Program-made: the position numbers and the translations under genes
NCBI GenBank assembly: GCA_029060725.1
Contig: JAIDTL010000156.1
Span: forward strand, 3,657-67,656
Direction of reading: 5' to 3'
DNA from: Muribaculaceae bacterium
GTDB lineage: Bacteria > Bacteroidota > Bacteroidia > Bacteroidales > Muribaculaceae
DNA length: 64,000 nucleotides
Part shown: positions 1 to 64,000 of the stretch, in pieces
How positions within the stretch are numbered: position 1 is the first letter of the stretch
Layout: the number at the start of each line of letters is the position of its first letter
Notes under the pieces: model-generated
The model's database searches: none
The model's input: only the letters and a program-made list of their open reading frames with translations
Told to the model about the DNA's origin: nothing

Positions 1-171
1 AACTTCTTCAGGATATATGTGAACATTTCAGGAACTTCTCTGCAGGGGAAATTTCTGAACAGAGTCATCAAGAAAAAGGCTGGATCGAATGTTCTAAAGA
101 AAAGAAACTGATACCATATTCATACGCCTTTGACATGACTGATTAAAGTTTAACATTAATTGACACTTCTC

Positions 172-627
172 ATGACAGACAATATCATAAATGAGCATAA
201 TAAGCTGGAGTATCCGCCGATGCATACGGCGGAGCATCTGCTTAATGGCGAGATTGCACGCCGATATGGATGCGGACGCGCCTTCAGCGCCCATATAGAG
301 CGCAAGAAATCCAAACTTGACTATCACATGGACCGCTCTCTCACCGATGAAGAAATCAAATCCCTCGAAGACTACATCAATGGCATAGTAGCTGAAGACG
401 TTCCCGTAACCGAAGAGTTCATCACCCAGAAAGAAGCCATGGACCGCTTCGACATGAGCCGTCTTCCGGAGGGAGCTTCCGATACCGTAAGAGTGGTGCG
501 AATCGGCAACTATGACGAATGTCTCTGTGCCGGGACACACGTAAGCCACACTGCCGAAATCGGTACGTTCCGCATCACAAGCACCCGCTACCAGGACGGA
601 GTGCAACGCATCGTCTTCAAACTCTAA
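172..627 (+). CDS. AlaX-like / tRNA_SAD trans-editing protein
   Basis: Zn-binding HTAEH (HxxxH) and CAGTH (CxxxH) motifs; ATG at 172 preferred over the TTG at 160. Confidence 0.85.
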   Translation: MTDNIINEHNKLEYPPMHTAEHLLNGEIARRYGCGRAFSAHIERKKSKLDYHMDRSLTDEEIKSLEDYINGIVAEDVPVTEEFITQKEAMDRFDMSRLPEGASDTVRVVRIGNYDECLCAGTHVSHTAEIGTFRITSTRYQDGVQRIVFKL

Positions 628-634
628 TACAAAC

Positions 635-666
635 AATCCCGAGAGAATGAAAATTCCTTCGGGATT
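635..666. terminator. hairpin between convergent genes
   Basis: AATCCCGA...TCGGGATT inverted repeat. Confidence 0.5.
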
Positions 667-714
667 CTTAAACGACTGTGTGTCTTTCTAAAAAAATGTC
701 TGATATATTAATGC

Positions 715-1305
715 CTATGACTGAACATTGTTAGAAGTCACCTTGCCAGCATGCTTGCCACCTTTACGGTCGTCCTTACGCTGGCCTTTCATGCCTTTGT
801 TGTGAGCCATGCCTTTATGTCCATCTTTGCCCTGACGAATAGCCTTGCAACCATTGTTGTTGCCACCACCGTTTACATAGAAGTTTTCAAGGAATACTAC
901 ATACTGATCAGGACCAATGATAGCCTTCACTTCCTTCAGATATTCCAGTTTGTCAGCCTTCCGGGCTTCCATACGAGCCTTCATGTCGGCATGGCTTTTG
1001 CTCTTGTCGACTTTCTGACCATTGTTGTCAGCTTTTCTTGCCTCCATCTTTGCCTTGTGATCGGCCATTCGTTTACTGTCGAGCTCTGCAAGCTTGCTCT
1101 TTTGGGCATCAGTAAGAGTGAGACCTTCATACGGATTTTTCTTATTATCGCGAGCATCTTTCTTCATACCTTTGCAGCTCTTTGAGCATTCCGTCTGAGC
1201 CTTGCAGCTCTGAGAGTTTTTCTGAGAATTATTCTGTGCCATGCCGTTGAATCCTACAAGAGCCATGGCCATAAGTGCTAAACCTAATACTTTCTTTTTC
1301 ATCAT
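715..1305 (-). CDS. exported Spy/CpxP-like (LTxxQ) helical protein
   Basis: signal peptide MMKKKVLGLAL..; EGLTLTDAQK motif; Lys-rich helical composition. Confidence 0.6.
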   Translation of the reverse strand: MMKKKVLGLALMAMALVGFNGMAQNNSQKNSQSCKAQTECSKSCKGMKKDARDNKKNPYEGLTLTDAQKSKLAELDSKRMADHKAKMEARKADNNGQKVDKSKSHADMKARMEARKADKLEYLKEVKAIIGPDQYVVFLENFYVNGGGNNNGCKAIRQGKDGHKGMAHNKGMKGQRKDDRKGGKHAGKVTSNNVQS

Positions 1306-1592
1306 TTTCAATTCGTTTTTGTGTGTTTTTAATTGTTTGCGTTCATTTGTTTTACGCAATCTTTGACTCTAATAACAACTCAACGTTTATTCCGGCATAA
1401 CACTTTAACTTAGATTTAACATAATATCATTCAATCCCTTAAATATTCTTAAAAACACACCATTCGGATTAAACCAATCTATAAGTCAATGAAGCAGTTT
1501 AAACTTATTTACGATTTTTGAACCCTAAATGCATAGTTGTGTTAATATAGTATAAATCTACTATACTTAAACACGAAAAAACACGATAGACA

Positions 1593-2969
1593 ATGACTAC
1601 TGATTCCACTACATCTAAAACTGTCGATCTGGCGACAATGCCGTTAGGGATACGGCAGATATTCATAATGATAGTCGCTTCTCTTGGCCAATTCATTGGT
1701 CAGGGACTCGCCACATTGGTAGGCATAGTAATACCATTAATACAGCTTGTAGCTCATCCCGAGCTAAGTTCCGGCATACAGGGCTTAATGGGATGCATAT
1801 CTCTCATCGGCATTATGGTGGGTACTGTAGTGTTCGGCAGATTGAGCGACCGCTACGGCTATCTTTTCTTCTTCCGTCTTTGCCCACTGATCATCCTCGC
1901 CACATCACTTACTTGCGTATTTATCCACGCCGTGCCGGTGCTTCTCGTATGCCTATTCCTGATGGGCTTTGCCATCGGCGGGGAATATAGCCTCGACCCG
2001 GATTACATCTCCGAACTTATGCCTGCCAAATGGCGCACATTTATGGTAGGACTTGCTAAGGCACTTGCGTCTGCAGGAAGTGCAGTTGTGGCTATCATCT
2101 GCTACGTGATGATCACAAAATCGAAGAATCCTGACATCTGGCCTGATCTCTTTTATATTACAGGAGTCATTGGAGCAATCATGTTTGTAAGCCGCTTGTG
2201 GTTCGCCCAAAGTCCGCAGTGGCTTATGAGCCGCGGACATACCGCAGAGGCACAAAAGGCAGTTGAGAAGTTTCTTGGACCGAACGTCAGGATGATATCC
2301 GATGTGGCGGCCGCCACATCATCCAAGCCTCAGGCAAAGCCTGAAAGCATGGGAGCCTTCATAAAGGAACACTTGCGCAAGATAATCCTGACTGGTGTGC
2401 CTTGGGCATGCGAGGGACTCGGTGTCTATGGTATCGGTATCTTCCTTCCTGTGCTTATCATGAGCTTCAAGATCGACAGTCTGCCGGCTACAGCACCGGA
2501 GATTGAACATATCACCCACTCCGTAGGACTCACGTTCGTTCTCACACTCGTAATGATGCTTGGCTTCGGACTCGGACTATATCTGCTAAAGAAGGAAAAC
2601 CACGTGAAGATGCAGATCGTGGGTTTCTGGGGAAGCGCAATAGGTCTTGGACTCCTTATGGCGGCATACCTCTGCCACTGGCCTTCTTGGGTGGCAATCG
2701 CAGGCTTTGTAATCTTCGAGCTCTTCCTCAATGCCGGGCCACACCTTATCACCTTCATCCTTCCGAGCCAAGTTTATGCAATCGAAAACCGAGGCACAGG
2801 AACTGGAATAGCTGCAGGAATCGGCAAAGCAGGAGCTGTGGCAGGAGCATTCATTATTCCCGTGCTTCTTAAGAGTGGAGGTCCTACCACTGTAATGATC
2901 GTCTCAATTGCAGTGATGGTAGCTGGCGCACTTATCACTTATTTCGCAAAACCTAAGTCTTCTAAATAA
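1593..2969 (+). CDS. MFS transporter (sugar-porter-like)
   Basis: about 12 hydrophobic segments, GRLSDRYG motif A, SELMPAKWR. Confidence 0.9.
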   Translation: MTTDSTTSKTVDLATMPLGIRQIFIMIVASLGQFIGQGLATLVGIVIPLIQLVAHPELSSGIQGLMGCISLIGIMVGTVVFGRLSDRYGYLFFFRLCPLIILATSLTCVFIHAVPVLLVCLFLMGFAIGGEYSLDPDYISELMPAKWRTFMVGLAKALASAGSAVVAIICYVMITKSKNPDIWPDLFYITGVIGAIMFVSRLWFAQSPQWLMSRGHTAEAQKAVEKFLGPNVRMISDVAAATSSKPQAKPESMGAFIKEHLRKIILTGVPWACEGLGVYGIGIFLPVLIMSFKIDSLPATAPEIEHITHSVGLTFVLTLVMMLGFGLGLYLLKKENHVKMQIVGFWGSAIGLGLLMAAYLCHWPSWVAIAGFVIFELFLNAGPHLITFILPSQVYAIENRGTGTGIAAGIGKAGAVAGAFIIPVLLKSGGPTTVMIVSIAVMVAGALITYFAKPKSSK

Positions 2970-2981
2970 AAATCTAATACT

Positions 2982-3734
2982 ATGGCAACTACAAGCACAC
3001 CTGCTCCGGCGGTAAAGCCTGAGCCGAAGTCTGAACGCATCATTATGACGTTCATGAATATCGTCGTATTAATTCTTTCAGCTGCCCTTATAGCATGGAT
3101 CTCATACGACACTTTCAAGCGCATCAATTTTCTTGAAAATCACCAATACATGACATTCCAGTATTGGGTCTGCATGGTTTTCATTCTCGACTTCTTCTTA
3201 GGTCTCTATTATGCCGATAAGAAATGGTCGTATGTCAAACGCCGTTTCTGGTTTTTGCTATTGTCAATTCCGGTATTAAATATAGTCAACTACCTGAATA
3301 TCCACCTGAGTGCTGATGCACTATTCTTTGTAAGGTTTATTCCATTGGCAAGAGGCGCTTTGGCATTGTCAATCGTAGTAAGCTACGTATCATCAAATGC
3401 AGTGTCAAGCCTTTTTGCATCCTATATCACCATCATGCTCTTCATCGCATACTTCTGCTCGCTTATCTTCTATCAGCGTGAGGCAGGGGTCAATCCCGAT
3501 GTGAATTCCTACTGGACAGCACTCTGGTGGACAATGATGAACCTCTCCACCGTAGGCTGCGACATATCCCCGGTCACTGTAGCTGGGAAAATAGTGGCGG
3601 TGGTCCTTCCTATTTCCGGCATGATCATATTCCCCCTCTTCACAGTCTATCTGACCGATTATGTGCAGAGATCATTCAAGAAAAATAACACAGTCACGAC
3701 TTCCGACAATGATTCTGCAGGGAGTCAATCTTAA
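2982..3734 (+). CDS. potassium-channel-family membrane protein with atypical filter
   Basis: pore helix YWTALWWTMMNLSTVGCDISPVTVAGK. Confidence 0.75.
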   Translation: MATTSTPAPAVKPEPKSERIIMTFMNIVVLILSAALIAWISYDTFKRINFLENHQYMTFQYWVCMVFILDFFLGLYYADKKWSYVKRRFWFLLLSIPVLNIVNYLNIHLSADALFFVRFIPLARGALALSIVVSYVSSNAVSSLFASYITIMLFIAYFCSLIFYQREAGVNPDVNSYWTALWWTMMNLSTVGCDISPVTVAGKIVAVVLPISGMIIFPLFTVYLTDYVQRSFKKNNTVTTSDNDSAGSQS

Positions 3735-3746
3735 ACAAGAGTTATC

Positions 3747-5450
3747 ATGTGGTTTGTTGAAGCATTACGTCATACCCCGGCATTGGCGGTATTCCTCACC
3801 ATAGGGCTTGGATTCTGGCTCGGGAAACTTAAATTCAAGGGGATTGCCCTTGGCACAGTGACAGCTGTCCTCATAGTGGGAGTTCTCGTTGGCCAACTGG
3901 ATATAAATGTAGGTGGCCCATTGAAATCTGTCTCCTTCCTTTTATTCCTATTTTGTATTGGCTATAGTGTCGGACCCCAATTCTTCAAATCGCTGAAAGG
4001 AGAAGGATTGAAGGAAGTGATGTTTGCCCTCGTGGTATGTGTCCTTATTCTCGGGGCAGCCTTAGGTGTTTCCTACTGGTTCGGGCTGAATCCGGGTCAA
4101 GCTGCCGGCATGATGGCCGGAGCTTCCACCGCATCTCCGGTAGTAGGCGCCGCAGAAGACACCATCAATTCTCTTTCAGGCGATCCTGAAAAGATAAAAG
4201 ATATGGTGGCTGCAATACCGGTCTGCTACGCCATGACATACGTATTCGGCACTCTTGGTGCAGTATGGCTTCTCGGATATGTAGGTCCCGCCATGATGGG
4301 AGGTCTGGATAAGGTGAAAGCCATGACACGAGAACTTGAGAAGACATTGAGTCCGGTCGACCCTGGCAGCGACCCGGCAAGCTTCAATGCTTGTAGGCCT
4401 ATTGCCTTCCGAGCTTTTGAAGCAGTTGGAACATGGATGGATTCTCCACGCAAAGTTTCTGAAATCGAACAGAAGTTTGAGTCACAAGGAAAACGAATTA
4501 CGATAGAGCGCATAAAGCGTACCGGGAATGGGGACATAATCGACAATATAACCCACGATACTGAAATTTATAAAGGAGATATTGTTGCACTTGCCGGACG
4601 CCGAGAGATGATTGTAGGGCAACATGAGTGGTTCGGATACGAGACTGCAGGTGTTGATATACTTTCCTTCCCGGTGGAAGACGTAGATGTGACGGTGATG
4701 AAGAAATTCCAAGAGATCACGGTCCATGAACTTATGGAGAAGCAATTTATGGAAGGAGTCGACATAAAGAAAATCACCAGAAATGATGTTGCACTCAACC
4801 CATTGGGGGGCACTACCGTGAAACCGGGAGATATCGTCGAACTCGTCGGCTCTAAAAAATATCTGAATCGGGCTGCAAAAGAAATTGGTTATGCTGATCC
4901 CCGTACACTCTCCACAGACTTCGTATTTATCGGCATTGGTATTCTTTTAGGTGGGCTTCTCGGAGCATTGGCAATAAAGATTGGTGCCGTTTCCGTGAGT
5001 CTCGGAGCCAGTGGCGGAGCGCTTGTAGCAGGTCTGATAATGGGTTGGTTAAGAGCAAAAAGACCTGTATATGGAGCTATACCCAAAGCCTCGCTATGGG
5101 TTTTCAATAATCTTGGATTGAATATGTATATTGCAGTAATCGGTATAGCTTCAGGACCATCGTTTATAAGTGCATTCTCCGAAGTAGGACCAAAGATATT
5201 CGTAGCCGGACTTATAGTGACCTTGGTGCCTCTCTTTCTTGCCATACTTATCGGCCACAAACTATTCAAGTTTCATCCAGCTGTGACGCTGGGATGCTGT
5301 GCCGGAGCACGCAAGACTACAGCAGGCCTTGGAGCTGTGCAAGAAAGGCTTGGGAGCAGTGTCCCGGCCTTAGGCTATACCATCACCTACGCTGTCTCGA
5401 ACACAGTGCTTATCATATTCGGCATAGTGCTTGTGCTCCTCACCGCTTAA
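3747..5450 (+). CDS. aspT: aspartate:alanine antiporter (AspT/YidE family)
   Basis: duplicated TM halves, GYSVGPQFF, central TrkA-C-like domains. Confidence 0.85.
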   Translation: MWFVEALRHTPALAVFLTIGLGFWLGKLKFKGIALGTVTAVLIVGVLVGQLDINVGGPLKSVSFLLFLFCIGYSVGPQFFKSLKGEGLKEVMFALVVCVLILGAALGVSYWFGLNPGQAAGMMAGASTASPVVGAAEDTINSLSGDPEKIKDMVAAIPVCYAMTYVFGTLGAVWLLGYVGPAMMGGLDKVKAMTRELEKTLSPVDPGSDPASFNACRPIAFRAFEAVGTWMDSPRKVSEIEQKFESQGKRITIERIKRTGNGDIIDNITHDTEIYKGDIVALAGRREMIVGQHEWFGYETAGVDILSFPVEDVDVTVMKKFQEITVHELMEKQFMEGVDIKKITRNDVALNPLGGTTVKPGDIVELVGSKKYLNRAAKEIGYADPRTLSTDFVFIGIGILLGGLLGALAIKIGAVSVSLGASGGALVAGLIMGWLRAKRPVYGAIPKASLWVFNNLGLNMYIAVIGIASGPSFISAFSEVGPKIFVAGLIVTLVPLFLAILIGHKLFKFHPAVTLGCCAGARKTTAGLGAVQERLGSSVPALGYTITYAVSNTVLIIFGIVLVLLTA

Positions 5451-5540
5451 AAACCCTTAATGCCCTTAAAGACCTTAAAATCTTTAAAGACCTTAAAGCC
5501 CTTAGAGCCCCTAAACAAACTAAACCTTTAACCCTTAAAA
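5446..5540. repeat. degenerate ~9-mer tandem repeat (CCCTTAAAG-like)
   Basis: cccttaatg cccttaaag accttaaaa tctttaaag accttaaag cccttagag directly after the aspT stop. Confidence 0.8.
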
Positions 5541-5553
5541 ACTATAAAAAACC

Positions 5554-6963
5554 ATGCATAAATTCACAAAAATAGTAGCCACAGTATCTGACAAGAGATG
5601 CGATGTGGAGTTCATAAAAGAGCTGGCAGCAGCCGGCGTCAACGTAGTGCGCATGAATTCAGCGCATCTTGAATATGAAGGATTCAAGAAAATAGTAGAT
5701 AATGCCAGAGCTGCCGACAGCACTCTTGCCATAATGATGGACACCAAAGGACCGGAAATCCGCACCACAGTCACCGTCACAGGAGAGCCCGTGGAGTTTC
5801 ATGCCGGCGATGTCGTGACTTTCTATGGAAATCCGGATAGGAAAACCTCTTCAAAGGTGATCAACCTCAATTATGCACATATAGCAAATGTCGTAAAACC
5901 GGGAGACCGTGTCCTGATCGATGATGGTGAATTAGAGTTTACGATCACTTCTATAGAAGGGGATGCAATACATGCGATGACTGACAATGACGGCACGCTT
6001 GGATCGCGAAAAAGCGTCAATCTTCCGGGTGTCAATATCGACCTTCCGGCAGTGACAGATCGCGACAAACGCAACATCGGCTATGCAGTAGATTTGGGAG
6101 TTGACTTCATTGCACACTCTTTCGTCCGCTCAGCAGCAGATGTCAAGGAAGTGCAGTCGATTCTCGACGAGCGTCACTCCCCAATTAAGATAATATCAAA
6201 AATAGAGAATCAAGAGGGTATCGACAATTTCGACGAGATTCTCGATGCTTGCTACGGAATAATGGTAGCACGTGGTGACCTTGGCATCGAGGTGCCCGCA
6301 GAGAAGATTCCAGGCATACAAGCTATGATGATCCATAAATGCATCAAGGCTCACAAGCCTGTGATAGTGGCAACCCAAATGCTCCATAGCATGATAGAGC
6401 ATCCGCGTCCTACAAGAGCTGAAATTTCCGACGTCGCCAATGCTGTATATCAGAGGGCGGATGCCATAATGCTGTCAGGTGAGACTGCTTACGGAAAGTA
6501 TCCGGTAGAGGCTGTCAAAACTATGACCAAGGTTGCTATAGAAGTAGAAGCATCACTTCGGCAGAAAATGGAAATCCCACCATTGACCGACGATGACATC
6601 ACTTCATTCCTATCGCGTCAAGCAGTCTTGTCAGAAACTCGTGTAGGCACAAAGGCTATCTTTACTGATGCATTTGGTGGCGTGGCTGCACGATTCATAG
6701 CCTCTTTCCGAGGGAATAATCCTACCTTTGCAATATGCCATAACAAGGAGGTATACCGTTGGCTTGCACTCAGTTTTGGAGTATCGGCATACTATTTCCC
6801 ACAACCAAATCCTGAGGATCCGCGCCATTCAGTAGAAGCAGTGAAGCAGATAGTGGATGAAGACCATATCGGACCCGACGACCGCATAGCATATCTGACA
6901 GGAACAAAGCGAGGCACACGTGCCCTTGAGATCCTCACCCCGAGCGAAATCTTGAATCCGTAA
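5554..6963 (+). CDS. pyk: pyruvate kinase
   Basis: TKIVAT, RMNSAH, DTKGPEIRT, IMVARGDLG, ATQMLHSM, MLSGETAYGKYP. Confidence 0.97.
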   Translation: MHKFTKIVATVSDKRCDVEFIKELAAAGVNVVRMNSAHLEYEGFKKIVDNARAADSTLAIMMDTKGPEIRTTVTVTGEPVEFHAGDVVTFYGNPDRKTSSKVINLNYAHIANVVKPGDRVLIDDGELEFTITSIEGDAIHAMTDNDGTLGSRKSVNLPGVNIDLPAVTDRDKRNIGYAVDLGVDFIAHSFVRSAADVKEVQSILDERHSPIKIISKIENQEGIDNFDEILDACYGIMVARGDLGIEVPAEKIPGIQAMMIHKCIKAHKPVIVATQMLHSMIEHPRPTRAEISDVANAVYQRADAIMLSGETAYGKYPVEAVKTMTKVAIEVEASLRQKMEIPPLTDDDITSFLSRQAVLSETRVGTKAIFTDAFGGVAARFIASFRGNNPTFAICHNKEVYRWLALSFGVSAYYFPQPNPEDPRHSVEAVKQIVDEDHIGPDDRIAYLTGTKRGTRALEILTPSEILNP

Positions 6964-6967
6964 GAAT

Positions 6968-9511
6968 TTAAGGTCTGTCTTTTGGGGAGGGACCAAGGTA
7001 GCCTGGACGGAAGGAGCCGCCGTCGACGACTATTCGTTGGATTGCCATGCCGGAGTCTATACCTCTCAATTTTATGATGTGACTTGATTTTTCCTTATCG
7101 ACGGAGCATGAGACTTCGCTTAGTGCGGAGTTGCGGAGCACATTGATCTTCCATGGCTTCGACCACTCTTCAGGTAGGTACTCGATGATTTGCTCTTCTC
7201 CATCATCAAAAGTCACTCCAATGCGGCATCCTTTCCCTTCATACATCGGGAAATACGGGAGATGAAATATCTGCAGGGTGATACTGTCACCCTGCAAATC
7301 ATCTATATGCATAATTGCTTCTGCTGCATTGCTGTCGGAAACAGGGTCTCCGAGTTGGAGGATGTAGCCGTCGTAGCCTATTCCGTCGATGAAAGATGCC
7401 CCGCCAGATAATTTGGCTGTGCGGAGATGAAGAGTGCGACATAAACCATCACCTCTTGACTGCCGGTCAATCGCCCTGACAATAGGACTCTCCCCTGCCT
7501 CTGGAAACTGTCGTAATGGAGGACGTTCTTGATATTTGGCACAGAAGCCGGGCGGAACAGTCATCATACCGTTCCATTTGCCGTTTTCAAGGGAATTATA
7601 GATCTTATTTAGGGTGTCAATGCTGTCGGCTGCTTCTACTGATAGGCGTGCGGCATAGTTTGCACCCGGCAGATTATCGGCATCCGCCAATTCGCCATTG
7701 AGCTGTGCGAAGAGAAACTTACGGTTCATCATTTCAGATGCAAGCACAGGATATCCTATCATCTCAAAAAATGGAGTCCGCAATGAGTCGGGTAGCTCTT
7801 GCATCAAAGCTTCAGTTTTTGCTGCAAGACCCTTATATTCATCTAATCGCTGCCAAGCGTCACCGTAGTTTGAGAAACTGAAGTCGGTAGGGCCTACCTC
7901 GCGTGTGTCCGGGCTGTCCCATTCTATTTCCCAACCCATATATTCAGGTTTTCTAATCCATGCAAGCCTATAGTATTCATCCAATATCTCCTGAACCGGC
8001 AGTTTATACTTTTCCCCACACCATTCAGCCACAAGAGAAGATTGATATGAGTTGATGTTGTCTTGGGAAAAGCTATTGAAATCCCAAGCCATGTCGAAAA
8101 ATGTCTGGGTATCGAGTTCTGCAGGCTTGATATCGCCTACATTAAGAAGCCAATAGCGGTCTGAGCCACAATCGTAGGCTTTTTTCAACTCATGATACAT
8201 CATGGCAGGAGGAGTAGTGCAGAGCCAGAGATAGTCGTGAGGAGTACCAAGATATGATGTGTGGTAATAGACGCCGGAAGAACCGGAGCGTTTTCTTTCT
8301 TCGGGAGAGGAAACGCTTTTCATATATCCATAGTTATCATCAGGCCAAATTATAGTGACATCATCAGGCACATTAAGTCCCTTGCGGTAAAGGTCGAGTG
8401 TCTCCTTATATGGCACAAATATCTGAGGAATTTCCTCCGCGGGTTTGCCAAGTCGTTTAGAGAGGAGATTGCGCTGATCTGTGATTACTTTTTCGAGAAG
8501 GGCAATACGCTCCTCTACAGGACGTGTGCGGCTCATAGCCTCATCATGCACACCACGCATTCCTATAGTATAGATATTCTCATAGTCAGCCACCTCATTG
8601 AGTCGGTCAGAAAACTTTCCATATATTACATCACGGTTCGTGCCATAGTCCCACTCTCCGTCACGTTCCGGATTCCACTCTGAAAGCGCCGCATTATTGA
8701 ACATTATCGGTTCGCAATGGGAAGTGGTCATGATGATACCATATCTGTCAGCTACGACTTTGCTTTCAGGATGGGAATAGAACGCCCCTGTGCAGGAGTG
8801 CATTGCAGGCGCAAGCATATTGCCCTTAAGACGCAACAGGAGCTGACACACTTTCTCGTATGTATTCGGACCAATATCGTTTATATCGCTGTCAAGGCCT
8901 TTGGCAGCCCATGGAAGAATACCCCAATCCTCGTCGTTGATGAAGATGCCGCGGTATTTGATGGTAGGAGCATGGGAGATGTAATCAGCATTGATCTTTA
9001 TCTCCGGATTCTGTTTCACGGGGACATCCGCCCACCAAGTCCACGGATCTACTCCAATTTCACGAGAGAGAGTCGTGGCTCCGTAAGCAGTACCGCGTCG
9101 GTCGCTGCCGGCAATGACCAAAAGTTTTTTACCTTTCTTTGTAGGGATGGTTTTTATTATGAAACGCTCCCATCCCCCATGGATGCTGTCGGCAGGTATG
9201 ATTCCTTTCTTGGCAAGATCGTCGATGAGCCGGGAATGACCGAGCGTGCCGATCAGTATTGCATTGGTTCCCTTCGGAAGGGAGGTCAAGATGTCCGGAT
9301 TCTTCCCTGTTACTTTGCAGATATCTTCTGCAAGCATCTGAGCTACGTTAGCGACGAGGGCATAGTCAGCTGGATCATAGACTATGGGAGAGCCCTGGAG
9401 CGAGAAGCCCTCGGGATTGGAGAGCTTCAAGATGGTAGCAGCTGAAGAATATATCGGGAAAAGAAGAGCTAATAAAAAAGCTGTGAATATGAACGATAAG
9501 AGTTTTTTCAT
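6968..9511 (-). CDS. GH115 alpha-(4-O-methyl)-glucuronidase
   Basis: GSDRRGTAYG, KYRGIFINDEDW, TSHCEP, GMRGVHD, WPDDNYG, VGDIKP motifs; signal peptide from 9511. Confidence 0.9.
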   Translation of the reverse strand: MKKLLSFIFTAFLLALLFPIYSSAATILKLSNPEGFSLQGSPIVYDPADYALVANVAQMLAEDICKVTGKNPDILTSLPKGTNAILIGTLGHSRLIDDLAKKGIIPADSIHGGWERFIIKTIPTKKGKKLLVIAGSDRRGTAYGATTLSREIGVDPWTWWADVPVKQNPEIKINADYISHAPTIKYRGIFINDEDWGILPWAAKGLDSDINDIGPNTYEKVCQLLLRLKGNMLAPAMHSCTGAFYSHPESKVVADRYGIIMTTSHCEPIMFNNAALSEWNPERDGEWDYGTNRDVIYGKFSDRLNEVADYENIYTIGMRGVHDEAMSRTRPVEERIALLEKVITDQRNLLSKRLGKPAEEIPQIFVPYKETLDLYRKGLNVPDDVTIIWPDDNYGYMKSVSSPEERKRSGSSGVYYHTSYLGTPHDYLWLCTTPPAMMYHELKKAYDCGSDRYWLLNVGDIKPAELDTQTFFDMAWDFNSFSQDNINSYQSSLVAEWCGEKYKLPVQEILDEYYRLAWIRKPEYMGWEIEWDSPDTREVGPTDFSFSNYGDAWQRLDEYKGLAAKTEALMQELPDSLRTPFFEMIGYPVLASEMMNRKFLFAQLNGELADADNLPGANYAARLSVEAADSIDTLNKIYNSLENGKWNGMMTVPPGFCAKYQERPPLRQFPEAGESPIVRAIDRQSRGDGLCRTLHLRTAKLSGGASFIDGIGYDGYILQLGDPVSDSNAAEAIMHIDDLQGDSITLQIFHLPYFPMYEGKGCRIGVTFDDGEEQIIEYLPEEWSKPWKINVLRNSALSEVSCSVDKEKSSHIIKLRGIDSGMAIQRIVVDGGSFRPGYLGPSPKDRP

Positions 9512-9520
9512 TATGAGTTG

Positions 9521-9622
9521 ATTTACCATAAAGCGCCTCTCCGAGGCTACTGAGCTATTGTCCAGGATTCCCCAGACTAAAGTCTGGGGTTAAAGCATAA
9601 TTATCAGGTCTCCGACCTGATT
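9521..9622 (+). repeat. REP-like dispersed element family A, copy 1
   Basis: AAAGCGCCTCTCCGAGGCTACTG + CCCCAGACT-AA-AGTCTGGGG + ATCAGGTC-TCC-GACCTGAT. Confidence 0.85.
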
Positions 9623-9691
9623 GCATCCGAAAATAATCATTAAATAGAAAGGACGCACGAGTCGCGCGTCCCTACAAAGTCATTGGTAGTA

Positions 9692-11710
9692 TTAGTGAGC
9701 GATGTGCTTCTTGGCGTTTTGTATGTAGATTTGGCCCTTGGAGAGATTTGCCTTATTGATGCGTCTGCCGAATACATCGTAGCAGTCACTATTATGATTA
9801 TTATCTTCAAGTATACTATCGACTGCAGTCACTTTGGAGACTTTCGCTATTGCGTCAGCAAGAGCAGCCGTAGCTTGCTCGTAGACAGTGGGGGAAGTCG
9901 ACACGAGAGATTCATAGCTTTCGATTGCAGCTTTCAAGTTTTGTGCTTCTTCAGTAGAGAGGATATCTTCTGAAAGAGCCGCATAAAGGTCTTTGGCTTC
10001 CTTAAGCGTGCGCTGGAAAGTGCCTTTGTATCTCTCAGCGGTCGACATTGCTGTTGCTATCTTGAGGTTGCCAACGATCACGGCAGCCCAACCGGAGGTC
10101 ATACTGTAGGTGACTGTATAATTTCCATCTGCCGGAATGTCAAATTCGAGAGAATGGTATGTAGAGTTGGAAATCTTACCTTGTTGCTCATCCATATTTC
10201 CGGTGGAAGGAAGCGATGGGAATGTAGCCACGACGGTTCCTTTCGGATCTTTCACAGTGAAATCAAACGTAACTTTCCCGTCAAGCGAACCCTTGTTCCA
10301 ATATACGGAATTGAAATTGGCTACATAGCGTCCTTTGTCGAAATGAAGAGCATAGTCCGGAGTGTATTTACCGTATGTTATCTCGCACCGATCATAGTCG
10401 CGTGCGCTGAGATAGAACCCCTCATTGAAGTCGCCTCCGGTCATGAAATATTTCATTCGAGCGCCACCTGTGTTTGCGCTGCCCGAAGTCTTTTCATCTT
10501 TTTCCCCATTGGAGCGGGTGTTGATGCGATACCATCCCGTAGGGATTCCCTCTCCTACCGTGTTTTCCTCAGCTCTAAGATTTGGATTGAATACTTCATT
10601 ATATGGAGGCACGTCGCCTACTTCTTCCACACCGAAAGTGTAAGTTGCCTTAAACACTTTCATCACGCCTTCATTCTCTCCCTTCACATTGCGAAGAGAA
10701 AGAGCATATTCACCGCGTTCGATTTCAGGGACAGTCAGAGTAAGGGAATTACCGTTGCTCTTGACATCCAGATTGACCGGAACGCCATCTTTGATTAGCT
10801 GAGCCTCAGCTTCGGAGCCATCTACGTTCATATCGAAAGTCAACGATATATCCATGCCATCAAGTGGAAGATCAAACGAACCGTCTTCCGGTTCCACTGA
10901 GGTCACTTTTGGAGCATCAGGTCCGAGACTCCAACGTTGCATAAAGTTCCACGCTTCGATACTCGTAAGGCAGAATACTGGATCTTCCGACTGCCAGTGT
11001 CCTTTTCCGGCAAACTCAAGTAGGCGAACCTCTACCCCATCTTTACCATCGCCCCAGATGTGCATCTTAGCGCCTTTATTACGGTTGCCCTCAGGATAAG
11101 GATCGATGAGCTTCTCGACAGTGTTGCATCCGTTGTGCTTGATCCAGTTGTCGAGAGTTGGCTGTACACCGCTGAAGACGCAGACATCGTCGCCTGTGCC
11201 ATGCACATGCATGATGGGTACAGGGCGAGAGCTATAAGCACTCTTGTCCCACATCGGATAACCGCTTACGGGAACAAAAGCAGCGATTTTATCGGGAATA
11301 CGGTTGGCACAATGATATGTGAACATGCCACCCATTGAGAAACCGGTGAGATAGACTCTTCCTGTGCTGATATTTTGTTCTTTCTCCATCTTGTCGATGA
11401 TTGCACATACCAGATCCACGTCGCGGTTGCCGCCGATATCCCAACCATGGTCGATTCCTTCAGGGAATACGAGTACAAACTTGGCAGTGTCTGAGACAGC
11501 GGTCCACTTTGAGTTGCTGTCGTGCCAGTCAGCGCTCTGATTCATCCCATGACAAGCGATCACGAGTGCAGCCCCTGAGGGGGTGTTGTCGGGGACATGC
11601 ACCTTAATGTCGCGCGACTGTCCGTTGACGGTAAGTTTCTGCCAAGTAGTAGATGCAGATAAGGCAAACACGCTCAGCGCACAGATGCCTAAAGAAATTA
11701 GTTTTTTCAT
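9692..11710 (-). CDS. secreted alpha/beta-hydrolase esterase (CE1/LpqC-like; feruloyl/acetyl esterase candidate) with Ig-like and beta-sandwich modules
   Basis: GFSMGG nucleophile elbow, HGTGD, GKGHW; signal peptide; short T9SS-like C-terminal tail. Confidence 0.75.
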   Translation of the reverse strand: MKKLISLGICALSVFALSASTTWQKLTVNGQSRDIKVHVPDNTPSGAALVIACHGMNQSADWHDSNSKWTAVSDTAKFVLVFPEGIDHGWDIGGNRDVDLVCAIIDKMEKEQNISTGRVYLTGFSMGGMFTYHCANRIPDKIAAFVPVSGYPMWDKSAYSSRPVPIMHVHGTGDDVCVFSGVQPTLDNWIKHNGCNTVEKLIDPYPEGNRNKGAKMHIWGDGKDGVEVRLLEFAGKGHWQSEDPVFCLTSIEAWNFMQRWSLGPDAPKVTSVEPEDGSFDLPLDGMDISLTFDMNVDGSEAEAQLIKDGVPVNLDVKSNGNSLTLTVPEIERGEYALSLRNVKGENEGVMKVFKATYTFGVEEVGDVPPYNEVFNPNLRAEENTVGEGIPTGWYRINTRSNGEKDEKTSGSANTGGARMKYFMTGGDFNEGFYLSARDYDRCEITYGKYTPDYALHFDKGRYVANFNSVYWNKGSLDGKVTFDFTVKDPKGTVVATFPSLPSTGNMDEQQGKISNSTYHSLEFDIPADGNYTVTYSMTSGWAAVIVGNLKIATAMSTAERYKGTFQRTLKEAKDLYAALSEDILSTEEAQNLKAAIESYESLVSTSPTVYEQATAALADAIAKVSKVTAVDSILEDNNHNSDCYDVFGRRINKANLSKGQIYIQNAKKHIAH

Positions 11711-11738
11711 ATTTTTTTCCTGATAAATTTTTCTGATG

Positions 11739-11746
11739 CAAAGATA
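11739..11746 (-). promoter_or_regulatory. Bacteroidetes -7 promoter element (esterase)
   Basis: TATCTTTG on minus strand, about 30 nt upstream of the ATG. Confidence 0.55.
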
Positions 11747-11927
11747 ATGTCAATTTCAGATTATCATTTACCAATCGGTGGATATTACATTCAAAATAGT
11801 ATCTTACCGGTTTAAAGAAACATTAAAAAGGGGAATTTGAGACAATTTTATACGTAAAATAGCCAACGATGCAACAAATCTAAACACTTTTAAAATTCCG
11901 ATGAAATAAATATTGAAATCTTTTTCC

Positions 11928-11935
11928 TAATTTTG
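11928..11935 (+). promoter_or_regulatory. Bacteroidetes -7 promoter element (GH98-1)
   Basis: TAATTTTG followed by CA. Confidence 0.5.
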
Positions 11936-12007
11936 CATTAAACATTTTAGCATATTTCAAAACCAAGAAAAATAACAAAAATATATTACGAATAAAATCA
12001 TTACATT

Positions 12008-15000
12008 ATGAAGCGAATTTTATTTTGCCTGTTGTTGTCAGTTTTCGGACTTGCGCTCTTTGCGCAAACCAGACGACCGATAGACAACCAGAATCCATTA
12101 TGGATGATCCACATCGATGTCTGGAATTCTGCAGATCCGCAGAAAATCATTGATCTGATTCCTGAGGAGATCAAACCCTACGTATGCATGAATCTTTCTC
12201 TATCATGCCAGTATGACAAAGACACTAATATGTACAGGATGCCCCGATCGGCAGTGCGTACATATAAATCTTGGGCATCCGTGTGCCAGCACAACGGACT
12301 ATGGTTTACATGCCAGCCTGCCAGCGGCGGTCACACCCATATTCAAGATGACGACTTGGAGACATTCGAATACTTCTTCAAGACTTATCCCAACTTCTTA
12401 GGATGGAACTATGCCGAACAGTTCTGGGGTTTTGACGAGGCTGGCGACAAGAGCAGTAGCACCCAACAATCACGCATAGCCTTGTTTGCAAAACTCGTAG
12501 AAATGTCGCACAAATACGGAGGCTTCCTGACTGTAAGCTTTTGCGGAAATGTATGGAGTCATCCGCTCAATCCACTGGGCATGATGAAACGCAACGCTGA
12601 CTTGCACAAGGCTTGTCAAGCATATCCCGAAGCAATACTTTGGCTTTATAAATACACTACAAGCAGCTGCTTCTACAACAACGAGAGCGTCTCTTGGGGA
12701 CCATTCGTAGCCGGGCTTGCCAACAATTATGGAGTCCGCTATGACAACTGCGGCTGGAACGGAGCACTCAGCGATATATGCGGAGAAAACACCAAGCCCT
12801 ATCCCGGAGCAGCCGGTATCGGAACAGTCATGGAGCAGACATGTGTCAACGGTGGTGCCGTTTGGGACGGTCCGGAGCTAATATGGACAGAAGACTTCCA
12901 AAATCTCAACAATTCTACTGTCAATGGCTACCAACGTCGTAACTGGGGTAAATTCCCTAACTTCGACGGCATTTGGCTTGACATGTTTGGCAAAATCATT
13001 GATGGCTCAATGTATATCCCGACAAGACAAGAAGTGGTAGAAAAGACTAAAATCGCTGTCATCAATGATGTCACAGGAGGAAACGATGAAGATAAATATG
13101 CATCATGGGATAATCTTTATGACGGTCTTTATAAGCAGACAGACCCATTCAATAGAAACGACGGATATTGGATGAACAATTATCTCTACTTAAAAAAGAG
13201 CGGTCGCTACGGCACTATTCCAGTAATGCTTGAAGCTTACGATGATTTAGCAAAGCAAATTCCGGCGCTCGTGAATAAATCCACCCGTAATACACGCTGG
13301 AACACTGTGAATAAAAAGGTAAATGAGTTTAATCAGTATTATCCAGAAGTGTCGGTAGGAGATTTATACGTCAATCGTTTCCGCAACCAGCTCGTCACTT
13401 ATACTCCATATTCAAACATCACCGGAAAAAGCGCCACTGCAAAAATTCCTCTCAAATATAACACCTGCGATACACTCGAATTGAAATACAATATACTTTC
13501 GTCAGGTGTAATCAGAGAATATGAGGATCATATTGATTTCTATTTGAACAACTTCAGAAACGATACCACGACAAGGCGAATGGACGTAATCAGAATCCAT
13601 GGTCTCAATGCAGAACCATCTTATAAGGTCAATAAGCATGGCGACTATTACGCTTCTGTCTCAAGCAGCTATAATGAGGAAAAGAACACTTATACACTCA
13701 ATGTAAGGCATCTTGGACCGGTAGATGTCACTGTTTTCTGTCAGGGTAATGCCGACAGGAAAGATGCTAACGATGCTATACCTTCCGATTATAGCTTGCC
13801 TATTCCAAAGCAACCTGAGTTTTTTAAGGGAAGTGTCATTATTGAGGCTGAAAACATGGACTATAAAAATGTCAAGAATGTCGCTTTCACTCATTCCGGA
13901 TGGTGGGCACCTGACTATAATCAATTTGCTGCATTAGGCTACGTAGAAATGGGCTCTAACACTCAAGCCTCACTACGACATGAGTTAAATCTCAGAGAAG
14001 CCGGTGACTATGAAATCGCCATACGATATTGCAATACCTCCAAATCCGGAGATCTTGAGGTTTCTATCAACGGTGAAGTACATAACATAACTCTTGATAA
14101 GGTGAAGAAGAATGAGTGGACCAAGATCAAGGTGCCTGCTTCATTGAAAGAAGGCATAAACACTCTTATCCTTACAAATACAGGTGCTACCTCTCCGACT
14201 ATCGACCAAATAATATACATTCCCAAGGGCACAGAAGAGGAAAAATTCCTTGTGACAGTGAGAGAAGCAGAAAACGGAACTGTAAAGGCAGATCTCAGCC
14301 AAGCCGCAGAAGGGGATAAAGTAACTCTTACCGTAAATCCTCAAGAGGGATATGCGCTTAAAGAACTGAAAATTGTAAATTCAGTATTCTATTCAATGTC
14401 AGCTACAATTGAGATCGGAGAATCCGGTGAAATATCCTTCATAATGCCTGACGACAACGTAACAATCCAACCGGTCTTTGTCGATACCACATCTGTCTAT
14501 AAACTCGACTTTAGAAATGTAGCCAACGGAACTATTCCTGAAGGGTGGCAATGTATCCAAGAAAACAATGAGATACATGAATATCCACAGTCTTATGGGA
14601 TGGGAGCACGCACTTTCAAGGATTTCACAGGATATCAAGGGAAAGCTCTTTATTGGCGCAACGGAAGGGCAGAATATGGCGTTCAAGCCAACTATCCTCT
14701 TACCCTTGAAGCTGGCGACTATAAACTCACATTTGCTATGGCGGCCTGGAAAGAACATCCTATTTATAAGGTGATGATCAGAAATCTTGACTCTGATAAT
14801 GCTACGGCACAGTCTGAAATATTCACTACAAAAGTAAATGCAAACGGAAACACCTCAGCTGATCTTTCTGCAGAAGAGCAACATGAATTTGAATTCTCCA
14901 TCCCTGAAAATGGCAAATATGTCATATCATTTGTCGATCAGACCAATGCAGGAGGCTATCATGAGTTCCTTCTTCTTGAATGCAAATTGAATTATGAAGG

Positions 15001-15151
15001 AATTTCAGGTGTAGAATCCCTCACAGAAGGAATCAAGAGAGTGCCGGCAGGCATTTACACTCCTCAAGGTCTGAAGATAAGCTCAATGCAATCAGGACTC
15101 AACATCGTCATAGAAGCAGACGGAACCGTTAAGAAAGTCATGAAGAAATAA
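12008..15151 (+). CDS. GH98-like endo-xylanase with CBM35/CBM6-like module, extra domains and T9SS-like tail
   Basis: RRPIDNQNPLWMIHIDVWN..DPQKIIDLIP and NYAEQFWGF resemble the B. ovatus xylan GH98 (recalled); IEAENMD..IAIRY CBM-like segment. Confidence 0.8.
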   Translation: MKRILFCLLLSVFGLALFAQTRRPIDNQNPLWMIHIDVWNSADPQKIIDLIPEEIKPYVCMNLSLSCQYDKDTNMYRMPRSAVRTYKSWASVCQHNGLWFTCQPASGGHTHIQDDDLETFEYFFKTYPNFLGWNYAEQFWGFDEAGDKSSSTQQSRIALFAKLVEMSHKYGGFLTVSFCGNVWSHPLNPLGMMKRNADLHKACQAYPEAILWLYKYTTSSCFYNNESVSWGPFVAGLANNYGVRYDNCGWNGALSDICGENTKPYPGAAGIGTVMEQTCVNGGAVWDGPELIWTEDFQNLNNSTVNGYQRRNWGKFPNFDGIWLDMFGKIIDGSMYIPTRQEVVEKTKIAVINDVTGGNDEDKYASWDNLYDGLYKQTDPFNRNDGYWMNNYLYLKKSGRYGTIPVMLEAYDDLAKQIPALVNKSTRNTRWNTVNKKVNEFNQYYPEVSVGDLYVNRFRNQLVTYTPYSNITGKSATAKIPLKYNTCDTLELKYNILSSGVIREYEDHIDFYLNNFRNDTTTRRMDVIRIHGLNAEPSYKVNKHGDYYASVSSSYNEEKNTYTLNVRHLGPVDVTVFCQGNADRKDANDAIPSDYSLPIPKQPEFFKGSVIIEAENMDYKNVKNVAFTHSGWWAPDYNQFAALGYVEMGSNTQASLRHELNLREAGDYEIAIRYCNTSKSGDLEVSINGEVHNITLDKVKKNEWTKIKVPASLKEGINTLILTNTGATSPTIDQIIYIPKGTEEEKFLVTVREAENGTVKADLSQAAEGDKVTLTVNPQEGYALKELKIVNSVFYSMSATIEIGESGEISFIMPDDNVTIQPVFVDTTSVYKLDFRNVANGTIPEGWQCIQENNEIHEYPQSYGMGARTFKDFTGYQGKALYWRNGRAEYGVQANYPLTLEAGDYKLTFAMAAWKEHPIYKVMIRNLDSDNATAQSEIFTTKVNANGNTSADLSAEEQHEFEFSIPENGKYVISFVDQTNAGGYHEFLLLECKLNYEGISGVESLTEGIKRVPAGIYTPQGLKISSMQSGLNIVIEADGTVKKVMKK

Positions 15152-15185
15152 TCATAAAACTGATTATCGGAATCCTTGGATATTG

Positions 15186-15221
15186 AAAAAAGCGCATAAG
15201 CTAAGGCTTATGCGCTTTTTT
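15186..15221. terminator. bidirectional rho-independent terminator
   Basis: AAAAAAGCGCATAAGC-TAAG-GCTTATGCGCTTTTTT between the convergent GH98 genes. Confidence 0.9.
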
Positions 15222-15239
15222 AATAGGAAGGGTGAATTA

Positions 15240-17600
15240 TTATTTCTGAATATACTTTTTGCCGTTCTTAATCACGATGCCACGGTAGTTTTCATCTACT
15301 TTCTGACCATATACATTGTAGATCATACCGTTGTCCATGACTGTAGAGATGGTCTCTACAGCGTTTTCAAAGAGTGGAGTAAGGGTGAAGTTATCCAGAT
15401 ATAGATTGGCGGTCTGAGTTTTAGTAGAAGAAAGCACAATTTCATTGATTCCTTCAGGAACATCAAACTCGACTGAAGATTCAGCCCAAGCATTGTCCTC
15501 ACCAGTTTTAGCAAACTTCACGTTACGAGCTACTATCTTACCGTTTAATGTAATATTAACACGGCTGACCTCTTCATCAGGAGCAAGATATCGGATTGTC
15601 ATCTTATATCTGCCAGCCTCATCGATACGAATATGGTCGCGGAGTTTTGCGCCATTCTTTGTTCCGTATGACACATATCCAAGAGCTGTGAAACCGGGAA
15701 TATCGGAACGTCCGGAGCCATTGCCAGCTTTATCGATGCTTGCATAATCCGAATTCTCCCATTCCCACTGACGTGTGCCTTTGTATACAGGAGGTATATC
15801 ACACCCGTAGGTCTTCTCCCATACAGGCACCTGCATACGGTCGCGGTTTGCACCTTCACACTTAACGTTTATATCAAGCGGACCAAGATGTGATACGATA
15901 AGAGTAAGATTCCCATCTTTATACGATGAAGTCACATTCGATACCTTATGATCACCTCTCTCGATTACATTATACGTTGGTTGTGAATTGCATCCCCTTA
16001 TAATGATCGTGTCGTTGGTAAACTCTTTAAAGTGTGTATAGTTGTTCAGATAAATATCAAGTCCATCCTCTTTCTCTGTTACCAATCCAAAAGAATACAT
16101 CGGCATTGTAATAGTGACGGCATCGCATGAATTGTATCGAAGAGCCATTGTAGATGTTTCCACCTTACGCTGCTTTTCATACTGGCTGTTGTTATAGACA
16201 AGCCAGTTATTATCAATACGGCGCACATAAAGGCTGGTCTCCGGATCATCTAAAGTCTGGGGTGAGAACATTGAATTAAACTCATCTACCTTATCAGTAG
16301 CACCGGGCCATTCCTTATAATAATTACTTTGCTTCACTACACGACGGAATCCGAGTTCCTCTCCATTATCTACAAATATTGTGGGGACGGTAGTGTAACG
16401 CCCGGTCTTCTTCAAATAGACCGTATCGTTGCCAAATGTGCCATTGTCAAGGGCATATAATCCTGTGAACAGGTATCTTTGAGAGCGCCGTCCCTCCCAA
16501 TTATTTGTTGTTTGCTTCTGGTCGATATCATTATAAACGGCAATCTTTGTGCTGTCGATCACTTCCTGACGTGGCAAAATACGAATTACTCCATCAGTAG
16601 TAAACTTACGCCATACATCCATGTATACATTCGGGAACTGTGAATAAAATTCAAACTGACGTGTATTGTATCCATCTTCTGTCTTAGCATCTTGAAGAGC
16701 ACGGACACATTGATTCCAGATAAGTTCCGGTCCATCTTGCACTGTCTGTCCGGTCATCATCATGTGCTCAAGAATTGTCATACCTCCAATGGCAGGAGGC
16801 ATCTTCTGTTCATTCGGCATATTGTTATGCACATGATCTACATATCCACATTGGTCAAAGCGCATTCCCCAGTTGTCGCAATAGTCAGAAAGGAAAACTC
16901 CAAGACACATGCTCTCCATGTCGTAGAAATTGCCTGATGTGGTATATTTCTCGCAATAAATAAGGTGTTCCTTATGTTTTTTGGCAGCCTCAGCAAAAGC
17001 CGGATAACGTTTAAACATCGTTAGAGGAGAGGTAGAATCCCATTCCGGGATTACAAGACAGTTGCTTATGACGAGATATCCGCCGAATTCATCTGCAAGG
17101 TCAAGTAAATTGACAAAATGATTCATACGGTCGGAAATTGTAGGACTTTTCACACCGAAAGGATGAAGACCGTCTGCGTCATCAAATCCCCAAAATTGCT
17201 CGCAATAATTGAAACCTAACAAGTTGGGATAGGTCTCGAAGAAATATCTGTAGACATCAGTATTATAGTCAGAAAACCAAGAATGTCCGCCGCTGGCTGG
17301 CTGTATCAGAGCCCAGACACGATTTTCAGCGCAAGTGCGAAGCCATGACTCAGCGGTCCTGTAACCATCTTTTGTCACACTGGGGGAAGCGGAGAGAGAT
17401 ATATTAAATACCGTGTAAGGAAGCATATCCTCCGGAACAAGGTCTATTACTTTCTGAGGGTCGGCATTATTCCACACATCTATATGGAAAATGTACATTG
17501 GTTGCTGTGGAGAAAGGGGACGCCGCATTTCGGCAGCAAAAACTTTCAAAGGCAAGAGCAATGAAAGCAAAATAGAAATAATTATTAACCGATACTTCAT
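15240..17600 (-). CDS. second GH98-like endo-xylanase with CBM-like module and T9SS-like tail
   Basis: RRPLSPQQPMYIFHIDVWNNADPQK, QPASGGH, NYCEQFWGF, DGPELIW shared with 12008..15151; ATG at 17600. Confidence 0.8.
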   Translation of the reverse strand: MKYRLIIISILLSLLLPLKVFAAEMRRPLSPQQPMYIFHIDVWNNADPQKVIDLVPEDMLPYTVFNISLSASPSVTKDGYRTAESWLRTCAENRVWALIQPASGGHSWFSDYNTDVYRYFFETYPNLLGFNYCEQFWGFDDADGLHPFGVKSPTISDRMNHFVNLLDLADEFGGYLVISNCLVIPEWDSTSPLTMFKRYPAFAEAAKKHKEHLIYCEKYTTSGNFYDMESMCLGVFLSDYCDNWGMRFDQCGYVDHVHNNMPNEQKMPPAIGGMTILEHMMMTGQTVQDGPELIWNQCVRALQDAKTEDGYNTRQFEFYSQFPNVYMDVWRKFTTDGVIRILPRQEVIDSTKIAVYNDIDQKQTTNNWEGRRSQRYLFTGLYALDNGTFGNDTVYLKKTGRYTTVPTIFVDNGEELGFRRVVKQSNYYKEWPGATDKVDEFNSMFSPQTLDDPETSLYVRRIDNNWLVYNNSQYEKQRKVETSTMALRYNSCDAVTITMPMYSFGLVTEKEDGLDIYLNNYTHFKEFTNDTIIIRGCNSQPTYNVIERGDHKVSNVTSSYKDGNLTLIVSHLGPLDINVKCEGANRDRMQVPVWEKTYGCDIPPVYKGTRQWEWENSDYASIDKAGNGSGRSDIPGFTALGYVSYGTKNGAKLRDHIRIDEAGRYKMTIRYLAPDEEVSRVNITLNGKIVARNVKFAKTGEDNAWAESSVEFDVPEGINEIVLSSTKTQTANLYLDNFTLTPLFENAVETISTVMDNGMIYNVYGQKVDENYRGIVIKNGKKYIQK

Positions 17601-17648
17601 CTTAATTAAAGATAAATTATTAAAGAATAAAGACAAAATAGAACTTTG

Positions 17649-17697
17649 AAAAAAAGGGAGAGGTGAATCCCGACGACGGGATTCGGGCCTCTCCCTT
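17649..17697 (-). terminator. rho-independent terminator
   Basis: AAGGGAGAGG..GAATCCCG/CGGGATTC..CCTCTCCCTT stem with an A-run giving a U-tract on minus. Confidence 0.75.
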
Positions 17698-17717
17698 AAT
17701 ATTTATATAGCAACGAA

Positions 17718-18893
17718 TTATTTATTGACAAACTTCTTACCGTTCTTGATAACGATACCACGGTAGTTTTCGTCAACCTTCTGGCCGAATACGTTGTAGA
17801 TAACGTCAGCGCTCTTAGCAGCGTTGATGCCATTGACTGCACCCGGATCAGTTCCCTTCTCGATGAAGTTGAACTTCTGAACCTTTATTGATTCTACACC
17901 TTCGGGCAGACCCCATGGAGTCTTTACAGAGTTGAGGTGTACGTATGGATAAGCTTCTCCTCTATTTTCAATTTCTTTAGCAGCCAACTCAGAGAAGTAG
18001 AATTCACATTCTCCGTTCTCATCACATGTAGGCTGACATTCAGTGATAGGTGCGCTACCACCTTCCATATCCGGACGATTGAAGAGGAGACGTAAAGTCA
18101 TTCCTGGTGTACCTTTGATATAGATACCTGCGTAGCCGGTAAGGTCAGCAAATTCGCAACCGAGCACGTTGCCGGTGCCGAGAACAACCCAACCTGCACC
18201 AATGTTCTTACCTACATTGTCTTCGCCATAGAAAGGTCTTTCTGTATCGATCTCTGCAGTTTCATCCCATGCTGTCCAGTTATGCCACATATCGATGGTA
18301 ATAGCTTGTGGATCTCTCTCCACTACCTTTGTGAGCACGACCTCGTCAATATAAACATTACCTGGAACAGAACCAACTACTATTGCGTCTTCACCTTCAC
18401 CTTCGGTGATGGTGCGTGCTGTAAAATAGAATGCGTCTACTTTAGTAGATATTGAATAATACTTCTCGCCTGCATAGTCACCTTTATCTGCAACGCCGGT
18501 ATAGTTGATATCGTAGCGGCTACCCCACCATGCATTGATCTGGCCACTTATCGCATCGTTGATCACAAGAGTGCCAAGCGGATCATTCTCGTTCCATGCA
18601 CTCGGTCCGAAATCAGCTGAATCAACTTCACTATCCCAGCTACCGATAACCTTGATTGAAGCAACTTCTGAGAAGTCGATAGTCTTGCCGTCAAGGTTGA
18701 GCATGATTTTGCCTTCGCCTTCACCGCTACATACAAATGCAGCTTCATCTTCATCCCAAGAGATGCTACCCTCAGCGATGAAATCCTCTGCATGGAAAGT
18801 GTACTGGCCTTCGTCGTTCCAGTCAATCATAATCTGGGCATTTGCGCCCATTGCAGCTACGAGAGCTGCACTAAGAAGTGTAAATTTCTTCAT
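17718..18893 (-). CDS. acidic secreted non-catalytic protein with T9SS-like tail
   Basis: signal peptide; tail IYNVFGQKVDENYRGIVIKNGKKFVNK; no catalytic motif recognised. Confidence 0.65.
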   Translation of the reverse strand: MKKFTLLSAALVAAMGANAQIMIDWNDEGQYTFHAEDFIAEGSISWDEDEAAFVCSGEGEGKIMLNLDGKTIDFSEVASIKVIGSWDSEVDSADFGPSAWNENDPLGTLVINDAISGQINAWWGSRYDINYTGVADKGDYAGEKYYSISTKVDAFYFTARTITEGEGEDAIVVGSVPGNVYIDEVVLTKVVERDPQAITIDMWHNWTAWDETAEIDTERPFYGEDNVGKNIGAGWVVLGTGNVLGCEFADLTGYAGIYIKGTPGMTLRLLFNRPDMEGGSAPITECQPTCDENGECEFYFSELAAKEIENRGEAYPYVHLNSVKTPWGLPEGVESIKVQKFNFIEKGTDPGAVNGINAAKSADVIYNVFGQKVDENYRGIVIKNGKKFVNK

Positions 18894-18944
18894 AACATGA
18901 AGTTTTTTGGGTTAATAAAAATATTTGGTTTTTGTGTTGATTTT

Positions 18945-19047
18945 ATTTACCACAAAGCGCCTCTCCGAGGCTACTGTGCTTTTGTTTTGGGCACCCCGGG
19001 CTTAAAGCCCGGGGTTTTGCCATAATCATCAGGTCTCCGACCTGATA
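18945..19047 (+). repeat. REP-like dispersed element family A, copy 2
   Basis: AAAGCGCCTCTCCGAGGCTACTG + CCCCGGGCT-TAA-AGCCCGGGG + ATCAGGTC-TCC-GACCTGAT. Confidence 0.85.
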
Positions 19048-19097
19048 ATTTTTCGAGGATGCTCCAGGCATAAAGACTGGGGCTTTATCATGATTTT

Positions 19098-20750
19098 CTA
19101 CTTGGTGGATAGTGCGTTGAGGATGGCCTCGTATGCATCGGTGCGGGCATTGTTTTTCCAAAGGTCACCCATACCGGCGAAGATGATACCTGCGCGGTTC
19201 TCAGCCTTTACGAGACGGAAATATTCCGATACAATGAATCCATAGAATTCAGCATCAGCATTGACCACCGACAAATTATCAAGACGAATGAGTTTTCCTG
19301 AGTTTCCGAGAGCTGTGAAGAGATCCGTCACAGCTTGACGATTGGCTGCTGAAGCCTCAATATTGTTCATCGCAACAGCTATGCCGTCTATCTTAGCACC
19401 GGCATTCGTCCATGCAGCGACTTGAGAAAGCAGGCTCTGAGTCTTTTCTGCATTTCCTACAAGACCGGATTCTCCAACATAGAACTTAGCATTTCCGACA
19501 CCTCCGGCAGCAGAATATGATTTGGAGAGACAATCGGTGACAGTCTTTACATAGTTGTCGCCCATGTAATCATTGAAGAAGAACATACCGGACATATCGT
19601 TGACAATATTTCCTTCTTCATCAAGAACTGCTTCAGACTCTGTAGAACGGAGTACGTAAGGAGCAACATCACTCATCGGATTGGCTACCACAACATAATC
19701 TGATATAGACGGAGCGCAAGCGGTCATAATTGCGTCTGCCCAATTGCTGAAATTATCTGCGAGAGCAGCAGCTTTCTCAGCCTCATTCTTTTCTACATAC
19801 TTGTCAGGCACACCGGTAGTCCAACCAAACTGTATATTGTCAATAAAATAGTATGAGTTATTGACATTGGGACCGAAGCCAATGGTAATTTCAGTTGCAC
19901 TCTTGTCTGCATCAGAGATTTCTACATCAGTGATATCAAGTACAAGCTTATTCATCCAAGTTTCAAGTGGACATCCGCGCTTATCGGGGGTATCACCTGT
20001 GAAATTCTTTCGCACACCGTTTACAATAGCCACAAAATTTCTTTTTTGAGACTTGTCATCGGGACAATAAAGATCAAATACTATAGATGTAATATTTCCA
20101 ATTGTCAATCCATTGGGAAGTGCAAAAGTAAGCTCAGCATAAGAGTTCCTTGCCTTATCAGAGGATGATCCTATCTGAAGTACATTTCCATCGGCTCCCG
20201 AGGGATTGGCAGCAACAACTGCTGTACTTCCATTAGTCATAGGATAAATTTTACCTTGCGCATCATCTTCAAAATCAGTCGCCAAAATCGTACCTATCGC
20301 CAAATCACCTTTGACAAAGGTAGGAGAAATCACTTCTTCAAGATATGCCTTTGGAAGGGCGTTGTAAGCGAGCATAGCGCCTCCTGCCACTTTCGAACCG
20401 TCCTGAATAAACATATCTGTCACCGGAGTCAAAACGATATCACCATCCTCGTTCAGTATAGTCGAATATGACAGAGCATTGAGATCGGTCACCATGTCGA
20501 AATTTGTCAGAGCCACGCTATAGGTAAGTCCTTGTGAAGCATAGTCTGCAGAATTCACTGCAAGACCAAGCTTGAAGTTAGGATTTTGAGCGCGATCTAT
20601 CACACTATTGAGAGTAGCGAGAGAAGCGAGATGCTCAGCATGCTCCACACTCTCCGGTTTGTCCATCTTGAAATCACCCTCATAGCCATCGGCACATGAA
20701 GCAGCTGCTATCGCAAGTGCAGGCAGAGTGTAAATAAATATCTTTTTCAT
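19098..20750 (-). CDS. GH10-like lipoprotein with inserted CBM-like domain, probably a non-catalytic glycan-binding protein
   Basis: lipobox AAASC; PNFKLGLAV..NFDMVT, KIDGIA, GKLIRL resemble the GH10 barrel; catalytic Glu motifs not seen. Confidence 0.65.
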   Translation of the reverse strand: MKKIFIYTLPALAIAAASCADGYEGDFKMDKPESVEHAEHLASLATLNSVIDRAQNPNFKLGLAVNSADYASQGLTYSVALTNFDMVTDLNALSYSTILNEDGDIVLTPVTDMFIQDGSKVAGGAMLAYNALPKAYLEEVISPTFVKGDLAIGTILATDFEDDAQGKIYPMTNGSTAVVAANPSGADGNVLQIGSSSDKARNSYAELTFALPNGLTIGNITSIVFDLYCPDDKSQKRNFVAIVNGVRKNFTGDTPDKRGCPLETWMNKLVLDITDVEISDADKSATEITIGFGPNVNNSYYFIDNIQFGWTTGVPDKYVEKNEAEKAAALADNFSNWADAIMTACAPSISDYVVVANPMSDVAPYVLRSTESEAVLDEEGNIVNDMSGMFFFNDYMGDNYVKTVTDCLSKSYSAAGGVGNAKFYVGESGLVGNAEKTQSLLSQVAAWTNAGAKIDGIAVAMNNIEASAANRQAVTDLFTALGNSGKLIRLDNLSVVNADAEFYGFIVSEYFRLVKAENRAGIIFAGMGDLWKNNARTDAYEAILNALSTK

Positions 20751-20769
20751 ATTTCACAAAATTGAGGGG

Positions 20770-21804
20770 TTATTTTCTTTCTATTCCGAAAGTCTGAGCG
20801 CCATATACATTGCGAGTGCGGAGCACGAGGGTGTCTTTCGACTCAAACTTCATGTTCTTCTCTGGAATGTCCAAAGTGTAGTCAAGATAGATGGCATCGC
20901 GGTCTTTGCCACCAAGGCTATTCTTCTCACCCTTGCTGACAAACTTACCGACACCTGAGACTGTAGCTTCTTCGCTGGCGGAAGAGAGGGTGCACGTATT
21001 GTCGTCTGCAAACGTAAGAACAACATCTACTGTATGGTCCGTTCCGGAAGCATCCTTTACCTTTATAGGAAGAATATCCTCCTTATAAGCAGAAGTAGAA
21101 AGGTCTACGACTTCATCATTTTCCACATACTCACTATGGCGAACCAACTTAGAGCTTACACCATCAATTGTAGCATTGTCGACACCACGACGAAGATACT
21201 GACCGTGCCAAGGATTGGCATACTTCACGCCATACAGTATAAAGTGTTTGGGCTGTATCGACCAATGAGCATCATTGGTAAGAACAGGATTATCTTCCGA
21301 AGCAGTACCTGTGAGAATCCTGTCGGCACCTGATACGTCTGTCATAAGCAAAGGTATCACGTAGCAGTTTCCTACAGATTTAGGGTCGGCAAAGAATTTA
21401 TCAGTAAGATGAACTTTCACTCCACCCTTGTTGCTCCCTTTGGGAATACTGATTTTTTCAGACTCGAGAGTATAATAATCTGTAGGCATTACTTCTACAA
21501 GCTGATCGGAATCCTTGAAATAGAAACCATCCACAATTGAAGAATCTACAATATAGTCGATAAGCACATTCTTATTGTTTGAATAGCCTCCTCCCCATGC
21601 AGCGACTATGAAGGCATCGTGATTATTGTCAGCAGTCAGGTCTACGAATTCATCTGCTCCAAGTTCGAGAGTACGCATAGCATACTGATTGGCGAAGTAT
21701 ACTGTCTGGTAGTCGAAATCAGGGAACTCATTGTTCCCATTCGAGCAAGCAGCCAGGAGTGCCAAAGCAGCTATTGATGTTGGAATTAAAAAATTATGTT
21801 TCAT
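20770..21804 (-). CDS. PUL lipoprotein (BT_3987/DUF1735-like N-domain)
   Basis: lipobox LLAAC; MPTDYYTL and YVIPLLM; directly downstream of susD. Confidence 0.7.
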   Translation of the reverse strand: MKHNFLIPTSIAALALLAACSNGNNEFPDFDYQTVYFANQYAMRTLELGADEFVDLTADNNHDAFIVAAWGGGYSNNKNVLIDYIVDSSIVDGFYFKDSDQLVEVMPTDYYTLESEKISIPKGSNKGGVKVHLTDKFFADPKSVGNCYVIPLLMTDVSGADRILTGTASEDNPVLTNDAHWSIQPKHFILYGVKYANPWHGQYLRRGVDNATIDGVSSKLVRHSEYVENDEVVDLSTSAYKEDILPIKVKDASGTDHTVDVVLTFADDNTCTLSSASEEATVSGVGKFVSKGEKNSLGGKDRDAIYLDYTLDIPEKNMKFESKDTLVLRTRNVYGAQTFGIERK

Positions 21805-21819
21805 AATATTATTGCTGTA

Positions 21820-23577
21820 TTAGTGCCAGCCGTTGTTTTGCTGGAGATTGCTATATTTGAGGATTTCAGACTGAGGAATCGGTGGATATGCCATATAGTC
21901 TTCAAAATCACGCTGTTCTACATCAAAGATCCTATAAGTGCCATCAGCGTTCCACTCGATACCTTTTACAGTTTCGTTGAGGTTAAGTTTCCAACGGCGA
22001 AGATCCCAGAAACGAGAATTCTCGAAACAAAGTTCGATACGGCGTTCGTTGCGGATAAGCTCTCTCATCTTCTCCTTGGAAGCTGCACATTCTTCAAGAT
22101 ATGCATCGCCATTCGAAGCGCCTACACCTGCACGCTGACGGATAGCCTTGATCACGTCGTAGGCTGAGAATCCATTTCCACCGTCTGCCTTCGGACCGTA
22201 TGCCTCATTAGCTGCTTCAGCATAATTGAGATAAATCTCGGTGTAGCGGACACGAGGATTGTAGTGTACTTTAGTGGTTGTCAAACCTGCTGTACAGTTG
22301 ACATCCATACGAAGACGCTTCTTCATGTAATATCCTGTACGTGAAGAACGCTGCTCAACTCCTCCAATGCCGTCAGCCGTACCGGTGACAGTAGAGATGG
22401 TAGCATTGTTTACTCCCACTTTAGTACTGCCATTATAAATAATGTAAGCATAGAAGCGTGGGTCACGGTTTGCGTATGGATTTGCAGCATCATAATCCTC
22501 AGCCACACTTATAGGGTAACCACTTACTGTGGGGAATGCATCCACAAGATTCTGGGATGGATTCATGCGGCCGTTACCATTGAGACTTGGAGGAAAATTT
22601 TCAGATTCTGTACTGTTATTGTCAGCAAAATTCTCGCGCCAGATGATCTCTGCAGGGTTTATACCTTCTTTCAATTTATCTGCTATGCTTGCGGCATAAT
22701 ATTCGTATGAACCTGCTTTCACACCTGCAACGCCATTGTTCTCATTCAGCAGATCAGCAGCTGCCTTTGCAGCATCTGCCCAAGAAACTGTGTTTCCGAA
22801 ACCGTCGCTTGCTGCCAACAATGTCAGGCGGGACAGATAAGCTTGAGCGATACGTCCGCTGACGAGCTGACGGAAGTGAGCTCCCATTGTGCGGTTATAG
22901 ATAGCCACATCAGTTGTATACTGAGTGTATTTAGCCGGAACTTCTGCCAAATCCTCATAGTCAAGAGGAAGAATGTCAATAGCCTGATTCAAGTCATATT
23001 TAATCTTATCTACACAATCCTTGAAAGATGGACGCACCATTGCTGCATTCATATCATCATTGGCATCGAGATAGCTTTCCAAATAGGGGACACCAAGTAG
23101 ATTACCTGCTGCATCATATCCGGCATGAGCCTTCAGAATTTGATAGTGAAGAATTGCACGCAATCCGTATGCTTCACCACGAAGACGAAGTGCAAGCATT
23201 TTGCAACGCTCCGGATCGGAGCTCCATTCCACCTCATCGATTTTGGGAAGAACCTGATTGATATATTGAATTCCGGTATATGCTCCGCCCCATTCGTTAA
23301 TACCTGTCCAACTGGAAGCTGTCCAACCACCGGTAGCCATAGTGCGGAAACCTTCACTATTCTGGTTGACAACAGCATTATCGGTAGCATATTCAGTATT
23401 GGTGTAGTAGCCGGAAAGAGAGCTATATGCTCTGGTTAGGAAACCCATCGCGTAGTCAGGTTCCGAGTCCATCTGGCCTTGATCCTTGAAATTCTGCCTG
23501 GCAGGATCCCAGAGGTCGTCGCAGCTTGTGAACCCGAGCGAAGCTACTGCCAACAGAGTGTATAATATCTTTTTCAT
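21820..23577 (-). CDS. susD: SusD/RagB family lipoprotein
   Basis: FTSC lipobox; RDPRF, RYTEIYLNYAEA, ERRIELCFE..RFWDLRRW. Confidence 0.93.
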   Translation of the reverse strand: MKKILYTLLAVASLGFTSCDDLWDPARQNFKDQGQMDSEPDYAMGFLTRAYSSLSGYYTNTEYATDNAVVNQNSEGFRTMATGGWTASSWTGINEWGGAYTGIQYINQVLPKIDEVEWSSDPERCKMLALRLRGEAYGLRAILHYQILKAHAGYDAAGNLLGVPYLESYLDANDDMNAAMVRPSFKDCVDKIKYDLNQAIDILPLDYEDLAEVPAKYTQYTTDVAIYNRTMGAHFRQLVSGRIAQAYLSRLTLLAASDGFGNTVSWADAAKAAADLLNENNGVAGVKAGSYEYYAASIADKLKEGINPAEIIWRENFADNNSTESENFPPSLNGNGRMNPSQNLVDAFPTVSGYPISVAEDYDAANPYANRDPRFYAYIIYNGSTKVGVNNATISTVTGTADGIGGVEQRSSRTGYYMKKRLRMDVNCTAGLTTTKVHYNPRVRYTEIYLNYAEAANEAYGPKADGGNGFSAYDVIKAIRQRAGVGASNGDAYLEECAASKEKMRELIRNERRIELCFENSRFWDLRRWKLNLNETVKGIEWNADGTYRIFDVEQRDFEDYMAYPPIPQSEILKYSNLQQNNGWH

Positions 23578-23590
23578 ACTGATTCAAAAA

Positions 23591-26407
23591 TTACATATTA
23601 AGTTTGCAACCTATGTAGATAGTGCGGAACTGAGGAGCACCACCGATGTTTCTTTCCAGATGCGCACGCTCCTTAGATATAGTGAAGAGATTGTAAGCAC
23701 CTGCATAGACGCTGATACCGTTGATAAAACTGCTCTTAGGAATGATATCGTAAGTGAGCTGAAGATTGTCGAGACGGAAGCAATCACCCTTGGCAAGCCA
23801 GAAAGTTGAGTTCTGGTAGTTGTTGTCGCCATTTTCTGTAGTCAGACGTGGGAAAGTTGCTGTAGCTGCAGTCTCGGGAGTCCAACGGTTGAGCGCCATT
23901 TCAGAGAATTTGCTTGTGCCGCGAAGCCAATAGTAGCTGTCGCTCTTGTAGAATTTAGCTCCGCTGACGCCCGTGCCTGAAAGATAGAGAGTGAACTTCT
24001 TGTACTGAGCTGTAAGGTTGAGTCCGTATACGTATGGAGATGAGCTCCATCCCATTTTGCCAAGGTCAACCTGGTCTTTGGAGTCAATGACATTGTCGCC
24101 GTTGATATCCTTATACTTGAGGTCACCGGGACGGACTGTACCACCAAACGACTGCTTCGGAGAAGAAGCGATCTCAGCCTCAGACTGGAAAAATCCTTCG
24201 CATACATATCCCCAAGAAGCGTCAAGAGCATGACCCTGACGATAGAGATAGTTTTCTTCCCAAACCTCGTCACGGAGCTTAGCCTTCGAATCATAGTACA
24301 TGCCTACGAGACCAAGAGAGAACTTCCAGTCGCCGAATTCCTTATTGATGTTGACAGTATAGTCGACACCGGTACGCTCATCCTTATTGTAATTGATGTA
24401 AGGAAGGAAGTTGCCTGTGCCTGAATTATAGAACGACGGATAGATAGTGCTCGCACCCTGTGTAAGCAGGCCGTTGGTAGTTTGATTAAACCAGTTAGCA
24501 TTCACGTTGAGTAGTCCGTTAAAGAGAGTAGCGTCAAGACCTACACGGAACTCCTTGCGGGTGATAAACGAAAGTTCATCATTTGCACCACGCTTTGAAG
24601 TGGAAGTAGAACCGCCGACAGTGCCGTCAGCCCACTGATACCAACCGCTCGATGGAGAGAACTGATAGTCTGCCTTGTAAAGATACCAGTCTGTGATGTC
24701 GATGTCCTGATGGAGATTAGCAAACGAACCCATGATCTTAAGATTGTCAAGCCATGAGCGTGAACCCTCCATGAAGTTCTCATTTGCAAGATTCCATGCA
24801 ACTGAGATAGCCGGAGAGAATGCATTGCGCTTCTTTTCAGGAAGCTTGGAAGAATGCACTACAGTACCGGTCAAGTCTACATAATAACGGTGCTTGTAGT
24901 TGTAATTCACTCTAAGGCCTGCATTCAGGTTGCTCGGACGGTGATAGCCACCCTCTCCTGAGTGTCCGTCGTCAGCAGATAAATGCTGCTGATAGCCCCA
25001 ACCAAGAAGAGTCGCATTGACATTGTGAGCATCTGCAAACGAGCGGGTGTAGTCAAACTGCAAGGTTCCCATCATGGTCTGATGATATGTGGACTGGCCC
25101 ACATACTCATTTGTAGAAGACTTGTCTTCATTGATCTTGTTGAGACCAACTATCACATCCTGACCATTGAAATTTCCCCATGTCGGCTGATATACTGCAT
25201 ACGACTGTGCGTAAGCCTCAGAATAATGAGCATTGTAATCGACACTGAAAGCAGCCTTAAAAGAAAGACCTTGAGTCAGGCTTGAGAGATCAGCATTCAA
25301 ATTAAGATCGAAGAGGAACTTGCGATATTTCTGGCGAGTGTATCCGGCAGCCAAAGCTTCAGAGAAAGCATTTGTCTGGTTGGAAGTCGTACCACCAAGC
25401 AAATATTGTCCGTCTACGAGATGTGTGCTGGTGTTGACGAAGTCCTGCATGCCGGCATTATTCGGATCCATCATGCTGACCGGAAGCCAAGGAGAGAACC
25501 AGTTTGGACGCAAGGAAGAAGCGTCACCCCAGAAGTTTCCGCGTCCGCTGTAGTTATCGCTTACGATAATGGCGGCATTGGTAGTAGCAGTCAGCCACTT
25601 GACTATTGTCATATCTACATTACCGCGGACATTGAAATTGAAAGAATTCGACTTATTATGCTCGCCATATTTGATCAGGTCGTTGGTATAGTCAAGACCC
25701 AAGTTGAGATAATACTTTGTCTTCTCAGTGCCGCCATATACCTCGCCTGTGATATCTGCAGTAGTGACGAAATCACGCAGATAATCGGAGGAATAGAAAT
25801 CCATATCAGGATAGCGGTATGGATTAGCACCCATCGCTGTGTTGTAAATGGTTGCCTGGTCATAGAGCGGCGACCTGCCGTCGTTCAAGCATGCCTCATT
25901 GTAGAGGTTCATGTATGTAGCGGCATCAAGATACTTAGGATATGCCTTAGGAAGCATTGCTCCTACATTGGCACGTACGTCAATGTGCATCGGTGACTCC
26001 TGACCTCTCTTCGTAGTGATCAGCACAACGCCCTTGGCACCTTTGCTTCCGTAGAGAGCAACAGCAGTAGCATCCTTGAGAATTGAGACGCTTTCCACTT
26101 CAGAAGCCTTGACGAGAGATGCATCGCGTGGCACACCATCGACAAGTACAAGTGGACCTTGACCCCATATATTACCGTTGTAGCCTCCGACATGAGTCGA
26201 CACATCTACGAGTGCGCTGCCATTGGCGTTCTTTTTGCTCAATTCGTTGATATTGACAAACGAGGCGGCTGAAATTACGTCTCTCTTGTCGATCTTTCCG
26301 AAAGCAATATTTACCAGGCTGTCTTGCGACTCAGACTGCGCGAAAGCAGGGAAACTGCTTAGCGACAGGGCGAGCGCCGTAATGCCTATATGAAATTTAG
26401 TGTTCAT
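23591..26407 (-). CDS. susC: SusC/RagA TonB-dependent transporter (short N-terminus)
   Basis: LKDATAVALYG..GVVLITTKRG; PGDLKYKDINGD. Confidence 0.93.
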   Translation of the reverse strand: MNTKFHIGITALALSLSSFPAFAQSESQDSLVNIAFGKIDKRDVISAASFVNINELSKKNANGSALVDVSTHVGGYNGNIWGQGPLVLVDGVPRDASLVKASEVESVSILKDATAVALYGSKGAKGVVLITTKRGQESPMHIDVRANVGAMLPKAYPKYLDAATYMNLYNEACLNDGRSPLYDQATIYNTAMGANPYRYPDMDFYSSDYLRDFVTTADITGEVYGGTEKTKYYLNLGLDYTNDLIKYGEHNKSNSFNFNVRGNVDMTIVKWLTATTNAAIIVSDNYSGRGNFWGDASSLRPNWFSPWLPVSMMDPNNAGMQDFVNTSTHLVDGQYLLGGTTSNQTNAFSEALAAGYTRQKYRKFLFDLNLNADLSSLTQGLSFKAAFSVDYNAHYSEAYAQSYAVYQPTWGNFNGQDVIVGLNKINEDKSSTNEYVGQSTYHQTMMGTLQFDYTRSFADAHNVNATLLGWGYQQHLSADDGHSGEGGYHRPSNLNAGLRVNYNYKHRYYVDLTGTVVHSSKLPEKKRNAFSPAISVAWNLANENFMEGSRSWLDNLKIMGSFANLHQDIDITDWYLYKADYQFSPSSGWYQWADGTVGGSTSTSKRGANDELSFITRKEFRVGLDATLFNGLLNVNANWFNQTTNGLLTQGASTIYPSFYNSGTGNFLPYINYNKDERTGVDYTVNINKEFGDWKFSLGLVGMYYDSKAKLRDEVWEENYLYRQGHALDASWGYVCEGFFQSEAEIASSPKQSFGGTVRPGDLKYKDINGDNVIDSKDQVDLGKMGWSSSPYVYGLNLTAQYKKFTLYLSGTGVSGAKFYKSDSYYWLRGTSKFSEMALNRWTPETAATATFPRLTTENGDNNYQNSTFWLAKGDCFRLDNLQLTYDIIPKSSFINGISVYAGAYNLFTISKERAHLERNIGGAPQFRTIYIGCKLNM

Positions 26408-26440
26408 TGTTGTTTCTTGTAAAAAAGTGAGACGAATTTA

Positions 26441-28300
26441 TTACCAGCCGGGGTTCTGCTCAAAGCCTTCATAGAGGTAGGTGTCGTTCTTGTTAGGAAG
26501 TGGCAGCCAATAGTGACGATTTGTGTAATTACGTTCACGCAAAACCTCTTCACGAAGATTGAGTACCTGATTTTCAGTTGAGCCCTGAGTAAAGCCGGGA
26601 CCACGGTCAAATTGAAATCCTGTCTTAAGGGTGTATGGTCTTTGAGTCAGAAGCATCCAGCGGCGAAGATCGTGGAAACGCATTCCCTCGAATGCAAGCT
26701 CGACTGCACGCTCACGACGCACTTCACTCAGGAAGTTCTCTTTGGTGTCGGTGAATTTCGGAAGCACATGTGCTACGGTTGCCCTATCCCTGACTACATT
26801 AAGAGCGTCTTCAGCTGTTTTGGAATAGGTTGGTGCAGTCTGCTTAACTCCATATCCAACAGTTGTAGCTTCCGAATAGAGCAAGTAAACATCGGCGAGA
26901 CGCATCAATGAGAGTACGCACATCCAGTCATTTCGACAATTATCCCAATCGGTATTCTTTAGACTGAGTTTTGCATTGAATAGACCGGTGTAACATCCTT
27001 TCGAAGGATTAGCTTTCTCACGGTCAGCACCACCGGTATAAAGAGTAGCTTCAGTAAGCTTGTTTTCTCCGCACATCTCACCGTCGATTACGTACGTCTT
27101 ATAGAAACGTGGGTCACGGTTGCTCCACGGATATTCAGGATCATAACCTGACTCCTTATCCTTGACTGCTGAATCCTGAATAGGATATCCGTTAGCCATA
27201 CCGAAATAGTTGGAGTAGTTGGCAGTAGGCCAGCATTTGATGCCGGCACTCAAATGAGTCTGAGGACGGAAGTCTGTGTTCATGTTCCAGCCCCAACGAC
27301 CTCCGAAGCCATTGAGGTTCTCATGAAGAATAGCCTCTGTGCCACCGGGGACAGCCTTTGACTTATAGACAACTGTGAGATCGTTGAATTGATCTATCGG
27401 AAGAAGCGAATATCTGCCGGTCTCCTCAGTGATCTTAAGAGCTTCACCGAGGGCATCAGCAGCTCTCTTGCAGAAGTCCTCGTCATAGACAGCGTAAGCA
27501 TTGTTGCGCTCATGCGAATCCCAGTTCATAAGTGGGCTACCGCCCCATAACAGAACCTTACCTTTATATGCAAGAGCCATGATTTTGTTGGCTCGCATAT
27601 TGTTGTTACCGAGTGTAGCCTTGCCGGCTGCTGTAGCATCCCAATCTACGGGAAGCAAATCGGCGGCCTTCTGGAAATCTGCCGCACACTTTTCAGCGCA
27701 AGCTTGCCAGGTCTCACGAGGAAGCCTGATCTGCTCATCCGGTCCTATCACATGGTCGATATATGGCATTCCTCCCCACCATTCCATCACCAAGTAATGG
27801 AATAATGCACGGAAGAAATACAGCTGACCCTCTATCAGATTGCGTTCCTCCTGAGTGGCATCTACAAGCTTGTCAAGTTGGGAAAGTCCGATATTCGCCT
27901 TCCTGATGACATACCATGAGTTCATCCATAAGTTAGCGGCAATACGTTCATTGTGCTTATCACCATCTCCTCCTGTATAACAGTTTGGATAAGTATACAA
28001 TAGATTTGTATAACCCCAGAAATCACCGTAGTCAACACTGCGGGCGAAAAGACGGAGCTCCTGTGGTTCCCAATATTCTTCTTCTCCGTAGTTGAAGCAG
28101 CAATGATATTGGCTGTTTGAAATCAGAGGTATTCGTTTGTACATCTCTTCCACAAACCCCTGGAAATTCCGGAAGTTCTGGTAAGGGACCGTCTCCGCTA
28201 TATCACTGTTAGGTGCCTTATCAAGGTAATCGGTGCAGGAAGACACACCGAGTGATGCGGCAGCCACAGTCAGCATTATTATATATTTAGAAATTTTCAT
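26441..28300 (-). CDS. susD: SusD/RagB family lipoprotein
   Basis: VSSC lipobox; RDPRF, RLADVYLLYSEA, ERAVELAFEGMRFHDLRRW, QNPGW. Confidence 0.93.
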   Translation of the reverse strand: MKISKYIIMLTVAAASLGVSSCTDYLDKAPNSDIAETVPYQNFRNFQGFVEEMYKRIPLISNSQYHCCFNYGEEEYWEPQELRLFARSVDYGDFWGYTNLLYTYPNCYTGGDGDKHNERIAANLWMNSWYVIRKANIGLSQLDKLVDATQEERNLIEGQLYFFRALFHYLVMEWWGGMPYIDHVIGPDEQIRLPRETWQACAEKCAADFQKAADLLPVDWDATAAGKATLGNNNMRANKIMALAYKGKVLLWGGSPLMNWDSHERNNAYAVYDEDFCKRAADALGEALKITEETGRYSLLPIDQFNDLTVVYKSKAVPGGTEAILHENLNGFGGRWGWNMNTDFRPQTHLSAGIKCWPTANYSNYFGMANGYPIQDSAVKDKESGYDPEYPWSNRDPRFYKTYVIDGEMCGENKLTEATLYTGGADREKANPSKGCYTGLFNAKLSLKNTDWDNCRNDWMCVLSLMRLADVYLLYSEATTVGYGVKQTAPTYSKTAEDALNVVRDRATVAHVLPKFTDTKENFLSEVRRERAVELAFEGMRFHDLRRWMLLTQRPYTLKTGFQFDRGPGFTQGSTENQVLNLREEVLRERNYTNRHYWLPLPNKNDTYLYEGFEQNPGW

Positions 28301-28346
28301 ATTTTGGAATTTCTTGAATTATTTGAAAATCTTCGTTTCTCTTCGA

Positions 28347-31300
28347 TTAGAAGCTAAGTTCGAGACCGACGTTGAAACGTTTGAACGAAGGATATACGCC
28401 GTCGCCGGAGCTACCACGTTCGCAGTCATCCGGCATCTTGGTCCACATGAAGAGGTTGTTGCCGTTGACATAGAGACGGAGGTTCTTGATGCCGGCCTTA
28501 GCCATCCATCTGCCTTGGAAATTATAGGCGATCTCGACATTCTTGAGTCGCACGTAAGAACCGTCATACAGATATCTTGTTCCGTCTGCACATTCGTCAA
28601 TAGTACTTGCCCAACGGGGCTGTGGAATATAGGCATTATTGAACGGAGTCCAGTATTCGCCCTCATCGTATGCCACATGAGCTGTAGAGCGGAATGTCGG
28701 GTACTTCACGTAGCGCATCACATTGGATACTCCATAGAACTGAGCAAAGATACTCCATCCTTTCCACTCAAAGCCTATTGAAGCATTGTAAGTGTTTTGC
28801 GGTGTTGTAGAATATCCGTAAGGAGCCTTATCCTCGGTGTTGATCACACCGTCACCATTGAAGTCGATTATATCGTAATCTCCGGGAAGTTTGTTTTCAT
28901 TACCTGTGTTCCATACTGTACTTCCAAGGACATCATCCCAAGTAGCAAGGTTTCCATTATCAAGATAACTTGTCACCTGTCCCCATTCATGTCCTTCATA
29001 TTTCTGATAAGCCGGTTTAAGGGCTGGGTCGTCACGGAATTTAATGTTATTTGAAGCGTGAGTCATGCTGAGATTTGCCCATACACGCATATCTTTGCCA
29101 ATATTCTTGTTGAATCTGAGTTCAAGCTCGTAGCCTTTGCTATCCATGATACCGATGTTGGCTGTAGGAGCCTCAGCTCCGAAGTAAGAAGGAATTGATG
29201 TACGCTGGTTGCCTACAAGGATGATATCAGTACGGTGATCCTGGAAGAAATCAACTGAACCGGCAAACATACCGCCAAGGAACGAGTAATCGATACCGAT
29301 ATTCTTCTTAGTCACCTTTTCCCAAGAAATGTTCTCGTTGCCGATGCGCGAGATGGTATAGAAAGTATAAGGCGAGTTCTGAGGATTTATTGTACCCATC
29401 AGCGCATTACCGCCATAGCCGTACTGAGTCTGATAAAGGTGGCGTCCGCCTGCACTGTCATCACCTACCTTACCGATAGAGGCACGTATCTTGAATGTAG
29501 TGAGCGCATTGTTCTGGCGAGCCCATTCCATGAAAGGCTCGTTAGAGAGCATCCAACCCAACGACATTGAAGGGAAGAACTCGAAACGGTTCTTTGGACC
29601 ATATTTCTCTGAGCCGTTGTATGCGCCGTTGAACTCGGCAAAGTAACGGTAATCCCAGTTGTAAGTCAAACGGAACACCCAGTCCTCACGATATACAGGG
29701 AAATTGCTTCCCCAAGTGGTCTTTTCACGGCTGAAAAGAGCAAGAGCGCTGACCTCGTTCTTACCAAACGAACGATTGTAGTCAAACTGGAACGAATAAT
29801 AAAGTCTTCTGAAAGTCTGGTTTACGTCGACCGAACCTGCCTGATAGCCCCAAAGGATGGGGTTGACAGTTACATCAAGGCCTGTAGTCGGTTCGGCAGC
29901 CTTGAGCTGAACTGATCCATCATTGGGATCCACCCAATATAATTGACCTTCATGATACTGGTCGTTGATACCTCTATTGTTCTCAAGGAACTTGTAGTCA
30001 AGCGCCAACTTGGCACGGAAACTCAAGCCCTTAGTCACCATATCAAGTTTCTGGACGAGAGCCATGTCAGTGTTGATCTGGGTGTTAGTAGATGTCTTGT
30101 CGCCACCAAGGGCAAGGATCTTCACTGAGTTTGGCACGTCGGCATCGCGTGGTGCATACCAACCCCACATACCATTGGAATAAATAGGACGCATGGCATC
30201 AGGAGCTGATTTATACGCGGAACCCCAGTATGAATTTCCATCACCGTTATAGTCCCAAGGAGTCTTCTTTGTAGCATTTGAACCGAATAGATTCACCGTA
30301 AGCTGAGTGGTCTTGGTAAGGCTGAAGTCAAGGTTCGAACGCACGTTGATACGGTTGTAGCCGAAACCTGTGGAATATCCGCGTCCGTTGTCATACTGCT
30401 TGAAAAGGTCGCCTTCGTGAGTGAAGTCTGCAGCTGCGAAGTATTTCACGAGCTTAGTACCACCGGAAACCGATACGGAAGCATTGTAAGACATCGCGGT
30501 CTTCTTGAAAAGAGCGTCTTCCCAGTCAGTATTTGGATAGCGGTCCCACTCTTCCATGTTGGCAGGATGACGATATTTATCGATAATAGCTACCGGAGTG
30601 TAGTTACCCCAACCCTTAGGTTCGATTGCAGCTTCACGTTCGATAGAATTGTTCATCAGATAGAAAGTGTCGTATGCATCATACTTCTTAGGGAGTTTTG
30701 AAGCAACCTTCGCAGTCATATTAGCTTTTACGCTTACAACAGCATTACCTTCTGTACCACGCTTGGTAGTGATGAGGATCACACCGTTAGCACCCTTCAC
30801 ACCATATACAGCAGTAGCAGAAGCATCCTTTAGCACTGAGATGGTCTCAATGGAAGAAATATCGACCGATGACATATCGCGTTCGATACCATCTACGAGG
30901 ATAAGAGGGTCGCTGCCGTTCCACGTAGAAGCAGAACGGATGATGATCTGCGGGTCTTCTTCACCCGGCATACCGGAAGAGGCCATGGTGATCACACCGG
31001 GAAGGTTACCGGTTAGTGCGGCACCTACACTTGACACACCACCGGCGCGTTCGAGCACCTTACCGGAAGTCTGGGTGATTGCACCTACTACGGAAGCTTT
31101 CTTCTGTTGGCCATAACCAACCACCACAAGCTCGTCGAGTGTTGAATCTGCGGTTTTCATCTCAACGTTGACAGTAGTTCTGGAATTGACCTTGACTGTC
31201 AAAGTTTCCATACCGACGTAGGTAAACTTCAACTCGTTTCTCTTAATGTTAGGCACATCGATTTTATAATTGCCGTCAAGGTCTGTGACTGTGCCACCGG

Positions 31301-31457
31301 GCATGCCCACAACCATAACGGTGACGCCGATGAGTGGCTCACCGGTGTCGTCAATGACTGTACCCTTCACTGTGTCGGCCCTTGCCGCCAGTGCAGAAGT
31401 CATGATGAAGATCAGCAACAAAGCAATGCTGTGAAGCAATCTGTGTTCATTTTTCAT
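28347..31457 (-). CDS. susC: SusC/RagA TonB-dependent transporter
   Basis: N-terminal carboxypeptidase-regulatory-like domain, VVVGYG, LKDASATAVYGVKGANGVILITTKRG, terminal Phe. Confidence 0.95.
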   Translation of the reverse strand: MKNEHRLLHSIALLLIFIMTSALAARADTVKGTVIDDTGEPLIGVTVMVVGMPGGTVTDLDGNYKIDVPNIKRNELKFTYVGMETLTVKVNSRTTVNVEMKTADSTLDELVVVGYGQQKKASVVGAITQTSGKVLERAGGVSSVGAALTGNLPGVITMASSGMPGEEDPQIIIRSASTWNGSDPLILVDGIERDMSSVDISSIETISVLKDASATAVYGVKGANGVILITTKRGTEGNAVVSVKANMTAKVASKLPKKYDAYDTFYLMNNSIEREAAIEPKGWGNYTPVAIIDKYRHPANMEEWDRYPNTDWEDALFKKTAMSYNASVSVSGGTKLVKYFAAADFTHEGDLFKQYDNGRGYSTGFGYNRINVRSNLDFSLTKTTQLTVNLFGSNATKKTPWDYNGDGNSYWGSAYKSAPDAMRPIYSNGMWGWYAPRDADVPNSVKILALGGDKTSTNTQINTDMALVQKLDMVTKGLSFRAKLALDYKFLENNRGINDQYHEGQLYWVDPNDGSVQLKAAEPTTGLDVTVNPILWGYQAGSVDVNQTFRRLYYSFQFDYNRSFGKNEVSALALFSREKTTWGSNFPVYREDWVFRLTYNWDYRYFAEFNGAYNGSEKYGPKNRFEFFPSMSLGWMLSNEPFMEWARQNNALTTFKIRASIGKVGDDSAGGRHLYQTQYGYGGNALMGTINPQNSPYTFYTISRIGNENISWEKVTKKNIGIDYSFLGGMFAGSVDFFQDHRTDIILVGNQRTSIPSYFGAEAPTANIGIMDSKGYELELRFNKNIGKDMRVWANLSMTHASNNIKFRDDPALKPAYQKYEGHEWGQVTSYLDNGNLATWDDVLGSTVWNTGNENKLPGDYDIIDFNGDGVINTEDKAPYGYSTTPQNTYNASIGFEWKGWSIFAQFYGVSNVMRYVKYPTFRSTAHVAYDEGEYWTPFNNAYIPQPRWASTIDECADGTRYLYDGSYVRLKNVEIAYNFQGRWMAKAGIKNLRLYVNGNNLFMWTKMPDDCERGSSGDGVYPSFKRFNVGLELSF

Positions 31458-31548
31458 CGTTAGATTTTTTTAGTATTAATGGAAAGTTGTTAATTGTTTT
31501 TTCTTGAGTTAAATTTGGTCCTCGCTATTGGAGGGAATTAACCGAATG

Positions 31549-31556
31549 CAAAATTA
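31549..31556 (-). promoter_or_regulatory. -7 promoter element of the susCD operon
   Basis: TAATTTTG(CA) on minus strand, about 90 nt upstream of susC. Confidence 0.5.
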
Positions 31557-31670
31557 TTCAAGTTGGGTGCAACCATTTTTATAATATTTGTCAAATCATT
31601 TAAAATTGGTGCCACTTAAGACCTCGAAACATCTCCAATGTATTCAAATTTGTAACAGCATATATGATTA

Positions 31671-34600
31671 TCAATCTTTTATATCATCTTCTTCTTTAAT
31701 ATTCGCTTCAGATATTACGGCATCCGGATTCTCTTTCCCTTGCGTGCGATATTCAGTAGGAGTCATCCCGGTATAGCGTTTGAATAGGGTCGAGAAATGA
31801 GATTGCGCATTGAAACCCAATGAATAAGCCACTTGGGCGATATCCACATCCCCCTTAGCCAGCATTTCGCATGCCTTACGAAGCTTGACATTTCTAATAT
31901 AGTCGCTTGGTGCGACACCAACAATATCTTTCATCCTTCTGTGAAGTTGCGAACGGCTGAGACCGACATATTCACTGAGCGCATCTACATTCATGGCTGT
32001 TTCAGAAAGATTGTCGTTGATATACCGGTTGATTTTGTCCATAAGCTCCTCATCCACGCCCTTCACTTTCGGCGCCTCGATTTTGTCGACAGACTCATGC
32101 GAACCGGAGAATTTCCCTTTGAGTTTGCTTCTTGTAGAAAGAAGGCCGGAGATCATACCCTCGAGCTCATCGATGGCGAACGGTTTTGGCAAATAACCAT
32201 CCGCACCATTCTTCCATCCCCTTACACGCTCATCGCTGTTGGAGGCAGAGCTGAAAAGGATCACCGGGATATGTTGAGTCGCCATATTTGTCTTAAGTCG
32301 CCTCAAGAAGGAAATGCCATCAATGCCTCCCATCTTAATGTCAGAGACGATCAGATCAGGATGCCTTTCTGAAATATCTTTCAATGCAGTCTCGGCATCC
32401 GGCATCGTCACCACCTTATAAGATGTGCCCAAACACTCCTTAAGATAATCACGCAACTCCTGATCGTCGTCGACCACCATTATCCTGAACCTGTGTCCCG
32501 ACTTGACGCTCCTCGGGTAGCTGGCAGCGTGTGGCATAACTACCGGAAGTGGACGATGCTTTATTTCTTCTTTATCCTCTATCCCCTCAGAGTCAACCGG
32601 CATAAGAGGAAAGGTCACGGAAAAGATACTGCCCCGGATGCCGTCTTCACGGTTTTTAGCAGATATGTCTCCTTTGTGCAATTCTACGAGCCGCATACAT
32701 AGATCGAGCCCGATGCCGAAGCCGGAGGCATTGCCGTGGTGATACTCACGGTTGCGGTAGAAGCGTTCAAAGAGATGTGATATCATCTTATTATCAAGCC
32801 CTATGCCGGTGTCGGTCACAGTCACTGAATACTTTTTAGCGCCAAATGAATCTTCCGTTCTCTTCAATTCCACCATCACTTCTCCCCCATCGGGGGTATA
32901 TTTGATTGCATTGGAAATAAGATTTACAAGAATCTTATCGAGATTATTGCCATCTACTTTTCCGTAGAGCTCCTTCTCGTGGCATACAAAAGAAAGCGCC
33001 TGCTTCTTTTCCTCAGCCATGGGCTTGAACATGTCGACAAGTTGCTCTACGAATTCCTTGATATCCATATTGGAATACACAAGTCTCATCTTCCCCTTCT
33101 CTATCTTGCGGAGATCAAGAAGCTGATCTACGAGATTGAGCACCCTCTGTCCATTACGGCGCATCGTGAGAAGTTGGGAAGTCGTCTCAGGGGAATTGTT
33201 TTGCTTGAGAAGAGTCTCTACGGGCGTCAGCATCAAGGTGACCGGAGAGCGAAGCTCATGAGAAATGTCCATGAAATACTTGATCTTTGTCTCATACAGC
33301 TCTTCCTCCCTCTTATTCTTCACTACCTTATATATAAGGCCTCCCATGGCAACGATTAGCAAGACATAAGTGGCGTATGCCATATTCGACAAATACCATG
33401 GAGCTTTCACATCAAGATTCAGTTCCCTGATATCGGAGACCATATCATTTTCCCAGCCACGCAATCGGAGTTTGTGATGTCCGGATTCCAGTGGCGGAAG
33501 ATAGATCACACTCTCGCCCGGCGACGAAGAGTGCCAGGTATCACCTTCCCCGTCAAGTTGCCACTCATATCTGAGATCGGAAGGATCGCGAAAATCAAGG
33601 GTGGAAAGCCTGATCACAAGAGAATTGTCTTTATGAGATAGACGTATAAGCTCAGGATGGGTCACCGACCCCACCAGCATCGGTGATGACCCGGCACGAC
33701 TCGCACCGGTGATACGCTCGGCATTGACATAGAGTCCGGTAATATTGATTTTTGAGCCAAATGATGAAGAGCTTACAGAGTCAGGCTCAAACATAATAAG
33801 ACTTTCGAAATTTCCTAACAACACATCCGGCGAAGATACCCCCCGATCTGAAAAAACATACGAAGATCTTGCCACCCCATACTTGCCTCCGAAACTATGC
33901 ACCTTGCTGTCGGTGCCATTCAGGTAGGCGATCCCTTTCATTGTGCCTATCCATATTCCCCCTTTGCCATCAGACTCAAGAGTGCGAACATCATTGTCAG
34001 GGAGTCCGTCAAGAACTGTGAATTTTTTCATAATCCCCTTACCCGGAGTATAATATATGAGTCCTCTGTCGGTGGCTATCATCACACCTCCGGGGTAGTC
34101 ACAGACGTCATTGACCACCCCCTTGACAAATGGGTTTTGGTCGATAGGCATAAGGTTGTCTACATCAGGGTTATAGCACGCAATCCCGCTGTAGCCGCCT
34201 ACCCAAATCCTGCCATCGGATGTCTTTGAGATGCCCGAGTAATACCAACACGATAGAAGATTGCTTCCTACCACAGGATAAAACCATTTCTCATCGCGAG
34301 TGACAGGATTGTAACGAAGCACTCCCAACTCACCGAAAGCAGCCACAATGTCGCCATTGTCGCAAGAAGAGACCAACACTCCTGGATAGCGGGACTCGGG
34401 GCTTACGACTTTTGACAAAGCAAGCGTCTTGGCATTCACACTCCAAATACCCTCACGAGCCACCCCTACAAGCAGATTGCCATCTGAATATTTGGAAAGA
34501 GAGGTCACCGGCGCTCCATGCGACACCACCACCTTACGGATTGCATCATCGTCATTGATGAAAATTACTTTCCCATTATTGAGACCCACGGCTAACTCAT

Positions 34601-35699
34601 CATCTAATACGCACATTGAAGTCAATTCCGCCCCACCTTCTTCCCGAAGGATTCCGGCAAACGACTTCAAGAAGAAGGGACCGTCGTGCGCAGGAGCCAT
34701 CGCGAGTCCCTTGTTGTTGCAGCCAAACCAAAGGTTGCCAAAACGATCAAGAAATACACTTCCGATTTTTAAGGTAGAGAGATCTAAGTTTGACGACGTA
34801 AACCTGCCCGACCTTTCAATATTTGTCGCTCCTTTTTTCACTTCCCACAGTCCATCTCCGCCGGTGGCAATATATGCGACGTCGTCGGAACAACAAATTT
34901 CAGTCACCTTTATTCTCTCTTTTCCCACTATCTTAAGAGGAGTCAGAGATTTTGACTTTGAATCAAGGCGAAATACTTCATATTGAGTGGAAAGAATCAA
35001 AGTATCATCAGCCTGCCAACAAATTTTCGACACATTAGCATCAATCTTGGCAAGTACTTCTACGCTATAGTCCGGGTTGAGCCGGCATACCGAACCTCCT
35101 ACAGTAGTGAAGAACACTTCATTTTTTCCTGATTTGATCAGACGGCTCACTCCTGAGCCGTCGTCAAACGACAGTCTGACTCGATTCACCTTTATATCGG
35201 AATCTTTATCCTCAACCGAATTCATATCGACAGAATACAAACCAATTCCGGAGACAAGATACAACAATCTGCCATCCGGAAATTCTGCCATGTCGCGTAC
35301 AAATCCGTTGAGCGACATTCCTTGAAGTTTGGCGAGTCGAAAAGAATTGGAATTTTCATCATATAAGTTCAAGCCATCAAGAGTGCCTACCCATGTCCTC
35401 CCTTTTTTATCGGAATATAGGCTCATTATCTTGTTGTCACTTATAGAATTCGGATCATGTTCGTCGTTTCGATAGATATCTACATTATTGCCATCAAATC
35501 GCAACAATCCCGCGTCTGTACCAACCCAAAGGAAACCGTCCGGGTCGTTGCAAAACGACGAGTAATTGCCGGCAAGTATTTTCCTTTGGTCGTAGAGCCG
35601 CACTGCTACGTCATGCAGGGCGACGACATCAAATGCACCGAAAAAACAAATCGACAGCAACAAAATGCGACAGTAAATTTGAATGTTTGTAGCTTTCAT
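31671..35699 (-). CDS. hybrid two-component sensor/regulator (HTCS)
   Basis: propeller repeats, ISHELRSP H-box, NLISNAIKY, receiver VVDDD..SDIKM, AraC HTH at C-terminus. Confidence 0.95.
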   Translation of the reverse strand: MKATNIQIYCRILLLSICFFGAFDVVALHDVAVRLYDQRKILAGNYSSFCNDPDGFLWVGTDAGLLRFDGNNVDIYRNDEHDPNSISDNKIMSLYSDKKGRTWVGTLDGLNLYDENSNSFRLAKLQGMSLNGFVRDMAEFPDGRLLYLVSGIGLYSVDMNSVEDKDSDIKVNRVRLSFDDGSGVSRLIKSGKNEVFFTTVGGSVCRLNPDYSVEVLAKIDANVSKICWQADDTLILSTQYEVFRLDSKSKSLTPLKIVGKERIKVTEICCSDDVAYIATGGDGLWEVKKGATNIERSGRFTSSNLDLSTLKIGSVFLDRFGNLWFGCNNKGLAMAPAHDGPFFLKSFAGILREEGGAELTSMCVLDDELAVGLNNGKVIFINDDDAIRKVVVSHGAPVTSLSKYSDGNLLVGVAREGIWSVNAKTLALSKVVSPESRYPGVLVSSCDNGDIVAAFGELGVLRYNPVTRDEKWFYPVVGSNLLSCWYYSGISKTSDGRIWVGGYSGIACYNPDVDNLMPIDQNPFVKGVVNDVCDYPGGVMIATDRGLIYYTPGKGIMKKFTVLDGLPDNDVRTLESDGKGGIWIGTMKGIAYLNGTDSKVHSFGGKYGVARSSYVFSDRGVSSPDVLLGNFESLIMFEPDSVSSSSFGSKINITGLYVNAERITGASRAGSSPMLVGSVTHPELIRLSHKDNSLVIRLSTLDFRDPSDLRYEWQLDGEGDTWHSSSPGESVIYLPPLESGHHKLRLRGWENDMVSDIRELNLDVKAPWYLSNMAYATYVLLIVAMGGLIYKVVKNKREEELYETKIKYFMDISHELRSPVTLMLTPVETLLKQNNSPETTSQLLTMRRNGQRVLNLVDQLLDLRKIEKGKMRLVYSNMDIKEFVEQLVDMFKPMAEEKKQALSFVCHEKELYGKVDGNNLDKILVNLISNAIKYTPDGGEVMVELKRTEDSFGAKKYSVTVTDTGIGLDNKMISHLFERFYRNREYHHGNASGFGIGLDLCMRLVELHKGDISAKNREDGIRGSIFSVTFPLMPVDSEGIEDKEEIKHRPLPVVMPHAASYPRSVKSGHRFRIMVVDDDQELRDYLKECLGTSYKVVTMPDAETALKDISERHPDLIVSDIKMGGIDGISFLRRLKTNMATQHIPVILFSSASNSDERVRGWKNGADGYLPKPFAIDELEGMISGLLSTRSKLKGKFSGSHESVDKIEAPKVKGVDEELMDKINRYINDNLSETAMNVDALSEYVGLSRSQLHRRMKDIVGVAPSDYIRNVKLRKACEMLAKGDVDIAQVAYSLGFNAQSHFSTLFKRYTGMTPTEYRTQGKENPDAVISEANIKEEDDIKD

Positions 35700-35979
35700 G
35701 ATGGATGGGTTTTATGACTACAAAATTAGCTACAAAACCTATAGATAATTTACATATTCGTCGCAATCACTTAGAAGCATGAAAACCAAATTTAATATTA
35801 GTCGCATTGATTTTTTATTTAGTTGCATCTATAGAAAATACTAATTTGAATCAATAAGCAACAGATTTAAATACGCCGGAAACTTATTGTAAAGAATTTG
35901 AAAGGACGGTATATCCTATTATGGAGCTATATTATTAATTTTGCAGACGATTTTTCATTTTTATTCCCACTTAAACACC

Positions 35980-37689
35980 ATGAAGAGAATTTTTGCCTTA
36001 TTGCTTTTGGTTTTGCCATTGCTTGCCGGAGCAGGAGAGACATTTCGCAATCCTGTCATAAACGCTGATGTCCCCGATATTAGCGTATGCAAGGTAGCTG
36101 ACACTTATTATATGATAAGTACCACAATGCACCTCATGCCCGGAGGACCAATCATGAAATCGAAGGATATGGTCAATTGGGAGACCATCGGGTATGTATT
36201 CGACCGCATTGACGACGGCGACAGATATGACCTGTTAAACGGACAGACGGTATATGGCCAGGGGCAATGGGCTTCCAGCATACGATATCACATGGGGAAA
36301 TTCTACGTCTGGTTTTCTGCCAATGGTGCGCCGGGGAAAGGTTTTGTATTTTGTGCAGACAATCCCGAAGGTCCTTGGCAACTCTTAGCCAGACCTCCAC
36401 ACATGCATGATGCGTCACTCCTATTCGATGAGGATGGCAGACGCTATCTATTCACAAGCGGAGGTGGGTGCACCGTAGTGGAACTCGACAAAAATTTTAA
36501 TCCTCTGGCAGGAGGATTAAATAAAAAGGTTGTGGATGCATCAACTGATCCGGAAGAAAAAACTGCTCTTCTTGAAGGAAGCAGCGTAATTAAGCACAAC
36601 GGTAAATATTACATCTGCATGATTTCCATGAAATGGGGTGCACAAGGAAGAGTGCGCCGTGAGGTATGCTACCGTGCCAATAATATTGAAGGGCCTTACC
36701 AGAAGAAGATAATCCTCGAGACTCCATTCGAATCTTATGGAGGCGTAGGTCAAGGATGTCTTGTAGGCGATGACCAGAGCGACAAAGGATGGTGGGCTTT
36801 GATATTTCAAGACCGCGGAGGCATCGGACGTGTGCCTTGCGCCCTTCCGGTGACATGGGTGGAAGGATGGCCTATGGTAGGCGAGTATACAGGCGTAATC
36901 AATAATGCAATTGCAGATGATCCTGCAGACAACCCCTCAGGAAATCCATTGCTTGACAGGAGAAACTATCGCACTCCGTCAGACCTCAGCAAAAGGTACC
37001 CGGACGTAGCCGGACTTATCGGCAGCGATGAGTTTGAGCTATTGCCAATAAATGAAAACGGCGGGTATCATGCACGCAATGGCATGAACCTTTATTGGCA
37101 GTGGAACCATAACCCGATCGACGAGGCGTGGAGCCTTCAAGAGCGTCCCGGGCATCTTCGCTTGAAGACAGCACGTGTGGTAGACAATATGCAAGTGGCA
37201 CCAAATACGCTGACACAGCGCATGGCAGGGCCTACATGCTCCGGCTCTGTCAAGATTGACGTTACAAATATGAAGGATGGGGATATTTGTGGATTAGCAG
37301 CTTATAATGGAGATAGCGGTGTGCTACGCGTAGTCAAGAAAGGGGGTAAACACTACCTTCAGCTCGCGGAGGAGAAATCCGTATTCAAGCAGCCACGTAA
37401 TATTGAGAAGGTAGACGTCAATGTAATGGCAGAAATTCCTTTGAAATTCAAGAACAAGAAGGAGCAGAACATATTCTTGCAGATAAACGGAGATTTCAAT
37501 CCGGGACGCGACATGGCATCATTTGCATATAGCATGGATGGCGAAAATTGGACAGATTTTGATCAGGAGATTCCAATGAGGTTTGACTATATGCGCCATT
37601 TCATGGGCACAAAATTCGCCCTATTCAACTACGCCACAAAGCAGACCGGAGGCCACGTCGACATCGACTGGTTCCACTTCCAAAATTAA
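35980..37689 (+). CDS. GH43 beta-xylosidase/arabinofuranosidase with C-terminal beta-sandwich
   Basis: NPVINADVPD, GQWASS, HDASLLFD, LEGS, WQWNHNP. Confidence 0.9.
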   Translation: MKRIFALLLLVLPLLAGAGETFRNPVINADVPDISVCKVADTYYMISTTMHLMPGGPIMKSKDMVNWETIGYVFDRIDDGDRYDLLNGQTVYGQGQWASSIRYHMGKFYVWFSANGAPGKGFVFCADNPEGPWQLLARPPHMHDASLLFDEDGRRYLFTSGGGCTVVELDKNFNPLAGGLNKKVVDASTDPEEKTALLEGSSVIKHNGKYYICMISMKWGAQGRVRREVCYRANNIEGPYQKKIILETPFESYGGVGQGCLVGDDQSDKGWWALIFQDRGGIGRVPCALPVTWVEGWPMVGEYTGVINNAIADDPADNPSGNPLLDRRNYRTPSDLSKRYPDVAGLIGSDEFELLPINENGGYHARNGMNLYWQWNHNPIDEAWSLQERPGHLRLKTARVVDNMQVAPNTLTQRMAGPTCSGSVKIDVTNMKDGDICGLAAYNGDSGVLRVVKKGGKHYLQLAEEKSVFKQPRNIEKVDVNVMAEIPLKFKNKKEQNIFLQINGDFNPGRDMASFAYSMDGENWTDFDQEIPMRFDYMRHFMGTKFALFNYATKQTGGHVDIDWFHFQN

Positions 37690-37797
37690 TGCTTAATGCA
37701 TAATTCATAATGCATTATTCTATTCATAATGCATAATTCTGACGACAAAATTAAGCGTCAAGCAATTATGCATTATGAATTATGAATTATGAATTAT
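37687..37797. repeat. inverted heptamer microsatellite hairpin between convergent genes
   Basis: TAATGCA/TAATTCA units on the left, reverse complements on the right, core TGACG..CGTCA. Confidence 0.8.
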
Positions 37798-40451
37798 TTA
37801 AAGAGTCTAAGTAGTTCGCCGATCCAGAGTACGAGGGAGGTTGAGCCGATGATGATCAGCCAGTCTTCGATGCGGAGCGGAGTGACATTGAAAAATTCGC
37901 CGCCTATTGTCACTATGGCTATCTGCCCTACGAGGATTGCCAAGGCTATCATCACGAATCCACTCGCTCCCTTCAAATGAAATGCACTGCGTCCCGTCTC
38001 GAAGGCTCGGGCGTTGAACATATTCCAGAACTGCAGGAAGACGAAGATAGTGAAGAACATCGAAAGTTCATACTTTGTCAAGCTGCCAATACCGGGCTTT
38101 CCCGATTGCGGTATGAAAGAGAATATCTGCGTCATTGAGTCTACTGAGTAATGCTCAAAGATGTAGAGAATGCCGAGAAGAAGAATGAAGAATATGCCAC
38201 CAACTCCAATTATTGAGCGCCACATCGGTCGGTTGATGATGAAAGCCTCACGTGAGCGTGGTTTATCCCTCATCACGCTTGGCGATGGCGGAAGCGACGC
38301 AAGAGCCATCGCGGCAAAAGTATCCATTATAAGGTTGACCCAAAGCATCTGCGTTACGGTCAGCGGCGATTCAGTGCCCATAAATGCTCCCGCAAGCACA
38401 ATCAGGCAAGCTGCCACATTCACCGTCATCTGGAAGAGTATGAATCGCTGTATATTCTGATAGAGCGAACGTCCCCACATCACAGCGCGACCGATCGAAG
38501 AGAATGAGTTGTCGACAATAGTAATGTCAGAAGCCTCCTTAGCCACAGAAGTGCCGTCACCCATCGAGAGACCCACATGCGCAGCCTTGAGAGCGGGGGC
38601 ATCGTTGGTGCCGTCGCCGGTCACAGCCACCACTTCATTATTTCCCTGAAGGGTTTCCACAAGACGCTTCTTATCCATCGGACGCGCACGTGCGATTATC
38701 TTAATGTCGCCTACGCGCTCCTTGAGTTCTTCATCTGAAAGAGCTTCAAACTCCACGCCGGTGATGATATTGCGGTCAGTGTCGACGGCATCGTCCCAGA
38801 TGCCCACCTGGCGTCCGATTTCCTTGGCAGTACCCGGTGTGTCGCCGGTGACAATCTTCACCTTGATTCCGGCATCCGTGACTTCACGCACTGCATCAGG
38901 CACATCTGCGCGGACAGGGTCAGAAATAGCCACAATGCCAAGAAATGTCAGATTCTCAGCTGCCACCTTGCCATCTTTGATGACCACTGCGCCATCCTCC
39001 ACCTCTTGATATGCAAATCCTAAGGTGCGCATCGCCATATTCTGGTATTCGAGAAGCTGGGCATCTATTTCAGATTTAGTCACTCCGGCAGTATCCTTGC
39101 ACATACCGAATACAATTTCCGGAGCCCCTTTGACATATAAAATATTCTTTCCGGTCGAAGACTTCACGACGGTAGCCATATACTTGCGTTCAGTAGTGAA
39201 CGGCAGCTCCTCTACTCGCATAGCTTTCGCACGCAGTGCCGCATAGTCTACTCCACGCTCGTTGAGCCACAGAAGAAGCGCCCCCTCAGTGGGATTTCCG
39301 AGCACCTGAGGCCTCTCGCCTACCAAGTCGAGTTGGGCAGTGGAATTGACGGCAATCCCCTCGTATAAGACTTCATCTGTAGGATTTCCAAAGAAATTAG
39401 TCTTATAAATCTGCATCTGATTCTGGGTCAGCGTGCCGGTCTTATCGGTGCAGATTACGGTTGTCGCTCCCATCGTCTCGCATGCATGCATCTTGCGCAC
39501 GAGGTTGTTGGTCTTGAGCATGCGACGCATAGAGTATGCCAAAGATAAGGTGACAGCCATCGGAAGGCCTTCGGGCACAGCCACTACCACAAGTGTCACA
39601 GCAATCATCAGCGTCTGGAGCAGATAAGTGATGAAGCCGATCCAATCGAAGGGAGAGTTGATAAAATACATTATGACGCGCCCCACTACAATCAGGGCGG
39701 CTATAGCGTATGAAGCCTTGGTGATAAGGTCGCCGAGTCCGTCAAGCTGCTCATTCAGAGGAGTCTTGACACTGTCGTCGATCTGGGCGGCTTCAAACAC
39801 CTTTCCATTTTCAGTCTTGTCGCCTACGGCAAGCACACGCATCACTCCGTGCCCCTCCATGATCTTGGTGCCGCGCATCACGTGGTTGCTCGGGAAGGTG
39901 GCATCGGGGTCAAGTTGGGTGCGGTCGGTAGTTTTATGGCACATCGGTTCCCCCGTGAGTGTCGACTCGTCGACGTTAAGGGATACGGCTTCGAGCAGTT
40001 CTCCGTCAGCCGGGATTTCCTCTCCGGTGTTAAGTATTACGGTATCTCCTACCACTACATCCTTCTTCGGTATCATAGTGGCATTCCCGTTGCGCACCAC
40101 CTGCACCGGTTCGTCATCATTCACTTGGTTGAGGAGGGCAAATTCCTTGTCGGCCTTCATTTCGAAATAGAAAGCGAGTCCTGTAGCAAGGAGTATGGCT
40201 ATGAAGATACCTACGGGTTCGAAGAAGACAGTCGGACCTTCCTGCAGCCCCCAATATTCATAGCAAGAGATGCCTATCGAAAGGGCACCGGCTATCATAA
40301 GGATGATGATCAGCGGATCGCTGAATTTCTCAAGGAAGCGCTTCCAGAGAGGCACCTTTTTAGCCGGGGTCAGAATATTGACTCCGTGCGTAGCGCGACT
40401 TTCGGTGACTTGTTTGTCGGTCAAGCCGGCGAAACGATGTTTTTCAGCCAT
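37794..40451 (-). CDS. calcium-translocating P-type ATPase (PMCA type)
   Basis: TGE, VPEGLP, DKTGTLT, KGAPE, TGDGTNDAPAL, QMLWVNLIMD. Confidence 0.95.
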   Translation of the reverse strand: MAEKHRFAGLTDKQVTESRATHGVNILTPAKKVPLWKRFLEKFSDPLIIILMIAGALSIGISCYEYWGLQEGPTVFFEPVGIFIAILLATGLAFYFEMKADKEFALLNQVNDDEPVQVVRNGNATMIPKKDVVVGDTVILNTGEEIPADGELLEAVSLNVDESTLTGEPMCHKTTDRTQLDPDATFPSNHVMRGTKIMEGHGVMRVLAVGDKTENGKVFEAAQIDDSVKTPLNEQLDGLGDLITKASYAIAALIVVGRVIMYFINSPFDWIGFITYLLQTLMIAVTLVVVAVPEGLPMAVTLSLAYSMRRMLKTNNLVRKMHACETMGATTVICTDKTGTLTQNQMQIYKTNFFGNPTDEVLYEGIAVNSTAQLDLVGERPQVLGNPTEGALLLWLNERGVDYAALRAKAMRVEELPFTTERKYMATVVKSSTGKNILYVKGAPEIVFGMCKDTAGVTKSEIDAQLLEYQNMAMRTLGFAYQEVEDGAVVIKDGKVAAENLTFLGIVAISDPVRADVPDAVREVTDAGIKVKIVTGDTPGTAKEIGRQVGIWDDAVDTDRNIITGVEFEALSDEELKERVGDIKIIARARPMDKKRLVETLQGNNEVVAVTGDGTNDAPALKAAHVGLSMGDGTSVAKEASDITIVDNSFSSIGRAVMWGRSLYQNIQRFILFQMTVNVAACLIVLAGAFMGTESPLTVTQMLWVNLIMDTFAAMALASLPPSPSVMRDKPRSREAFIINRPMWRSIIGVGGIFFILLLGILYIFEHYSVDSMTQIFSFIPQSGKPGIGSLTKYELSMFFTIFVFLQFWNMFNARAFETGRSAFHLKGASGFVMIALAILVGQIAIVTIGGEFFNVTPLRIEDWLIIIGSTSLVLWIGELLRLFK

Positions 40452-40531
40452 AATCTTATTTTAATGCATAATTCATAATGCATAATGCATGATTTTCAGA
40501 GATGCAAGATGCAGAAATCAAATTTATTTTG

Positions 40532-40539
40532 CAAAGTTA
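40532..40539 (-). promoter_or_regulatory. -7 promoter element (Ca-ATPase)
   Basis: TAACTTTG(CA) on minus strand. Confidence 0.5.
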
Positions 40540-40582
40540 GTGAAAAATGCGGAGATTATTGCAAAAATTTAGATGTGACTTG

Positions 40583-41239
40583 CTAAAAAAAGCGAGTTAC
40601 GGAGACCGAAACGCGATTATCACGGAAGGAGAGGTTGCCGGGGAAAAGATCAGTCACGCCGATGGCAGCCTCCACACCGACGATGGCAATGTCAAGCTCT
40701 GCAGCCAAACCTATCTTCCAAGCTATGTCAAAGCGGCGCTGGTCACCATTCTTGCCGAAAAGATGCCAGTCGTCGCCTACCAAATCCCGATTCTTAAACC
40801 TGATGTCTCCGGCAAAAGCGTAGTTGAATTCCGGACCTGTATATACTCGCATAGGAAGCACATCGACAAGGCTGTAGGAATAGCCCACCACAACGGGTAT
40901 GCGTACCCCAAGTTTATAAAGTGAGGGATCCTTCTCTTCCTTCCCTTTCCCGTCTTCCATGATGATCAGATCCTTATAGGAATAAGAGTCGTAAAATAAG
41001 GAGAGTCCGGGCTGAAGAAATATGCTGCCGCTTAACCAATGGTCGTATACCACCCCGATTGTGCCGCCATAACCTTGACGATATCTTTCTTTGAGCAAAT
41101 TGCCTGCCTCAGTGTCGGCAATCCCCCCTACTCTGCCGGGGATATTGATGTCGAAAGCTGCACGCACTCCCCAAGGACCTTGAGCGTAGGAGAAAAGCGC
41201 AGAACCTAAAAGAGCAATGAGAATCAGAATTTTCTTCAT
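40583..41239 (-). CDS. outer-membrane beta-barrel (porin-family) protein
   Basis: signal peptide, alternating beta-strand pattern, terminal Phe. Confidence 0.75.
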   Translation of the reverse strand: MKKILILIALLGSALFSYAQGPWGVRAAFDINIPGRVGGIADTEAGNLLKERYRQGYGGTIGVVYDHWLSGSIFLQPGLSLFYDSYSYKDLIIMEDGKGKEEKDPSLYKLGVRIPVVVGYSYSLVDVLPMRVYTGPEFNYAFAGDIRFKNRDLVGDDWHLFGKNGDQRRFDIAWKIGLAAELDIAIVGVEAAIGVTDLFPGNLSFRDNRVSVSVTRFF

Positions 41240-41311
41240 AATGGGAGGGTTTATTTGATTTGTTTATAGCATAACGCATTTTCTCGCATATATATTATAA
41301 TTCAGGATTAC

Positions 41312-41427
41312 TCATGTTTTATCATGATTAACCATGATTTATCATGATATATTATGATGCAACCAATCTGATCATTGATAATTCATAATTCATAGTTCAT
41401 CGTTGATCGTTAATCGTTGATCGTTGA
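41312..41427. repeat. compound microsatellite (ATCATGATT-, TAATTCA-, ATCGTTG/A-type units)
   Basis: direct reading; overlaps the stop codon of the portal-like gene. Confidence 0.8.
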
Positions 41428-42741
41428 GTCGGCATTCTCTGCCAGCGTAGCAAGGAAATCAGTGAAAGAGCGCAGTATGTCGAGAAGTGACGTTTGAGCG
41501 GCTTCGTTTTGCTGCTGGAATAGAGTGCCGCTTGTGGAGTTGGCTACAAGTTTTCCCTGTAGCGTAGGCGAGACTCCGCTTATGTCTTCAAGCATCTGCA
41601 TCTGGATTTTGAGGAGTTCCGTAATGCCGATGTTGGCACTATTTCCACTGACCTGTGTCGGCATCGGCACCCCGGGCTTTGCATGATAGGGAATCACTCC
41701 GTTGAAACGCGACCATTGGTCAGCCACTTCCTGCAGGCTCATTCCCCTTGGGAGGGATTCATCCGGAAACAACAAGACGCCTTTGGCACTTGACTTCATA
41801 ATGAAGTCATAGAGCGTGATGAGGCGGTTTACGTAGCGTTGCTGATCAATTATGTCGCTGATGTAAGAGTGTATCTCGCCATCAATGAAGGGATATGCCT
41901 TGAATACGTAGGGATGCCTGCCGTATATGCCGCTTTCGCGCAGCAATGTGCCATCAGCGGCAAACCAAAACCTGCGCCATCCACTCTTTATATAGCTGCA
42001 CACTTTCCCCATTTTGCCTTTCCCTTCTTCCGCTTTATTCATGCCTGAGAGGATGTCGGCTATATGGCTGACCCTGAGAATAGCATTTTCTTCGTCATGA
42101 AGAATGCCAAATACTTGGACATCCTTACACCACACTTCTACGATGCTGCACACACTTTGCCCGGCATATAGAGTGGATATCCGATGATATTCGTCGGCGC
42201 TTTCGCAAAATTTTTCTAAGAGAGTGCCGAAACTTACTTTGTGTATTTCCCCTATCAGGTCGATGTCGTTGCCTCGAGGGTCATATCCTTCTGAATGGAA
42301 GAAGAAATTGTCGGCTGTCACTGGAAGGATTTGTTTATCCTCGATTTTTACGGCTACAAGTCCTGAGATCAGGAACTCTTCAAGCAGTCGTGGGGCAAGT
42401 TCTTCCATACGGTTATCGTGAAACCATTTGCGACGATTCTTATTTTTAGCGCTCACCGCTTCTTTTGAAAAGCCGGACCTTTTGACAGTGAGCAATGGCA
42501 CTTTATACTGAGCACGATAAAGACCGATTACATTCCTGAGAATACGACGCAGGATATTGTTTTTCAGTGGCACTTGTCCTTGCCGTAGGATAAAGTTTTC
42601 TTCTGATATCCATTCCTTGCCATCATAAATCTTATCGTCCCACTGGTCGCCATATACGTATCGCTTGCAACGGGAGCGTTCTGAGCGGAAAGATTCCATA
42701 CGTCTCCACTCAATCATTGCATTGTTGTAATATTTCTCCAT
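41410..42741 (-). CDS. phage portal-like protein (compact)
   Basis: YVYGDQW, VPLKNNILRR, HPYVFKAYPFIDGEIHS, DQQRYVNRL, EDISGV..LQG recall P22-type/Bacteroidales portals; ATG 42741 lies downstream of the promoter. Confidence 0.65.
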   Translation of the reverse strand: MEKYYNNAMIEWRRMESFRSERSRCKRYVYGDQWDDKIYDGKEWISEENFILRQGQVPLKNNILRRILRNVIGLYRAQYKVPLLTVKRSGFSKEAVSAKNKNRRKWFHDNRMEELAPRLLEEFLISGLVAVKIEDKQILPVTADNFFFHSEGYDPRGNDIDLIGEIHKVSFGTLLEKFCESADEYHRISTLYAGQSVCSIVEVWCKDVQVFGILHDEENAILRVSHIADILSGMNKAEEGKGKMGKVCSYIKSGWRRFWFAADGTLLRESGIYGRHPYVFKAYPFIDGEIHSYISDIIDQQRYVNRLITLYDFIMKSSAKGVLLFPDESLPRGMSLQEVADQWSRFNGVIPYHAKPGVPMPTQVSGNSANIGITELLKIQMQMLEDISGVSPTLQGKLVANSTSGTLFQQQNEAAQTSLLDILRSFTDFLATLAENADSTIND

Positions 42742-42755
42742 TTGCTTTTTTATCG

Positions 42756-42795
42756 GCAAAGATATCACATTGCGACGCTGCAATCCCCTTATCCC
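42756..42795 (-). promoter_or_regulatory. GGGATAAGGGG-N20-TATCTTTGC promoter of the portal-like gene
   Basis: same motif and spacing as 47690..47729. Confidence 0.7.
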
Positions 42796-42805
42796 ACAAA
42801 TAATG

Positions 42806-42878
42806 AAGCCCCCCAGCCCCCTAAAGGGGGAGTAAAATCGCCAATTCTACTCTCTCCCTTTAGGGGGGTGGGGGACTT
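42806..42878. repeat. REP-like GC-rich inverted repeat (family B)
   Basis: CCCCCAGCCCCCTAAAGGGGGAG ... CTCTCCCTTTAGGGGGGTGGGGG. Confidence 0.8.
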
Positions 42879-42890
42879 CGCCTGGAGGCT

Positions 42891-43910
42891 TTAGAATTCC
42901 ACAAGAATACGGAAGATATCCGGACGATGGGTATTCCAATATGCCAGGATTTCTTCAGCCTGCTCAGGCTGTACTATTGCAGATATGAGGGAGTCGACAG
43001 GGCAAGTGCCACGCTTCATGTATTCCTTCACAGCCTTGAAGTCTTCAGGAAGAGCATTGCGCGAGCCCCTTATGTCCAGTTCTTTCTGCACGAAAAGCTT
43101 TGTCTGGAAAGTGACAGGAGCCGGTGAATATCCGATGCACACCACGCGTCCGGCAAACGACACCTCATTTACAGCAAGATTATATGTGAAAGGCGACCCC
43201 ACAGCTTCTATCACTACATCCGGGCCATCACCACCGGTGATTTCCATCAGTTTGTCGTGGAAGTCTTCTTTTGAAGAGTCAAGACCGTATGAAGCCCCAA
43301 GATGCTTGGCAAGCTCAAGTTTCTTTTCGTCAAGATCCACTGCTATCACTTTTGCACCGCGCAGGGCGGCACGCACTATCGCACCAACACCTATCATACC
43401 GCATCCGATCACCATTACAGTGTCGATATCAGTGACTTCGCCACGTGCTACGGCATGGAAACCGACGCTCATTGGCTCGATGAGGGCGCATTCCTTTACG
43501 CTTAGGCCATCAGCCTCCACCACTTTTTCCCATGGCACAGCGATATACTCCTGCATAGCGCCATGACGTTGCACGCCAAGGGTCTGGTTGTCGCGGCAGG
43601 TGTTGGGACGCCTGCGACGGCAAGACGGGCACTTTCCGCAGGCTGTATAGGGATTGACGGTCACGTGCATCCCTTTTCTGAAAAGCCCTGCGGGCACTTC
43701 CGCCCCAATTTCCTCCACAACAGCGCCGATCTCATGACCCGGCACTACAGGGGAGATAGCAAGGGCATTCTTCCCAAGATACGTATTAAGGTCAGATCCG
43801 CAGAATCCGACATATCCTATTTTCAGCAGCACTTCATCTGCTGACATCTGCGGCCTCTCAGCCTCTACTATAATAACTTTCTCAGGCGATTCAATTAAAA
43901 TCTTTTTCAT
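42891..43910 (-). CDS. Zn-dependent dehydrogenase, putative L-galactonate dehydrogenase
   Basis: CGSD, GHE, CxxCxxC..C, GCGMIG; context with AKR and amidohydrolase. Confidence 0.8.
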   Translation of the reverse strand: MKKILIESPEKVIIVEAERPQMSADEVLLKIGYVGFCGSDLNTYLGKNALAISPVVPGHEIGAVVEEIGAEVPAGLFRKGMHVTVNPYTACGKCPSCRRRRPNTCRDNQTLGVQRHGAMQEYIAVPWEKVVEADGLSVKECALIEPMSVGFHAVARGEVTDIDTVMVIGCGMIGVGAIVRAALRGAKVIAVDLDEKKLELAKHLGASYGLDSSKEDFHDKLMEITGGDGPDVVIEAVGSPFTYNLAVNEVSFAGRVVCIGYSPAPVTFQTKLFVQKELDIRGSRNALPEDFKAVKEYMKRGTCPVDSLISAIVQPEQAEEILAYWNTHRPDIFRILVEF

Positions 43911-43929
43911 CTTAAATTATTTATTGAGC

Positions 43930-43980
43930 CAATCAGACTAATAAGACTAATTGGACTAATTTGACTAATTAGGCTAATTA
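43930..43980. repeat. 9-mer tandem repeat (GACTAATTN-like)
   Basis: agactaata agactaatt ggactaatt tgactaatt aggctaatt a; includes the amidohydrolase stop. Confidence 0.8.
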
Positions 43981-44904
43981 CTCAGACATATTCTTTATAT
44001 AAGGGAGCTCGGGGAGCTCTCTGAAGCCGTAGAAGCGGCAAGCATTCTCCCCAAGGAAGAGGCGCTTTTCCGTCTCGGTCAGGCGCGAAGTCTTCAGGAT
44101 GAAGTCGTAGCTCATTCGGTAGGTGATGGCAGTGATGGTGCGAGGATAGTCGCTACCCCACATCAGTTTTTCCATCCCCACCAGGTCGGCAGCCTCCTTA
44201 ATCGCTGTCACAGCCCCATCGAATGGATAGAACTCCGAGTTGAATAGCCATGTGATGCCACCTGACTCGATCATGACATTAGGATGCCTTGCCAACTTTA
44301 TCTGTTCTTGCCAGCCCGGACACGTCACCATTCCAAAATGCCCGATGGCAATCTTCAAGTCGGGACATGCCGCGATCACATCCTCCATCTCCTTCACCTG
44401 AAGATCTCCATCTGCGAGTGTGATTGAGAGGATGATGCCATTCTTTTCCATCAGACGGAACATCTCGAGCATCTCTCCGGAATTAAGCCATATTCGGGAG
44501 TCCCCTTCAAGTGGAAGCCTATGAGCAGGGATAGCAATGGCTTTAAAACCTTTTTCTATCAATTTTGCTGCCTCCTCCACGAATCCGGGTCGCAGATAGT
44601 GGCACATGCCGCAACAGAGGAATCTATCGGGATAGCGCCTCTGTACATCTTCAAGATAGGCATTCTGATTGCCGTCGATAAATTCTTGAGTCACTACGGC
44701 AGCCGCCACTTGCGCATAGTCCATATTGGAAAGGAACACTTCTGCACTATTGCGCCCATCAATCATAAACGGAGGAAGCATCTGACGCTCCTCCCCAAAG
44801 AAATCCGCACGTCCATTGGCAAGTTGCCTGACCCTTCCACCCCCCGGCAGCTCAGCATACTGCTGCAGCCACAAATGCGCATGCGCATCAATAATCCTTA
44901 TCAT
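43978..44904 (-). CDS. amidohydrolase-2 family, putative L-galactono-lactonase
   Basis: DAHAH, GHFG, LMWGSDYP. Confidence 0.8.
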   Translation of the reverse strand: MIRIIDAHAHLWLQQYAELPGGGRVRQLANGRADFFGEERQMLPPFMIDGRNSAEVFLSNMDYAQVAAAVVTQEFIDGNQNAYLEDVQRRYPDRFLCCGMCHYLRPGFVEEAAKLIEKGFKAIAIPAHRLPLEGDSRIWLNSGEMLEMFRLMEKNGIILSITLADGDLQVKEMEDVIAACPDLKIAIGHFGMVTCPGWQEQIKLARHPNVMIESGGITWLFNSEFYPFDGAVTAIKEAADLVGMEKLMWGSDYPRTITAITYRMSYDFILKTSRLTETEKRLFLGENACRFYGFRELPELPYIKNMSE

Positions 44905-44908
44905 AATC

Positions 44909-45841
44909 TTATGAGTTTTTCCAGCTTACACGTTGCTGATCCCCTATGATCTCTTTCACTTTCATGATCAGCTCCTCCGGGGCTTTTTCGGCTACGTATG
45001 CTATGTTGCGGCGTACGTTGTCGGGGTTGGCGGAGCTGAAGAGCGTCGACGCAATCCGCGGATTGTCTACACTATATTGGATAGCAAGCTTCTCGATAGG
45101 ATACCCAACCTCATTGCAGTATTCTGCAGCCTTGCGGCAAGCTTCCACAAGAGGCTTCGGTGCCGGATGCCAGTCGGGGACACCGCGATTTGAAAGAAGA
45201 CCCATCGACAACGGAGATGCATTTATTACCCCGATTCCTCTTTCTTCGAAGAAAGGAAGGAAGTCGACGAGTTTATCATCGTTAAGGCAGTAATGGCAGA
45301 AGTTAAGCACGCTTTCTATAGTTCCCGGCTTTGAGTGCTCTATCACCCATTTGAGGTTTTCAAGCTGCAAGTCGGTGATTCCCACATGTCCTACAATACC
45401 CTTTTCACGAAGTTCGACAAGCGCCGGCAGCGTCTCTTCCACCACCTGATTCAGATCGGCAAACTCAATGTCATGTACATTGATAAGATCTATATAGTCA
45501 ATGCCGAGACGCTCCATGCTTTCGTAGACACTCTCTTGCGCACGACGCCCGGAATAATCCCAAGTATTGACACCATCCTTGCCGTAGCGTCCCACCTTGG
45601 TGGAGAGATAGTATTTGTCGCGTCCTATTCCACGCAGAGCTTTTCCAAGCACTGTCTCTGCCTTGTAATGCCCATAATAGGGGGAGACGTCGATGAAATT
45701 GATGCCACCTTCAATGGCAGCGTATACAGCTTCTATAGCCTTTCCTTCGTCGATGCTTCTGAAGACCCCGCCAAGAGAGGAGGCTCCAAAACTCAGTTGC
45801 GACACTTTCATGCCGGTACGTCCGATTTCTCTGTATTCCAT
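44909..45841 (-). CDS. aldo/keto reductase, putative L-galactose dehydrogenase
   Basis: FGASSLG, IDVSPYYG..AE, STKVGRYG, HDIEF, NASPLSMGLL. Confidence 0.85.
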   Translation of the reverse strand: MEYREIGRTGMKVSQLSFGASSLGGVFRSIDEGKAIEAVYAAIEGGINFIDVSPYYGHYKAETVLGKALRGIGRDKYYLSTKVGRYGKDGVNTWDYSGRRAQESVYESMERLGIDYIDLINVHDIEFADLNQVVEETLPALVELREKGIVGHVGITDLQLENLKWVIEHSKPGTIESVLNFCHYCLNDDKLVDFLPFFEERGIGVINASPLSMGLLSNRGVPDWHPAPKPLVEACRKAAEYCNEVGYPIEKLAIQYSVDNPRIASTLFSSANPDNVRRNIAYVAEKAPEELIMKVKEIIGDQQRVSWKNS

Positions 45842-45903
45842 GTTGATTTAAAGTTTTGATTTTTGTTAGGATATCAGATTATGCTCCAATTTATGACGAT
45901 AAC

Positions 45904-45998
45904 TTATCAGCTCGAAGAGCTGTCATCATGCCAAAACCCCGGACTTCAGTCCGGGGCTACACGATAAAGGCTCAGTAGCCTCGGAGAGGCGCTTTATG
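45904..45998 (-). repeat. REP-like dispersed element family A, copy 3 (inverted)
   Basis: reverse complement reads CATAAAGCGCCTCTCCGAGGCTACTGAG..CCCCGGACT-GA-AGTCCGGGG..CAGCTC-TTC-GAGCTG. Confidence 0.85.
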
Positions 45999-46063
45999 AT
46001 ATAGTCATAATTCTCACTCATGATCCAAAACCATACTTAATTGCAAAGACTGCTATGATTGTG

Positions 46064-46071
46064 CAAAGTTA
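46064..46071 (-). promoter_or_regulatory. -7 promoter element (AKR operon)
   Basis: TAACTTTG(CAC) on minus strand. Confidence 0.45.
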
Positions 46072-46095
46072 ATCAATAATCGGGATAAAACCAAA

Positions 46096-46587
46096 TTATA
46101 ATGGCCAAAGCGGACGGACTACTCCTGATAGATGTGGATGCGAGACCGAAGCAAGATTCCGGAGCGATGCAATGGCGTCGGAAGCTCGCTCTTGCCAGAT
46201 TTTGGCGCCTGGAGGGATGATGACGGCAGTGCGGTCTGCCATTACGGCGGCTACAAGATATTCATGGATCTTCTCCCTGATGTAAGAGACCGAGGATGAA
46301 GGCAATGGAAACAAAAAAGAAAACTGCCATGATTCCGGACGTTCAAGATCATTTGCAAGAGAAACCCTACATTGGGGAGACAATATCTTTTGAAGAGCAA
46401 GCCGTATCTCTGCGATGGCAACGCCGAGCACACGCCATACCCTCTCTACGTTGTCCTTCTCGCATATATCCGCCATCTCATGCCGGCGATGGCGGTCAAG
46501 CTCCGGATGCAGCTCCGCCTCAAGCCACGCGCCACTGCGTATATCGTCGAGGACCTCCCTTGATTTAATGCATAATTCATAATTCAT
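46096..46587 (-). CDS. small phage-like helical protein (adaptor/connector-like), paralogue 3
   Basis: RHEMADICEKDNVERVWRVL, IHEYLVA; similar size and layout to its neighbours. Confidence 0.5.
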   Translation of the reverse strand: MNYELCIKSREVLDDIRSGAWLEAELHPELDRHRRHEMADICEKDNVERVWRVLGVAIAEIRLALQKILSPQCRVSLANDLERPESWQFSFLFPLPSSSVSYIREKIHEYLVAAVMADRTAVIIPPGAKIWQERASDAIASLRNLASVSHPHLSGVVRPLWPL

Positions 46588-46596
46588 AATTTATCG

Positions 46597-47085
46597 TTAA
46601 TCGTTAATCGTTGTCCTTGATGGTTTGGTGCGTTTGCAGAGGGATTCTCGTAGGAGTTCGAGACTGGTTTCGGAAAGACGCTTGTAGTCTTCAGTGTCCT
46701 GCTTGTTGGTGATCATAAACCATTCGGAGGTTGCAAAAGCAACAATATACTGATGGATAGCCGCAATTATGGAGTCAGTGGCAGCTTGATTGAAATTCTC
46801 AGGCATCTCAAGGAAGAGTTCTTCCGACTCTGTACTTATATTGAGCGTATTGTTACCTTGAGTATCGTGTCCCGTCAACACCTCGGCAAGCTCAGCTTTC
46901 ACCTTGGCAAAAGCATTCCCTATACTGCGGAGTATTTGATTGAGGTTCTCGTCATCATTGTTAGCCTGCATCAGTGCAACCTGACGATAGTTTTTGCCGT
47001 CACTGCGGCTTCTGCCTGTAAGGTAGGTCTTGTTCTGGATATCGTAGACGAGCTCCTTGACATTGATGTTAATTTTGATAAGCAT
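46597..47085 (-). CDS. small phage-like helical protein (adaptor/connector-like), paralogue 2
   Basis: ELVYDIQNKTYLTG, IHQYIVAFATSEWF. Confidence 0.5.
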   Translation of the reverse strand: MLIKININVKELVYDIQNKTYLTGRSRSDGKNYRQVALMQANNDDENLNQILRSIGNAFAKVKAELAEVLTGHDTQGNNTLNISTESEELFLEMPENFNQAATDSIIAAIHQYIVAFATSEWFMITNKQDTEDYKRLSETSLELLRESLCKRTKPSRTTIND

Positions 47086-47098
47086 AATTATTATTTTT

Positions 47099-47237
47099 AA
47101 TTTAGAATTTAGAATAATTGAGAATTGAGATTTTGGAATAATTCATGATTACCCATGATTACCCATGATTACCCATGATGAATCATGATAAATCTTATCT
47201 AATAATTCATAATTTATAATTCATAGTTAATAGTTAA
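47099..47237. repeat. compound microsatellite (AATTTAG/AATTGAG, three CATGATTACC, TAATTCA/TAGTTAA)
   Basis: direct reading; includes the stop of 47227..47661. Confidence 0.8.
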
Positions 47238-47661
47238 ATCTCTTCGGTGCCGGATGGTGATAAAGGATAGATTGGAGTTTGAGAGCATAGTCGTCGCGAC
47301 GCGAAAACGTTGCACCCGAACGCTCCGGACTCACTATCTCTTGCCAGAGGGCAAGGACATGGGAAGTGAGCATATTCTCGACTGTCTTTTGCAGACTGAC
47401 GGTGTCAGTGGTTTCATTGACAGCGATGGTCATTGAGAGTGAATCGTCGGTGTTGGCGACACTCTTTAGGAAAGGCCGACAGATATCGATGGCGTGCATC
47501 GCCGCTTCGTCGAAGAAGGAGTGGAAGAGTGATTTGTCAGCCTCTGAAAGAGCAAGACGATCATAATCGTTGTCTTGTGGGGAGCGGGTGCCCTGCCACT
47601 CGGTGCGTCTTGCCACTTGCGTGAAGACTTGCATTCGGGGTATTACGATAGATGTTTCCAT
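47227..47661 (-). CDS. small phage-like helical protein (adaptor/connector-like), paralogue 1
   Basis: VFTQVARRTEWQG, YDRLAL, LTSHVLALWQ; first gene of the trio. Confidence 0.5.
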   Translation of the reverse strand: METSIVIPRMQVFTQVARRTEWQGTRSPQDNDYDRLALSEADKSLFHSFFDEAAMHAIDICRPFLKSVANTDDSLSMTIAVNETTDTVSLQKTVENMLTSHVLALWQEIVSPERSGATFSRRDDYALKLQSILYHHPAPKRFNY

Positions 47662-47689
47662 AATCAGGTATAATTTTGCTGTTACGCTT

Positions 47690-47729
47690 GCAAAATTACT
47701 TCATCCCCACCTCCGCTCCCCCTTATCCC
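47690..47729 (-). promoter_or_regulatory. GGGATAAGGGG-N20-TAATTTTGC promoter of the small-protein trio
   Basis: same motif and spacing as 42756..42795. Confidence 0.7.
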
Positions 47730-47735
47730 CATAAA

Positions 47736-47761
47736 ATGGAAAGCAGGCTTTCCAGCCTGCG
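47736..47761 (+). repeat. half copy of REP-like family C
   Basis: ATGGAAAGCAGGCTTTCCAGCCTGCG, identical to 62370..62395. Confidence 0.8.
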
Positions 47762-47792
47762 CCCCCACGCTTATGCCCTCTGCGACTTACAG

Positions 47793-47828
47793 AAAAAAAA
47801 AGCAGCCACCCACAAGAGCAGCTGCTTT
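47793..47828 (-). terminator. terminator of the surface-protein cluster
   Basis: AAAGCAGC..GCTGCTTT stem with an A-run giving a U-tract on minus. Confidence 0.65.
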
Positions 47829-47864
47829 GATCGTTAATCGTTAATCGTCAATCGTTAATCGTTG

Positions 47865-49790
47865 TTAGAAAGACGCCGGTGAGAAAATTCCGGCACGTGG
47901 ATGATCCGGTGGAAGGTTAGGAGTCAAGTCAGGATTGCGCTCCGGCTGCCATGTACGGATATGAATCAAAGGCTTATCAGGATCATTGAAGTCAACGAAA
48001 AGGAACAGATAACCTTGGTCACCGTATGTCTGCGAGATATAATCTTGCTTCAACTGAAGAGCATACGTCTCGCCGCCAACTCCGGAACGCTCTACATCTG
48101 TGTCTGTAAAACGCAGGTTGATGAATTCCTGGCTTGCAAAGCAACGACGCAGCTGCTCCATATATTCCTTCTTTGACTTCTGAGAATATGTGACCTGTTC
48201 CTTCGAAGCGAGCCCGAAACCGTCGGCTCCCGGAACTTTCTCCAGTTTCTTGGTGACATGACCCACAATGATGACCGCGTCATCATCGAAAATACTCTCA
48301 ATATAGTCCTGAAGACCAAGAGCAAACGCTGTTCGGTAATTTTCCAGGAAGTTGACGAGCACCATCTTCTTGTCATCATTCCAAGCTGCTCCTTCCTTGG
48401 CAAAGATATCCTTGCGTGCTATGCTTCCAAGTCCGAAACCAAGGCTGACAAGCTTGCAGTCTTTATTGAATGTAAAGGTTACATCTTCGGTAAACTGGCG
48501 TCCCTTGCTGAAAGTAAACGACATCGGCACTGAGCGGCACATTACCTCGTCGCGATAGGGATAGAATTCGTATGTGTCGCGTGTAGCCTTGCCGAGGATA
48601 CGCACCTTTCCATACTTCATCAGACGCTCAAACATCATCCAGCCTTCAGGAGTGCAGATCTCTTTCACCTCGTCAAATTTTCGGTTGTTGATGCAATATA
48701 TGATCTTTTCCATCAAGCCTACGTAGGGCGACACTTCCTCGCGGTTCAGCTCCAGGATACCTTCGTGCGCCCCGGCAGCCACCTGCTCCTGGAATGCCTT
48801 AGCTTCCTTCTTGTCAGCTTTCAGTTCCTTTTTTGAATTATTGATCAGAAATTCATTTGCCACCAATCCCCCTCCCTTGTAGGAGTCAAGAAGAGGCTTG
48901 AGTTCAGCATCAGCATGGTTTTCATTCTTAAACTGATATTCCACATAAAGCTTCAGGGGCTTCATAGGCACGTCAGATGGGAGTTCGAGCATCGCCATGC
49001 CATCCCGGGCGGTGATCAGTGGCGAATAGCCTGTGTTTGTGCCATATTTGAACGTGCACGTAGTGGCAGGCTTTCCGTCATACTTCACATTGAGCTCTAC
49101 AAGCTTTGTGCCGCTTTCCGGATCATCTTCATCATCGCTGACCGACGCAATTCCAAAGCTCACTTTATTGACAATGTCGCGCATAGCCTCGGGCAACCAT
49201 ATAGAGAGATTCTCCTCCTCTCCATTTATTTTCTCATTGACGTCTGACGGATTCGGCAGACTTTGGAGAAGCACGTAGGAGCGATAAAGATGACGGAGCG
49301 CATCGTCGACTTTCCCTTTTTCGGCAGCCTTGGCGCCGGAACGTGCCAAATCCGCCACATTCTTGCGTCGGCGGTCATGCATCTTCCTGATATTCTCCTT
49401 AGGCATATAGACGAAACGCTCGAAATCAGGAGCTCCGCCTACAGCTATCACTTGCACTCCCTCCAAAGAAGCCGGAGTGGTGTAGCTTTCCACTACAGAT
49501 GTAAACTGCTCAGATGAGACAGTCGTGCCATCAGCCTGAAGTAGGTCGGTGGCCTGTCCGAAAGTGCGTCCGCTGACAGTCTGAGAAATCTTCTTGACCA
49601 TGTCATGGACAGCGGCAGTGTATGCCTCCTCAGCATCTCCGCCGAAGCCGACCCCATAGATAAAGAGATCCGGCATATTCTTGATTTCCTCAGCCCTTTT
49701 CTGCTCCGGTGTCTCCTTGGGCTTCGCTGCAAAACTTAAGGTAGTCCCGAGAAGCGCCACTGCAAATATAAAAAAAATACGCCTTAACAT
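47865..49790 (-). CDS. exported protein with LPP20-like N-terminal domain
   Basis: signal peptide; YGVGFG..EEAYTAAVHDM..IS; C-terminal YGDQGYLFL..IHIRTWQP. Confidence 0.55.
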   Translation of the reverse strand: MLRRIFFIFAVALLGTTLSFAAKPKETPEQKRAEEIKNMPDLFIYGVGFGGDAEEAYTAAVHDMVKKISQTVSGRTFGQATDLLQADGTTVSSEQFTSVVESYTTPASLEGVQVIAVGGAPDFERFVYMPKENIRKMHDRRRKNVADLARSGAKAAEKGKVDDALRHLYRSYVLLQSLPNPSDVNEKINGEEENLSIWLPEAMRDIVNKVSFGIASVSDDEDDPESGTKLVELNVKYDGKPATTCTFKYGTNTGYSPLITARDGMAMLELPSDVPMKPLKLYVEYQFKNENHADAELKPLLDSYKGGGLVANEFLINNSKKELKADKKEAKAFQEQVAAGAHEGILELNREEVSPYVGLMEKIIYCINNRKFDEVKEICTPEGWMMFERLMKYGKVRILGKATRDTYEFYPYRDEVMCRSVPMSFTFSKGRQFTEDVTFTFNKDCKLVSLGFGLGSIARKDIFAKEGAAWNDDKKMVLVNFLENYRTAFALGLQDYIESIFDDDAVIIVGHVTKKLEKVPGADGFGLASKEQVTYSQKSKKEYMEQLRRCFASQEFINLRFTDTDVERSGVGGETYALQLKQDYISQTYGDQGYLFLFVDFNDPDKPLIHIRTWQPERNPDLTPNLPPDHPRAGIFSPASF

Positions 49791-49837
49791 TTATAATTAA
49801 TAATTTATAATTAATAATTTATAGTTATAATTAATCA

Positions 49838-51520
49838 TTAATTGGAGGGTGTCGGATTGTCGCTGTTGCTCGGATATTGACCGGCAGTAGAGAATGGATA
49901 GCTCCAGCTTCCATACTTGTCTTCAACTTTATCACCTCTGATAAATCTGACAAAGCCACGTGCGATATAGCGAGTAGCGGGTTCGAGGTCAGTCAGGTCG
50001 AAGGTCACGGTGCCGTCATTGCTGTCCGACGGGCTGATTGCCACTCGGTGTTGATCCGTACCGTCTTCACGGCTCCATTCCAATCCTGCCTCAATCACAG
50101 TGTAGAAGGGAGAATAGAAATTGAATGCCAATGAAGCCGAAGTCTGCGAATAGTCGTCAGCGGGCCATGGCACGCTTACAGCAGGCTCCCGCCCTCCGAA
50201 CTGTGTCACTCCGATATTTATAGCACCTAAACCGAATGATGCCGGGTTAAGCACGATTCCTTCATTCGTATAGGTGGTCTCAGGAGTTATCGTGATGAAG
50301 CCGGTGCGGGTGTCATCACTGTAATTGGCATCGACATTAGCTCCGAAAGTGTCGAAGCCATTGCCGGAAGTGCCTGTCAGTTCGATCCATGACGGAGCAG
50401 AAGCTCTCCATCTGAAGCGAGAGTCGACCTCTACCACAATTTGGCCTCCGGTCTCTTTGACTATACCTACATTGTCGATACGGCTCGCCTCGAAATATAC
50501 GTCGATGCCCGTCTGCACGATAGTGACAGTCTGCTGCGGATAGCGATCGTCGCGCGGCTTGAAGAGAATCTGAGTAGAACGATATTGTCCGTCAGAAGGA
50601 GCTATCTTGGCTACTGTCTCCACTCTCGACAGGCTTCCTTCGGCAACAGAAGGCACTGTAAGCGACACCCATGAAGCGGAGCATACCGCATCCCATCCGG
50701 AATTGGGAGAAAGCACTCCAAAAGGTATCTCCCCACCTTCTGCACCGACAGTCTGGTTTTCGGAGGGAGTCACATCAAATGTATATGACGATTTTGTCTG
50801 GGTGATCTCTATAGTATAGCGTGAGATAGCACTCACAAGGTTGAGGAATGCCTTCCTGTCGGCTGCCGTGCGGTTGTCCTGCAGAGCCATTCTGAATGTT
50901 GCACCCGCAGAGCCGCTGTAAGTGCCGTCTGCGCCTGGTGTCATTCCACTGAGAGGCGTGATCATGACGAATTCCGTCGGGTTCTCACCCTCATAGCTGA
51001 CGTCGAGTGTCCAATTTACATTAGAAATAATCGTAAATTCCTGGCTTCTGGGATTCTGCGCCTCGAAAGGCTCCAACGATGATGGCGTCAGCCTTACGTC
51101 GCTTACTGCCTGCTTGAGAGTCATCTCTATGCTGGTGGTGCCCTCGTTGGTGACAGCATCTCCATCGGCATCGACCACATAGACCATGACCCTGGCGCTT
51201 CTTTCCTTATTGATGTTCTCAAGTATGCTTAGCGTTATGGTCTCATTGCCGCGTCCGGTCATCTTGTCGGCAGTACACCACCCTCCCTCACACTCGATGG
51301 ATACCTTCCAGAGCGTATTGCTCTCTACTTCCACCTTTATATTGTTGTCCGGGGCAGCCCCATAGTCGACACTGAAGCCCGACGAGTGCCCGTCTACCTT
51401 CAGTTCGAGCTGGTTTTTCGTAGGCATAAGTCCCGTATCGTAGTTGTCGCTACAGGCGGCTATCCCGGCAAGTGTCAGAAATGCCGCTGCAAGCCATCCG
51501 AATATATGTCTTGTCTTCAT
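49838..51520 (-). CDS. lipoprotein with tandem BACON domains and a C-terminal FN3-like domain
   Basis: IAAC lipobox; repeated SN..W..W..N..R pattern; LTDLEPATRY. Confidence 0.8.
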   Translation of the reverse strand: MKTRHIFGWLAAAFLTLAGIAACSDNYDTGLMPTKNQLELKVDGHSSGFSVDYGAAPDNNIKVEVESNTLWKVSIECEGGWCTADKMTGRGNETITLSILENINKERSARVMVYVVDADGDAVTNEGTTSIEMTLKQAVSDVRLTPSSLEPFEAQNPRSQEFTIISNVNWTLDVSYEGENPTEFVMITPLSGMTPGADGTYSGSAGATFRMALQDNRTAADRKAFLNLVSAISRYTIEITQTKSSYTFDVTPSENQTVGAEGGEIPFGVLSPNSGWDAVCSASWVSLTVPSVAEGSLSRVETVAKIAPSDGQYRSTQILFKPRDDRYPQQTVTIVQTGIDVYFEASRIDNVGIVKETGGQIVVEVDSRFRWRASAPSWIELTGTSGNGFDTFGANVDANYSDDTRTGFITITPETTYTNEGIVLNPASFGLGAINIGVTQFGGREPAVSVPWPADDYSQTSASLAFNFYSPFYTVIEAGLEWSREDGTDQHRVAISPSDSNDGTVTFDLTDLEPATRYIARGFVRFIRGDKVEDKYGSWSYPFSTAGQYPSNSDNPTPSN

Positions 51521-51539
51521 TGTTGATATTCTACTTGAA

Positions 51540-53069
51540 TTAGAGTGAAACTGAAACTCCTATCGAACCCTTTATTCCACCCCTTGTCATGCCTCCCTGC
51601 TTGAAGACATCTACCACATCACCCTTTGTGGAGACGGGTATGCCATATTCAGGAGTGATGAAGAAGCCTACGTGCTGGATCGGGTGGTAGGAGAACCGGG
51701 CCCCCACTGTCACGCAAGGCTGGGTGAATCCATTGCCGGGGTATTTACTCTCCTTGGCAGCAAGGCGCTGGATCATGAACCCTGCCTGCGGAGTAAGCCC
51801 GAAGCGCTCTGCAAACCTAAGCTGATAGCCGGCACGCACTGCCATCTCATCGAGTCGGTATTTGTGTTGCCCCATGAATACGTTGTCGGTGCGGTCATAC
51901 CAGCTTACGTCTTTGCTGCTGCTGATGCCAAGGTTGTAGCTGACCTCTAAGTTGATGTTCTCGTAGTAGCCACCAAGAGTAAAACCTACCGATGGCATCC
52001 CACTGCCGGCAAACGACACAGCTGCATAGCCTGTTGTCTTCTTGACATACTGTATCCTTTCGAGGCGGATGGTGTCGCGAAGGGTCTCTCCACGCTCTAT
52101 ACGGAACTTCAGGCTCTGAGGATAGTAACCCTTCTTCGAGAAGTCATACTCGTAGCGTGCCACGGGAAGCTGCATTGTAGACTGAAGGTTGACAACTGAA
52201 TCACCCTCCATCACAGTGACGCCGTAAGCCGGCTCGGTGACGAGTTCAAGATATCCGAGGTGTGGCAACGGTGGAGTTGCTGTGACAGTCTTTGTCTTGC
52301 CTGCTTCGACTGTGAAGGTCGTGGTCTGGTCTTCATGGTCGGGGAGCTTTGCAGTGACGACATAACTGCCTGCCTTCAAGTGCTTGCGGAGCTGTCCGAC
52401 ACCTTCTCGGTTGTCTTGGAACCATAGTTCAGCTCCGTCGGCAACTTCTATATTGACGTCGCCAAACTTTAGGTTCTCATCTTCCATCTGCAGCGTAAAC
52501 TGATTGCCGCCGTCTGCCGTGAGTGTGACTACATCTTCAAAGAGCAAAGACCCGAGTTCTGCACGCACAAGGTGCGAACCCAATGGCATGTGCATATTGA
52601 CGGGAGACTTTCCTTGGGGCTCTCCGTCGACGGTGATCTCCGCATTGGGCGTCGAAGCGATCAAGGCTACGTTGCGACCCTCCACGTTGAGCTCTACAGA
52701 GTAAGTTTTGCCGGCTTCTGCTTCCATACCGTCAAACCAAATCACTGTAGGGCTGTACTTGGGGTGATTGACAGTCACCTTCTGAGTACGCTCCGGAACA
52801 TAGAGCCACACTTCGCCCGGACCATGCTGCTTGCGGTCGAGAATCTGATATAGACCTCCGTCAAAACCGAGCACTTCGTTAGGAAACGGAGTGTAGATCC
52901 TGATGAGGGCAGCTTTCTTGCCACTGTTCGGGTCGATCACCTGCGTGTCTGCCAATCGGGCAAACATGTCATTAGTGGCTTTGAAGTCCCGGTATTCGAG
53001 TTTTTGGGCCATCATTGGCAAGGAACCCAACAGGGCTCCTGCCACGATGGCAATCTTTAGAAACTTCAT
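51540..53069 (-). CDS. PEGA-domain protein with C-terminal outer-membrane beta-barrel
   Basis: STPNAEITVDG..GKSP..GSH PEGA pattern; barrel-like C-terminus; ATG at 53069. Confidence 0.75.
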   Translation of the reverse strand: MKFLKIAIVAGALLGSLPMMAQKLEYRDFKATNDMFARLADTQVIDPNSGKKAALIRIYTPFPNEVLGFDGGLYQILDRKQHGPGEVWLYVPERTQKVTVNHPKYSPTVIWFDGMEAEAGKTYSVELNVEGRNVALIASTPNAEITVDGEPQGKSPVNMHMPLGSHLVRAELGSLLFEDVVTLTADGGNQFTLQMEDENLKFGDVNIEVADGAELWFQDNREGVGQLRKHLKAGSYVVTAKLPDHEDQTTTFTVEAGKTKTVTATPPLPHLGYLELVTEPAYGVTVMEGDSVVNLQSTMQLPVARYEYDFSKKGYYPQSLKFRIERGETLRDTIRLERIQYVKKTTGYAAVSFAGSGMPSVGFTLGGYYENINLEVSYNLGISSSKDVSWYDRTDNVFMGQHKYRLDEMAVRAGYQLRFAERFGLTPQAGFMIQRLAAKESKYPGNGFTQPCVTVGARFSYHPIQHVGFFITPEYGIPVSTKGDVVDVFKQGGMTRGGIKGSIGVSVSL

Positions 53070-53092
53070 TTTTATTATATACATTAGAGTTA

Positions 53093-56000
53093 TTATTTCA
53101 CCATTACTTTCACTCCGCCTACGATATATATGTCGCGTGTCAAGCCTTCGATGACTACTGTCTCGCCCGCTTTCAAATGCATGGTACGTATCACCACGCC
53201 TGTAGCCGTAGTCACAGCAGTATTGCATTCACGGCTGCTGCTGACGCGGATAGTGCCTGCTGCCGGAGTCTCTACCATTATGCCTGAACCGGATGCTTCT
53301 GCCACAGGTGTCAGCACTCCGCTCCAGTCGCCGAAGACAGGTATCTGCTTTGGCATTCCCTCGCCGCGAAGATATGCCCCGAATGGAAGGGTCTTATCTT
53401 CCGTCACGAATGCACTGCCAAGCCAATCACGGCCTGCCAACATGTTGACGTTGATCGACCGTATTCCGGTCTCCTCCACCGGCAGGAAGGTGCCCACAAA
53501 CTCTGTCCCGTCAAGCCACTTGTCTGCTTTCGGCATAACGCTGTCAGGAATAAGTGTCACTCTCTCCGCAGCAAATGTCACTTTGCCGGGAAGATTATAG
53601 CCGTAGACATAGTCTTCATTGTTTGGCATGGAGATGATGTAGGGTGTGCGAGCCTGAATGGCACTTGCAGCTACCCAGCCCTCTTCTGCAGCATTGTATA
53701 GCCAGAAAGGCTTGACGCTATCTTCCGGACCTTTCCATAATGAGAATGGCACAATTTCACCTGCCTGCTCATGCATGATGCTTGCTGCGTCGAAGGGTAG
53801 GGCTATGGTCTCCCATCCTGCACATTCTCCAATCACTGTCGGCATAGTGAATTCCTTGGTCAGCTCTATGTGCTCTACATCAATCGGCATGTGAACGCCG
53901 AAAGGATAACCGGGCATAAGAGCGACCTTCTTTGCTGTTCCCGTCACTCCTGCTCCATCCGGATCGGTAGGAGCGTCACCACTAATGTATGGATAGGTCA
54001 CGACGTTGATTGCATCTGAAGGAGCATTATCTTCGTCAAACACCCAAAGCAATATATTGGGGTTGTCGGCTTCTGCAAGTCTTCCCTCCGGCATACGCTC
54101 GTCGGTGATACCCCACATCACAGTAGTCAGTTTCTTCATTCCCTTCAGCATTCCCTGCGGTATGCTATAAGCGAAAATGGTCTCAAGCGCTGAGTTGGCG
54201 AAGACTCCGTCGCACGGTTCTGTGGTGGTGTGGTTTGGCGCTAAGTGAAGTGCAGTGAGATTAGGAAGCGACCCGAGGAATTCAAGGTCTTCTTTCTCTA
54301 TCTCTCCTCCGTTGATATAGAGATATGTGTACTCATCCGGGTTGTCACCCCAAGTGCCGAACCCTTCGGAAATGCGATATCCATTCCTTGCGGCGGCTAT
54401 GCGTCCGGTGTTGAAATAGTCGATTTCCTTCGCTACGGTGTCGCTGCGGAATGCATTGTCAGAAGTAGCTACAGCTGTCAGGCGTGCCATATATGAGACT
54501 TCCATCGTGCGCTCGCCTACTCCGCCATGCCGGTATTCATCATCCATAAATATACTTACATTCGCTGATGCAGAAGCGGGGTCTCCTTCGGCAGGACCAT
54601 AATGCACTGCGTGGCCGTCATAATCCACCTTTGGAGGAAGATGGAACACTAACTCTTCTGAAATAGTCTCAGAATCGTAGCGGTCTTCATCAGTGGCAAT
54701 GGCTGAGACTTGAAGAAGCCTCATTTCAGGCACTACGTCGATTGACTCAAGGCTATTGCAAATCCGTTCTTCTCCATCGATGATCACGCGTATTGCCGCT
54801 CCATCTGCATTCTCAACAAATACTCTGCGACCTTCAAAATCCTTGCCAATTGTAGGAATGGTTTCCTTCCACTGGCTGAGCACAAAGTTATATATGGCTT
54901 CATCAGAATCGTTGTAGCCTGCCTTTGTGGCAATGAATCTGACAGTGCAGTCTTCTGTCATTGGTATCGGTTCGCTGTAAAGCGTTGATGAGGATGTCGG
55001 TTGATCGCCGTTGGCTGTATAGCGTATCTGTGCAGACTCTTCTTCACTCGCCAATGTTAGATAATGCTTACCGTAGGATGCTGTAGGAGCAGGCAACTTC
55101 ATGTTGGAAACTTCGTAGACCGTCACGTCAGATTCGATAAAGTCAGCTAAGAAAGCTCTGACGGTAAAGGTCATGTTACCGGTGATGTCGATTGGCTCCG
55201 TGTAGACTGTTCCTGTCGTTGGAGTCGGCACAGTTCCATCGGTAGTGTAACGGATCTGCGCACCGACTGTAGCACAAGTCATAGTGACTTTCATCGTCTC
55301 CAGACTGTGGGTTACGATCGGAGCCGTAACTTTCCTGTCATCCACTGTCACGGAAGCCTCTTCAGAATCAAACAAATCGCTACGAAATGCCTTGGCTGTA
55401 TAAGTATGGTTGCCTACGACTGATATCGGACCTTCATACTTGATTCCGGTCTCTTCTGTCGGAGCCTCCCCGTCAATGGTATATCGGATCTCCGCACCAT
55501 CAGTGTCGCAAGTCATTGCGATGGTCAATGCTTCCGGATCGTAGGTCAGCTCAGGAGTTGCCACCTGATGATCTGCTATCTTGAATTCGTATGTGCCTGT
55601 TTCTGAATCGAGGAAGTATTGGCGCATTGCGATGAACTTCACCGTGCAGTCTTCCGTCAGAGCGACAGGGGCTTCATAGAGTGCAGATTCTGCAGTAGGC
55701 TCTGCACCGTCAAGTGTATATCGGATGGCTGCCTCAGCATCACTGCACGACAATGTCAGCACTTTGTTGGCAAAGCTTGCTGTTGGAGTCGGCACTTTCT
55801 GGTCGTCGACTGTCACGGAAGCCGATTCCGAATCAAACAAATCGCTACGGAATGCCTTGGCTGTATAGGTATGGTTGCCTACTACAGCTACCGGGCCTTC
55901 ATACTTTATTCCTGTCTCTGCTGTCGGAGCCTCACCGTCAATGGTATAGCGGATTTCGGCATTGATGGTATCACATGTCATTGTGATGGTCAATGCTTCC

Positions 56001-57937
56001 GGATCGTATGTCAGCACTGGAGTTGCTACAACATGATCAGCATATACGAAAGTATAGCTGACGGTGTCTGATGGCTCATAGTTAGCTTTGAAACCACGTG
56101 CCACCACCTTGCAGTCTTCAGTAAGTCTGAGGGGAGCGGAATATGCCGCAGATTCTTCCGTCGGTACTGAGCCGTCGGTTGTGTAGCGGACGGTAGCCCC
56201 TGAAGTGGCAGTAGCTAAAGTAAGGGCAAGATCGGAATAACTATAAGTCGGTGTTTCTACTTTATAGCCATCTATGACGTACTCTCCTATGGGTGAATCA
56301 AAGTAATTCACGTGTGTCGTATACGCCTTCACAGTAAAGTTGCCATCGAGAGTCAATGGCTCCGTATAGAGGGTGCTTGTGGCATCCGGATCTGTACCGT
56401 CTGTCGTATATCTGGTTTCTCCATCATTAATAGCAGGGATGATCACAATCTTCCCATCCTCATTGACAGAGAAGGTTGGAGCAGGTATGGAGTGTTCAGC
56501 CCGACGAAATACATAAATGCTTATGGGAGAGTCGGTCAGACCATCCTTGCTTGCGTATGCTTTGATACGGCAATTTTCTTCCGGTTCGAAAGGAGCCGTA
56601 TAGACAGTACTTTCCTCATTAGGGTCGGTAAAATCTGTAGTATATCGAATTATAGCATCAGGCGTTTCACTCGAAATCTTCAACAGACGATTTTCAAATG
56701 TAAAGATTGGAGCGCCAGTCTTATATGCCGTCACCTGATAGCTAACTACAGGAGAATCTTCCATACCCTCCTTATAAGCTATGGCCTTCACAAGAAGGTT
56801 GCTACCTACATATATAGGCGCGGTATAAACAGGACTTGCTGCCGTTGGGTTTGTACCGTCAAGGGTATAGTGGATTGTCGCACCCGGAGTCTCGCAGAGA
56901 ATCTGCACGTGAGTATCGTCATACATACCCATACGTGGCCACATAACCATATTTTCCGCAATCGACCCGTCTGGATTTGGAATGCCGGGTTCCTCTGGAT
57001 TTGCCGGATTGTAATTGTAGGAGAAATTGGCTGTAAGTGTTACGTTGCGTTGAGGCATAGTATACTCAAATTCTGATGCCTCAGAAACGACATTGCCAAG
57101 ATCATCGGTCCAGTTTACAAATGTATAATAGTCATGAGATTCTGAATAGATTGATTTAGTCGATCCTTCTTCCACCATAGCATCATATACACTATAATAA
57201 TCATGATAGAAGTGCACATATCCTCCATCCGCCGGATTTGACTGTACCTTAAGTAGTCTCAAAGGACGCTGTCCGCCGGGTTCTTCAGGATTTGTCGGGT
57301 CATATTCGAAGTTGGCAATAAGCGTATGATCTCCTTGCGGAACAGTGTAATTAAGTACCTCATCCGTCCCAATTACTACTCCTCCTCTTGTCCAATTGAC
57401 AAAACGGTAGTTTTGATAGGCATGTACTTGAAAATCATGTGTACTTCCCACTTCAAACTCATCACTATAACTATCTCTCCATGATCCTTGAGATTGCTGG
57501 TAGAAATAACCGGCATCGATCGGGTTAGTTATAAATGTGATCTTTGATTCGGTCTTGAATTCTGGAGTGGAAGGTTCTTCCGGAGAATCCGGATCGTAGA
57601 CAAAACGTGCTGTCAATATGACATCCCGACTCGGCATTGTATAAGTGAAGTCTTGGTCAGTAGATATTACATTTCTCGCTTCATCTTCCCATTGTATGAA
57701 TTTAAAACCGGTATTCCCTGTAGTATATACATATACGGAGCTTCCAAAGGCATGGCTTTCTTTCGGAGTAAGATTCCACGCCGCATTTTCAGGCACACAC
57801 CGCGTAGTCAGGGTGAATTTGACCCCCGGCTCCGGTGGATCTGCCGGATTGTATTGGGCTTTCGCTGCAGTGCCCCACAAAAGGAGCACAAGCAGCGGAA
57901 GTATTATCCTAAAGGATAAATTTAGGTGTAACCTCAT
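53093..57937 (-). CDS. large secreted repeat protein (InlB-B-like repeats plus about 8 CHB_HEX/Fn3-associated repeats), T9SS-like tail
   Basis: repeated (I/V)RYT.DG..PT..S..Y..P units; NPADPPEP repeats; tail ..IYIVGGVKVMVK. Confidence 0.8.
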   Translation of the reverse strand: MRLHLNLSFRIILPLLVLLLWGTAAKAQYNPADPPEPGVKFTLTTRCVPENAAWNLTPKESHAFGSSVYVYTTGNTGFKFIQWEDEARNVISTDQDFTYTMPSRDVILTARFVYDPDSPEEPSTPEFKTESKITFITNPIDAGYFYQQSQGSWRDSYSDEFEVGSTHDFQVHAYQNYRFVNWTRGGVVIGTDEVLNYTVPQGDHTLIANFEYDPTNPEEPGGQRPLRLLKVQSNPADGGYVHFYHDYYSVYDAMVEEGSTKSIYSESHDYYTFVNWTDDLGNVVSEASEFEYTMPQRNVTLTANFSYNYNPANPEEPGIPNPDGSIAENMVMWPRMGMYDDTHVQILCETPGATIHYTLDGTNPTAASPVYTAPIYVGSNLLVKAIAYKEGMEDSPVVSYQVTAYKTGAPIFTFENRLLKISSETPDAIIRYTTDFTDPNEESTVYTAPFEPEENCRIKAYASKDGLTDSPISIYVFRRAEHSIPAPTFSVNEDGKIVIIPAINDGETRYTTDGTDPDATSTLYTEPLTLDGNFTVKAYTTHVNYFDSPIGEYVIDGYKVETPTYSYSDLALTLATATSGATVRYTTDGSVPTEESAAYSAPLRLTEDCKVVARGFKANYEPSDTVSYTFVYADHVVATPVLTYDPEALTITMTCDTINAEIRYTIDGEAPTAETGIKYEGPVAVVGNHTYTAKAFRSDLFDSESASVTVDDQKVPTPTASFANKVLTLSCSDAEAAIRYTLDGAEPTAESALYEAPVALTEDCTVKFIAMRQYFLDSETGTYEFKIADHQVATPELTYDPEALTIAMTCDTDGAEIRYTIDGEAPTEETGIKYEGPISVVGNHTYTAKAFRSDLFDSEEASVTVDDRKVTAPIVTHSLETMKVTMTCATVGAQIRYTTDGTVPTPTTGTVYTEPIDITGNMTFTVRAFLADFIESDVTVYEVSNMKLPAPTASYGKHYLTLASEEESAQIRYTANGDQPTSSSTLYSEPIPMTEDCTVRFIATKAGYNDSDEAIYNFVLSQWKETIPTIGKDFEGRRVFVENADGAAIRVIIDGEERICNSLESIDVVPEMRLLQVSAIATDEDRYDSETISEELVFHLPPKVDYDGHAVHYGPAEGDPASASANVSIFMDDEYRHGGVGERTMEVSYMARLTAVATSDNAFRSDTVAKEIDYFNTGRIAAARNGYRISEGFGTWGDNPDEYTYLYINGGEIEKEDLEFLGSLPNLTALHLAPNHTTTEPCDGVFANSALETIFAYSIPQGMLKGMKKLTTVMWGITDERMPEGRLAEADNPNILLWVFDEDNAPSDAINVVTYPYISGDAPTDPDGAGVTGTAKKVALMPGYPFGVHMPIDVEHIELTKEFTMPTVIGECAGWETIALPFDAASIMHEQAGEIVPFSLWKGPEDSVKPFWLYNAAEEGWVAASAIQARTPYIISMPNNEDYVYGYNLPGKVTFAAERVTLIPDSVMPKADKWLDGTEFVGTFLPVEETGIRSINVNMLAGRDWLGSAFVTEDKTLPFGAYLRGEGMPKQIPVFGDWSGVLTPVAEASGSGIMVETPAAGTIRVSSSRECNTAVTTATGVVIRTMHLKAGETVVIEGLTRDIYIVGGVKVMVK

Positions 57938-57958
57938 ATTTAATGGGGGTTAAGATTC

Positions 57959-60900
57959 TTATTTTACGATTGTCTTGAATGACTCGCCATTCACCTTCAC
58001 TACATATACACCACCGGCTACCTCAATCTCAAGGCTTCCGTTTTCAGCTACAGTGTTGGTGATGATGCTGCCGTCAGTTCCATAAACTGCTACAGTTGCG
58101 CCTGTAGGTGCAGAAACTGAGATTGATCCTGCATTGCCTACAACCTTTACAGCATTGTCTTCTACTCCCTCTACTGCTGTGACAGCAGGTGCAAAGCGGA
58201 TTGAGAAGCGTGAGTTGTCAATTCCGGTCTTGGAGGCAGTGAAGATATAGTCTCCTTCATTAAGATCGAATTCAATGCCTGTCTCTGCGTCATAAAGCCA
58301 AGCCTGACGATCAGCACGCTGCGCTGAGATGCGGTAAGTGCGGTCTGCTGCAGGAAGAAGCACACCAAGTGCAACATTGCCATCCTCGTATGGACGCTCG
58401 TTGATAGCCATTGGGTGTTTGTTGTCGCCAAGAGTGTAAAGCTGAGCCACGTTGGCATCCATACTCATGAACTTAGAGGCATCGCGTACTGTCTCGTATG
58501 CCATTGAAGCCTGTTCGTTGAGCACTACGCGTGTATAGTCGTCAGCGGTTTCGTTGTCGTCGCAATAAAGTTCAAGGTTGAGTTTATGACGATTTTCATC
58601 CACTACGATAGGACGCGGAGCGCGTGAACGGTCAATGTTAGTGTTGATCTGTCGACCTACAAGCGGCATACCGGTGGAAAGATCAGGAGTGTCAACAGAC
58701 TTCTGCACGAAGAATGGCTGCATCGGACGGAGCACGAATGTGTCATCGCCACGGTCGCCGTCATTGAGTGAGTAAGCGCGGTAAGTGCTGCCGGTCCATA
58801 CTGTGATGGGAGCCTGCATGTCGATGTAGTAGATATCGTAATATGTCGGATATGGGTTTGCAACGAAGTTCCAACCGGCATTAGCCTCAGTCTCGCAAGC
58901 ATTATCAGCAAGTTCGAATGTCACTGCATTCGATCCAAGCATCTTTTCGTTTTCTGATGTTGCAGCCGCCGGCATGTATAGCCAACCTGGTTCGCGAGCT
59001 TGGATAATGTATCCCTGTCCGCTCTTAAGCGTACCGTCTGCCGGAACGTTGATCCAGTTGCCGGAAGTTGCATCCTCGCTTGCGCGACGAGCACCATCAT
59101 AGTAACGGATTACCCAAGAATCAGTGGCAGGATATCTCACATCTGCCATATTCACATCAGTGACTGGAGAGAAGAAATACCATGTGTCTCTTCGTTCTAC
59201 ATAGAAGTTTGTCACTACACTGTTCGCGTTGACAGAATTAGCCCTGCTAAGCAAGGAGGCAGGAGAAGATTCACTGTTATTGAAAGTCAACACATCAAAA
59301 CTCTGTGGAGTGTCTGCATCCAAGGTCAAAGTGCCGCCGGTCATTATCTCAAGCGAAGGAGTACCTTGCATGTGATGTGCATTATTTAGTGTTAGATCCC
59401 CTCGGATCGCCCAGTAATCATTTACAGAAGCCTCGTCAGAAACCTGAGTATTTGTAAATTGATACCAGTATGGATCTGCCTTGTATGCTTCAAGGGCAAA
59501 ATCTGGCACATATAGAGTTACATTAGACTTATTAACATTATAAAATGGTTCGTAGCTATAATATGTATCGACAGAAGGAGGCGTAGCACATGGAAGCACA
59601 ATTTTCTCCAAAGCAGTACAACCACTAAAATCAGCAGACATATCCCAACAATGTGAACTCAATGACACCTCTTTTAGATTTTTACAATCTGCAGCTATTC
59701 CCTCTCCATAAGTCGCTACTGATGGAGGAATTGAAAGACTTTCCAGAGCGGACCCTGCAAAAGCGCGATAAGCTATTTTGGTCACAGTCTCAGGAATGTC
59801 AATTGACTTGATATTCGTATAGGAGAACGTCTCCCATTCTATGACTTCGGCATTCACTGGAATATTTACCTCTTCAAGAGCAGTACAATTATAAGCAACT
59901 CCTCGGGGTACAGTTTTTAATCCATTAGATATGTGAAGTTTCTTCAAAGACTTGCAAGATGCAAGTACATCCCAATTATCATAATAATTTTCATGCCAAC
60001 TGTTTGAATTATGTTCTTCAGCATTTCTGCCGGCTTCAGTGACACTATCGGGCATATAGAATTCTATAAGGCGAGTAGATGAAAAAGCATCGTGACCAAT
60101 CTTTTTTAATTTTGAATTATCCGCAAATGTCATAAATTGAAGGGGTGTTCCATGCCACGCACAGTATCCTATGGTTTCAACAGAAGCCGGAATCGTTGCC
60201 TGATGGAAATTGGTTTCATAGAAAGCATAATTTCCAATCATTTTTAGTGTCTCTGGGAGCATGACAGTGCTAAGATAACTTAATCCTCGCATTCCTTCGT
60301 CAGGAATGGATGTTATGTTCGTGGCAGAAAAGTCAATGGCTTTTGCCCCGGAAAGTTGCTTCACTATTGCCCAGTCGTCGGAGTTCATAGAGCCATTGAT
60401 CTTTACAAGTTCAGCATCCTGAAGGTTCTTGCCCTCAAGCGCCTGCAGAATCTTCACGCTTAGTTCGCCGGGATTATTCAAAGTCACTTCATACCAGTTT
60501 TGGTCAAGACGGACATTGCGAAGATGGGTAATATTAGTATCCGCGTCATCTATCTCCCAACTCTCAAACTCAATGGTATGGGTGCCAGGATTAAGAACTA
60601 AGCAATATGATTCCCAATCGTAGTTTCTATGAGTATAGTACATGACACCGTCAACATATACACACGACTTACGCCCCTCATACCAACTTTTGAGATTACG
60701 TATTTCATATTCGAAGATAGATGCCTTTTCAATGGTGAATGTCGTGGAGATTTTCGTACAAGAATCTCTTTCTCCCTTAAACACAGAGCGGATATAACCA
60801 TCCTCTGTAATCCAAATATTGTTGGGATCATTCTGAAATTTGATAGGAAGCGAACCGTCTTTTAGACATGCAGTTTCAAGTTCCTTGCATTCCCATACAC

Positions 60901-61396
60901 GAAGATTTCGGATTCCTGCAAAATAATCTTCATTCCAATAATTCTCTGCCGTAGATATTGAAACAAATTCAATGGTATGCGTACCGGCGGACACCATTAT
61001 ATTGAATTTATACCAGCCACTATAAGTAGTGAAAGTTTTTTCTTCTCCGTCAATAATTAATTTCAGGATATCTTCTGAGTTATAACAATATTTTCTCCAC
61101 TCACCAGTCAATTCAATTGGGTAAGAAGAAGTGTAGCTAAACGAAAGAGTGGTTGTAAAAGCAGTATCCTCATTCGGAATTTCCGGAGTTCTCATATATG
61201 ATTCCCCTTCCGGTATATACCATGGATGCTCCGCATCATTAGTCCATTTCACTGGCACAGATCCTTCAACGAGGATTGCCTCGCTGATTTCATCTGAGGA
61301 AAGTTGCGCGTCAGCTGTGGCGTAGCCACACACCGCGAGGAGCAGAATCGCTAAATAGCGAAACCGCTCTACATTTTTAAGTAAAGTACTTGTCAT
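57959..61396 (-). CDS. BspA-like leucine-rich-repeat surface protein, T9SS-like tail
   Basis: LPETLKMIGNYAF, IPASVETIG, IPETVTKIAYRAF LRR_5 units; GVYVVKVNG..KTIVK tail. Confidence 0.85.
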   Translation of the reverse strand: MTSTLLKNVERFRYLAILLLAVCGYATADAQLSSDEISEAILVEGSVPVKWTNDAEHPWYIPEGESYMRTPEIPNEDTAFTTTLSFSYTSSYPIELTGEWRKYCYNSEDILKLIIDGEEKTFTTYSGWYKFNIMVSAGTHTIEFVSISTAENYWNEDYFAGIRNLRVWECKELETACLKDGSLPIKFQNDPNNIWITEDGYIRSVFKGERDSCTKISTTFTIEKASIFEYEIRNLKSWYEGRKSCVYVDGVMYYTHRNYDWESYCLVLNPGTHTIEFESWEIDDADTNITHLRNVRLDQNWYEVTLNNPGELSVKILQALEGKNLQDAELVKINGSMNSDDWAIVKQLSGAKAIDFSATNITSIPDEGMRGLSYLSTVMLPETLKMIGNYAFYETNFHQATIPASVETIGYCAWHGTPLQFMTFADNSKLKKIGHDAFSSTRLIEFYMPDSVTEAGRNAEEHNSNSWHENYYDNWDVLASCKSLKKLHISNGLKTVPRGVAYNCTALEEVNIPVNAEVIEWETFSYTNIKSIDIPETVTKIAYRAFAGSALESLSIPPSVATYGEGIAADCKNLKEVSLSSHCWDMSADFSGCTALEKIVLPCATPPSVDTYYSYEPFYNVNKSNVTLYVPDFALEAYKADPYWYQFTNTQVSDEASVNDYWAIRGDLTLNNAHHMQGTPSLEIMTGGTLTLDADTPQSFDVLTFNNSESSPASLLSRANSVNANSVVTNFYVERRDTWYFFSPVTDVNMADVRYPATDSWVIRYYDGARRASEDATSGNWINVPADGTLKSGQGYIIQAREPGWLYMPAAATSENEKMLGSNAVTFELADNACETEANAGWNFVANPYPTYYDIYYIDMQAPITVWTGSTYRAYSLNDGDRGDDTFVLRPMQPFFVQKSVDTPDLSTGMPLVGRQINTNIDRSRAPRPIVVDENRHKLNLELYCDDNETADDYTRVVLNEQASMAYETVRDASKFMSMDANVAQLYTLGDNKHPMAINERPYEDGNVALGVLLPAADRTYRISAQRADRQAWLYDAETGIEFDLNEGDYIFTASKTGIDNSRFSIRFAPAVTAVEGVEDNAVKVVGNAGSISVSAPTGATVAVYGTDGSIITNTVAENGSLEIEVAGGVYVVKVNGESFKTIVK

Positions 61397-61886
61397 TGTT
61401 AGATTGTTAAGTTTTATTGTTGTTTAATTTATTATCACTTTATTAATCCGAAAGGAGTGCTTATGTCGCTGAATTGTCAGTGGTAAGGCATAGCCTTTTA
61501 GCAAATCTACGCATTAATGTGCAAATTTACAAAAAATATTTCAAAGTTTAGCTAAAAAACAATATAAAAAAGCAATTATTTAATAATTTCATGCAAATTA
61601 GAACCACAAGCAGCTCAGACTATCACTCTAATTAGTATATCTTGGCGCCAGCTATATCCTCCAGGTTATCATAGAGGATGCTTTTTCCAAAGAAGGCGAT
61701 AGTGGTGCGAACGCAGTGAGCACTCCATAAAGCAAATTTATACTAAAATTCTCTCTTATCAAAATTTTCCTCTGATTTCATGCTGATTTCTACGGCTTAG
61801 AAAGACGCCATCATCGACTGCACAAAACCGTGCAGTCTTTTACAATTTTTAACACAATTTATTTTGCTTAATGCTTTGCTTTGTCA

Positions 61887-61894
61887 TAATTTTG
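61887..61894 (+). promoter_or_regulatory. -7 promoter element of the rightward phage-like unit
   Basis: TAATTTTG(CA), 30 nt before ATG 61925. Confidence 0.5.
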
Positions 61895-61924
61895 CATCAG
61901 ATAAATTTAAAATATGCAATGCTT

Positions 61925-62320
61925 ATGAAAAAGAAAGGAAGCCGCAGCGACTTCAATGCCCAGCGTGACGCCGAACTCCGCCAGGCATTCTTCAACCAAG
62001 GAGTCTATTCCACTAATGACAGAGTAATCAAACGAACCGTCAAAACCCCCACTTCCCGATTCTGGGTAGACCCGGACCGGGCCCGAGATATCATGAGCCG
62101 TATCGAGAAAGATCCCACCTCTATAAAGAGGATGAATCCCGAACGGCAACGTATGTATCTTTCCCTATACGAAAAGTATCAGAAACTGAGACGCAAATGC
62201 CCCTCCTATTCCAAAATCGAAGCCGTAACAATCGCCATCTACTCCGGCGCCCCTGAATTCTTCCTCGCCCCATCCACAGCCCGCTCCATCATCTACAACA
62301 ATGTTTATCCCACTTATTGA
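61925..62320 (+). CDS. small basic phage-associated protein
   Basis: KKKGSRSDF..RD.EL, PTSRFWVD..RA, APEFFLAP recall Bacteroidales prophage genes near terminase. Confidence 0.5.
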   Translation: MKKKGSRSDFNAQRDAELRQAFFNQGVYSTNDRVIKRTVKTPTSRFWVDPDRARDIMSRIEKDPTSIKRMNPERQRMYLSLYEKYQKLRRKCPSYSKIEAVTIAIYSGAPEFFLAPSTARSIIYNNVYPTY

Positions 62321-63635
62321 AAAAGATCGCGACGCCAATGACTTTACCTGCCGCGACGGCGAAATCGACATGGAAAGCAGGCTTTCCAGCCTGCGGCTAA
62401 CCACACCTGACGCGCCAAGCCGCAGGCCGGAAGGCCTGCTTTCCATAAATCCATCAGGCACTTACCCCACTGCAACCTTGCGGATTCCTCTCTTGGCAGG
62501 GGAGAAGGAGAAGGCAAATCTGATGCTGTCAGGTGAAATCTCTCGTGTAGACCCTGCCACTGCAGAGAGAATCACACAAGCCATACTTCAAAAGGCAGCT
62601 GAGTTTCTTCTCGATCTCTCGACTGAACTAAGAAGACAAGGGCAATTCATCCTTCCATTCCGGTGCTTTACCATGACGATGACTCCCGATGGCTCTCTCT
62701 CCTACCCTTCCCCACAAGCCATCGCTCTCCCCACTGATTTCCCACCCCATCCTGAAATAACTGCAGCAACTGCTACCGACGATGCCCTGACTATCGCCAT
62801 ACGGTTGCCCGTACGTCCACATCGATTGATCCTCTCATCATCCGAAGGCTTGTCTATGGGTGATTCACTTCGCACATTCATCAGTTATCCTCTCTATATT
62901 CCCGACCCCAAGGAACTGCGAGGAAGCATCGGGAGCGTGAAGTCTGCCACCGGAGGGAATGCCATCGGCATTCGGTTTGCTTTTCTTTCCACTTCTTCGA
63001 TAAAGGCTTCTGTGGCAGCCCCGGAGAAGTATTATGAATTTGTCGGCAATGAACGTACCGGGTATCGTGTGTCGTCGAAAGCTGCGTCTGCTCCCGATTA
63101 CTCTTGTTATGCCGCTATCTATGGCAGTGTTACGCCATTCTCCCGTAATTCTTTGTTATCTCTCGGCAATGACGTCTCAGCCGACACTGATCCTATGGAT
63201 TGGATTGCAGATTGGATAGAAGCCGGCGATGGATACCTCCCATCAAATCTCCCTTATAAATATCGGAATCCTGATTCTACATCTGAGTCTTTCACTTTTC
63301 CTGAAGGCATCGACGCTGACTATATAAAGGAGACCGCCACTGCTCTTGATATGCCATACATATTGCTGACTCGCCCCATGGCATTGGCTTCCGACAGCAG
63401 GAGCCGACGAAATGCAGCCCCACGTGCCATCCGAAGCATCCAAGTCTTAGGTTTATCTGACTCCCCCGCTCTCGGAATTATCTATGGCAGCGATGATTGC
63501 CGGCACTGGGAACCCCTTCGCAGTTTCGACCCCCACATCAAAAGCCACATCCTCTCCCCTCCACGCCTTTGGTGGCGCCTGCTGCTCTTAACATCCCAAC
63601 CCAACAAAGCCTTAGCCCTCCACCTCCTCCCCTAA
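62301..63635 (+). CDS. phage tail-tubular/stabilisation-like protein, probably internally shortened
   Basis: CRDGE N-terminus, FILPF, LLTRPMAL, IYGSDD..W C-terminus (recalled similarity); open frame of 444 aa. Confidence 0.4.
   Translation: MFIPLIEKDRDANDFTCRDGEIDMESRLSSLRLTTPDAPSRRPEGLLSINPSGTYPTATLRIPLLAGEKEKANLMLSGEISRVDPATAERITQAILQKAAEFLLDLSTELRRQGQFILPFRCFTMTMTPDGSLSYPSPQAIALPTDFPPHPEITAATATDDALTIAIRLPVRPHRLILSSSEGLSMGDSLRTFISYPLYIPDPKELRGSIGSVKSATGGNAIGIRFAFLSTSSIKASVAAPEKYYEFVGNERTGYRVSSKAASAPDYSCYAAIYGSVTPFSRNSLLSLGNDVSADTDPMDWIADWIEAGDGYLPSNLPYKYRNPDSTSESFTFPEGIDADYIKETATALDMPYILLTRPMALASDSRSRRNAAPRAIRSIQVLGLSDSPALGIIYGSDDCRHWEPLRSFDPHIKSHILSPPRLWWRLLLLTSQPNKALALHLLP
62370..62446. 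repeat. REP-like family C inverted repeat inside an ORF
   Basis: 29-bp arms ATGGAAAGCAGGCTTTCCAGCCTGCGGCT / AGCCGCAGGCCGGAAGGCCTGCTTTCCAT (2 mismatches). Confidence 0.85.
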
Positions 63636-63682
63636 AGCCCTTAAAGCCCTTAGTGCCCCTAATGCCCCTAATGCCCCTAAAG
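63630..63682. repeat. 9-mer tandem repeat (CCCTAATGC/CCTTAAAGC), same family as 5446..5540
   Basis: ccctaaagc ccttaaagc ccttagtgc ccctaatgc ccctaatgc ccctaaag. Confidence 0.8.
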
Positions 63683-63687
63683 ATAAA

Positions 63688-64000
63688 ATGACACAAGAAG
63701 AAATTTCAATTGAACAAATACTCGAAGAGGATGAACGCCGCTCCAGAGCTATGTCGACTCCTTACGATCCGGTGTCGGGACTCTTGAGCCCCGGCACCAG
63801 ATTCTCCATATCCATCCCAGAGCTGGAGCCATCCAGACTGCATATCCCGACAGCCATGCAGGAACTCCCGGAAGTCCGTATGCTCATGGCAGGACGTAGC
63901 CTTACGGAGGCTTTCCCCGGAACGATAGAAAATGCCCGCCAGAGATGGTTTGAGCTCCGTTGCCGCTACGATTTCCCTTTCTGGGCTTTCAAGTGCATCA
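63688..64000 (+). CDS. 5' part of a terminase-large-subunit-like gene (runs off the window)
   Basis: hand translation MTQEEISIEQILEEDERRSRAMSTPYDPVSG...RCRYDFPFWAFKCI; PYDPV.G and DFPFWA recall Bacteroidales prophage terminase N-termini; not in the ORF track. Confidence 0.55.
   Translation, partial: MTQEEISIEQILEEDERRSRAMSTPYDPVSGLLSPGTRFSISIPELEPSRLHIPTAMQELPEVRMLMAGRSLTEAFPGTIENARQRWFELRCRYDFPFWAFKCI

Follow-up and report, generated by a model that had tools for sequence, protein, structure and literature searches.

The DNA studied is a window of 64,000 nt (the whole stretch analysed) from contig JAIDTL010000156.1, here called C64, of the Muribaculaceae bacterium assembly GCA_029060725.1. 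Eleven particle genes, all open, lie within about 33 kb in four transcription units, with host genes interleaved. They encode a scaffold-like protein, the major capsid protein, two small head proteins, the portal, three adaptor-like paralogues, a tail nozzle-like protein, a small-terminase (TerS-like) candidate and the large terminase (TerL). The features of the window are listed in Table 1. The adjoining contig C79 shares 54 identical nt with C64, inside one CLC channel gene, and because of this overlap all the genes can be assigned to a single neighbourhood, which also holds the only dnaX of the genome. An earlier reading made from the sequence alone had described three blocks, namely a portal-like gene, three small paralogues and a rightward unit (a basic protein, a tail or stabilisation-like protein and the start of a terminase), split by a sugar-catabolism operon and a 13.5 kb surface-protein cluster, and had taken all the named frames to be open and phage-derived. 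These claims held. The separating segments are an ADH/amidohydrolase/AKR operon and a 13.5-kb BACON/PEGA/CHB_HEX/LRR cluster, and a fourth block was added beyond the window.

Table 1. Coordinates of the particle genes and promoters in the window
Feature	Position	Strand	Details
Portal, P22 type	41410..42741	-	443 aa from ATG; 457 aa from upstream TTG (41410-42783)
Portal promoter	42757..42793	-	GATAAGG box, 22-nt spacer, -7 box TATCTTTG
Adaptor-like paralogue 1	46096..46587	-	163 aa; phrog_19255, E 6e-16
Adaptor-like paralogue 2	46597..47085	-	162 aa; matches the podovirus head-to-tail adaptor fold
Adaptor-like paralogue 3	47227..47661	-	144 aa; phrog_35482, E 4.7e-7
Trio promoter	47691..47727	-	GATAAGG box, 22-nt spacer, -7 box TAATTTTG
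Packaging-unit promoter	61863..61894	+	TTTG, 20 nt, TAATTTTG; without GATAAGG box
Small basic protein, TerS-like	61925..62320	+	phrog_27246, E 3.5e-17
Tail nozzle / tail hub-like protein	62301..63635	+	444 aa; matches the podovirus tail-nozzle fold
Large terminase (TerL)	63688..64000, continuing to 65766 in extended window coordinates (L009:2345-4423)	+	692 aa

The portal meets the criterion for the P22 type with a match to PF16510 (E 2.9e-20, 72.8 bits against a Pfam gathering cut-off of 26.1), and its match to phrog_156 (E 5.4e-41) covers profile positions 10-451 of 681. The ATG at 42741, which had been given as the start, is likely the true one because a -7 box lies at 42757-42764. Chromosomal portal homologues in relatives are 426-532 aa long, against 650-670 aa in related phages. 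Single-sequence PDB searches with the portal, the capsid protein and TerL gave nothing useful.

The three small frames of the trio are true but distant paralogues, as shown by profile comparison with hhalign: paralogue 1 matched paralogue 2 with 97.9% probability (E 3.8e-13) and paralogue 3 matched paralogue 2 with 96.5% (E 8e-10). At the fold level the adaptor-like protein matches adaptor chains of solved podovirus portal-tail complexes, and the nozzle-like protein matches nozzle chains in the same PDB entries; sequence identity is only 5-17% for both. The Pfam family SU10_adaptor (PF24175) matched nothing anywhere, the controls included. The nozzle frame is a real gene with at least 133 homologues. 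Homology between its family and the family of about 900 aa represented by phrog_32516 was considered and could not be established, the hhalign match being weak (36% probability, E 4e-4).

The small basic protein is possibly the small terminase, a suggestion that rests on position only; in the class A loci examined, a TerS-like gene is the immediate upstream neighbour of TerL. The small gene that follows the portal in the family-wide set (F13) also matches phrog_27246. TerL runs past the window and matches PHROG terminase families with E-values down to 9e-16 (phrog_2, E 9e-16). The Walker A motif (K147-x4-G-x-S), D251/E259 and ESTANG are invariant in 12 aligned homologues, as are the nuclease residues D483, E545 and H649-D650-D651. 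Walker A and B, the coupling motif and the acidic triad of an RNase H-like nuclease are all present, and the gene meets the criteria for a large terminase. That the enzyme is catalytically intact is inferred from these motifs. One relative has a frameshifted TerL, with the reading frame split into 339 and 369 aa.

Since C64 joins C79, the fourth block can be placed 7.5 kb beyond the window end. It consists of a scaffold-like ORF, the capsid gene and two small genes, next to dnaX. The capsid protein matches PF17236 with 27.3 bits (cut-off 24.1) and the capsid profile matches the solved major capsid protein of phage VP1 (9in6_M, E 9.5e-13); the PDB match came from the profile only. With both the family match and the relation to a solved capsid protein, it is an SU10/VP1-type major capsid protein. 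Reading past 64 kb, as had been proposed, thus recovered both the terminase ATPase and nuclease motifs and a capsid gene. The identities and the intactness of the genes are in this way shown, with the adaptor and nozzle assignments resting on fold matches and that of the small terminase on position.

The promoters are of two kinds. The portal gene, the trio and the capsid operon each have the pattern GATAAGG-N22-TAnnTTTG upstream. The genome contains 15 instances of it, all of them with exactly 22 nt as spacer, and nothing was found with Rfam downstream of the orphan promoters that bear the box. The packaging unit has an ordinary promoter of the Bacteroidetes type, with the established consensus of Bacteroides sigma-A promoters. 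The TAnnTTTG box claimed for each block was confirmed, and the common promoter architecture is shown, as is the interleaving with host genes. The orthologous trio promoter in the relative L160 has GATAAGG at the same spacing. The exact 11-mer GGGATAAGGGG was rejected as a conserved element, since relatives lack it even with one mismatch allowed; what they keep is only the GATAAGG core and its distance of 22 nt. In G007 a different box is common to two unlinked units. In G113 and G065, related phages have boxes with the same core and spacing (GATAA-type, 22 nt before the -7 box) in front of their structural operons, and because of this resemblance it may be a phage activator, and not the host, that controls the genes.

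The surface-protein cluster was dropped from the system because L160 lacks it at this position and has the trio immediately next to the TerS-like gene. Synteny of the particle genes with host genes is kept across species, and three species of the sub-clade keep the particle genes despite inversions and insertions between them. No tyrosine integrase was found on C64 or C79, and no replication gene or recognisable lysis gene around the set (the family-library scan left out the ORFs in the first 37.7 kb of the window). The claimed absence of recognisable integrase, lysis and replication genes thus held around the set; the capsid operon lies past the window. No tail-fibre, needle, receptor-binding or lysis gene and no regulator was identified for the set. 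An NCBIfam search gave no names for the proteins, and ten proteins searched against PADLOC-DB 2.0 gave no defence-family match, the sole hit of 13 bits being at chance level.

Across the family, portal homologues were found in 116 of 121 Muribaculaceae genomes and TerL homologues in 112 of 121 (about 95% of those sampled); in high-quality genomes both figures are 94 of 98. The two genes are often unlinked and lie about 1 Mb apart in G007. In both trees the sequences group according to host genus; the number of label changes is the smallest possible, a value that none of 200 shuffles reached. The two trees also mirror each other (patristic r=0.82). The dN/dS ratio across the family is 0.05-0.16, that is, strong purifying selection. 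Between the studied genome and its nearest relatives dN is 0.14-0.40, and no dN/dS could be estimated because dS is saturated. These are virus-derived structural genes resident in a cellular genome and inherited vertically, family-wide, under purifying selection. The checks that the sequence-only reading had proposed (orthologue presence, tree congruence and dN/dS) came out as near-universal, host-tracking and purifying.

Most of the particle parts have counterparts in genomes of the family-wide type, namely the capsid, F2, the portal, the phrog_27246 protein, TerL and an adaptor homologue (hhalign 90.5%). These genomes also have a protein of about 860 aa that weakly matches phrog_32516 and may replace the nozzle. 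Within the studied genus the variant with trio and nozzle is patchy, in only about 10 of 100 sampled species. The same-genus genomes G063 and G110 (99% complete) have one set each, without a further portal, TerL or capsid. In the TerL and portal trees alike, the genus's chromosomal copies are paraphyletic to phage copies and form one clade with the phage copies of this type, and a more recent capture is for that reason possible.

The variant in the studied genome is the version closest to live temperate phages. TerL is 46-53% identical to that of the temperate Bacteroides phages BKO1-TP3, BS-TP4 and BF1-TP2 (PMC12694917; records of 64-68 kb), the closest among cultured phages being BKO1-TP3 and BS-TP4 with 52-53%. 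Related Muribaculaceae prophages have a portal about 38-40% identical and also a tandem adaptor trio, and those in G113 and G017 in addition share the capsid (64-65%). These prophages are at least about 47 kb long and have a protein of 2000-3200 aa (with polyvalent-protein domains in the one scanned), a portal of 650-670 aa and many small genes; that in G065 ends in a tyrosine integrase. The polyvalent-type protein, the long portal, the small genes and the integrase were not found in the studied genome. BLAST and HMM searches of it with phage proteins gave only the capsid, F6, F2, portal, TerS-like protein, TerL and trio, and HMMs of the phage and family-wide proteins F4, F7, F12 and phrog_32516/F8 had no match. 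A functional BS-TP4-like temperate prophage would be contiguous, with integrase, replication and lysis genes, the polyvalent protein and the phrog_32516 protein of about 900 aa, and the set does not meet these criteria. Nor does it meet those of a phage satellite or capsid-forming phage-inducible chromosomal island (cf-PICI), a compact mobile island with integrase and replication module. Like the set, cf-PICIs have head and packaging genes without tail fibres and possibly depend on helper phages; unlike it they are contiguous and mobile, whereas the set lacks integrase and replication genes, is interleaved with host genes and is vertically inherited.

The adaptor and nozzle resemble those of the podovirus virions SU10, VP1, GP4 and Pa223 at the fold level, and the capsid profile matches that of VP1. 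The set differs from these phages in its three adaptor paralogues, in its short nozzle (444 aa against 512-912) and in having no recognised fibre or needle genes. RcGTA of Rhodobacter capsulatus, with its multi-locus 'genome', and the podovirus-like FpGTA of Faecalibacterium (PMC12946183) likewise have phage-derived structural and packaging genes at several loci of the host chromosome. Shared with gene transfer agents and viriforms are the absence of integration and replication genes, vertical inheritance and purifying selection. A short-tailed morphology is predicted for the Muribaculaceae set and reported for FpGTA (PMC12946183). The Muribaculaceae set is of independent origin: it belongs to Bacteroidota and combines a P22-type portal with an SU10/VP1-type capsid, adaptor and nozzle. 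In some relatives its units are extremely far apart (about 1 Mb). Unlike in known gene transfer agents, particles, packaging of host DNA and transfer have not been demonstrated, and no lysis, fibre or regulator genes have been identified.

On balance we favour, with moderate confidence, a host-retained (domesticated), short-tailed, podovirus-type DNA-packaging particle system resembling a gene transfer agent, whose function is untested. In this view the capsid, portal and scaffold proteins would build procapsids, the terminase would pump DNA in and then cut it, and the adaptors and nozzle would close the portal after packaging. As the set is without replication or integration genes, chromosomal DNA would make up most of what is packaged, as it does in gene transfer agents. 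The portal, adaptor and capsid units would be activated together by an unidentified regulator through the GATAAGG box. Formation of particles, their DNA content, transfer to other cells and co-regulation are all inferred, without expression or particle data. For the studied genome it is not shown that the system is unable to package its own genes, as the set covers only about 33 kb; delivery to other cells likewise lacks proof, no receptor-binding or lysis genes being recognised. The sequence-only reading had proposed a domesticated system, possibly a gene transfer agent, packaging or defence device, rather than a normal prophage. This is supported, apart from the untested function and with the caveat that the studied variant is so close to live phages and not spread genome-wide. 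None of the outcomes that were to refute it was met, namely no structural match, orthologues patchy and pseudogenised with dN/dS near 1, or location in an att-bounded prophage.

Another possible explanation is a phage-inducible, helper-dependent device, which a BS-TP4-like phage, infecting or resident, would switch on through its late-gene activator. It would either divert phage assembly and packaging, as a defence, or borrow fibres and lysis to spread host DNA, a satellite-like piracy without mobility. The core and spacing of the box, which recur in the G113 and G065 phages before their structural operons, speak for it, as do the lack of lysis and fibre genes, the presence of homologous phages infecting the same family, and the single clade of chromosomal and phage copies of this type in both trees. 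Against it, no known defence family was matched (PADLOC), the family-wide sets use other boxes (G007) and the promoter of the packaging unit is of the ordinary host type; the genes also diverge strictly along with the host, at a dN/dS of 0.05-0.16, unlike the arms-race pattern expected of a defence gene.

It is unlikely that the genes, at least in the studied lineage, are non-functional remains of a BS-TP4-like prophage that rearrangement has broken up but that has still to decay. Complete temperate phages of at least about 47 kb with integrase and polyvalent protein are indeed among the nearest relatives of TerL, capsid and trio, the variant is patchy within the genus and TerL is frameshifted in one relative. 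However, the eleven genes are open here and in relatives at dN 0.14-0.40 with dS saturated, the catalytic residues of TerL are invariant, the special promoter is retained, the survivors are particle-forming genes only and cover most particle parts, and the three sub-clade species have retained them through rearrangement. Least likely of all is a capsid-based structure not meant for DNA transfer, such as a storage or secretion compartment or a means of DNA disposal. The lack of recognised receptor-binding and lysis genes would fit, but terminase nuclease and ATPase, portal, adaptors and nozzle are conserved, which is sensible only for packaging and retaining or ejecting DNA.

A bolder form of the favoured, GTA-like reading is that the podovirus-derived particle is family-wide, that its scattered units are wired by a genome-specific box 22 nt from the -7 box, that the set has been renewed or replaced from BS-TP4-like phages in the studied lineage, and that it accounts for the uniform Muribaculaceae DNA in mouse-gut VLPs. 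This we regard as rather doubtful, though not remote.

In the mouse gut Muribaculaceae rank with the most abundant bacteria, and they are also common in humans; gene transfer agents are established in few lineages only. No publication describing the Muribaculaceae system, or any gene transfer agent in Bacteroidota, was found in the literature searched. In a mouse-gut VLP 'transductome' about 19% of the DNA was from Muribaculaceae, and Duncaniella contigs had a uniform VLP coverage whose mechanism was unexplained (preprint 10.64898/2026.07.08.737213). These preprint data are only indirect evidence on particles carrying host DNA. The conserved set of capsid, portal, adaptor, nozzle and terminase is a testable candidate mechanism for the host DNA in VLPs, and hence for horizontal gene flow in Muribaculaceae. 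The promoter box at a fixed distance offers a route to the regulator, and with chromosomal sets beside closely related live phages, domestication, replacement and the exchange of structural modules between phage and host can be studied directly.

The open frames named by the sequence-only reading, a portal-like gene, three small paralogues and a rightward unit of three genes, are all present and open. They are listed in the table with the other features. The -7 box at 42757-42764 falls within the longest portal ORF, and the ATG at 42741 is therefore the probable start. Both PHROGs matched by the trio of paralogues are of unknown function, and the 444-aa protein had no match in family searches. 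The large terminase (TerL) has a lambda-type Walker A motif (K147-x4-G-x-S), D251/E259, ESTANG and the nuclease residues D483, E545 and H649-D650-D651; the Walker A, D251/E259, ESTANG and nuclease residues are invariant in 12 aligned homologues.

Coordinates and matches of the features (numbers without prefix are window positions; C, contigs and L, loci)
Feature	Location	Strand	Match or content
Portal, P22 type	41410-42783 (longest ORF)	-	PF16510, E 2.9e-20; PHROG 156 'portal protein', E 5.4e-41
ADH/amidohydrolase/aldo-keto-reductase (sugar) operon	between phage-derived units		
Three small ORFs (trio)	46096-47661	-	PHROGs 19255 and 35482
Five-gene BACON/PEGA/CHB_HEX/LRR surface cluster	47865-61396, between phage-derived units		641-aa orphan; BACON + 'viral BACON' lipoprotein; PEGA/OMP barrel; 1614-aa CHB_HEX-repeat protein; BspA-LRR protein with DUF6383
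Small basic protein (TerS-like), first in rightward unit	61925-62320	+	phrog_27246
444-aa protein, second in rightward unit	62301-63635	+	
Large terminase, 692 aa	from 63688; last ORF, runs off window, completed on contig	+	phrog_2, E 9e-16
F2 and F6, two small proteins	C79, after capsid gene		
Major capsid protein, 481 aa	C79		PF17236 above cut-off; profile matches solved 'major capsid of VP1', E 9.5e-13
Scaffold-like acidic ORF, 137 aa	C79		
Divergent DUF4417/DUF1848 pair with promoter class	C69:13824-16166 (L213)		
DUF6291 protein with promoter class	C127:746-1690 (L214)		
333-aa ORF, two copies	C65:26866-27972 (L212); C117:276-1482 (L218)		resembles TerL N-terminal region

The three small proteins are true, distant paralogues (profile comparison, 96.5-97.9% probability), and the second of them gave a confident structure model (pLDDT 86, pTM 0.83) from a 70-sequence alignment. 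The 444-aa protein, modelled with pLDDT 89.7, has at least 133 homologues of constant length, all in Muribaculaceae. Among viral predicted structures it matches a 978-aa podovirus protein (E 8e-8) and also 'stabilisation' proteins like P22 gp10. The same solved podovirus virions (SU10, VP1, GP4 and Pa223) supply both the fold-level adaptor matches of the trio and the fold-level nozzle matches of the 444-aa protein; VP1 is also the match of the capsid profile. The genome probably has genes for most components of a short-tailed particle, the formation of which is inferred. No fibre, needle, lysis gene or regulator was recognised in its gene set.

A 77-bp REP-like palindrome (62370-62446), already described in the sequence-only reading, falls within the nozzle-like ORF, at residues of about 24-49, and copies of its arm are found on many contigs. 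These residues include 32-40 (pLDDT below 50), the sole long low-confidence stretch in the N-terminal half of the model, and the region is also a variable stretch in a 76-sequence alignment. On these two grounds the palindrome appears to occupy a surface loop where it is tolerated. Directly 3' of TerL, just past the window end (L009:4696-5301), there is an IS200/Y1-type transposase (PF01797, E 5.7e-7). This RAYT-like gene, kept at the same place in the relative L081, might account for the REP elements.

The capsid block was located on C79, a contig of the same assembly, via proteins encoded beside the terminase in relatives. C79 and the contig holding the window, C64, overlap by 54 identical bases and the halves of one CLC channel gene flank the joint; the two are contiguous. 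A single gene order therefore runs from the portal to the scaffold-like ORF: portal; sugar operon; trio; surface cluster; TerS-like gene, nozzle-like gene and TerL; RAYT, CLC, aminotransferase and dnaX; F2, F6, capsid and scaffold-like ORF. Together these genes cover about 33 kb, and with the contigs joined all units surround a dnaX gene that is the sole full-length copy in the assembly. The genome has nine tyrosine integrases, all of them on contigs other than C64 and C79. Beyond the overlap, the last c. 95 bases of C64 resemble an Illumina adapter; this end is likely an assembly artefact, which explains why the contigs stayed unjoined.

The motif GATAAGG, followed after exactly 22 nt by TAnnTTTG, is found upstream of the portal, the trio and the capsid operon alike. 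Genome-wide, with spacers of 21-23 nt allowed, the pattern occurs at 15 sites, all 15 with a spacer of exactly 22, against a chance expectation of roughly 0.3 sites (a rough estimate). The class also precedes DUF1848, DUF4417 and DUF6291 genes, of unknown function, among which the unidentified regulator or accessory functions could conceivably lie, and a 333-aa ORF, present in two copies, with 34% identity to TerL over residues 25-169. Each copy of this ORF has the promoter both before and after it; downstream of the second there is no ORF of 60 aa or more and no Rfam match. In L160, a Sangeribacter locus, GATAAGG is found at equal spacing upstream of both trio and portal, and phages in two genomes (G113 and G065) have AGATAA(A/C)G at equal spacing upstream of structural operons. 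The box of the genome G007 differs: a 21-nt sequence, TGCGAAGTTRCGGGTTCAGCG, is common to its capsid-portal unit (L054:~9000) and its TerL unit (L055:~11580), about 1 Mb apart, and its end is equally far from the -7 box in both. The sequence of the box therefore varies between genomes while its position is fixed. The packaging unit in the window has an ordinary TTTG-N20-TAATTTTG promoter. The scattered units may constitute one regulon under an unidentified factor of host or phage, co-regulation being inferred.

Homologues in Muribaculaceae come in two classes. Class A comprises, in some genomes, prophages of about 47 kb or more that contain numerous small genes and, beside a 650-670-aa portal, a protein of 2000-3200 aa (polyvalent-protein domains in the one scanned). 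These elements also carry TerL, the phrog_27246 protein, a capsid gene, a tandem adaptor trio and a phrog_32516 protein of about 900 aa; the one in G065 terminates in a tyrosine integrase. The TerL studied here is about 50% identical to that of class A and 52-53% identical to those of the cultured Bacteroides phages BKO1-TP3 and BS-TP4 (PMC12694917). Class B is a more distant chromosomal set in nearly every other Muribaculaceae genome, flanked by housekeeping genes, with the order F7 (another protein of the set), capsid, F2, portal, phrog_27246 protein and adaptor homologue (90.5% against the trio with hhalign). Its TerL is located away from the cluster, often beside a protein of about 860 aa weakly related to phrog_32516. 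In G007, a class B genome, the capsid-portal cluster also adjoins PhoH and dnaX, a hint that the two sets may share an ancestral locus.

Portal homologues were found in 116 of 121 Muribaculaceae genomes and TerL homologues in 112 (each in 94 of 98 high-quality genomes); the capsid gene, with a divergent query, was found in 97 of the 121. Outside the family, sampled at two genomes per family of the order, TerL was found in 14 and the capsid gene in 12 of 196 high-quality genomes, all those with a capsid match also having a TerL match.

The genome under study and two others of its genus (G063 and G110) belong to the class A clade, where they are basal and paraphyletic to the phage copies. Further copies of portal, TerL or capsid were not found in any of these three genomes (completeness 87% for the first and 99% for the others). 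G063 has a compact seven-gene module with host genes on its flanks and in G110 the set is split into two blocks. The present variant is phage-proximal and combines a short nozzle with three adaptors; of 100 species sampled in the genus, about 10 have this combination, which is also seen in Sangeribacter MAGs, the source of its nearest relatives. The order in L160 is sugar operon; trio; TerS-like gene, nozzle and TerL; dnaX, aminotransferase and CLC; portal. That in L081 is trio, nozzle, TerL, RAYT, CLC and aminotransferase. Different species thus have the phage-derived units interspersed with the same host genes, the arrangements differing by inversions. The 13.5-kb surface cluster is not between the trio and the TerS-like gene in L160 and thus looks like an insertion in the lineage studied. 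In the same MAG the TerL frame is broken into overlapping ORFs of 339 and 369 aa (L160:7992-10048), by either a frameshift or a sequencing error.

Vertical inheritance was analysed in 25 class B genomes with TerL and portal on different contigs or far apart. In both trees the sequences group by host genus, the number of label changes being the lowest possible (none of 200 shuffles was as low), and within-genus sub-clades are common to both. Patristic distances in the two trees are correlated (r=0.82; Spearman 0.54 for between-genus pairs only). The dN/dS was 0.05-0.16 for TerL and 0.05-0.10 for portal (within-genus pairs, dS 0.1-1.5). Almost all of the sequences retrieved for this analysis were intact, but a TerL in G118 has an internal stop codon. 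Between the set studied here and its nearest relatives dS is saturated, and dN is 0.14-0.40 for the phage-derived genes versus 0.03-0.135 for the host flanks.

That the set is a decaying prophage, which is improbable, or a mobile satellite fits the evidence much less well than a domesticated system like a gene transfer agent (GTA). The main rival is a role dependent on a helper phage, or in defence. In its favour are the resemblance of the promoter box to that of phages and the lack of recognised lysis and fibre genes; the strict co-divergence with the host, the strong purifying selection and the lack of a PADLOC match for the ten proteins scanned speak against it, and it is considered unlikely.

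No GTA in Bacteroidota was reported in the literature searched. A 2026 preprint (10.64898/2026.07.08.737213) describes Muribaculaceae DNA as abundant in purified mouse virus-like particles, with uniform coverage and by a mechanism not known. The evidence leans, by a modest margin, towards a domesticated GTA-like system in this genome, which would form particles and package DNA, both properties being inferred.

Follow-up and report, generated by a model that had tools for sequence, protein, structure and literature searches.

The composite motif GATAAGG-N22-TAnnTTTG represents, judging from its sequence pattern, a promoter class of its own in a Muribaculaceae lineage. On balance it appears to be a late-type promoter, by analogy with those of phages Mu (C/Mor) and T4 (MotA), at which the sigma-A RNA polymerase works with a putative factor that replaces the -33 contact. 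The -7 box would be read normally by the primary sigma factor; the upstream box (GGGATAAGGGG in this species) stands in the same register as the missing -33 TTTG, and an additional, faster-evolving DNA-binding factor on this box would most likely substitute for the -33 contact, with transcription starting a few nt downstream of the -7 box. Such promoters may switch on together a set of dispersed, vertically inherited phage-derived genes, comprising the portal, a trio of small genes, the scaffold with the capsid and an adaptor-like gene, and lysis genes; in this clade, promoters of the class are also found ahead of capsule-type loci and groESL.

Architecture and specificity of the box promoters

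The window, that is, the whole stretch of DNA analysed, comprises 64,000 nt from a Muribaculaceae bacterium (contig JAIDTL010000156.1). A preliminary description of it had placed GGGATAAGGGG, exactly 20 unrelated nt and then a -7 box ahead of both a portal-like gene and a trio of small genes, and both arrangements were confirmed at the positions given there, on the minus strand (Table 1). It was also correct that the 11-mer is absent from the other promoters of the window: the third phage-like unit (61925-64000, plus strand), whose packaging genes are not behind a GATAAGG box, has a canonical promoter of the form TTTG-N20-TAATTTTG.

Table 1. Promoters and genes of the window (positions in the window; arrows follow the minus strand)
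Feature	Position	Strand	Details
Third GATAAGG-N22-TAnnTTTG match	20123..20159 (20159->20123)	-	Inside ORF 19098..20750, minus strand
Portal-like gene, 443 aa	41410..42741 (ATG 42741)	-	Pfam P22_portal 2.6e-20; phrog_156 1.6e-40
Portal promoter	42757..42805	-	T-rich 42805->42796; GGGATAAGGGG 42795->42785; 20-nt spacer; TATCTTTG 42764->42757, then C
Trio of small paralogous phage-type genes, 144, 162 and 163 aa	46096..47661 (first ATG 47661)	-	phrog_19255 and phrog_35482
Trio promoter	47691..47739	-	T-rich stretch; GGGATAAGGGG 47729->47719; 20-nt G-rich spacer; TAATTTTG 47698->47691, then C
Canonical promoter of third phage-like unit	61863..61894	+	TTTG 61863-61866; N20; TAATTTTG 61887-61894
Small phage-derived protein	61925..62320	+	phrog_27246 family (typically about 125 aa)
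444-aa protein, between small protein and large terminase	62301..63635	+	
Large terminase gene, approximate start	63715..64000, runs off window (contig C64:67371-69353)	+	

The 11-mer GGGATAAGGGG alone is not significant in the window (two matches with at most one mismatch; at least two in 22 of 100 shuffles). The composite GATAAGG-N22-TAnnTTTG is significant, with three matches in the window versus none in 100 shuffles, and the third of these (Table 1) is probably a chance match or an internal promoter. The outer G's of GGGATAAGGGG can be regarded as a species-specific extension of a functional core, GATAAGG, which lies exactly 22 nt ahead of a normal Bacteroidota -7 box, TAnnTTTG.

Throughout the 3.43-Mb genome, GATAAGGGG-Nx-TAnnTTTG occurs at x = 20 in nine exact and 17 one-mismatch sites, whereas each of the remaining spacings between x = 10 and x = 30 gives no exact site and zero or one with a mismatch, and GATAAGG precedes TAnnTTTG at 15 sites with a spacing of N22 versus zero or one at other spacings. 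These counts are lower bounds, since the assembly, a MAG of 170 contigs, is 87% complete; TAnnTTTG is present at all 15-17 sites by construction of the scan, and C follows it at 16 of the 17. The canonical TTTG promoters of the same genome use two spacings, N20 (293 sites) and N19 (111 sites). The last four bases of the box (GGGG in the 9-mer GATAAGGGG) fall in the columns that hold TTTG at TAnnTTTG sites genome-wide; at box sites GGGG stands in place of the canonical -33 TTTG, which would lie 19-20 nt ahead of the -7 box. A T-rich stretch is also conserved, 5-8 nt ahead of the box. Rfam searches with the window and with 14 promoter loci gave no match to an RNA family at gathering or E-value thresholds, and an interpretation as a DnaA box was dropped: TGTGGGATAA resembles TGTGGATAA with one base too many, and the resemblance does not hold for the sites in general.

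Genes behind the box

The portal-like gene was found in 57 of the 61 searched genomes of the genus, including all 27 of high quality. Both families matched by the trio are of unknown function, and homologues of its 162-aa member, used as the query, were found in 21 of the 61 genomes. A genome-wide scan for further members, which had been proposed on the basis of the window, recovered a capsid unit (a scaffold-like gene, an SU10_MCP capsid gene and an adaptor-like gene) and lysis units, among them one encoding a lipoprotein and an endolysin (phrog_315). Two terminase-ATPase-like paralogues of 333 aa are also members, and a gene of the phrog_32423 family sits behind AATAAGGGA. No tail genes were identified in the genome.

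The box-type promoters thus precede structural and lysis units, alongside non-phage genes: about 7 of the 18 sites in the genome lie ahead of three capsule-type leaders, an integrase/NusG-like head, groESL, nfo and an MNT/HepT toxin-antitoxin pair, and therefore this is not a pure late regulon in this genome. The earlier idea of a regulon with late-type promoters holds insofar as there is a selected promoter element with a gene set at many loci, but not as a set confined to phage-like genes. Nor is the box part of a mobile repeat, a source considered in the preliminary description. A MITE (TIR GGTTCTTCTTCAATTTAGTTGAA; 8-bp target duplication seen at two copies) is inserted exactly 11 nt upstream of the box at four promoters, and its copies elsewhere have no box. 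Some sites are paralogous (C65 with C117; C18 with C40 and C100) and have common spacers and leaders. At the portal, trio, capsid and lysis promoters, neither the spacers nor the flanks are related to each other; homology between these units does not extend beyond the box and the -7 box, the only sequences that they have in common.

Conservation of the box

In other species, the box stands in an unchanged register ahead of the orthologous portal, capsid and lysis units, a check that the preliminary description had proposed. It precedes the orthologous portal, capsid, lysis and DUF1848 units in genomes G011, G013, G034, G057 and G059, and portal orthologues with the same promoter architecture occur in G034, G038, G007, G014, G011, G013, G059 and G060; the portals of box-keeping species are 40-79% identical, and their spacers are unrelated. 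The trio promoter is conserved ahead of the trio in G034 and G061. Distant species have no separate box-type promoter at the trio, which there is probably inside larger operons. Ahead of the capsid unit, (G/A)ATAAGG was found in 31 of 72 public loci, with one mismatch allowed in the box and one in the -7 box; where the capsid is at least 74% identical, all loci have the box except L073 and L075, in which it is shifted by 1-2 nt. Information per column is 0.31 bit in the spacer versus 1.70 in the box, by which the sites had been chosen. Most genomes of the same genus have 0-2 box sites.

The flanks of the box are concordant among the sites of one genome but change from one genome to another (TGTGGGATAAGGGG, TTAAACGGATAAGGA and GGCGCGATAAGGTT). 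The version TTAAACGGATAAGGA, of G057 and G059, resembles GTTAAAYGGATGACA, an upstream box of Bacteroidales temperate phages. Sigma-A is 91-100% identical between the genomes, with an unchanged region-4 recognition helix.

Transcription machinery and a candidate reader

The genome has one sigma-A-type gene, the other sigma factors (about 20 genes) being of the ECF type; a search of the genome for a second sigma-A-like factor found none, there being one r3-bearing sigma. Reading of these promoters by an ECF-type sigma was rejected: the downstream element is the canonical TAnnTTTG and not an ECF sigma's own -35/-10 elements, and no such factor would be expected to read the box. The dedicated activator site postulated in the preliminary description remains a deduction from the DNA, and no activator was found in the clusters: none of the proteins of the box-bearing clusters belongs to a recognised DNA-binding or regulator family, and no homologues of C, Mor, MotA or AsiA were found.

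The small phrog_27246-family protein of the third phage-like unit is a tentative candidate for the reader of the box or late regulator, and its position beside the large terminase would fit a small terminase equally well. Its gene adjoins the large terminase in G000, G057 and G059; in about 30 further loci of Muribaculaceae it is oriented divergently to the scaffold-capsid promoter. It has no sequence match in Pfam or the PDB and nothing below E = 2 with Foldseek; VIA-align gave weak HTH-type structure matches only (Z <= 5.8), and against the structures of Mu C and Mor only Z of about 4. Because the structural matches are weak and a sequence match is absent, the protein is not claimed as the reader. 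The large terminase beside it was found by tblastn with a 708-aa relative (52% identity) that matches phrog_2, terminase large subunit, Pfam Terminase_6N having no match in the genome. The intervening 444-aa protein has no match in Pfam and PHROG searches; orthology with a 437-aa box-driven protein of G059 was considered and is not established (E = 0.025 only).

Alternative explanations for the box

The box may instead be an alternative upstream element read by the host holoenzyme itself, through sigma region 4 or the alpha C-terminal domains, giving constitutive or strong expression like that of the phage promoters which serve as strong constitutive parts in Bacteroides. This has a modest probability: the -7 box is fully canonical, the class is also found before housekeeping-type genes (groESL and nfo), and the T-rich stretch is conserved upstream of the box. 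Moreover, promoters of phage B124-14 (the P_BfP1E6 family) with upstream elements are strongly active in uninfected Bacteroides without phage proteins (10.1101/2025.03.18.644028), so an upstream box need not imply a dedicated factor. These promoters are similar in having a canonical -7 box and conserved upstream sequence, including TTAAA just 5' of the -33 region, but different in having a GTTTCGATT-type box rather than GATAAGG and in being constitutively strong. Against direct recognition by the holoenzyme, the G-rich box resembles neither TTTG nor a UP element rich in A/T; its flanks vary between species whereas sigma-A region 4 does not; most genomes of the genus have almost no sites; and the spacing is stricter than in canonical promoters. 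The lysis genes behind the box also argue against constitutive activity, as constant expression of a lysis cassette and capsid would be costly.

It is rather improbable that the box is a repressor operator over the -33 region of promoters that need the -7 box only, in which case the regulon would be real and turned on by de-repression. Its place would suit occlusion, Bacteroidota promoters can work with a weak or absent -33 element, and in remote Muribaculaceae two divergent promoters, separated by 46-48 nt, have the box region in common as a short palindrome, an arrangement typical of operators. The core, however, is asymmetric, occurs in one orientation and keeps its distance to the -7 box to the single nucleotide; a polymerase-contacting element or a class-II activator needs such constraints, and a repressor does not.

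It is very improbable, and already largely refuted, that the sites arose by chance or by copying of a promoter cassette, mobile or duplicated, and have no common regulation: the paralogous sites and the MITE that abuts four promoters speak for it, but the unrelated spacers and flanks of the four main phage-type promoters, the MITE copies lacking a box, the conservation at orthologous loci across species and the absence of composite matches in shuffles speak against it.

Implications

The preferred reading, a box-bound factor in place of the -33 contact, would constitute a mode of initiation in Bacteroidota without a match in the literature search, in dominant gut bacteria with almost no described regulation that carry a conserved, domesticated set of phage head and lysis genes. 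The short, rigid signature allows the scattered members of the system, the regulon of a possible gene-transfer-agent-like particle, to be listed by computation, as the capsid, lysis and terminase-like units were, and the box offers an experimental handle on the putative switch and on the conditions of any particle production. If the association with capsule-type loci and groESL is real, it suggests a coupling of particle production to the physiology of the cell surface and of chaperones. A bolder and less probable reading would make the GATAAGG box the cis-acting mark of a master switch, by which one putative factor in a gene-transfer-agent-like system of the Bacteroidota would co-induce capsid assembly, lysis, capsule-type loci and extra chaperonin (groESL) at over 15 dispersed promoters. 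If true, no earlier GTA regulon beyond those of Proteobacteria and Firmicutes would have been open to computation, and replacement of the -33 contact would be a new mechanism accessory to sigma-A in Bacteroidota.

Comparison with known systems

The canonical Bacteroidota sigma-ABfr promoter consists of a -33 TTTG and a -7 TAnnTTTG (PMC7366714). The box promoters have the same -7 box, usually followed by C, and an upstream element at the -33 distance (N20 from the end of the 9-mer), but differ in having the GGGG of GATAAGGGG for TTTG and one spacing versus N19 and N20, and in that the box is lineage-specific. The near-palindromic PM2 motif of B. thetaiotaomicron, with its -10 and -30 elements, and the -33 element of Segatella copri (AAAnnTTTGG) were considered and are different motifs. 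The literature search found no paper that describes the box or gives the motif in a pertinent context; a preprint on the engineering of Muribaculum has the -7 box only. A scan of viral contigs for GGATAAGG-N22-TAnnTTTG gave at least 115 contigs with one match each and no phage with multiple sites, consistent with chance.

The Mu late and middle promoters (C and Mor) and the T4 middle promoters (MotA box with AsiA) keep a host-type downstream element and have a factor box in place of the upstream element, at a fixed position overlapping or adjoining -35, with several separate structural and lysis units behind one signal. The box promoters are alike in keeping the downstream element and replacing the upstream one with a box at a fixed distance, but here the host belongs to the Bacteroidota, and the genes reside in its chromosome and are passed on vertically rather than forming part of a phage.

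RcGTA has a multi-locus genome under GafA/CtrA control, and the FpGTA of Faecalibacterium offers another gene transfer agent for comparison (PMC12946183). The Muribaculaceae system differs in being known from genes alone; its -33-replacing box differs from the RcGTA promoter logic as described, and, with respect to common control of the GTA type, its terminase unit stands behind a canonical promoter. In mouse VLP fractions, DNA of Muribaculaceae occurs with uniform coverage, which is circumstantial evidence for particles that package and transfer host DNA (10.64898/2026.07.08.737213). The likeness to a GTA lies in head, packaging and lysis genes that are dispersed over chromosomal loci and vertically inherited, under a common control that is here suggested by the promoter alone.

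Architecture of the box promoters

The portal unit and the small-gene trio, both on the minus strand of the window, are each preceded by the same box, a spacer of exactly 20 nt (the two spacer sequences being unrelated) and a -7 box. The portal site and the ATG of its gene (443 aa; P22-type portal domain, Pfam 2.6e-20 and phrog_156 1.6e-40) are 15 nt apart; 29 nt lie between the trio site and the opening gene of the trio, whose three small members are paralogous and of phage type (phrog_19255, phrog_35482). The 11-mer GGGATAAGGGG alone is unremarkable (two copies in 64 kb, a count matched by 22 of 100 shuffles at one mismatch or fewer); the composite GATAAGG-N22-TAnnTTTG occurs three times in the window versus never in 100 shuffles. 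The motif pair of the preliminary description is real and highly non-random. The third composite match, within an open reading frame, could be fortuitous or mark an internal promoter. Directly upstream of both promoters are G/C-rich inverted repeats, which probably act as terminators for the genes before them and would thereby shield the box promoters from read-through.

The source genome (G000; 3.43 Mb in 170 contigs, 87% complete, with the window at C64:3657-67656) was scanned for the box before TAnnTTTG at all spacings from 10 to 30. With GATAAGGGG as the box, a spacing of 20 gave 9 exact and 17 one-mismatch sites, and every other spacing 0 exact and 0-1 one-mismatch sites; the core GATAAGG, at the spacing that corresponds, gave 15 sites, against 0-1 at any other. 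These sites are a promoter class that extends beyond the two in the window. The TTTG enrichment of pooled TAnnTTTG sites falls exactly on the columns that hold GGGG in box promoters, and canonical TTTG promoters use both N20 (293 sites) and N19 (111 sites; background ~20), so the box class keeps the -7 box of the primary sigma factor, dispenses with the -33 element and tolerates less variation in spacing. Conservation extends to a T-rich stretch that lies 5-8 nt upstream of the box. A MITE-like element is ~290-470 bp long, carries GGTTCTTCTTCAATTTAGTTGAA as its terminal inverted repeats and shows an evident 8-bp target duplication at two copies. In four cases (C18, C117 and C162 twice) exactly 11 nt separate its end from a (G/A)ATAAGG box downstream, which suggests that the T-rich stretch is a preferred insertion site.

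Location of features in the window and on other contigs (C) of the source genome
Feature	Location	Strand	Remarks
Portal-side box GGGATAAGGGG	window 42795->42785	-	then 20 nt and -7 box TATCTTTG(C) or TAATTTTG(C)
Trio-side box GGGATAAGGGG	window 47729->47719	-	then 20 nt and -7 box TATCTTTG(C) or TAATTTTG(C)
Third composite match	window 20159->20123	-	GATAAGGCA-N20-TACTTTTG; within 550-aa ORF 19098..20750
Inverted repeat, portal side	window 42806-42870	-	CCCCCTAAAGGG...CCCCCTTTAGGGGG
Inverted repeat, trio side	window 47740-47775	-	CAGGCTGGAAAGCCTG
Three metabolic genes	window 42891-45841	-	aldo-keto reductase, amidohydrolase_2, zinc alcohol dehydrogenase
phrog_27246 gene, third unit	window 61925-62320	+	small protein
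444-aa gene, third unit		+	no assigned function; between phrog_27246 gene and large terminase
Large terminase, third unit	window, from near 63715	+	extends past window end
333-aa paralogues	C65:26866-27972; C117:276-1382		each behind GATAAGGCG promoter
Non-coding stretches	C65:26210-26765; C117:1482-2130		0.5-0.6 kb
Shared ~90-nt leader GGAAACGAAACCCAGCCGGTTGC...	C18:1645; C40:53302 (-); C100:20379		loci L005, L007, L012
MITE-like element	C18:1280-1598; C117:~1-271; C162:15081-15549; C162:25701-26168; C45:10548-10835		target duplications ATAAATTT (C162:15081), AATTTTTG (C18)
Further exact copies of TTTGTGGGATAAGGGG	C101:108-118 (+); C137:124-134 (-)		near contig ends; no -7 box at N20; perhaps disrupted or rearranged promoters

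Genes behind the box

The preliminary description proposed a phage-gene regulon behind a late-type promoter and expected a genome scan to recover further members, among them a capsid. On C79 the scan did recover a capsid unit behind a box. Its SU10_MCP capsid gene of 481 aa (27.3 bits; cut-off 24.1) stands with a scaffold-like gene of 137 aa and two others, of 138 aa and 194 aa, the latter with a faint match to the SU10 adaptor. Other phage-type members besides the portal and the trio are a lipoprotein with an endolysin (phrog_315) and a phrog_32423 gene behind the variant AATAAGGGA, all on C162; a DUF4417/phrog_940 nuclease-like unit; a DUF1848 unit; and a DUF6291 and primase-helicase unit. 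Two 333-aa paralogues, likewise phage-type members, are similar to the large terminase in its ATPase half (22% identity, E = 5e-13), and each is followed by a second promoter, GATAAGGGG, leading into a non-coding stretch with a repeated motif GGACGGCTCAAATAGGCCCAC, which on C65 continues into groES-groEL; the same two-promoter pair was found in three further genomes of the genus (G034, G014 and G038).

The class is wider than a phage regulon in the source species. Its non-phage or host-type members are an integrase gene with a NusG-like (UpxY-type) gene after it, a long leader before groES-groEL, nfo, an MNT/HepT toxin-antitoxin pair, and a shared ~90-nt leader that starts three transcripts, one of which runs into sugar-nucleotide genes (cytidylyltransferase, GDP-sugar epimerase, dehydratase). 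This leader has no Rfam match; it may be a leader such as NusG-like (UpxY-type) antiterminators use at capsule loci. The proposed reading is largely right, subject to three amendments: GATAAGG is the core, the membership extends beyond phage genes, and the activator is putative.

Distribution and conservation

The portal is present in 57 of the 61 genus genomes searched, including all 27 of high quality. A 150-genome draw of the order yielded only seven weak capsid matches outside the genus (22-25% identity); public loci with capsid genes 70-87% identical are titled Muribaculaceae, Sangeribacter, Muribaculum and similar. The phage-type genes sit amid PULs, GH43, surface-protein and metabolic genes. 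Metabolic genes part the trio from the portal in the window, and the portal adjoins the capsid unit, with a separate box for each, in G057 and G059, so the phage-derived units have been shuffled among host operons. Box sites number 15 in G000, 16 in G034, 14 in G038, 13 in G007, 12 in G014, 6 each in G011 and G013, 4 each in G057 and G059, and 0-2 in most other genus members (reversed-pattern control, 0-1). As low-count genomes keep their sites mostly before phage-type units, we infer that the class expanded to capsule-type and leader-type members within the clade of G000.

Before portal orthologues in G034, G038, G007, G014, G011, G013, G059 and G060, GATAAGG and a -7-type box are N22 apart, their spacers being unrelated in sequence, and the same box precedes the scaffold-capsid unit in G057, G059 and G013 (capsid 67-72% identical, portal ~41%). 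Lysis cassettes (phrog_32423 gene, lipoprotein, endolysin or amidase) lie behind the box in G011 and G059, followed in G059 by the DUF1848 unit. Allowing one mismatch each in box and -7 box, (G/A)ATAAGG is found at N22 before the capsid unit in 31 of 72 public loci. Every locus with a capsid identity of at least 74% bears the box except L073 and L075, where it is shifted by 1-2 nt (GAATAAGGG, CGATAAGGG); in more distant species other boxes take this register (AATAAAACT, TTTAAGGAT or a TTAT(C/G)ATAA palindrome). Column information is 1.70 bit in the box and 0.31 in the spacer, and CA..GTAA is conserved directly after the -7 box; only the spacer and downstream values are independent, because box and -7 box were criteria of site selection. 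Inside one genome the flanks of GATAAGG agree, and from one genome to another they vary: G000 has (T)TGTGGGATAAGGGG, G059 and G057 have TTAA(A)CGGATAAGGA(A/T), G013 has GG(C/G)GCGATAAGGTT, and L074 has TTACATGGATAAGGGG, twice. The G057/G059 version resembles GTTAAAYGGATGACA, a motif reported for Bacteroidales temperate phages.

Candidate reader of the box

The third phage-like unit of the window has a canonical promoter, TTTG-N20-TAATTTTG. Its phrog_27246 gene belongs to a family typically of 125 aa, with an F(W/F)(V/L)...AR..I motif present in two copies and no Pfam match; the gene lies directly upstream of the large terminase gene in G057 and G059, the 444-aa gene intervening in G000. In ~30 other Muribaculaceae loci a member of the family is transcribed away from the scaffold-capsid promoter; in one clade of these, 46-48 nt part the two -7 boxes, which have a central box in common. 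Compact back-to-back promoters between the phrog_27246-family gene and the scaffold-capsid operon (L083, L090, L093, L104, L112, L118, L127, L129 and L136), their divergent -7 boxes at this 46-48 nt distance, have a TTAT(C/G)ATAA-like central palindrome flanked by GTCAA and TTGAC. The family evolves fast (36% identity where sigma-A exceeds 90%). Its AlphaFold model is all-helical (mean pLDDT 73.6); a Foldseek search with the model found nothing, and VIA-align returned weak rows only (Z 4-5.8). HTH DNA-binding domains make up many of these rows, with Mu C, Mu Mor and sigma region 4 among them. The protein would fit the role of small terminase and that of RinA-like late regulator equally, and is put forward tentatively as a candidate box reader.

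Interpretation of the box

G000 has only one sigma-A-type gene, its other sigma factors being ECF-type, and sigma-A is 91-100% identical among the compared genomes with its region-4 recognition helix unchanged. Together with the species-variable flanks, the fixed register and the lysis genes, which would argue against constitutive firing, this favours box promoters that are probably late-type and factor-dependent; a separate reader of the box likely exists. Against this stand chiefly the promoters of phage B124-14, which have upstream elements too and show strong activity in uninfected Bacteroides (10.1101/2025.03.18.644028), as would suit an alternative upstream element that works independently of any factor; the B124-14 boxes differ from GATAAGG, and this explanation is unlikely. 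Less likely again is an operator for a repressor, a layout that the palindromes in the register of distant species would suit; the asymmetric core, with a register fixed to the single nucleotide, suits a polymerase-contacting element. A repeat or chance, whatever the frequency of the 11-mer alone, is scarcely credible beside the composite counts.

Comparison with known systems

Mouse virus-like-particle fractions reportedly contain abundant Muribaculaceae DNA with uniform coverage, by a mechanism that is not known (2026 preprint, 10.64898/2026.07.08.737213). The GTAs listed in a 2026 paper include none from Bacteroidota. The literature searched held no description of the GATAAGG box, nor of factor-box promoters in Bacteroidota or in a domesticated phage context, and no homologues of Mu C/Mor or MotA-type activators were found. 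The box class departs from the canonical Bacteroidota promoter at -33, and its box is distinct from PM2 of B. thetaiotaomicron. Promoters dependent on Mu C/Mor or T4 MotA retain the downstream element and have a factor box in place of the upstream one, and it is these that the box promoters resemble in architecture.
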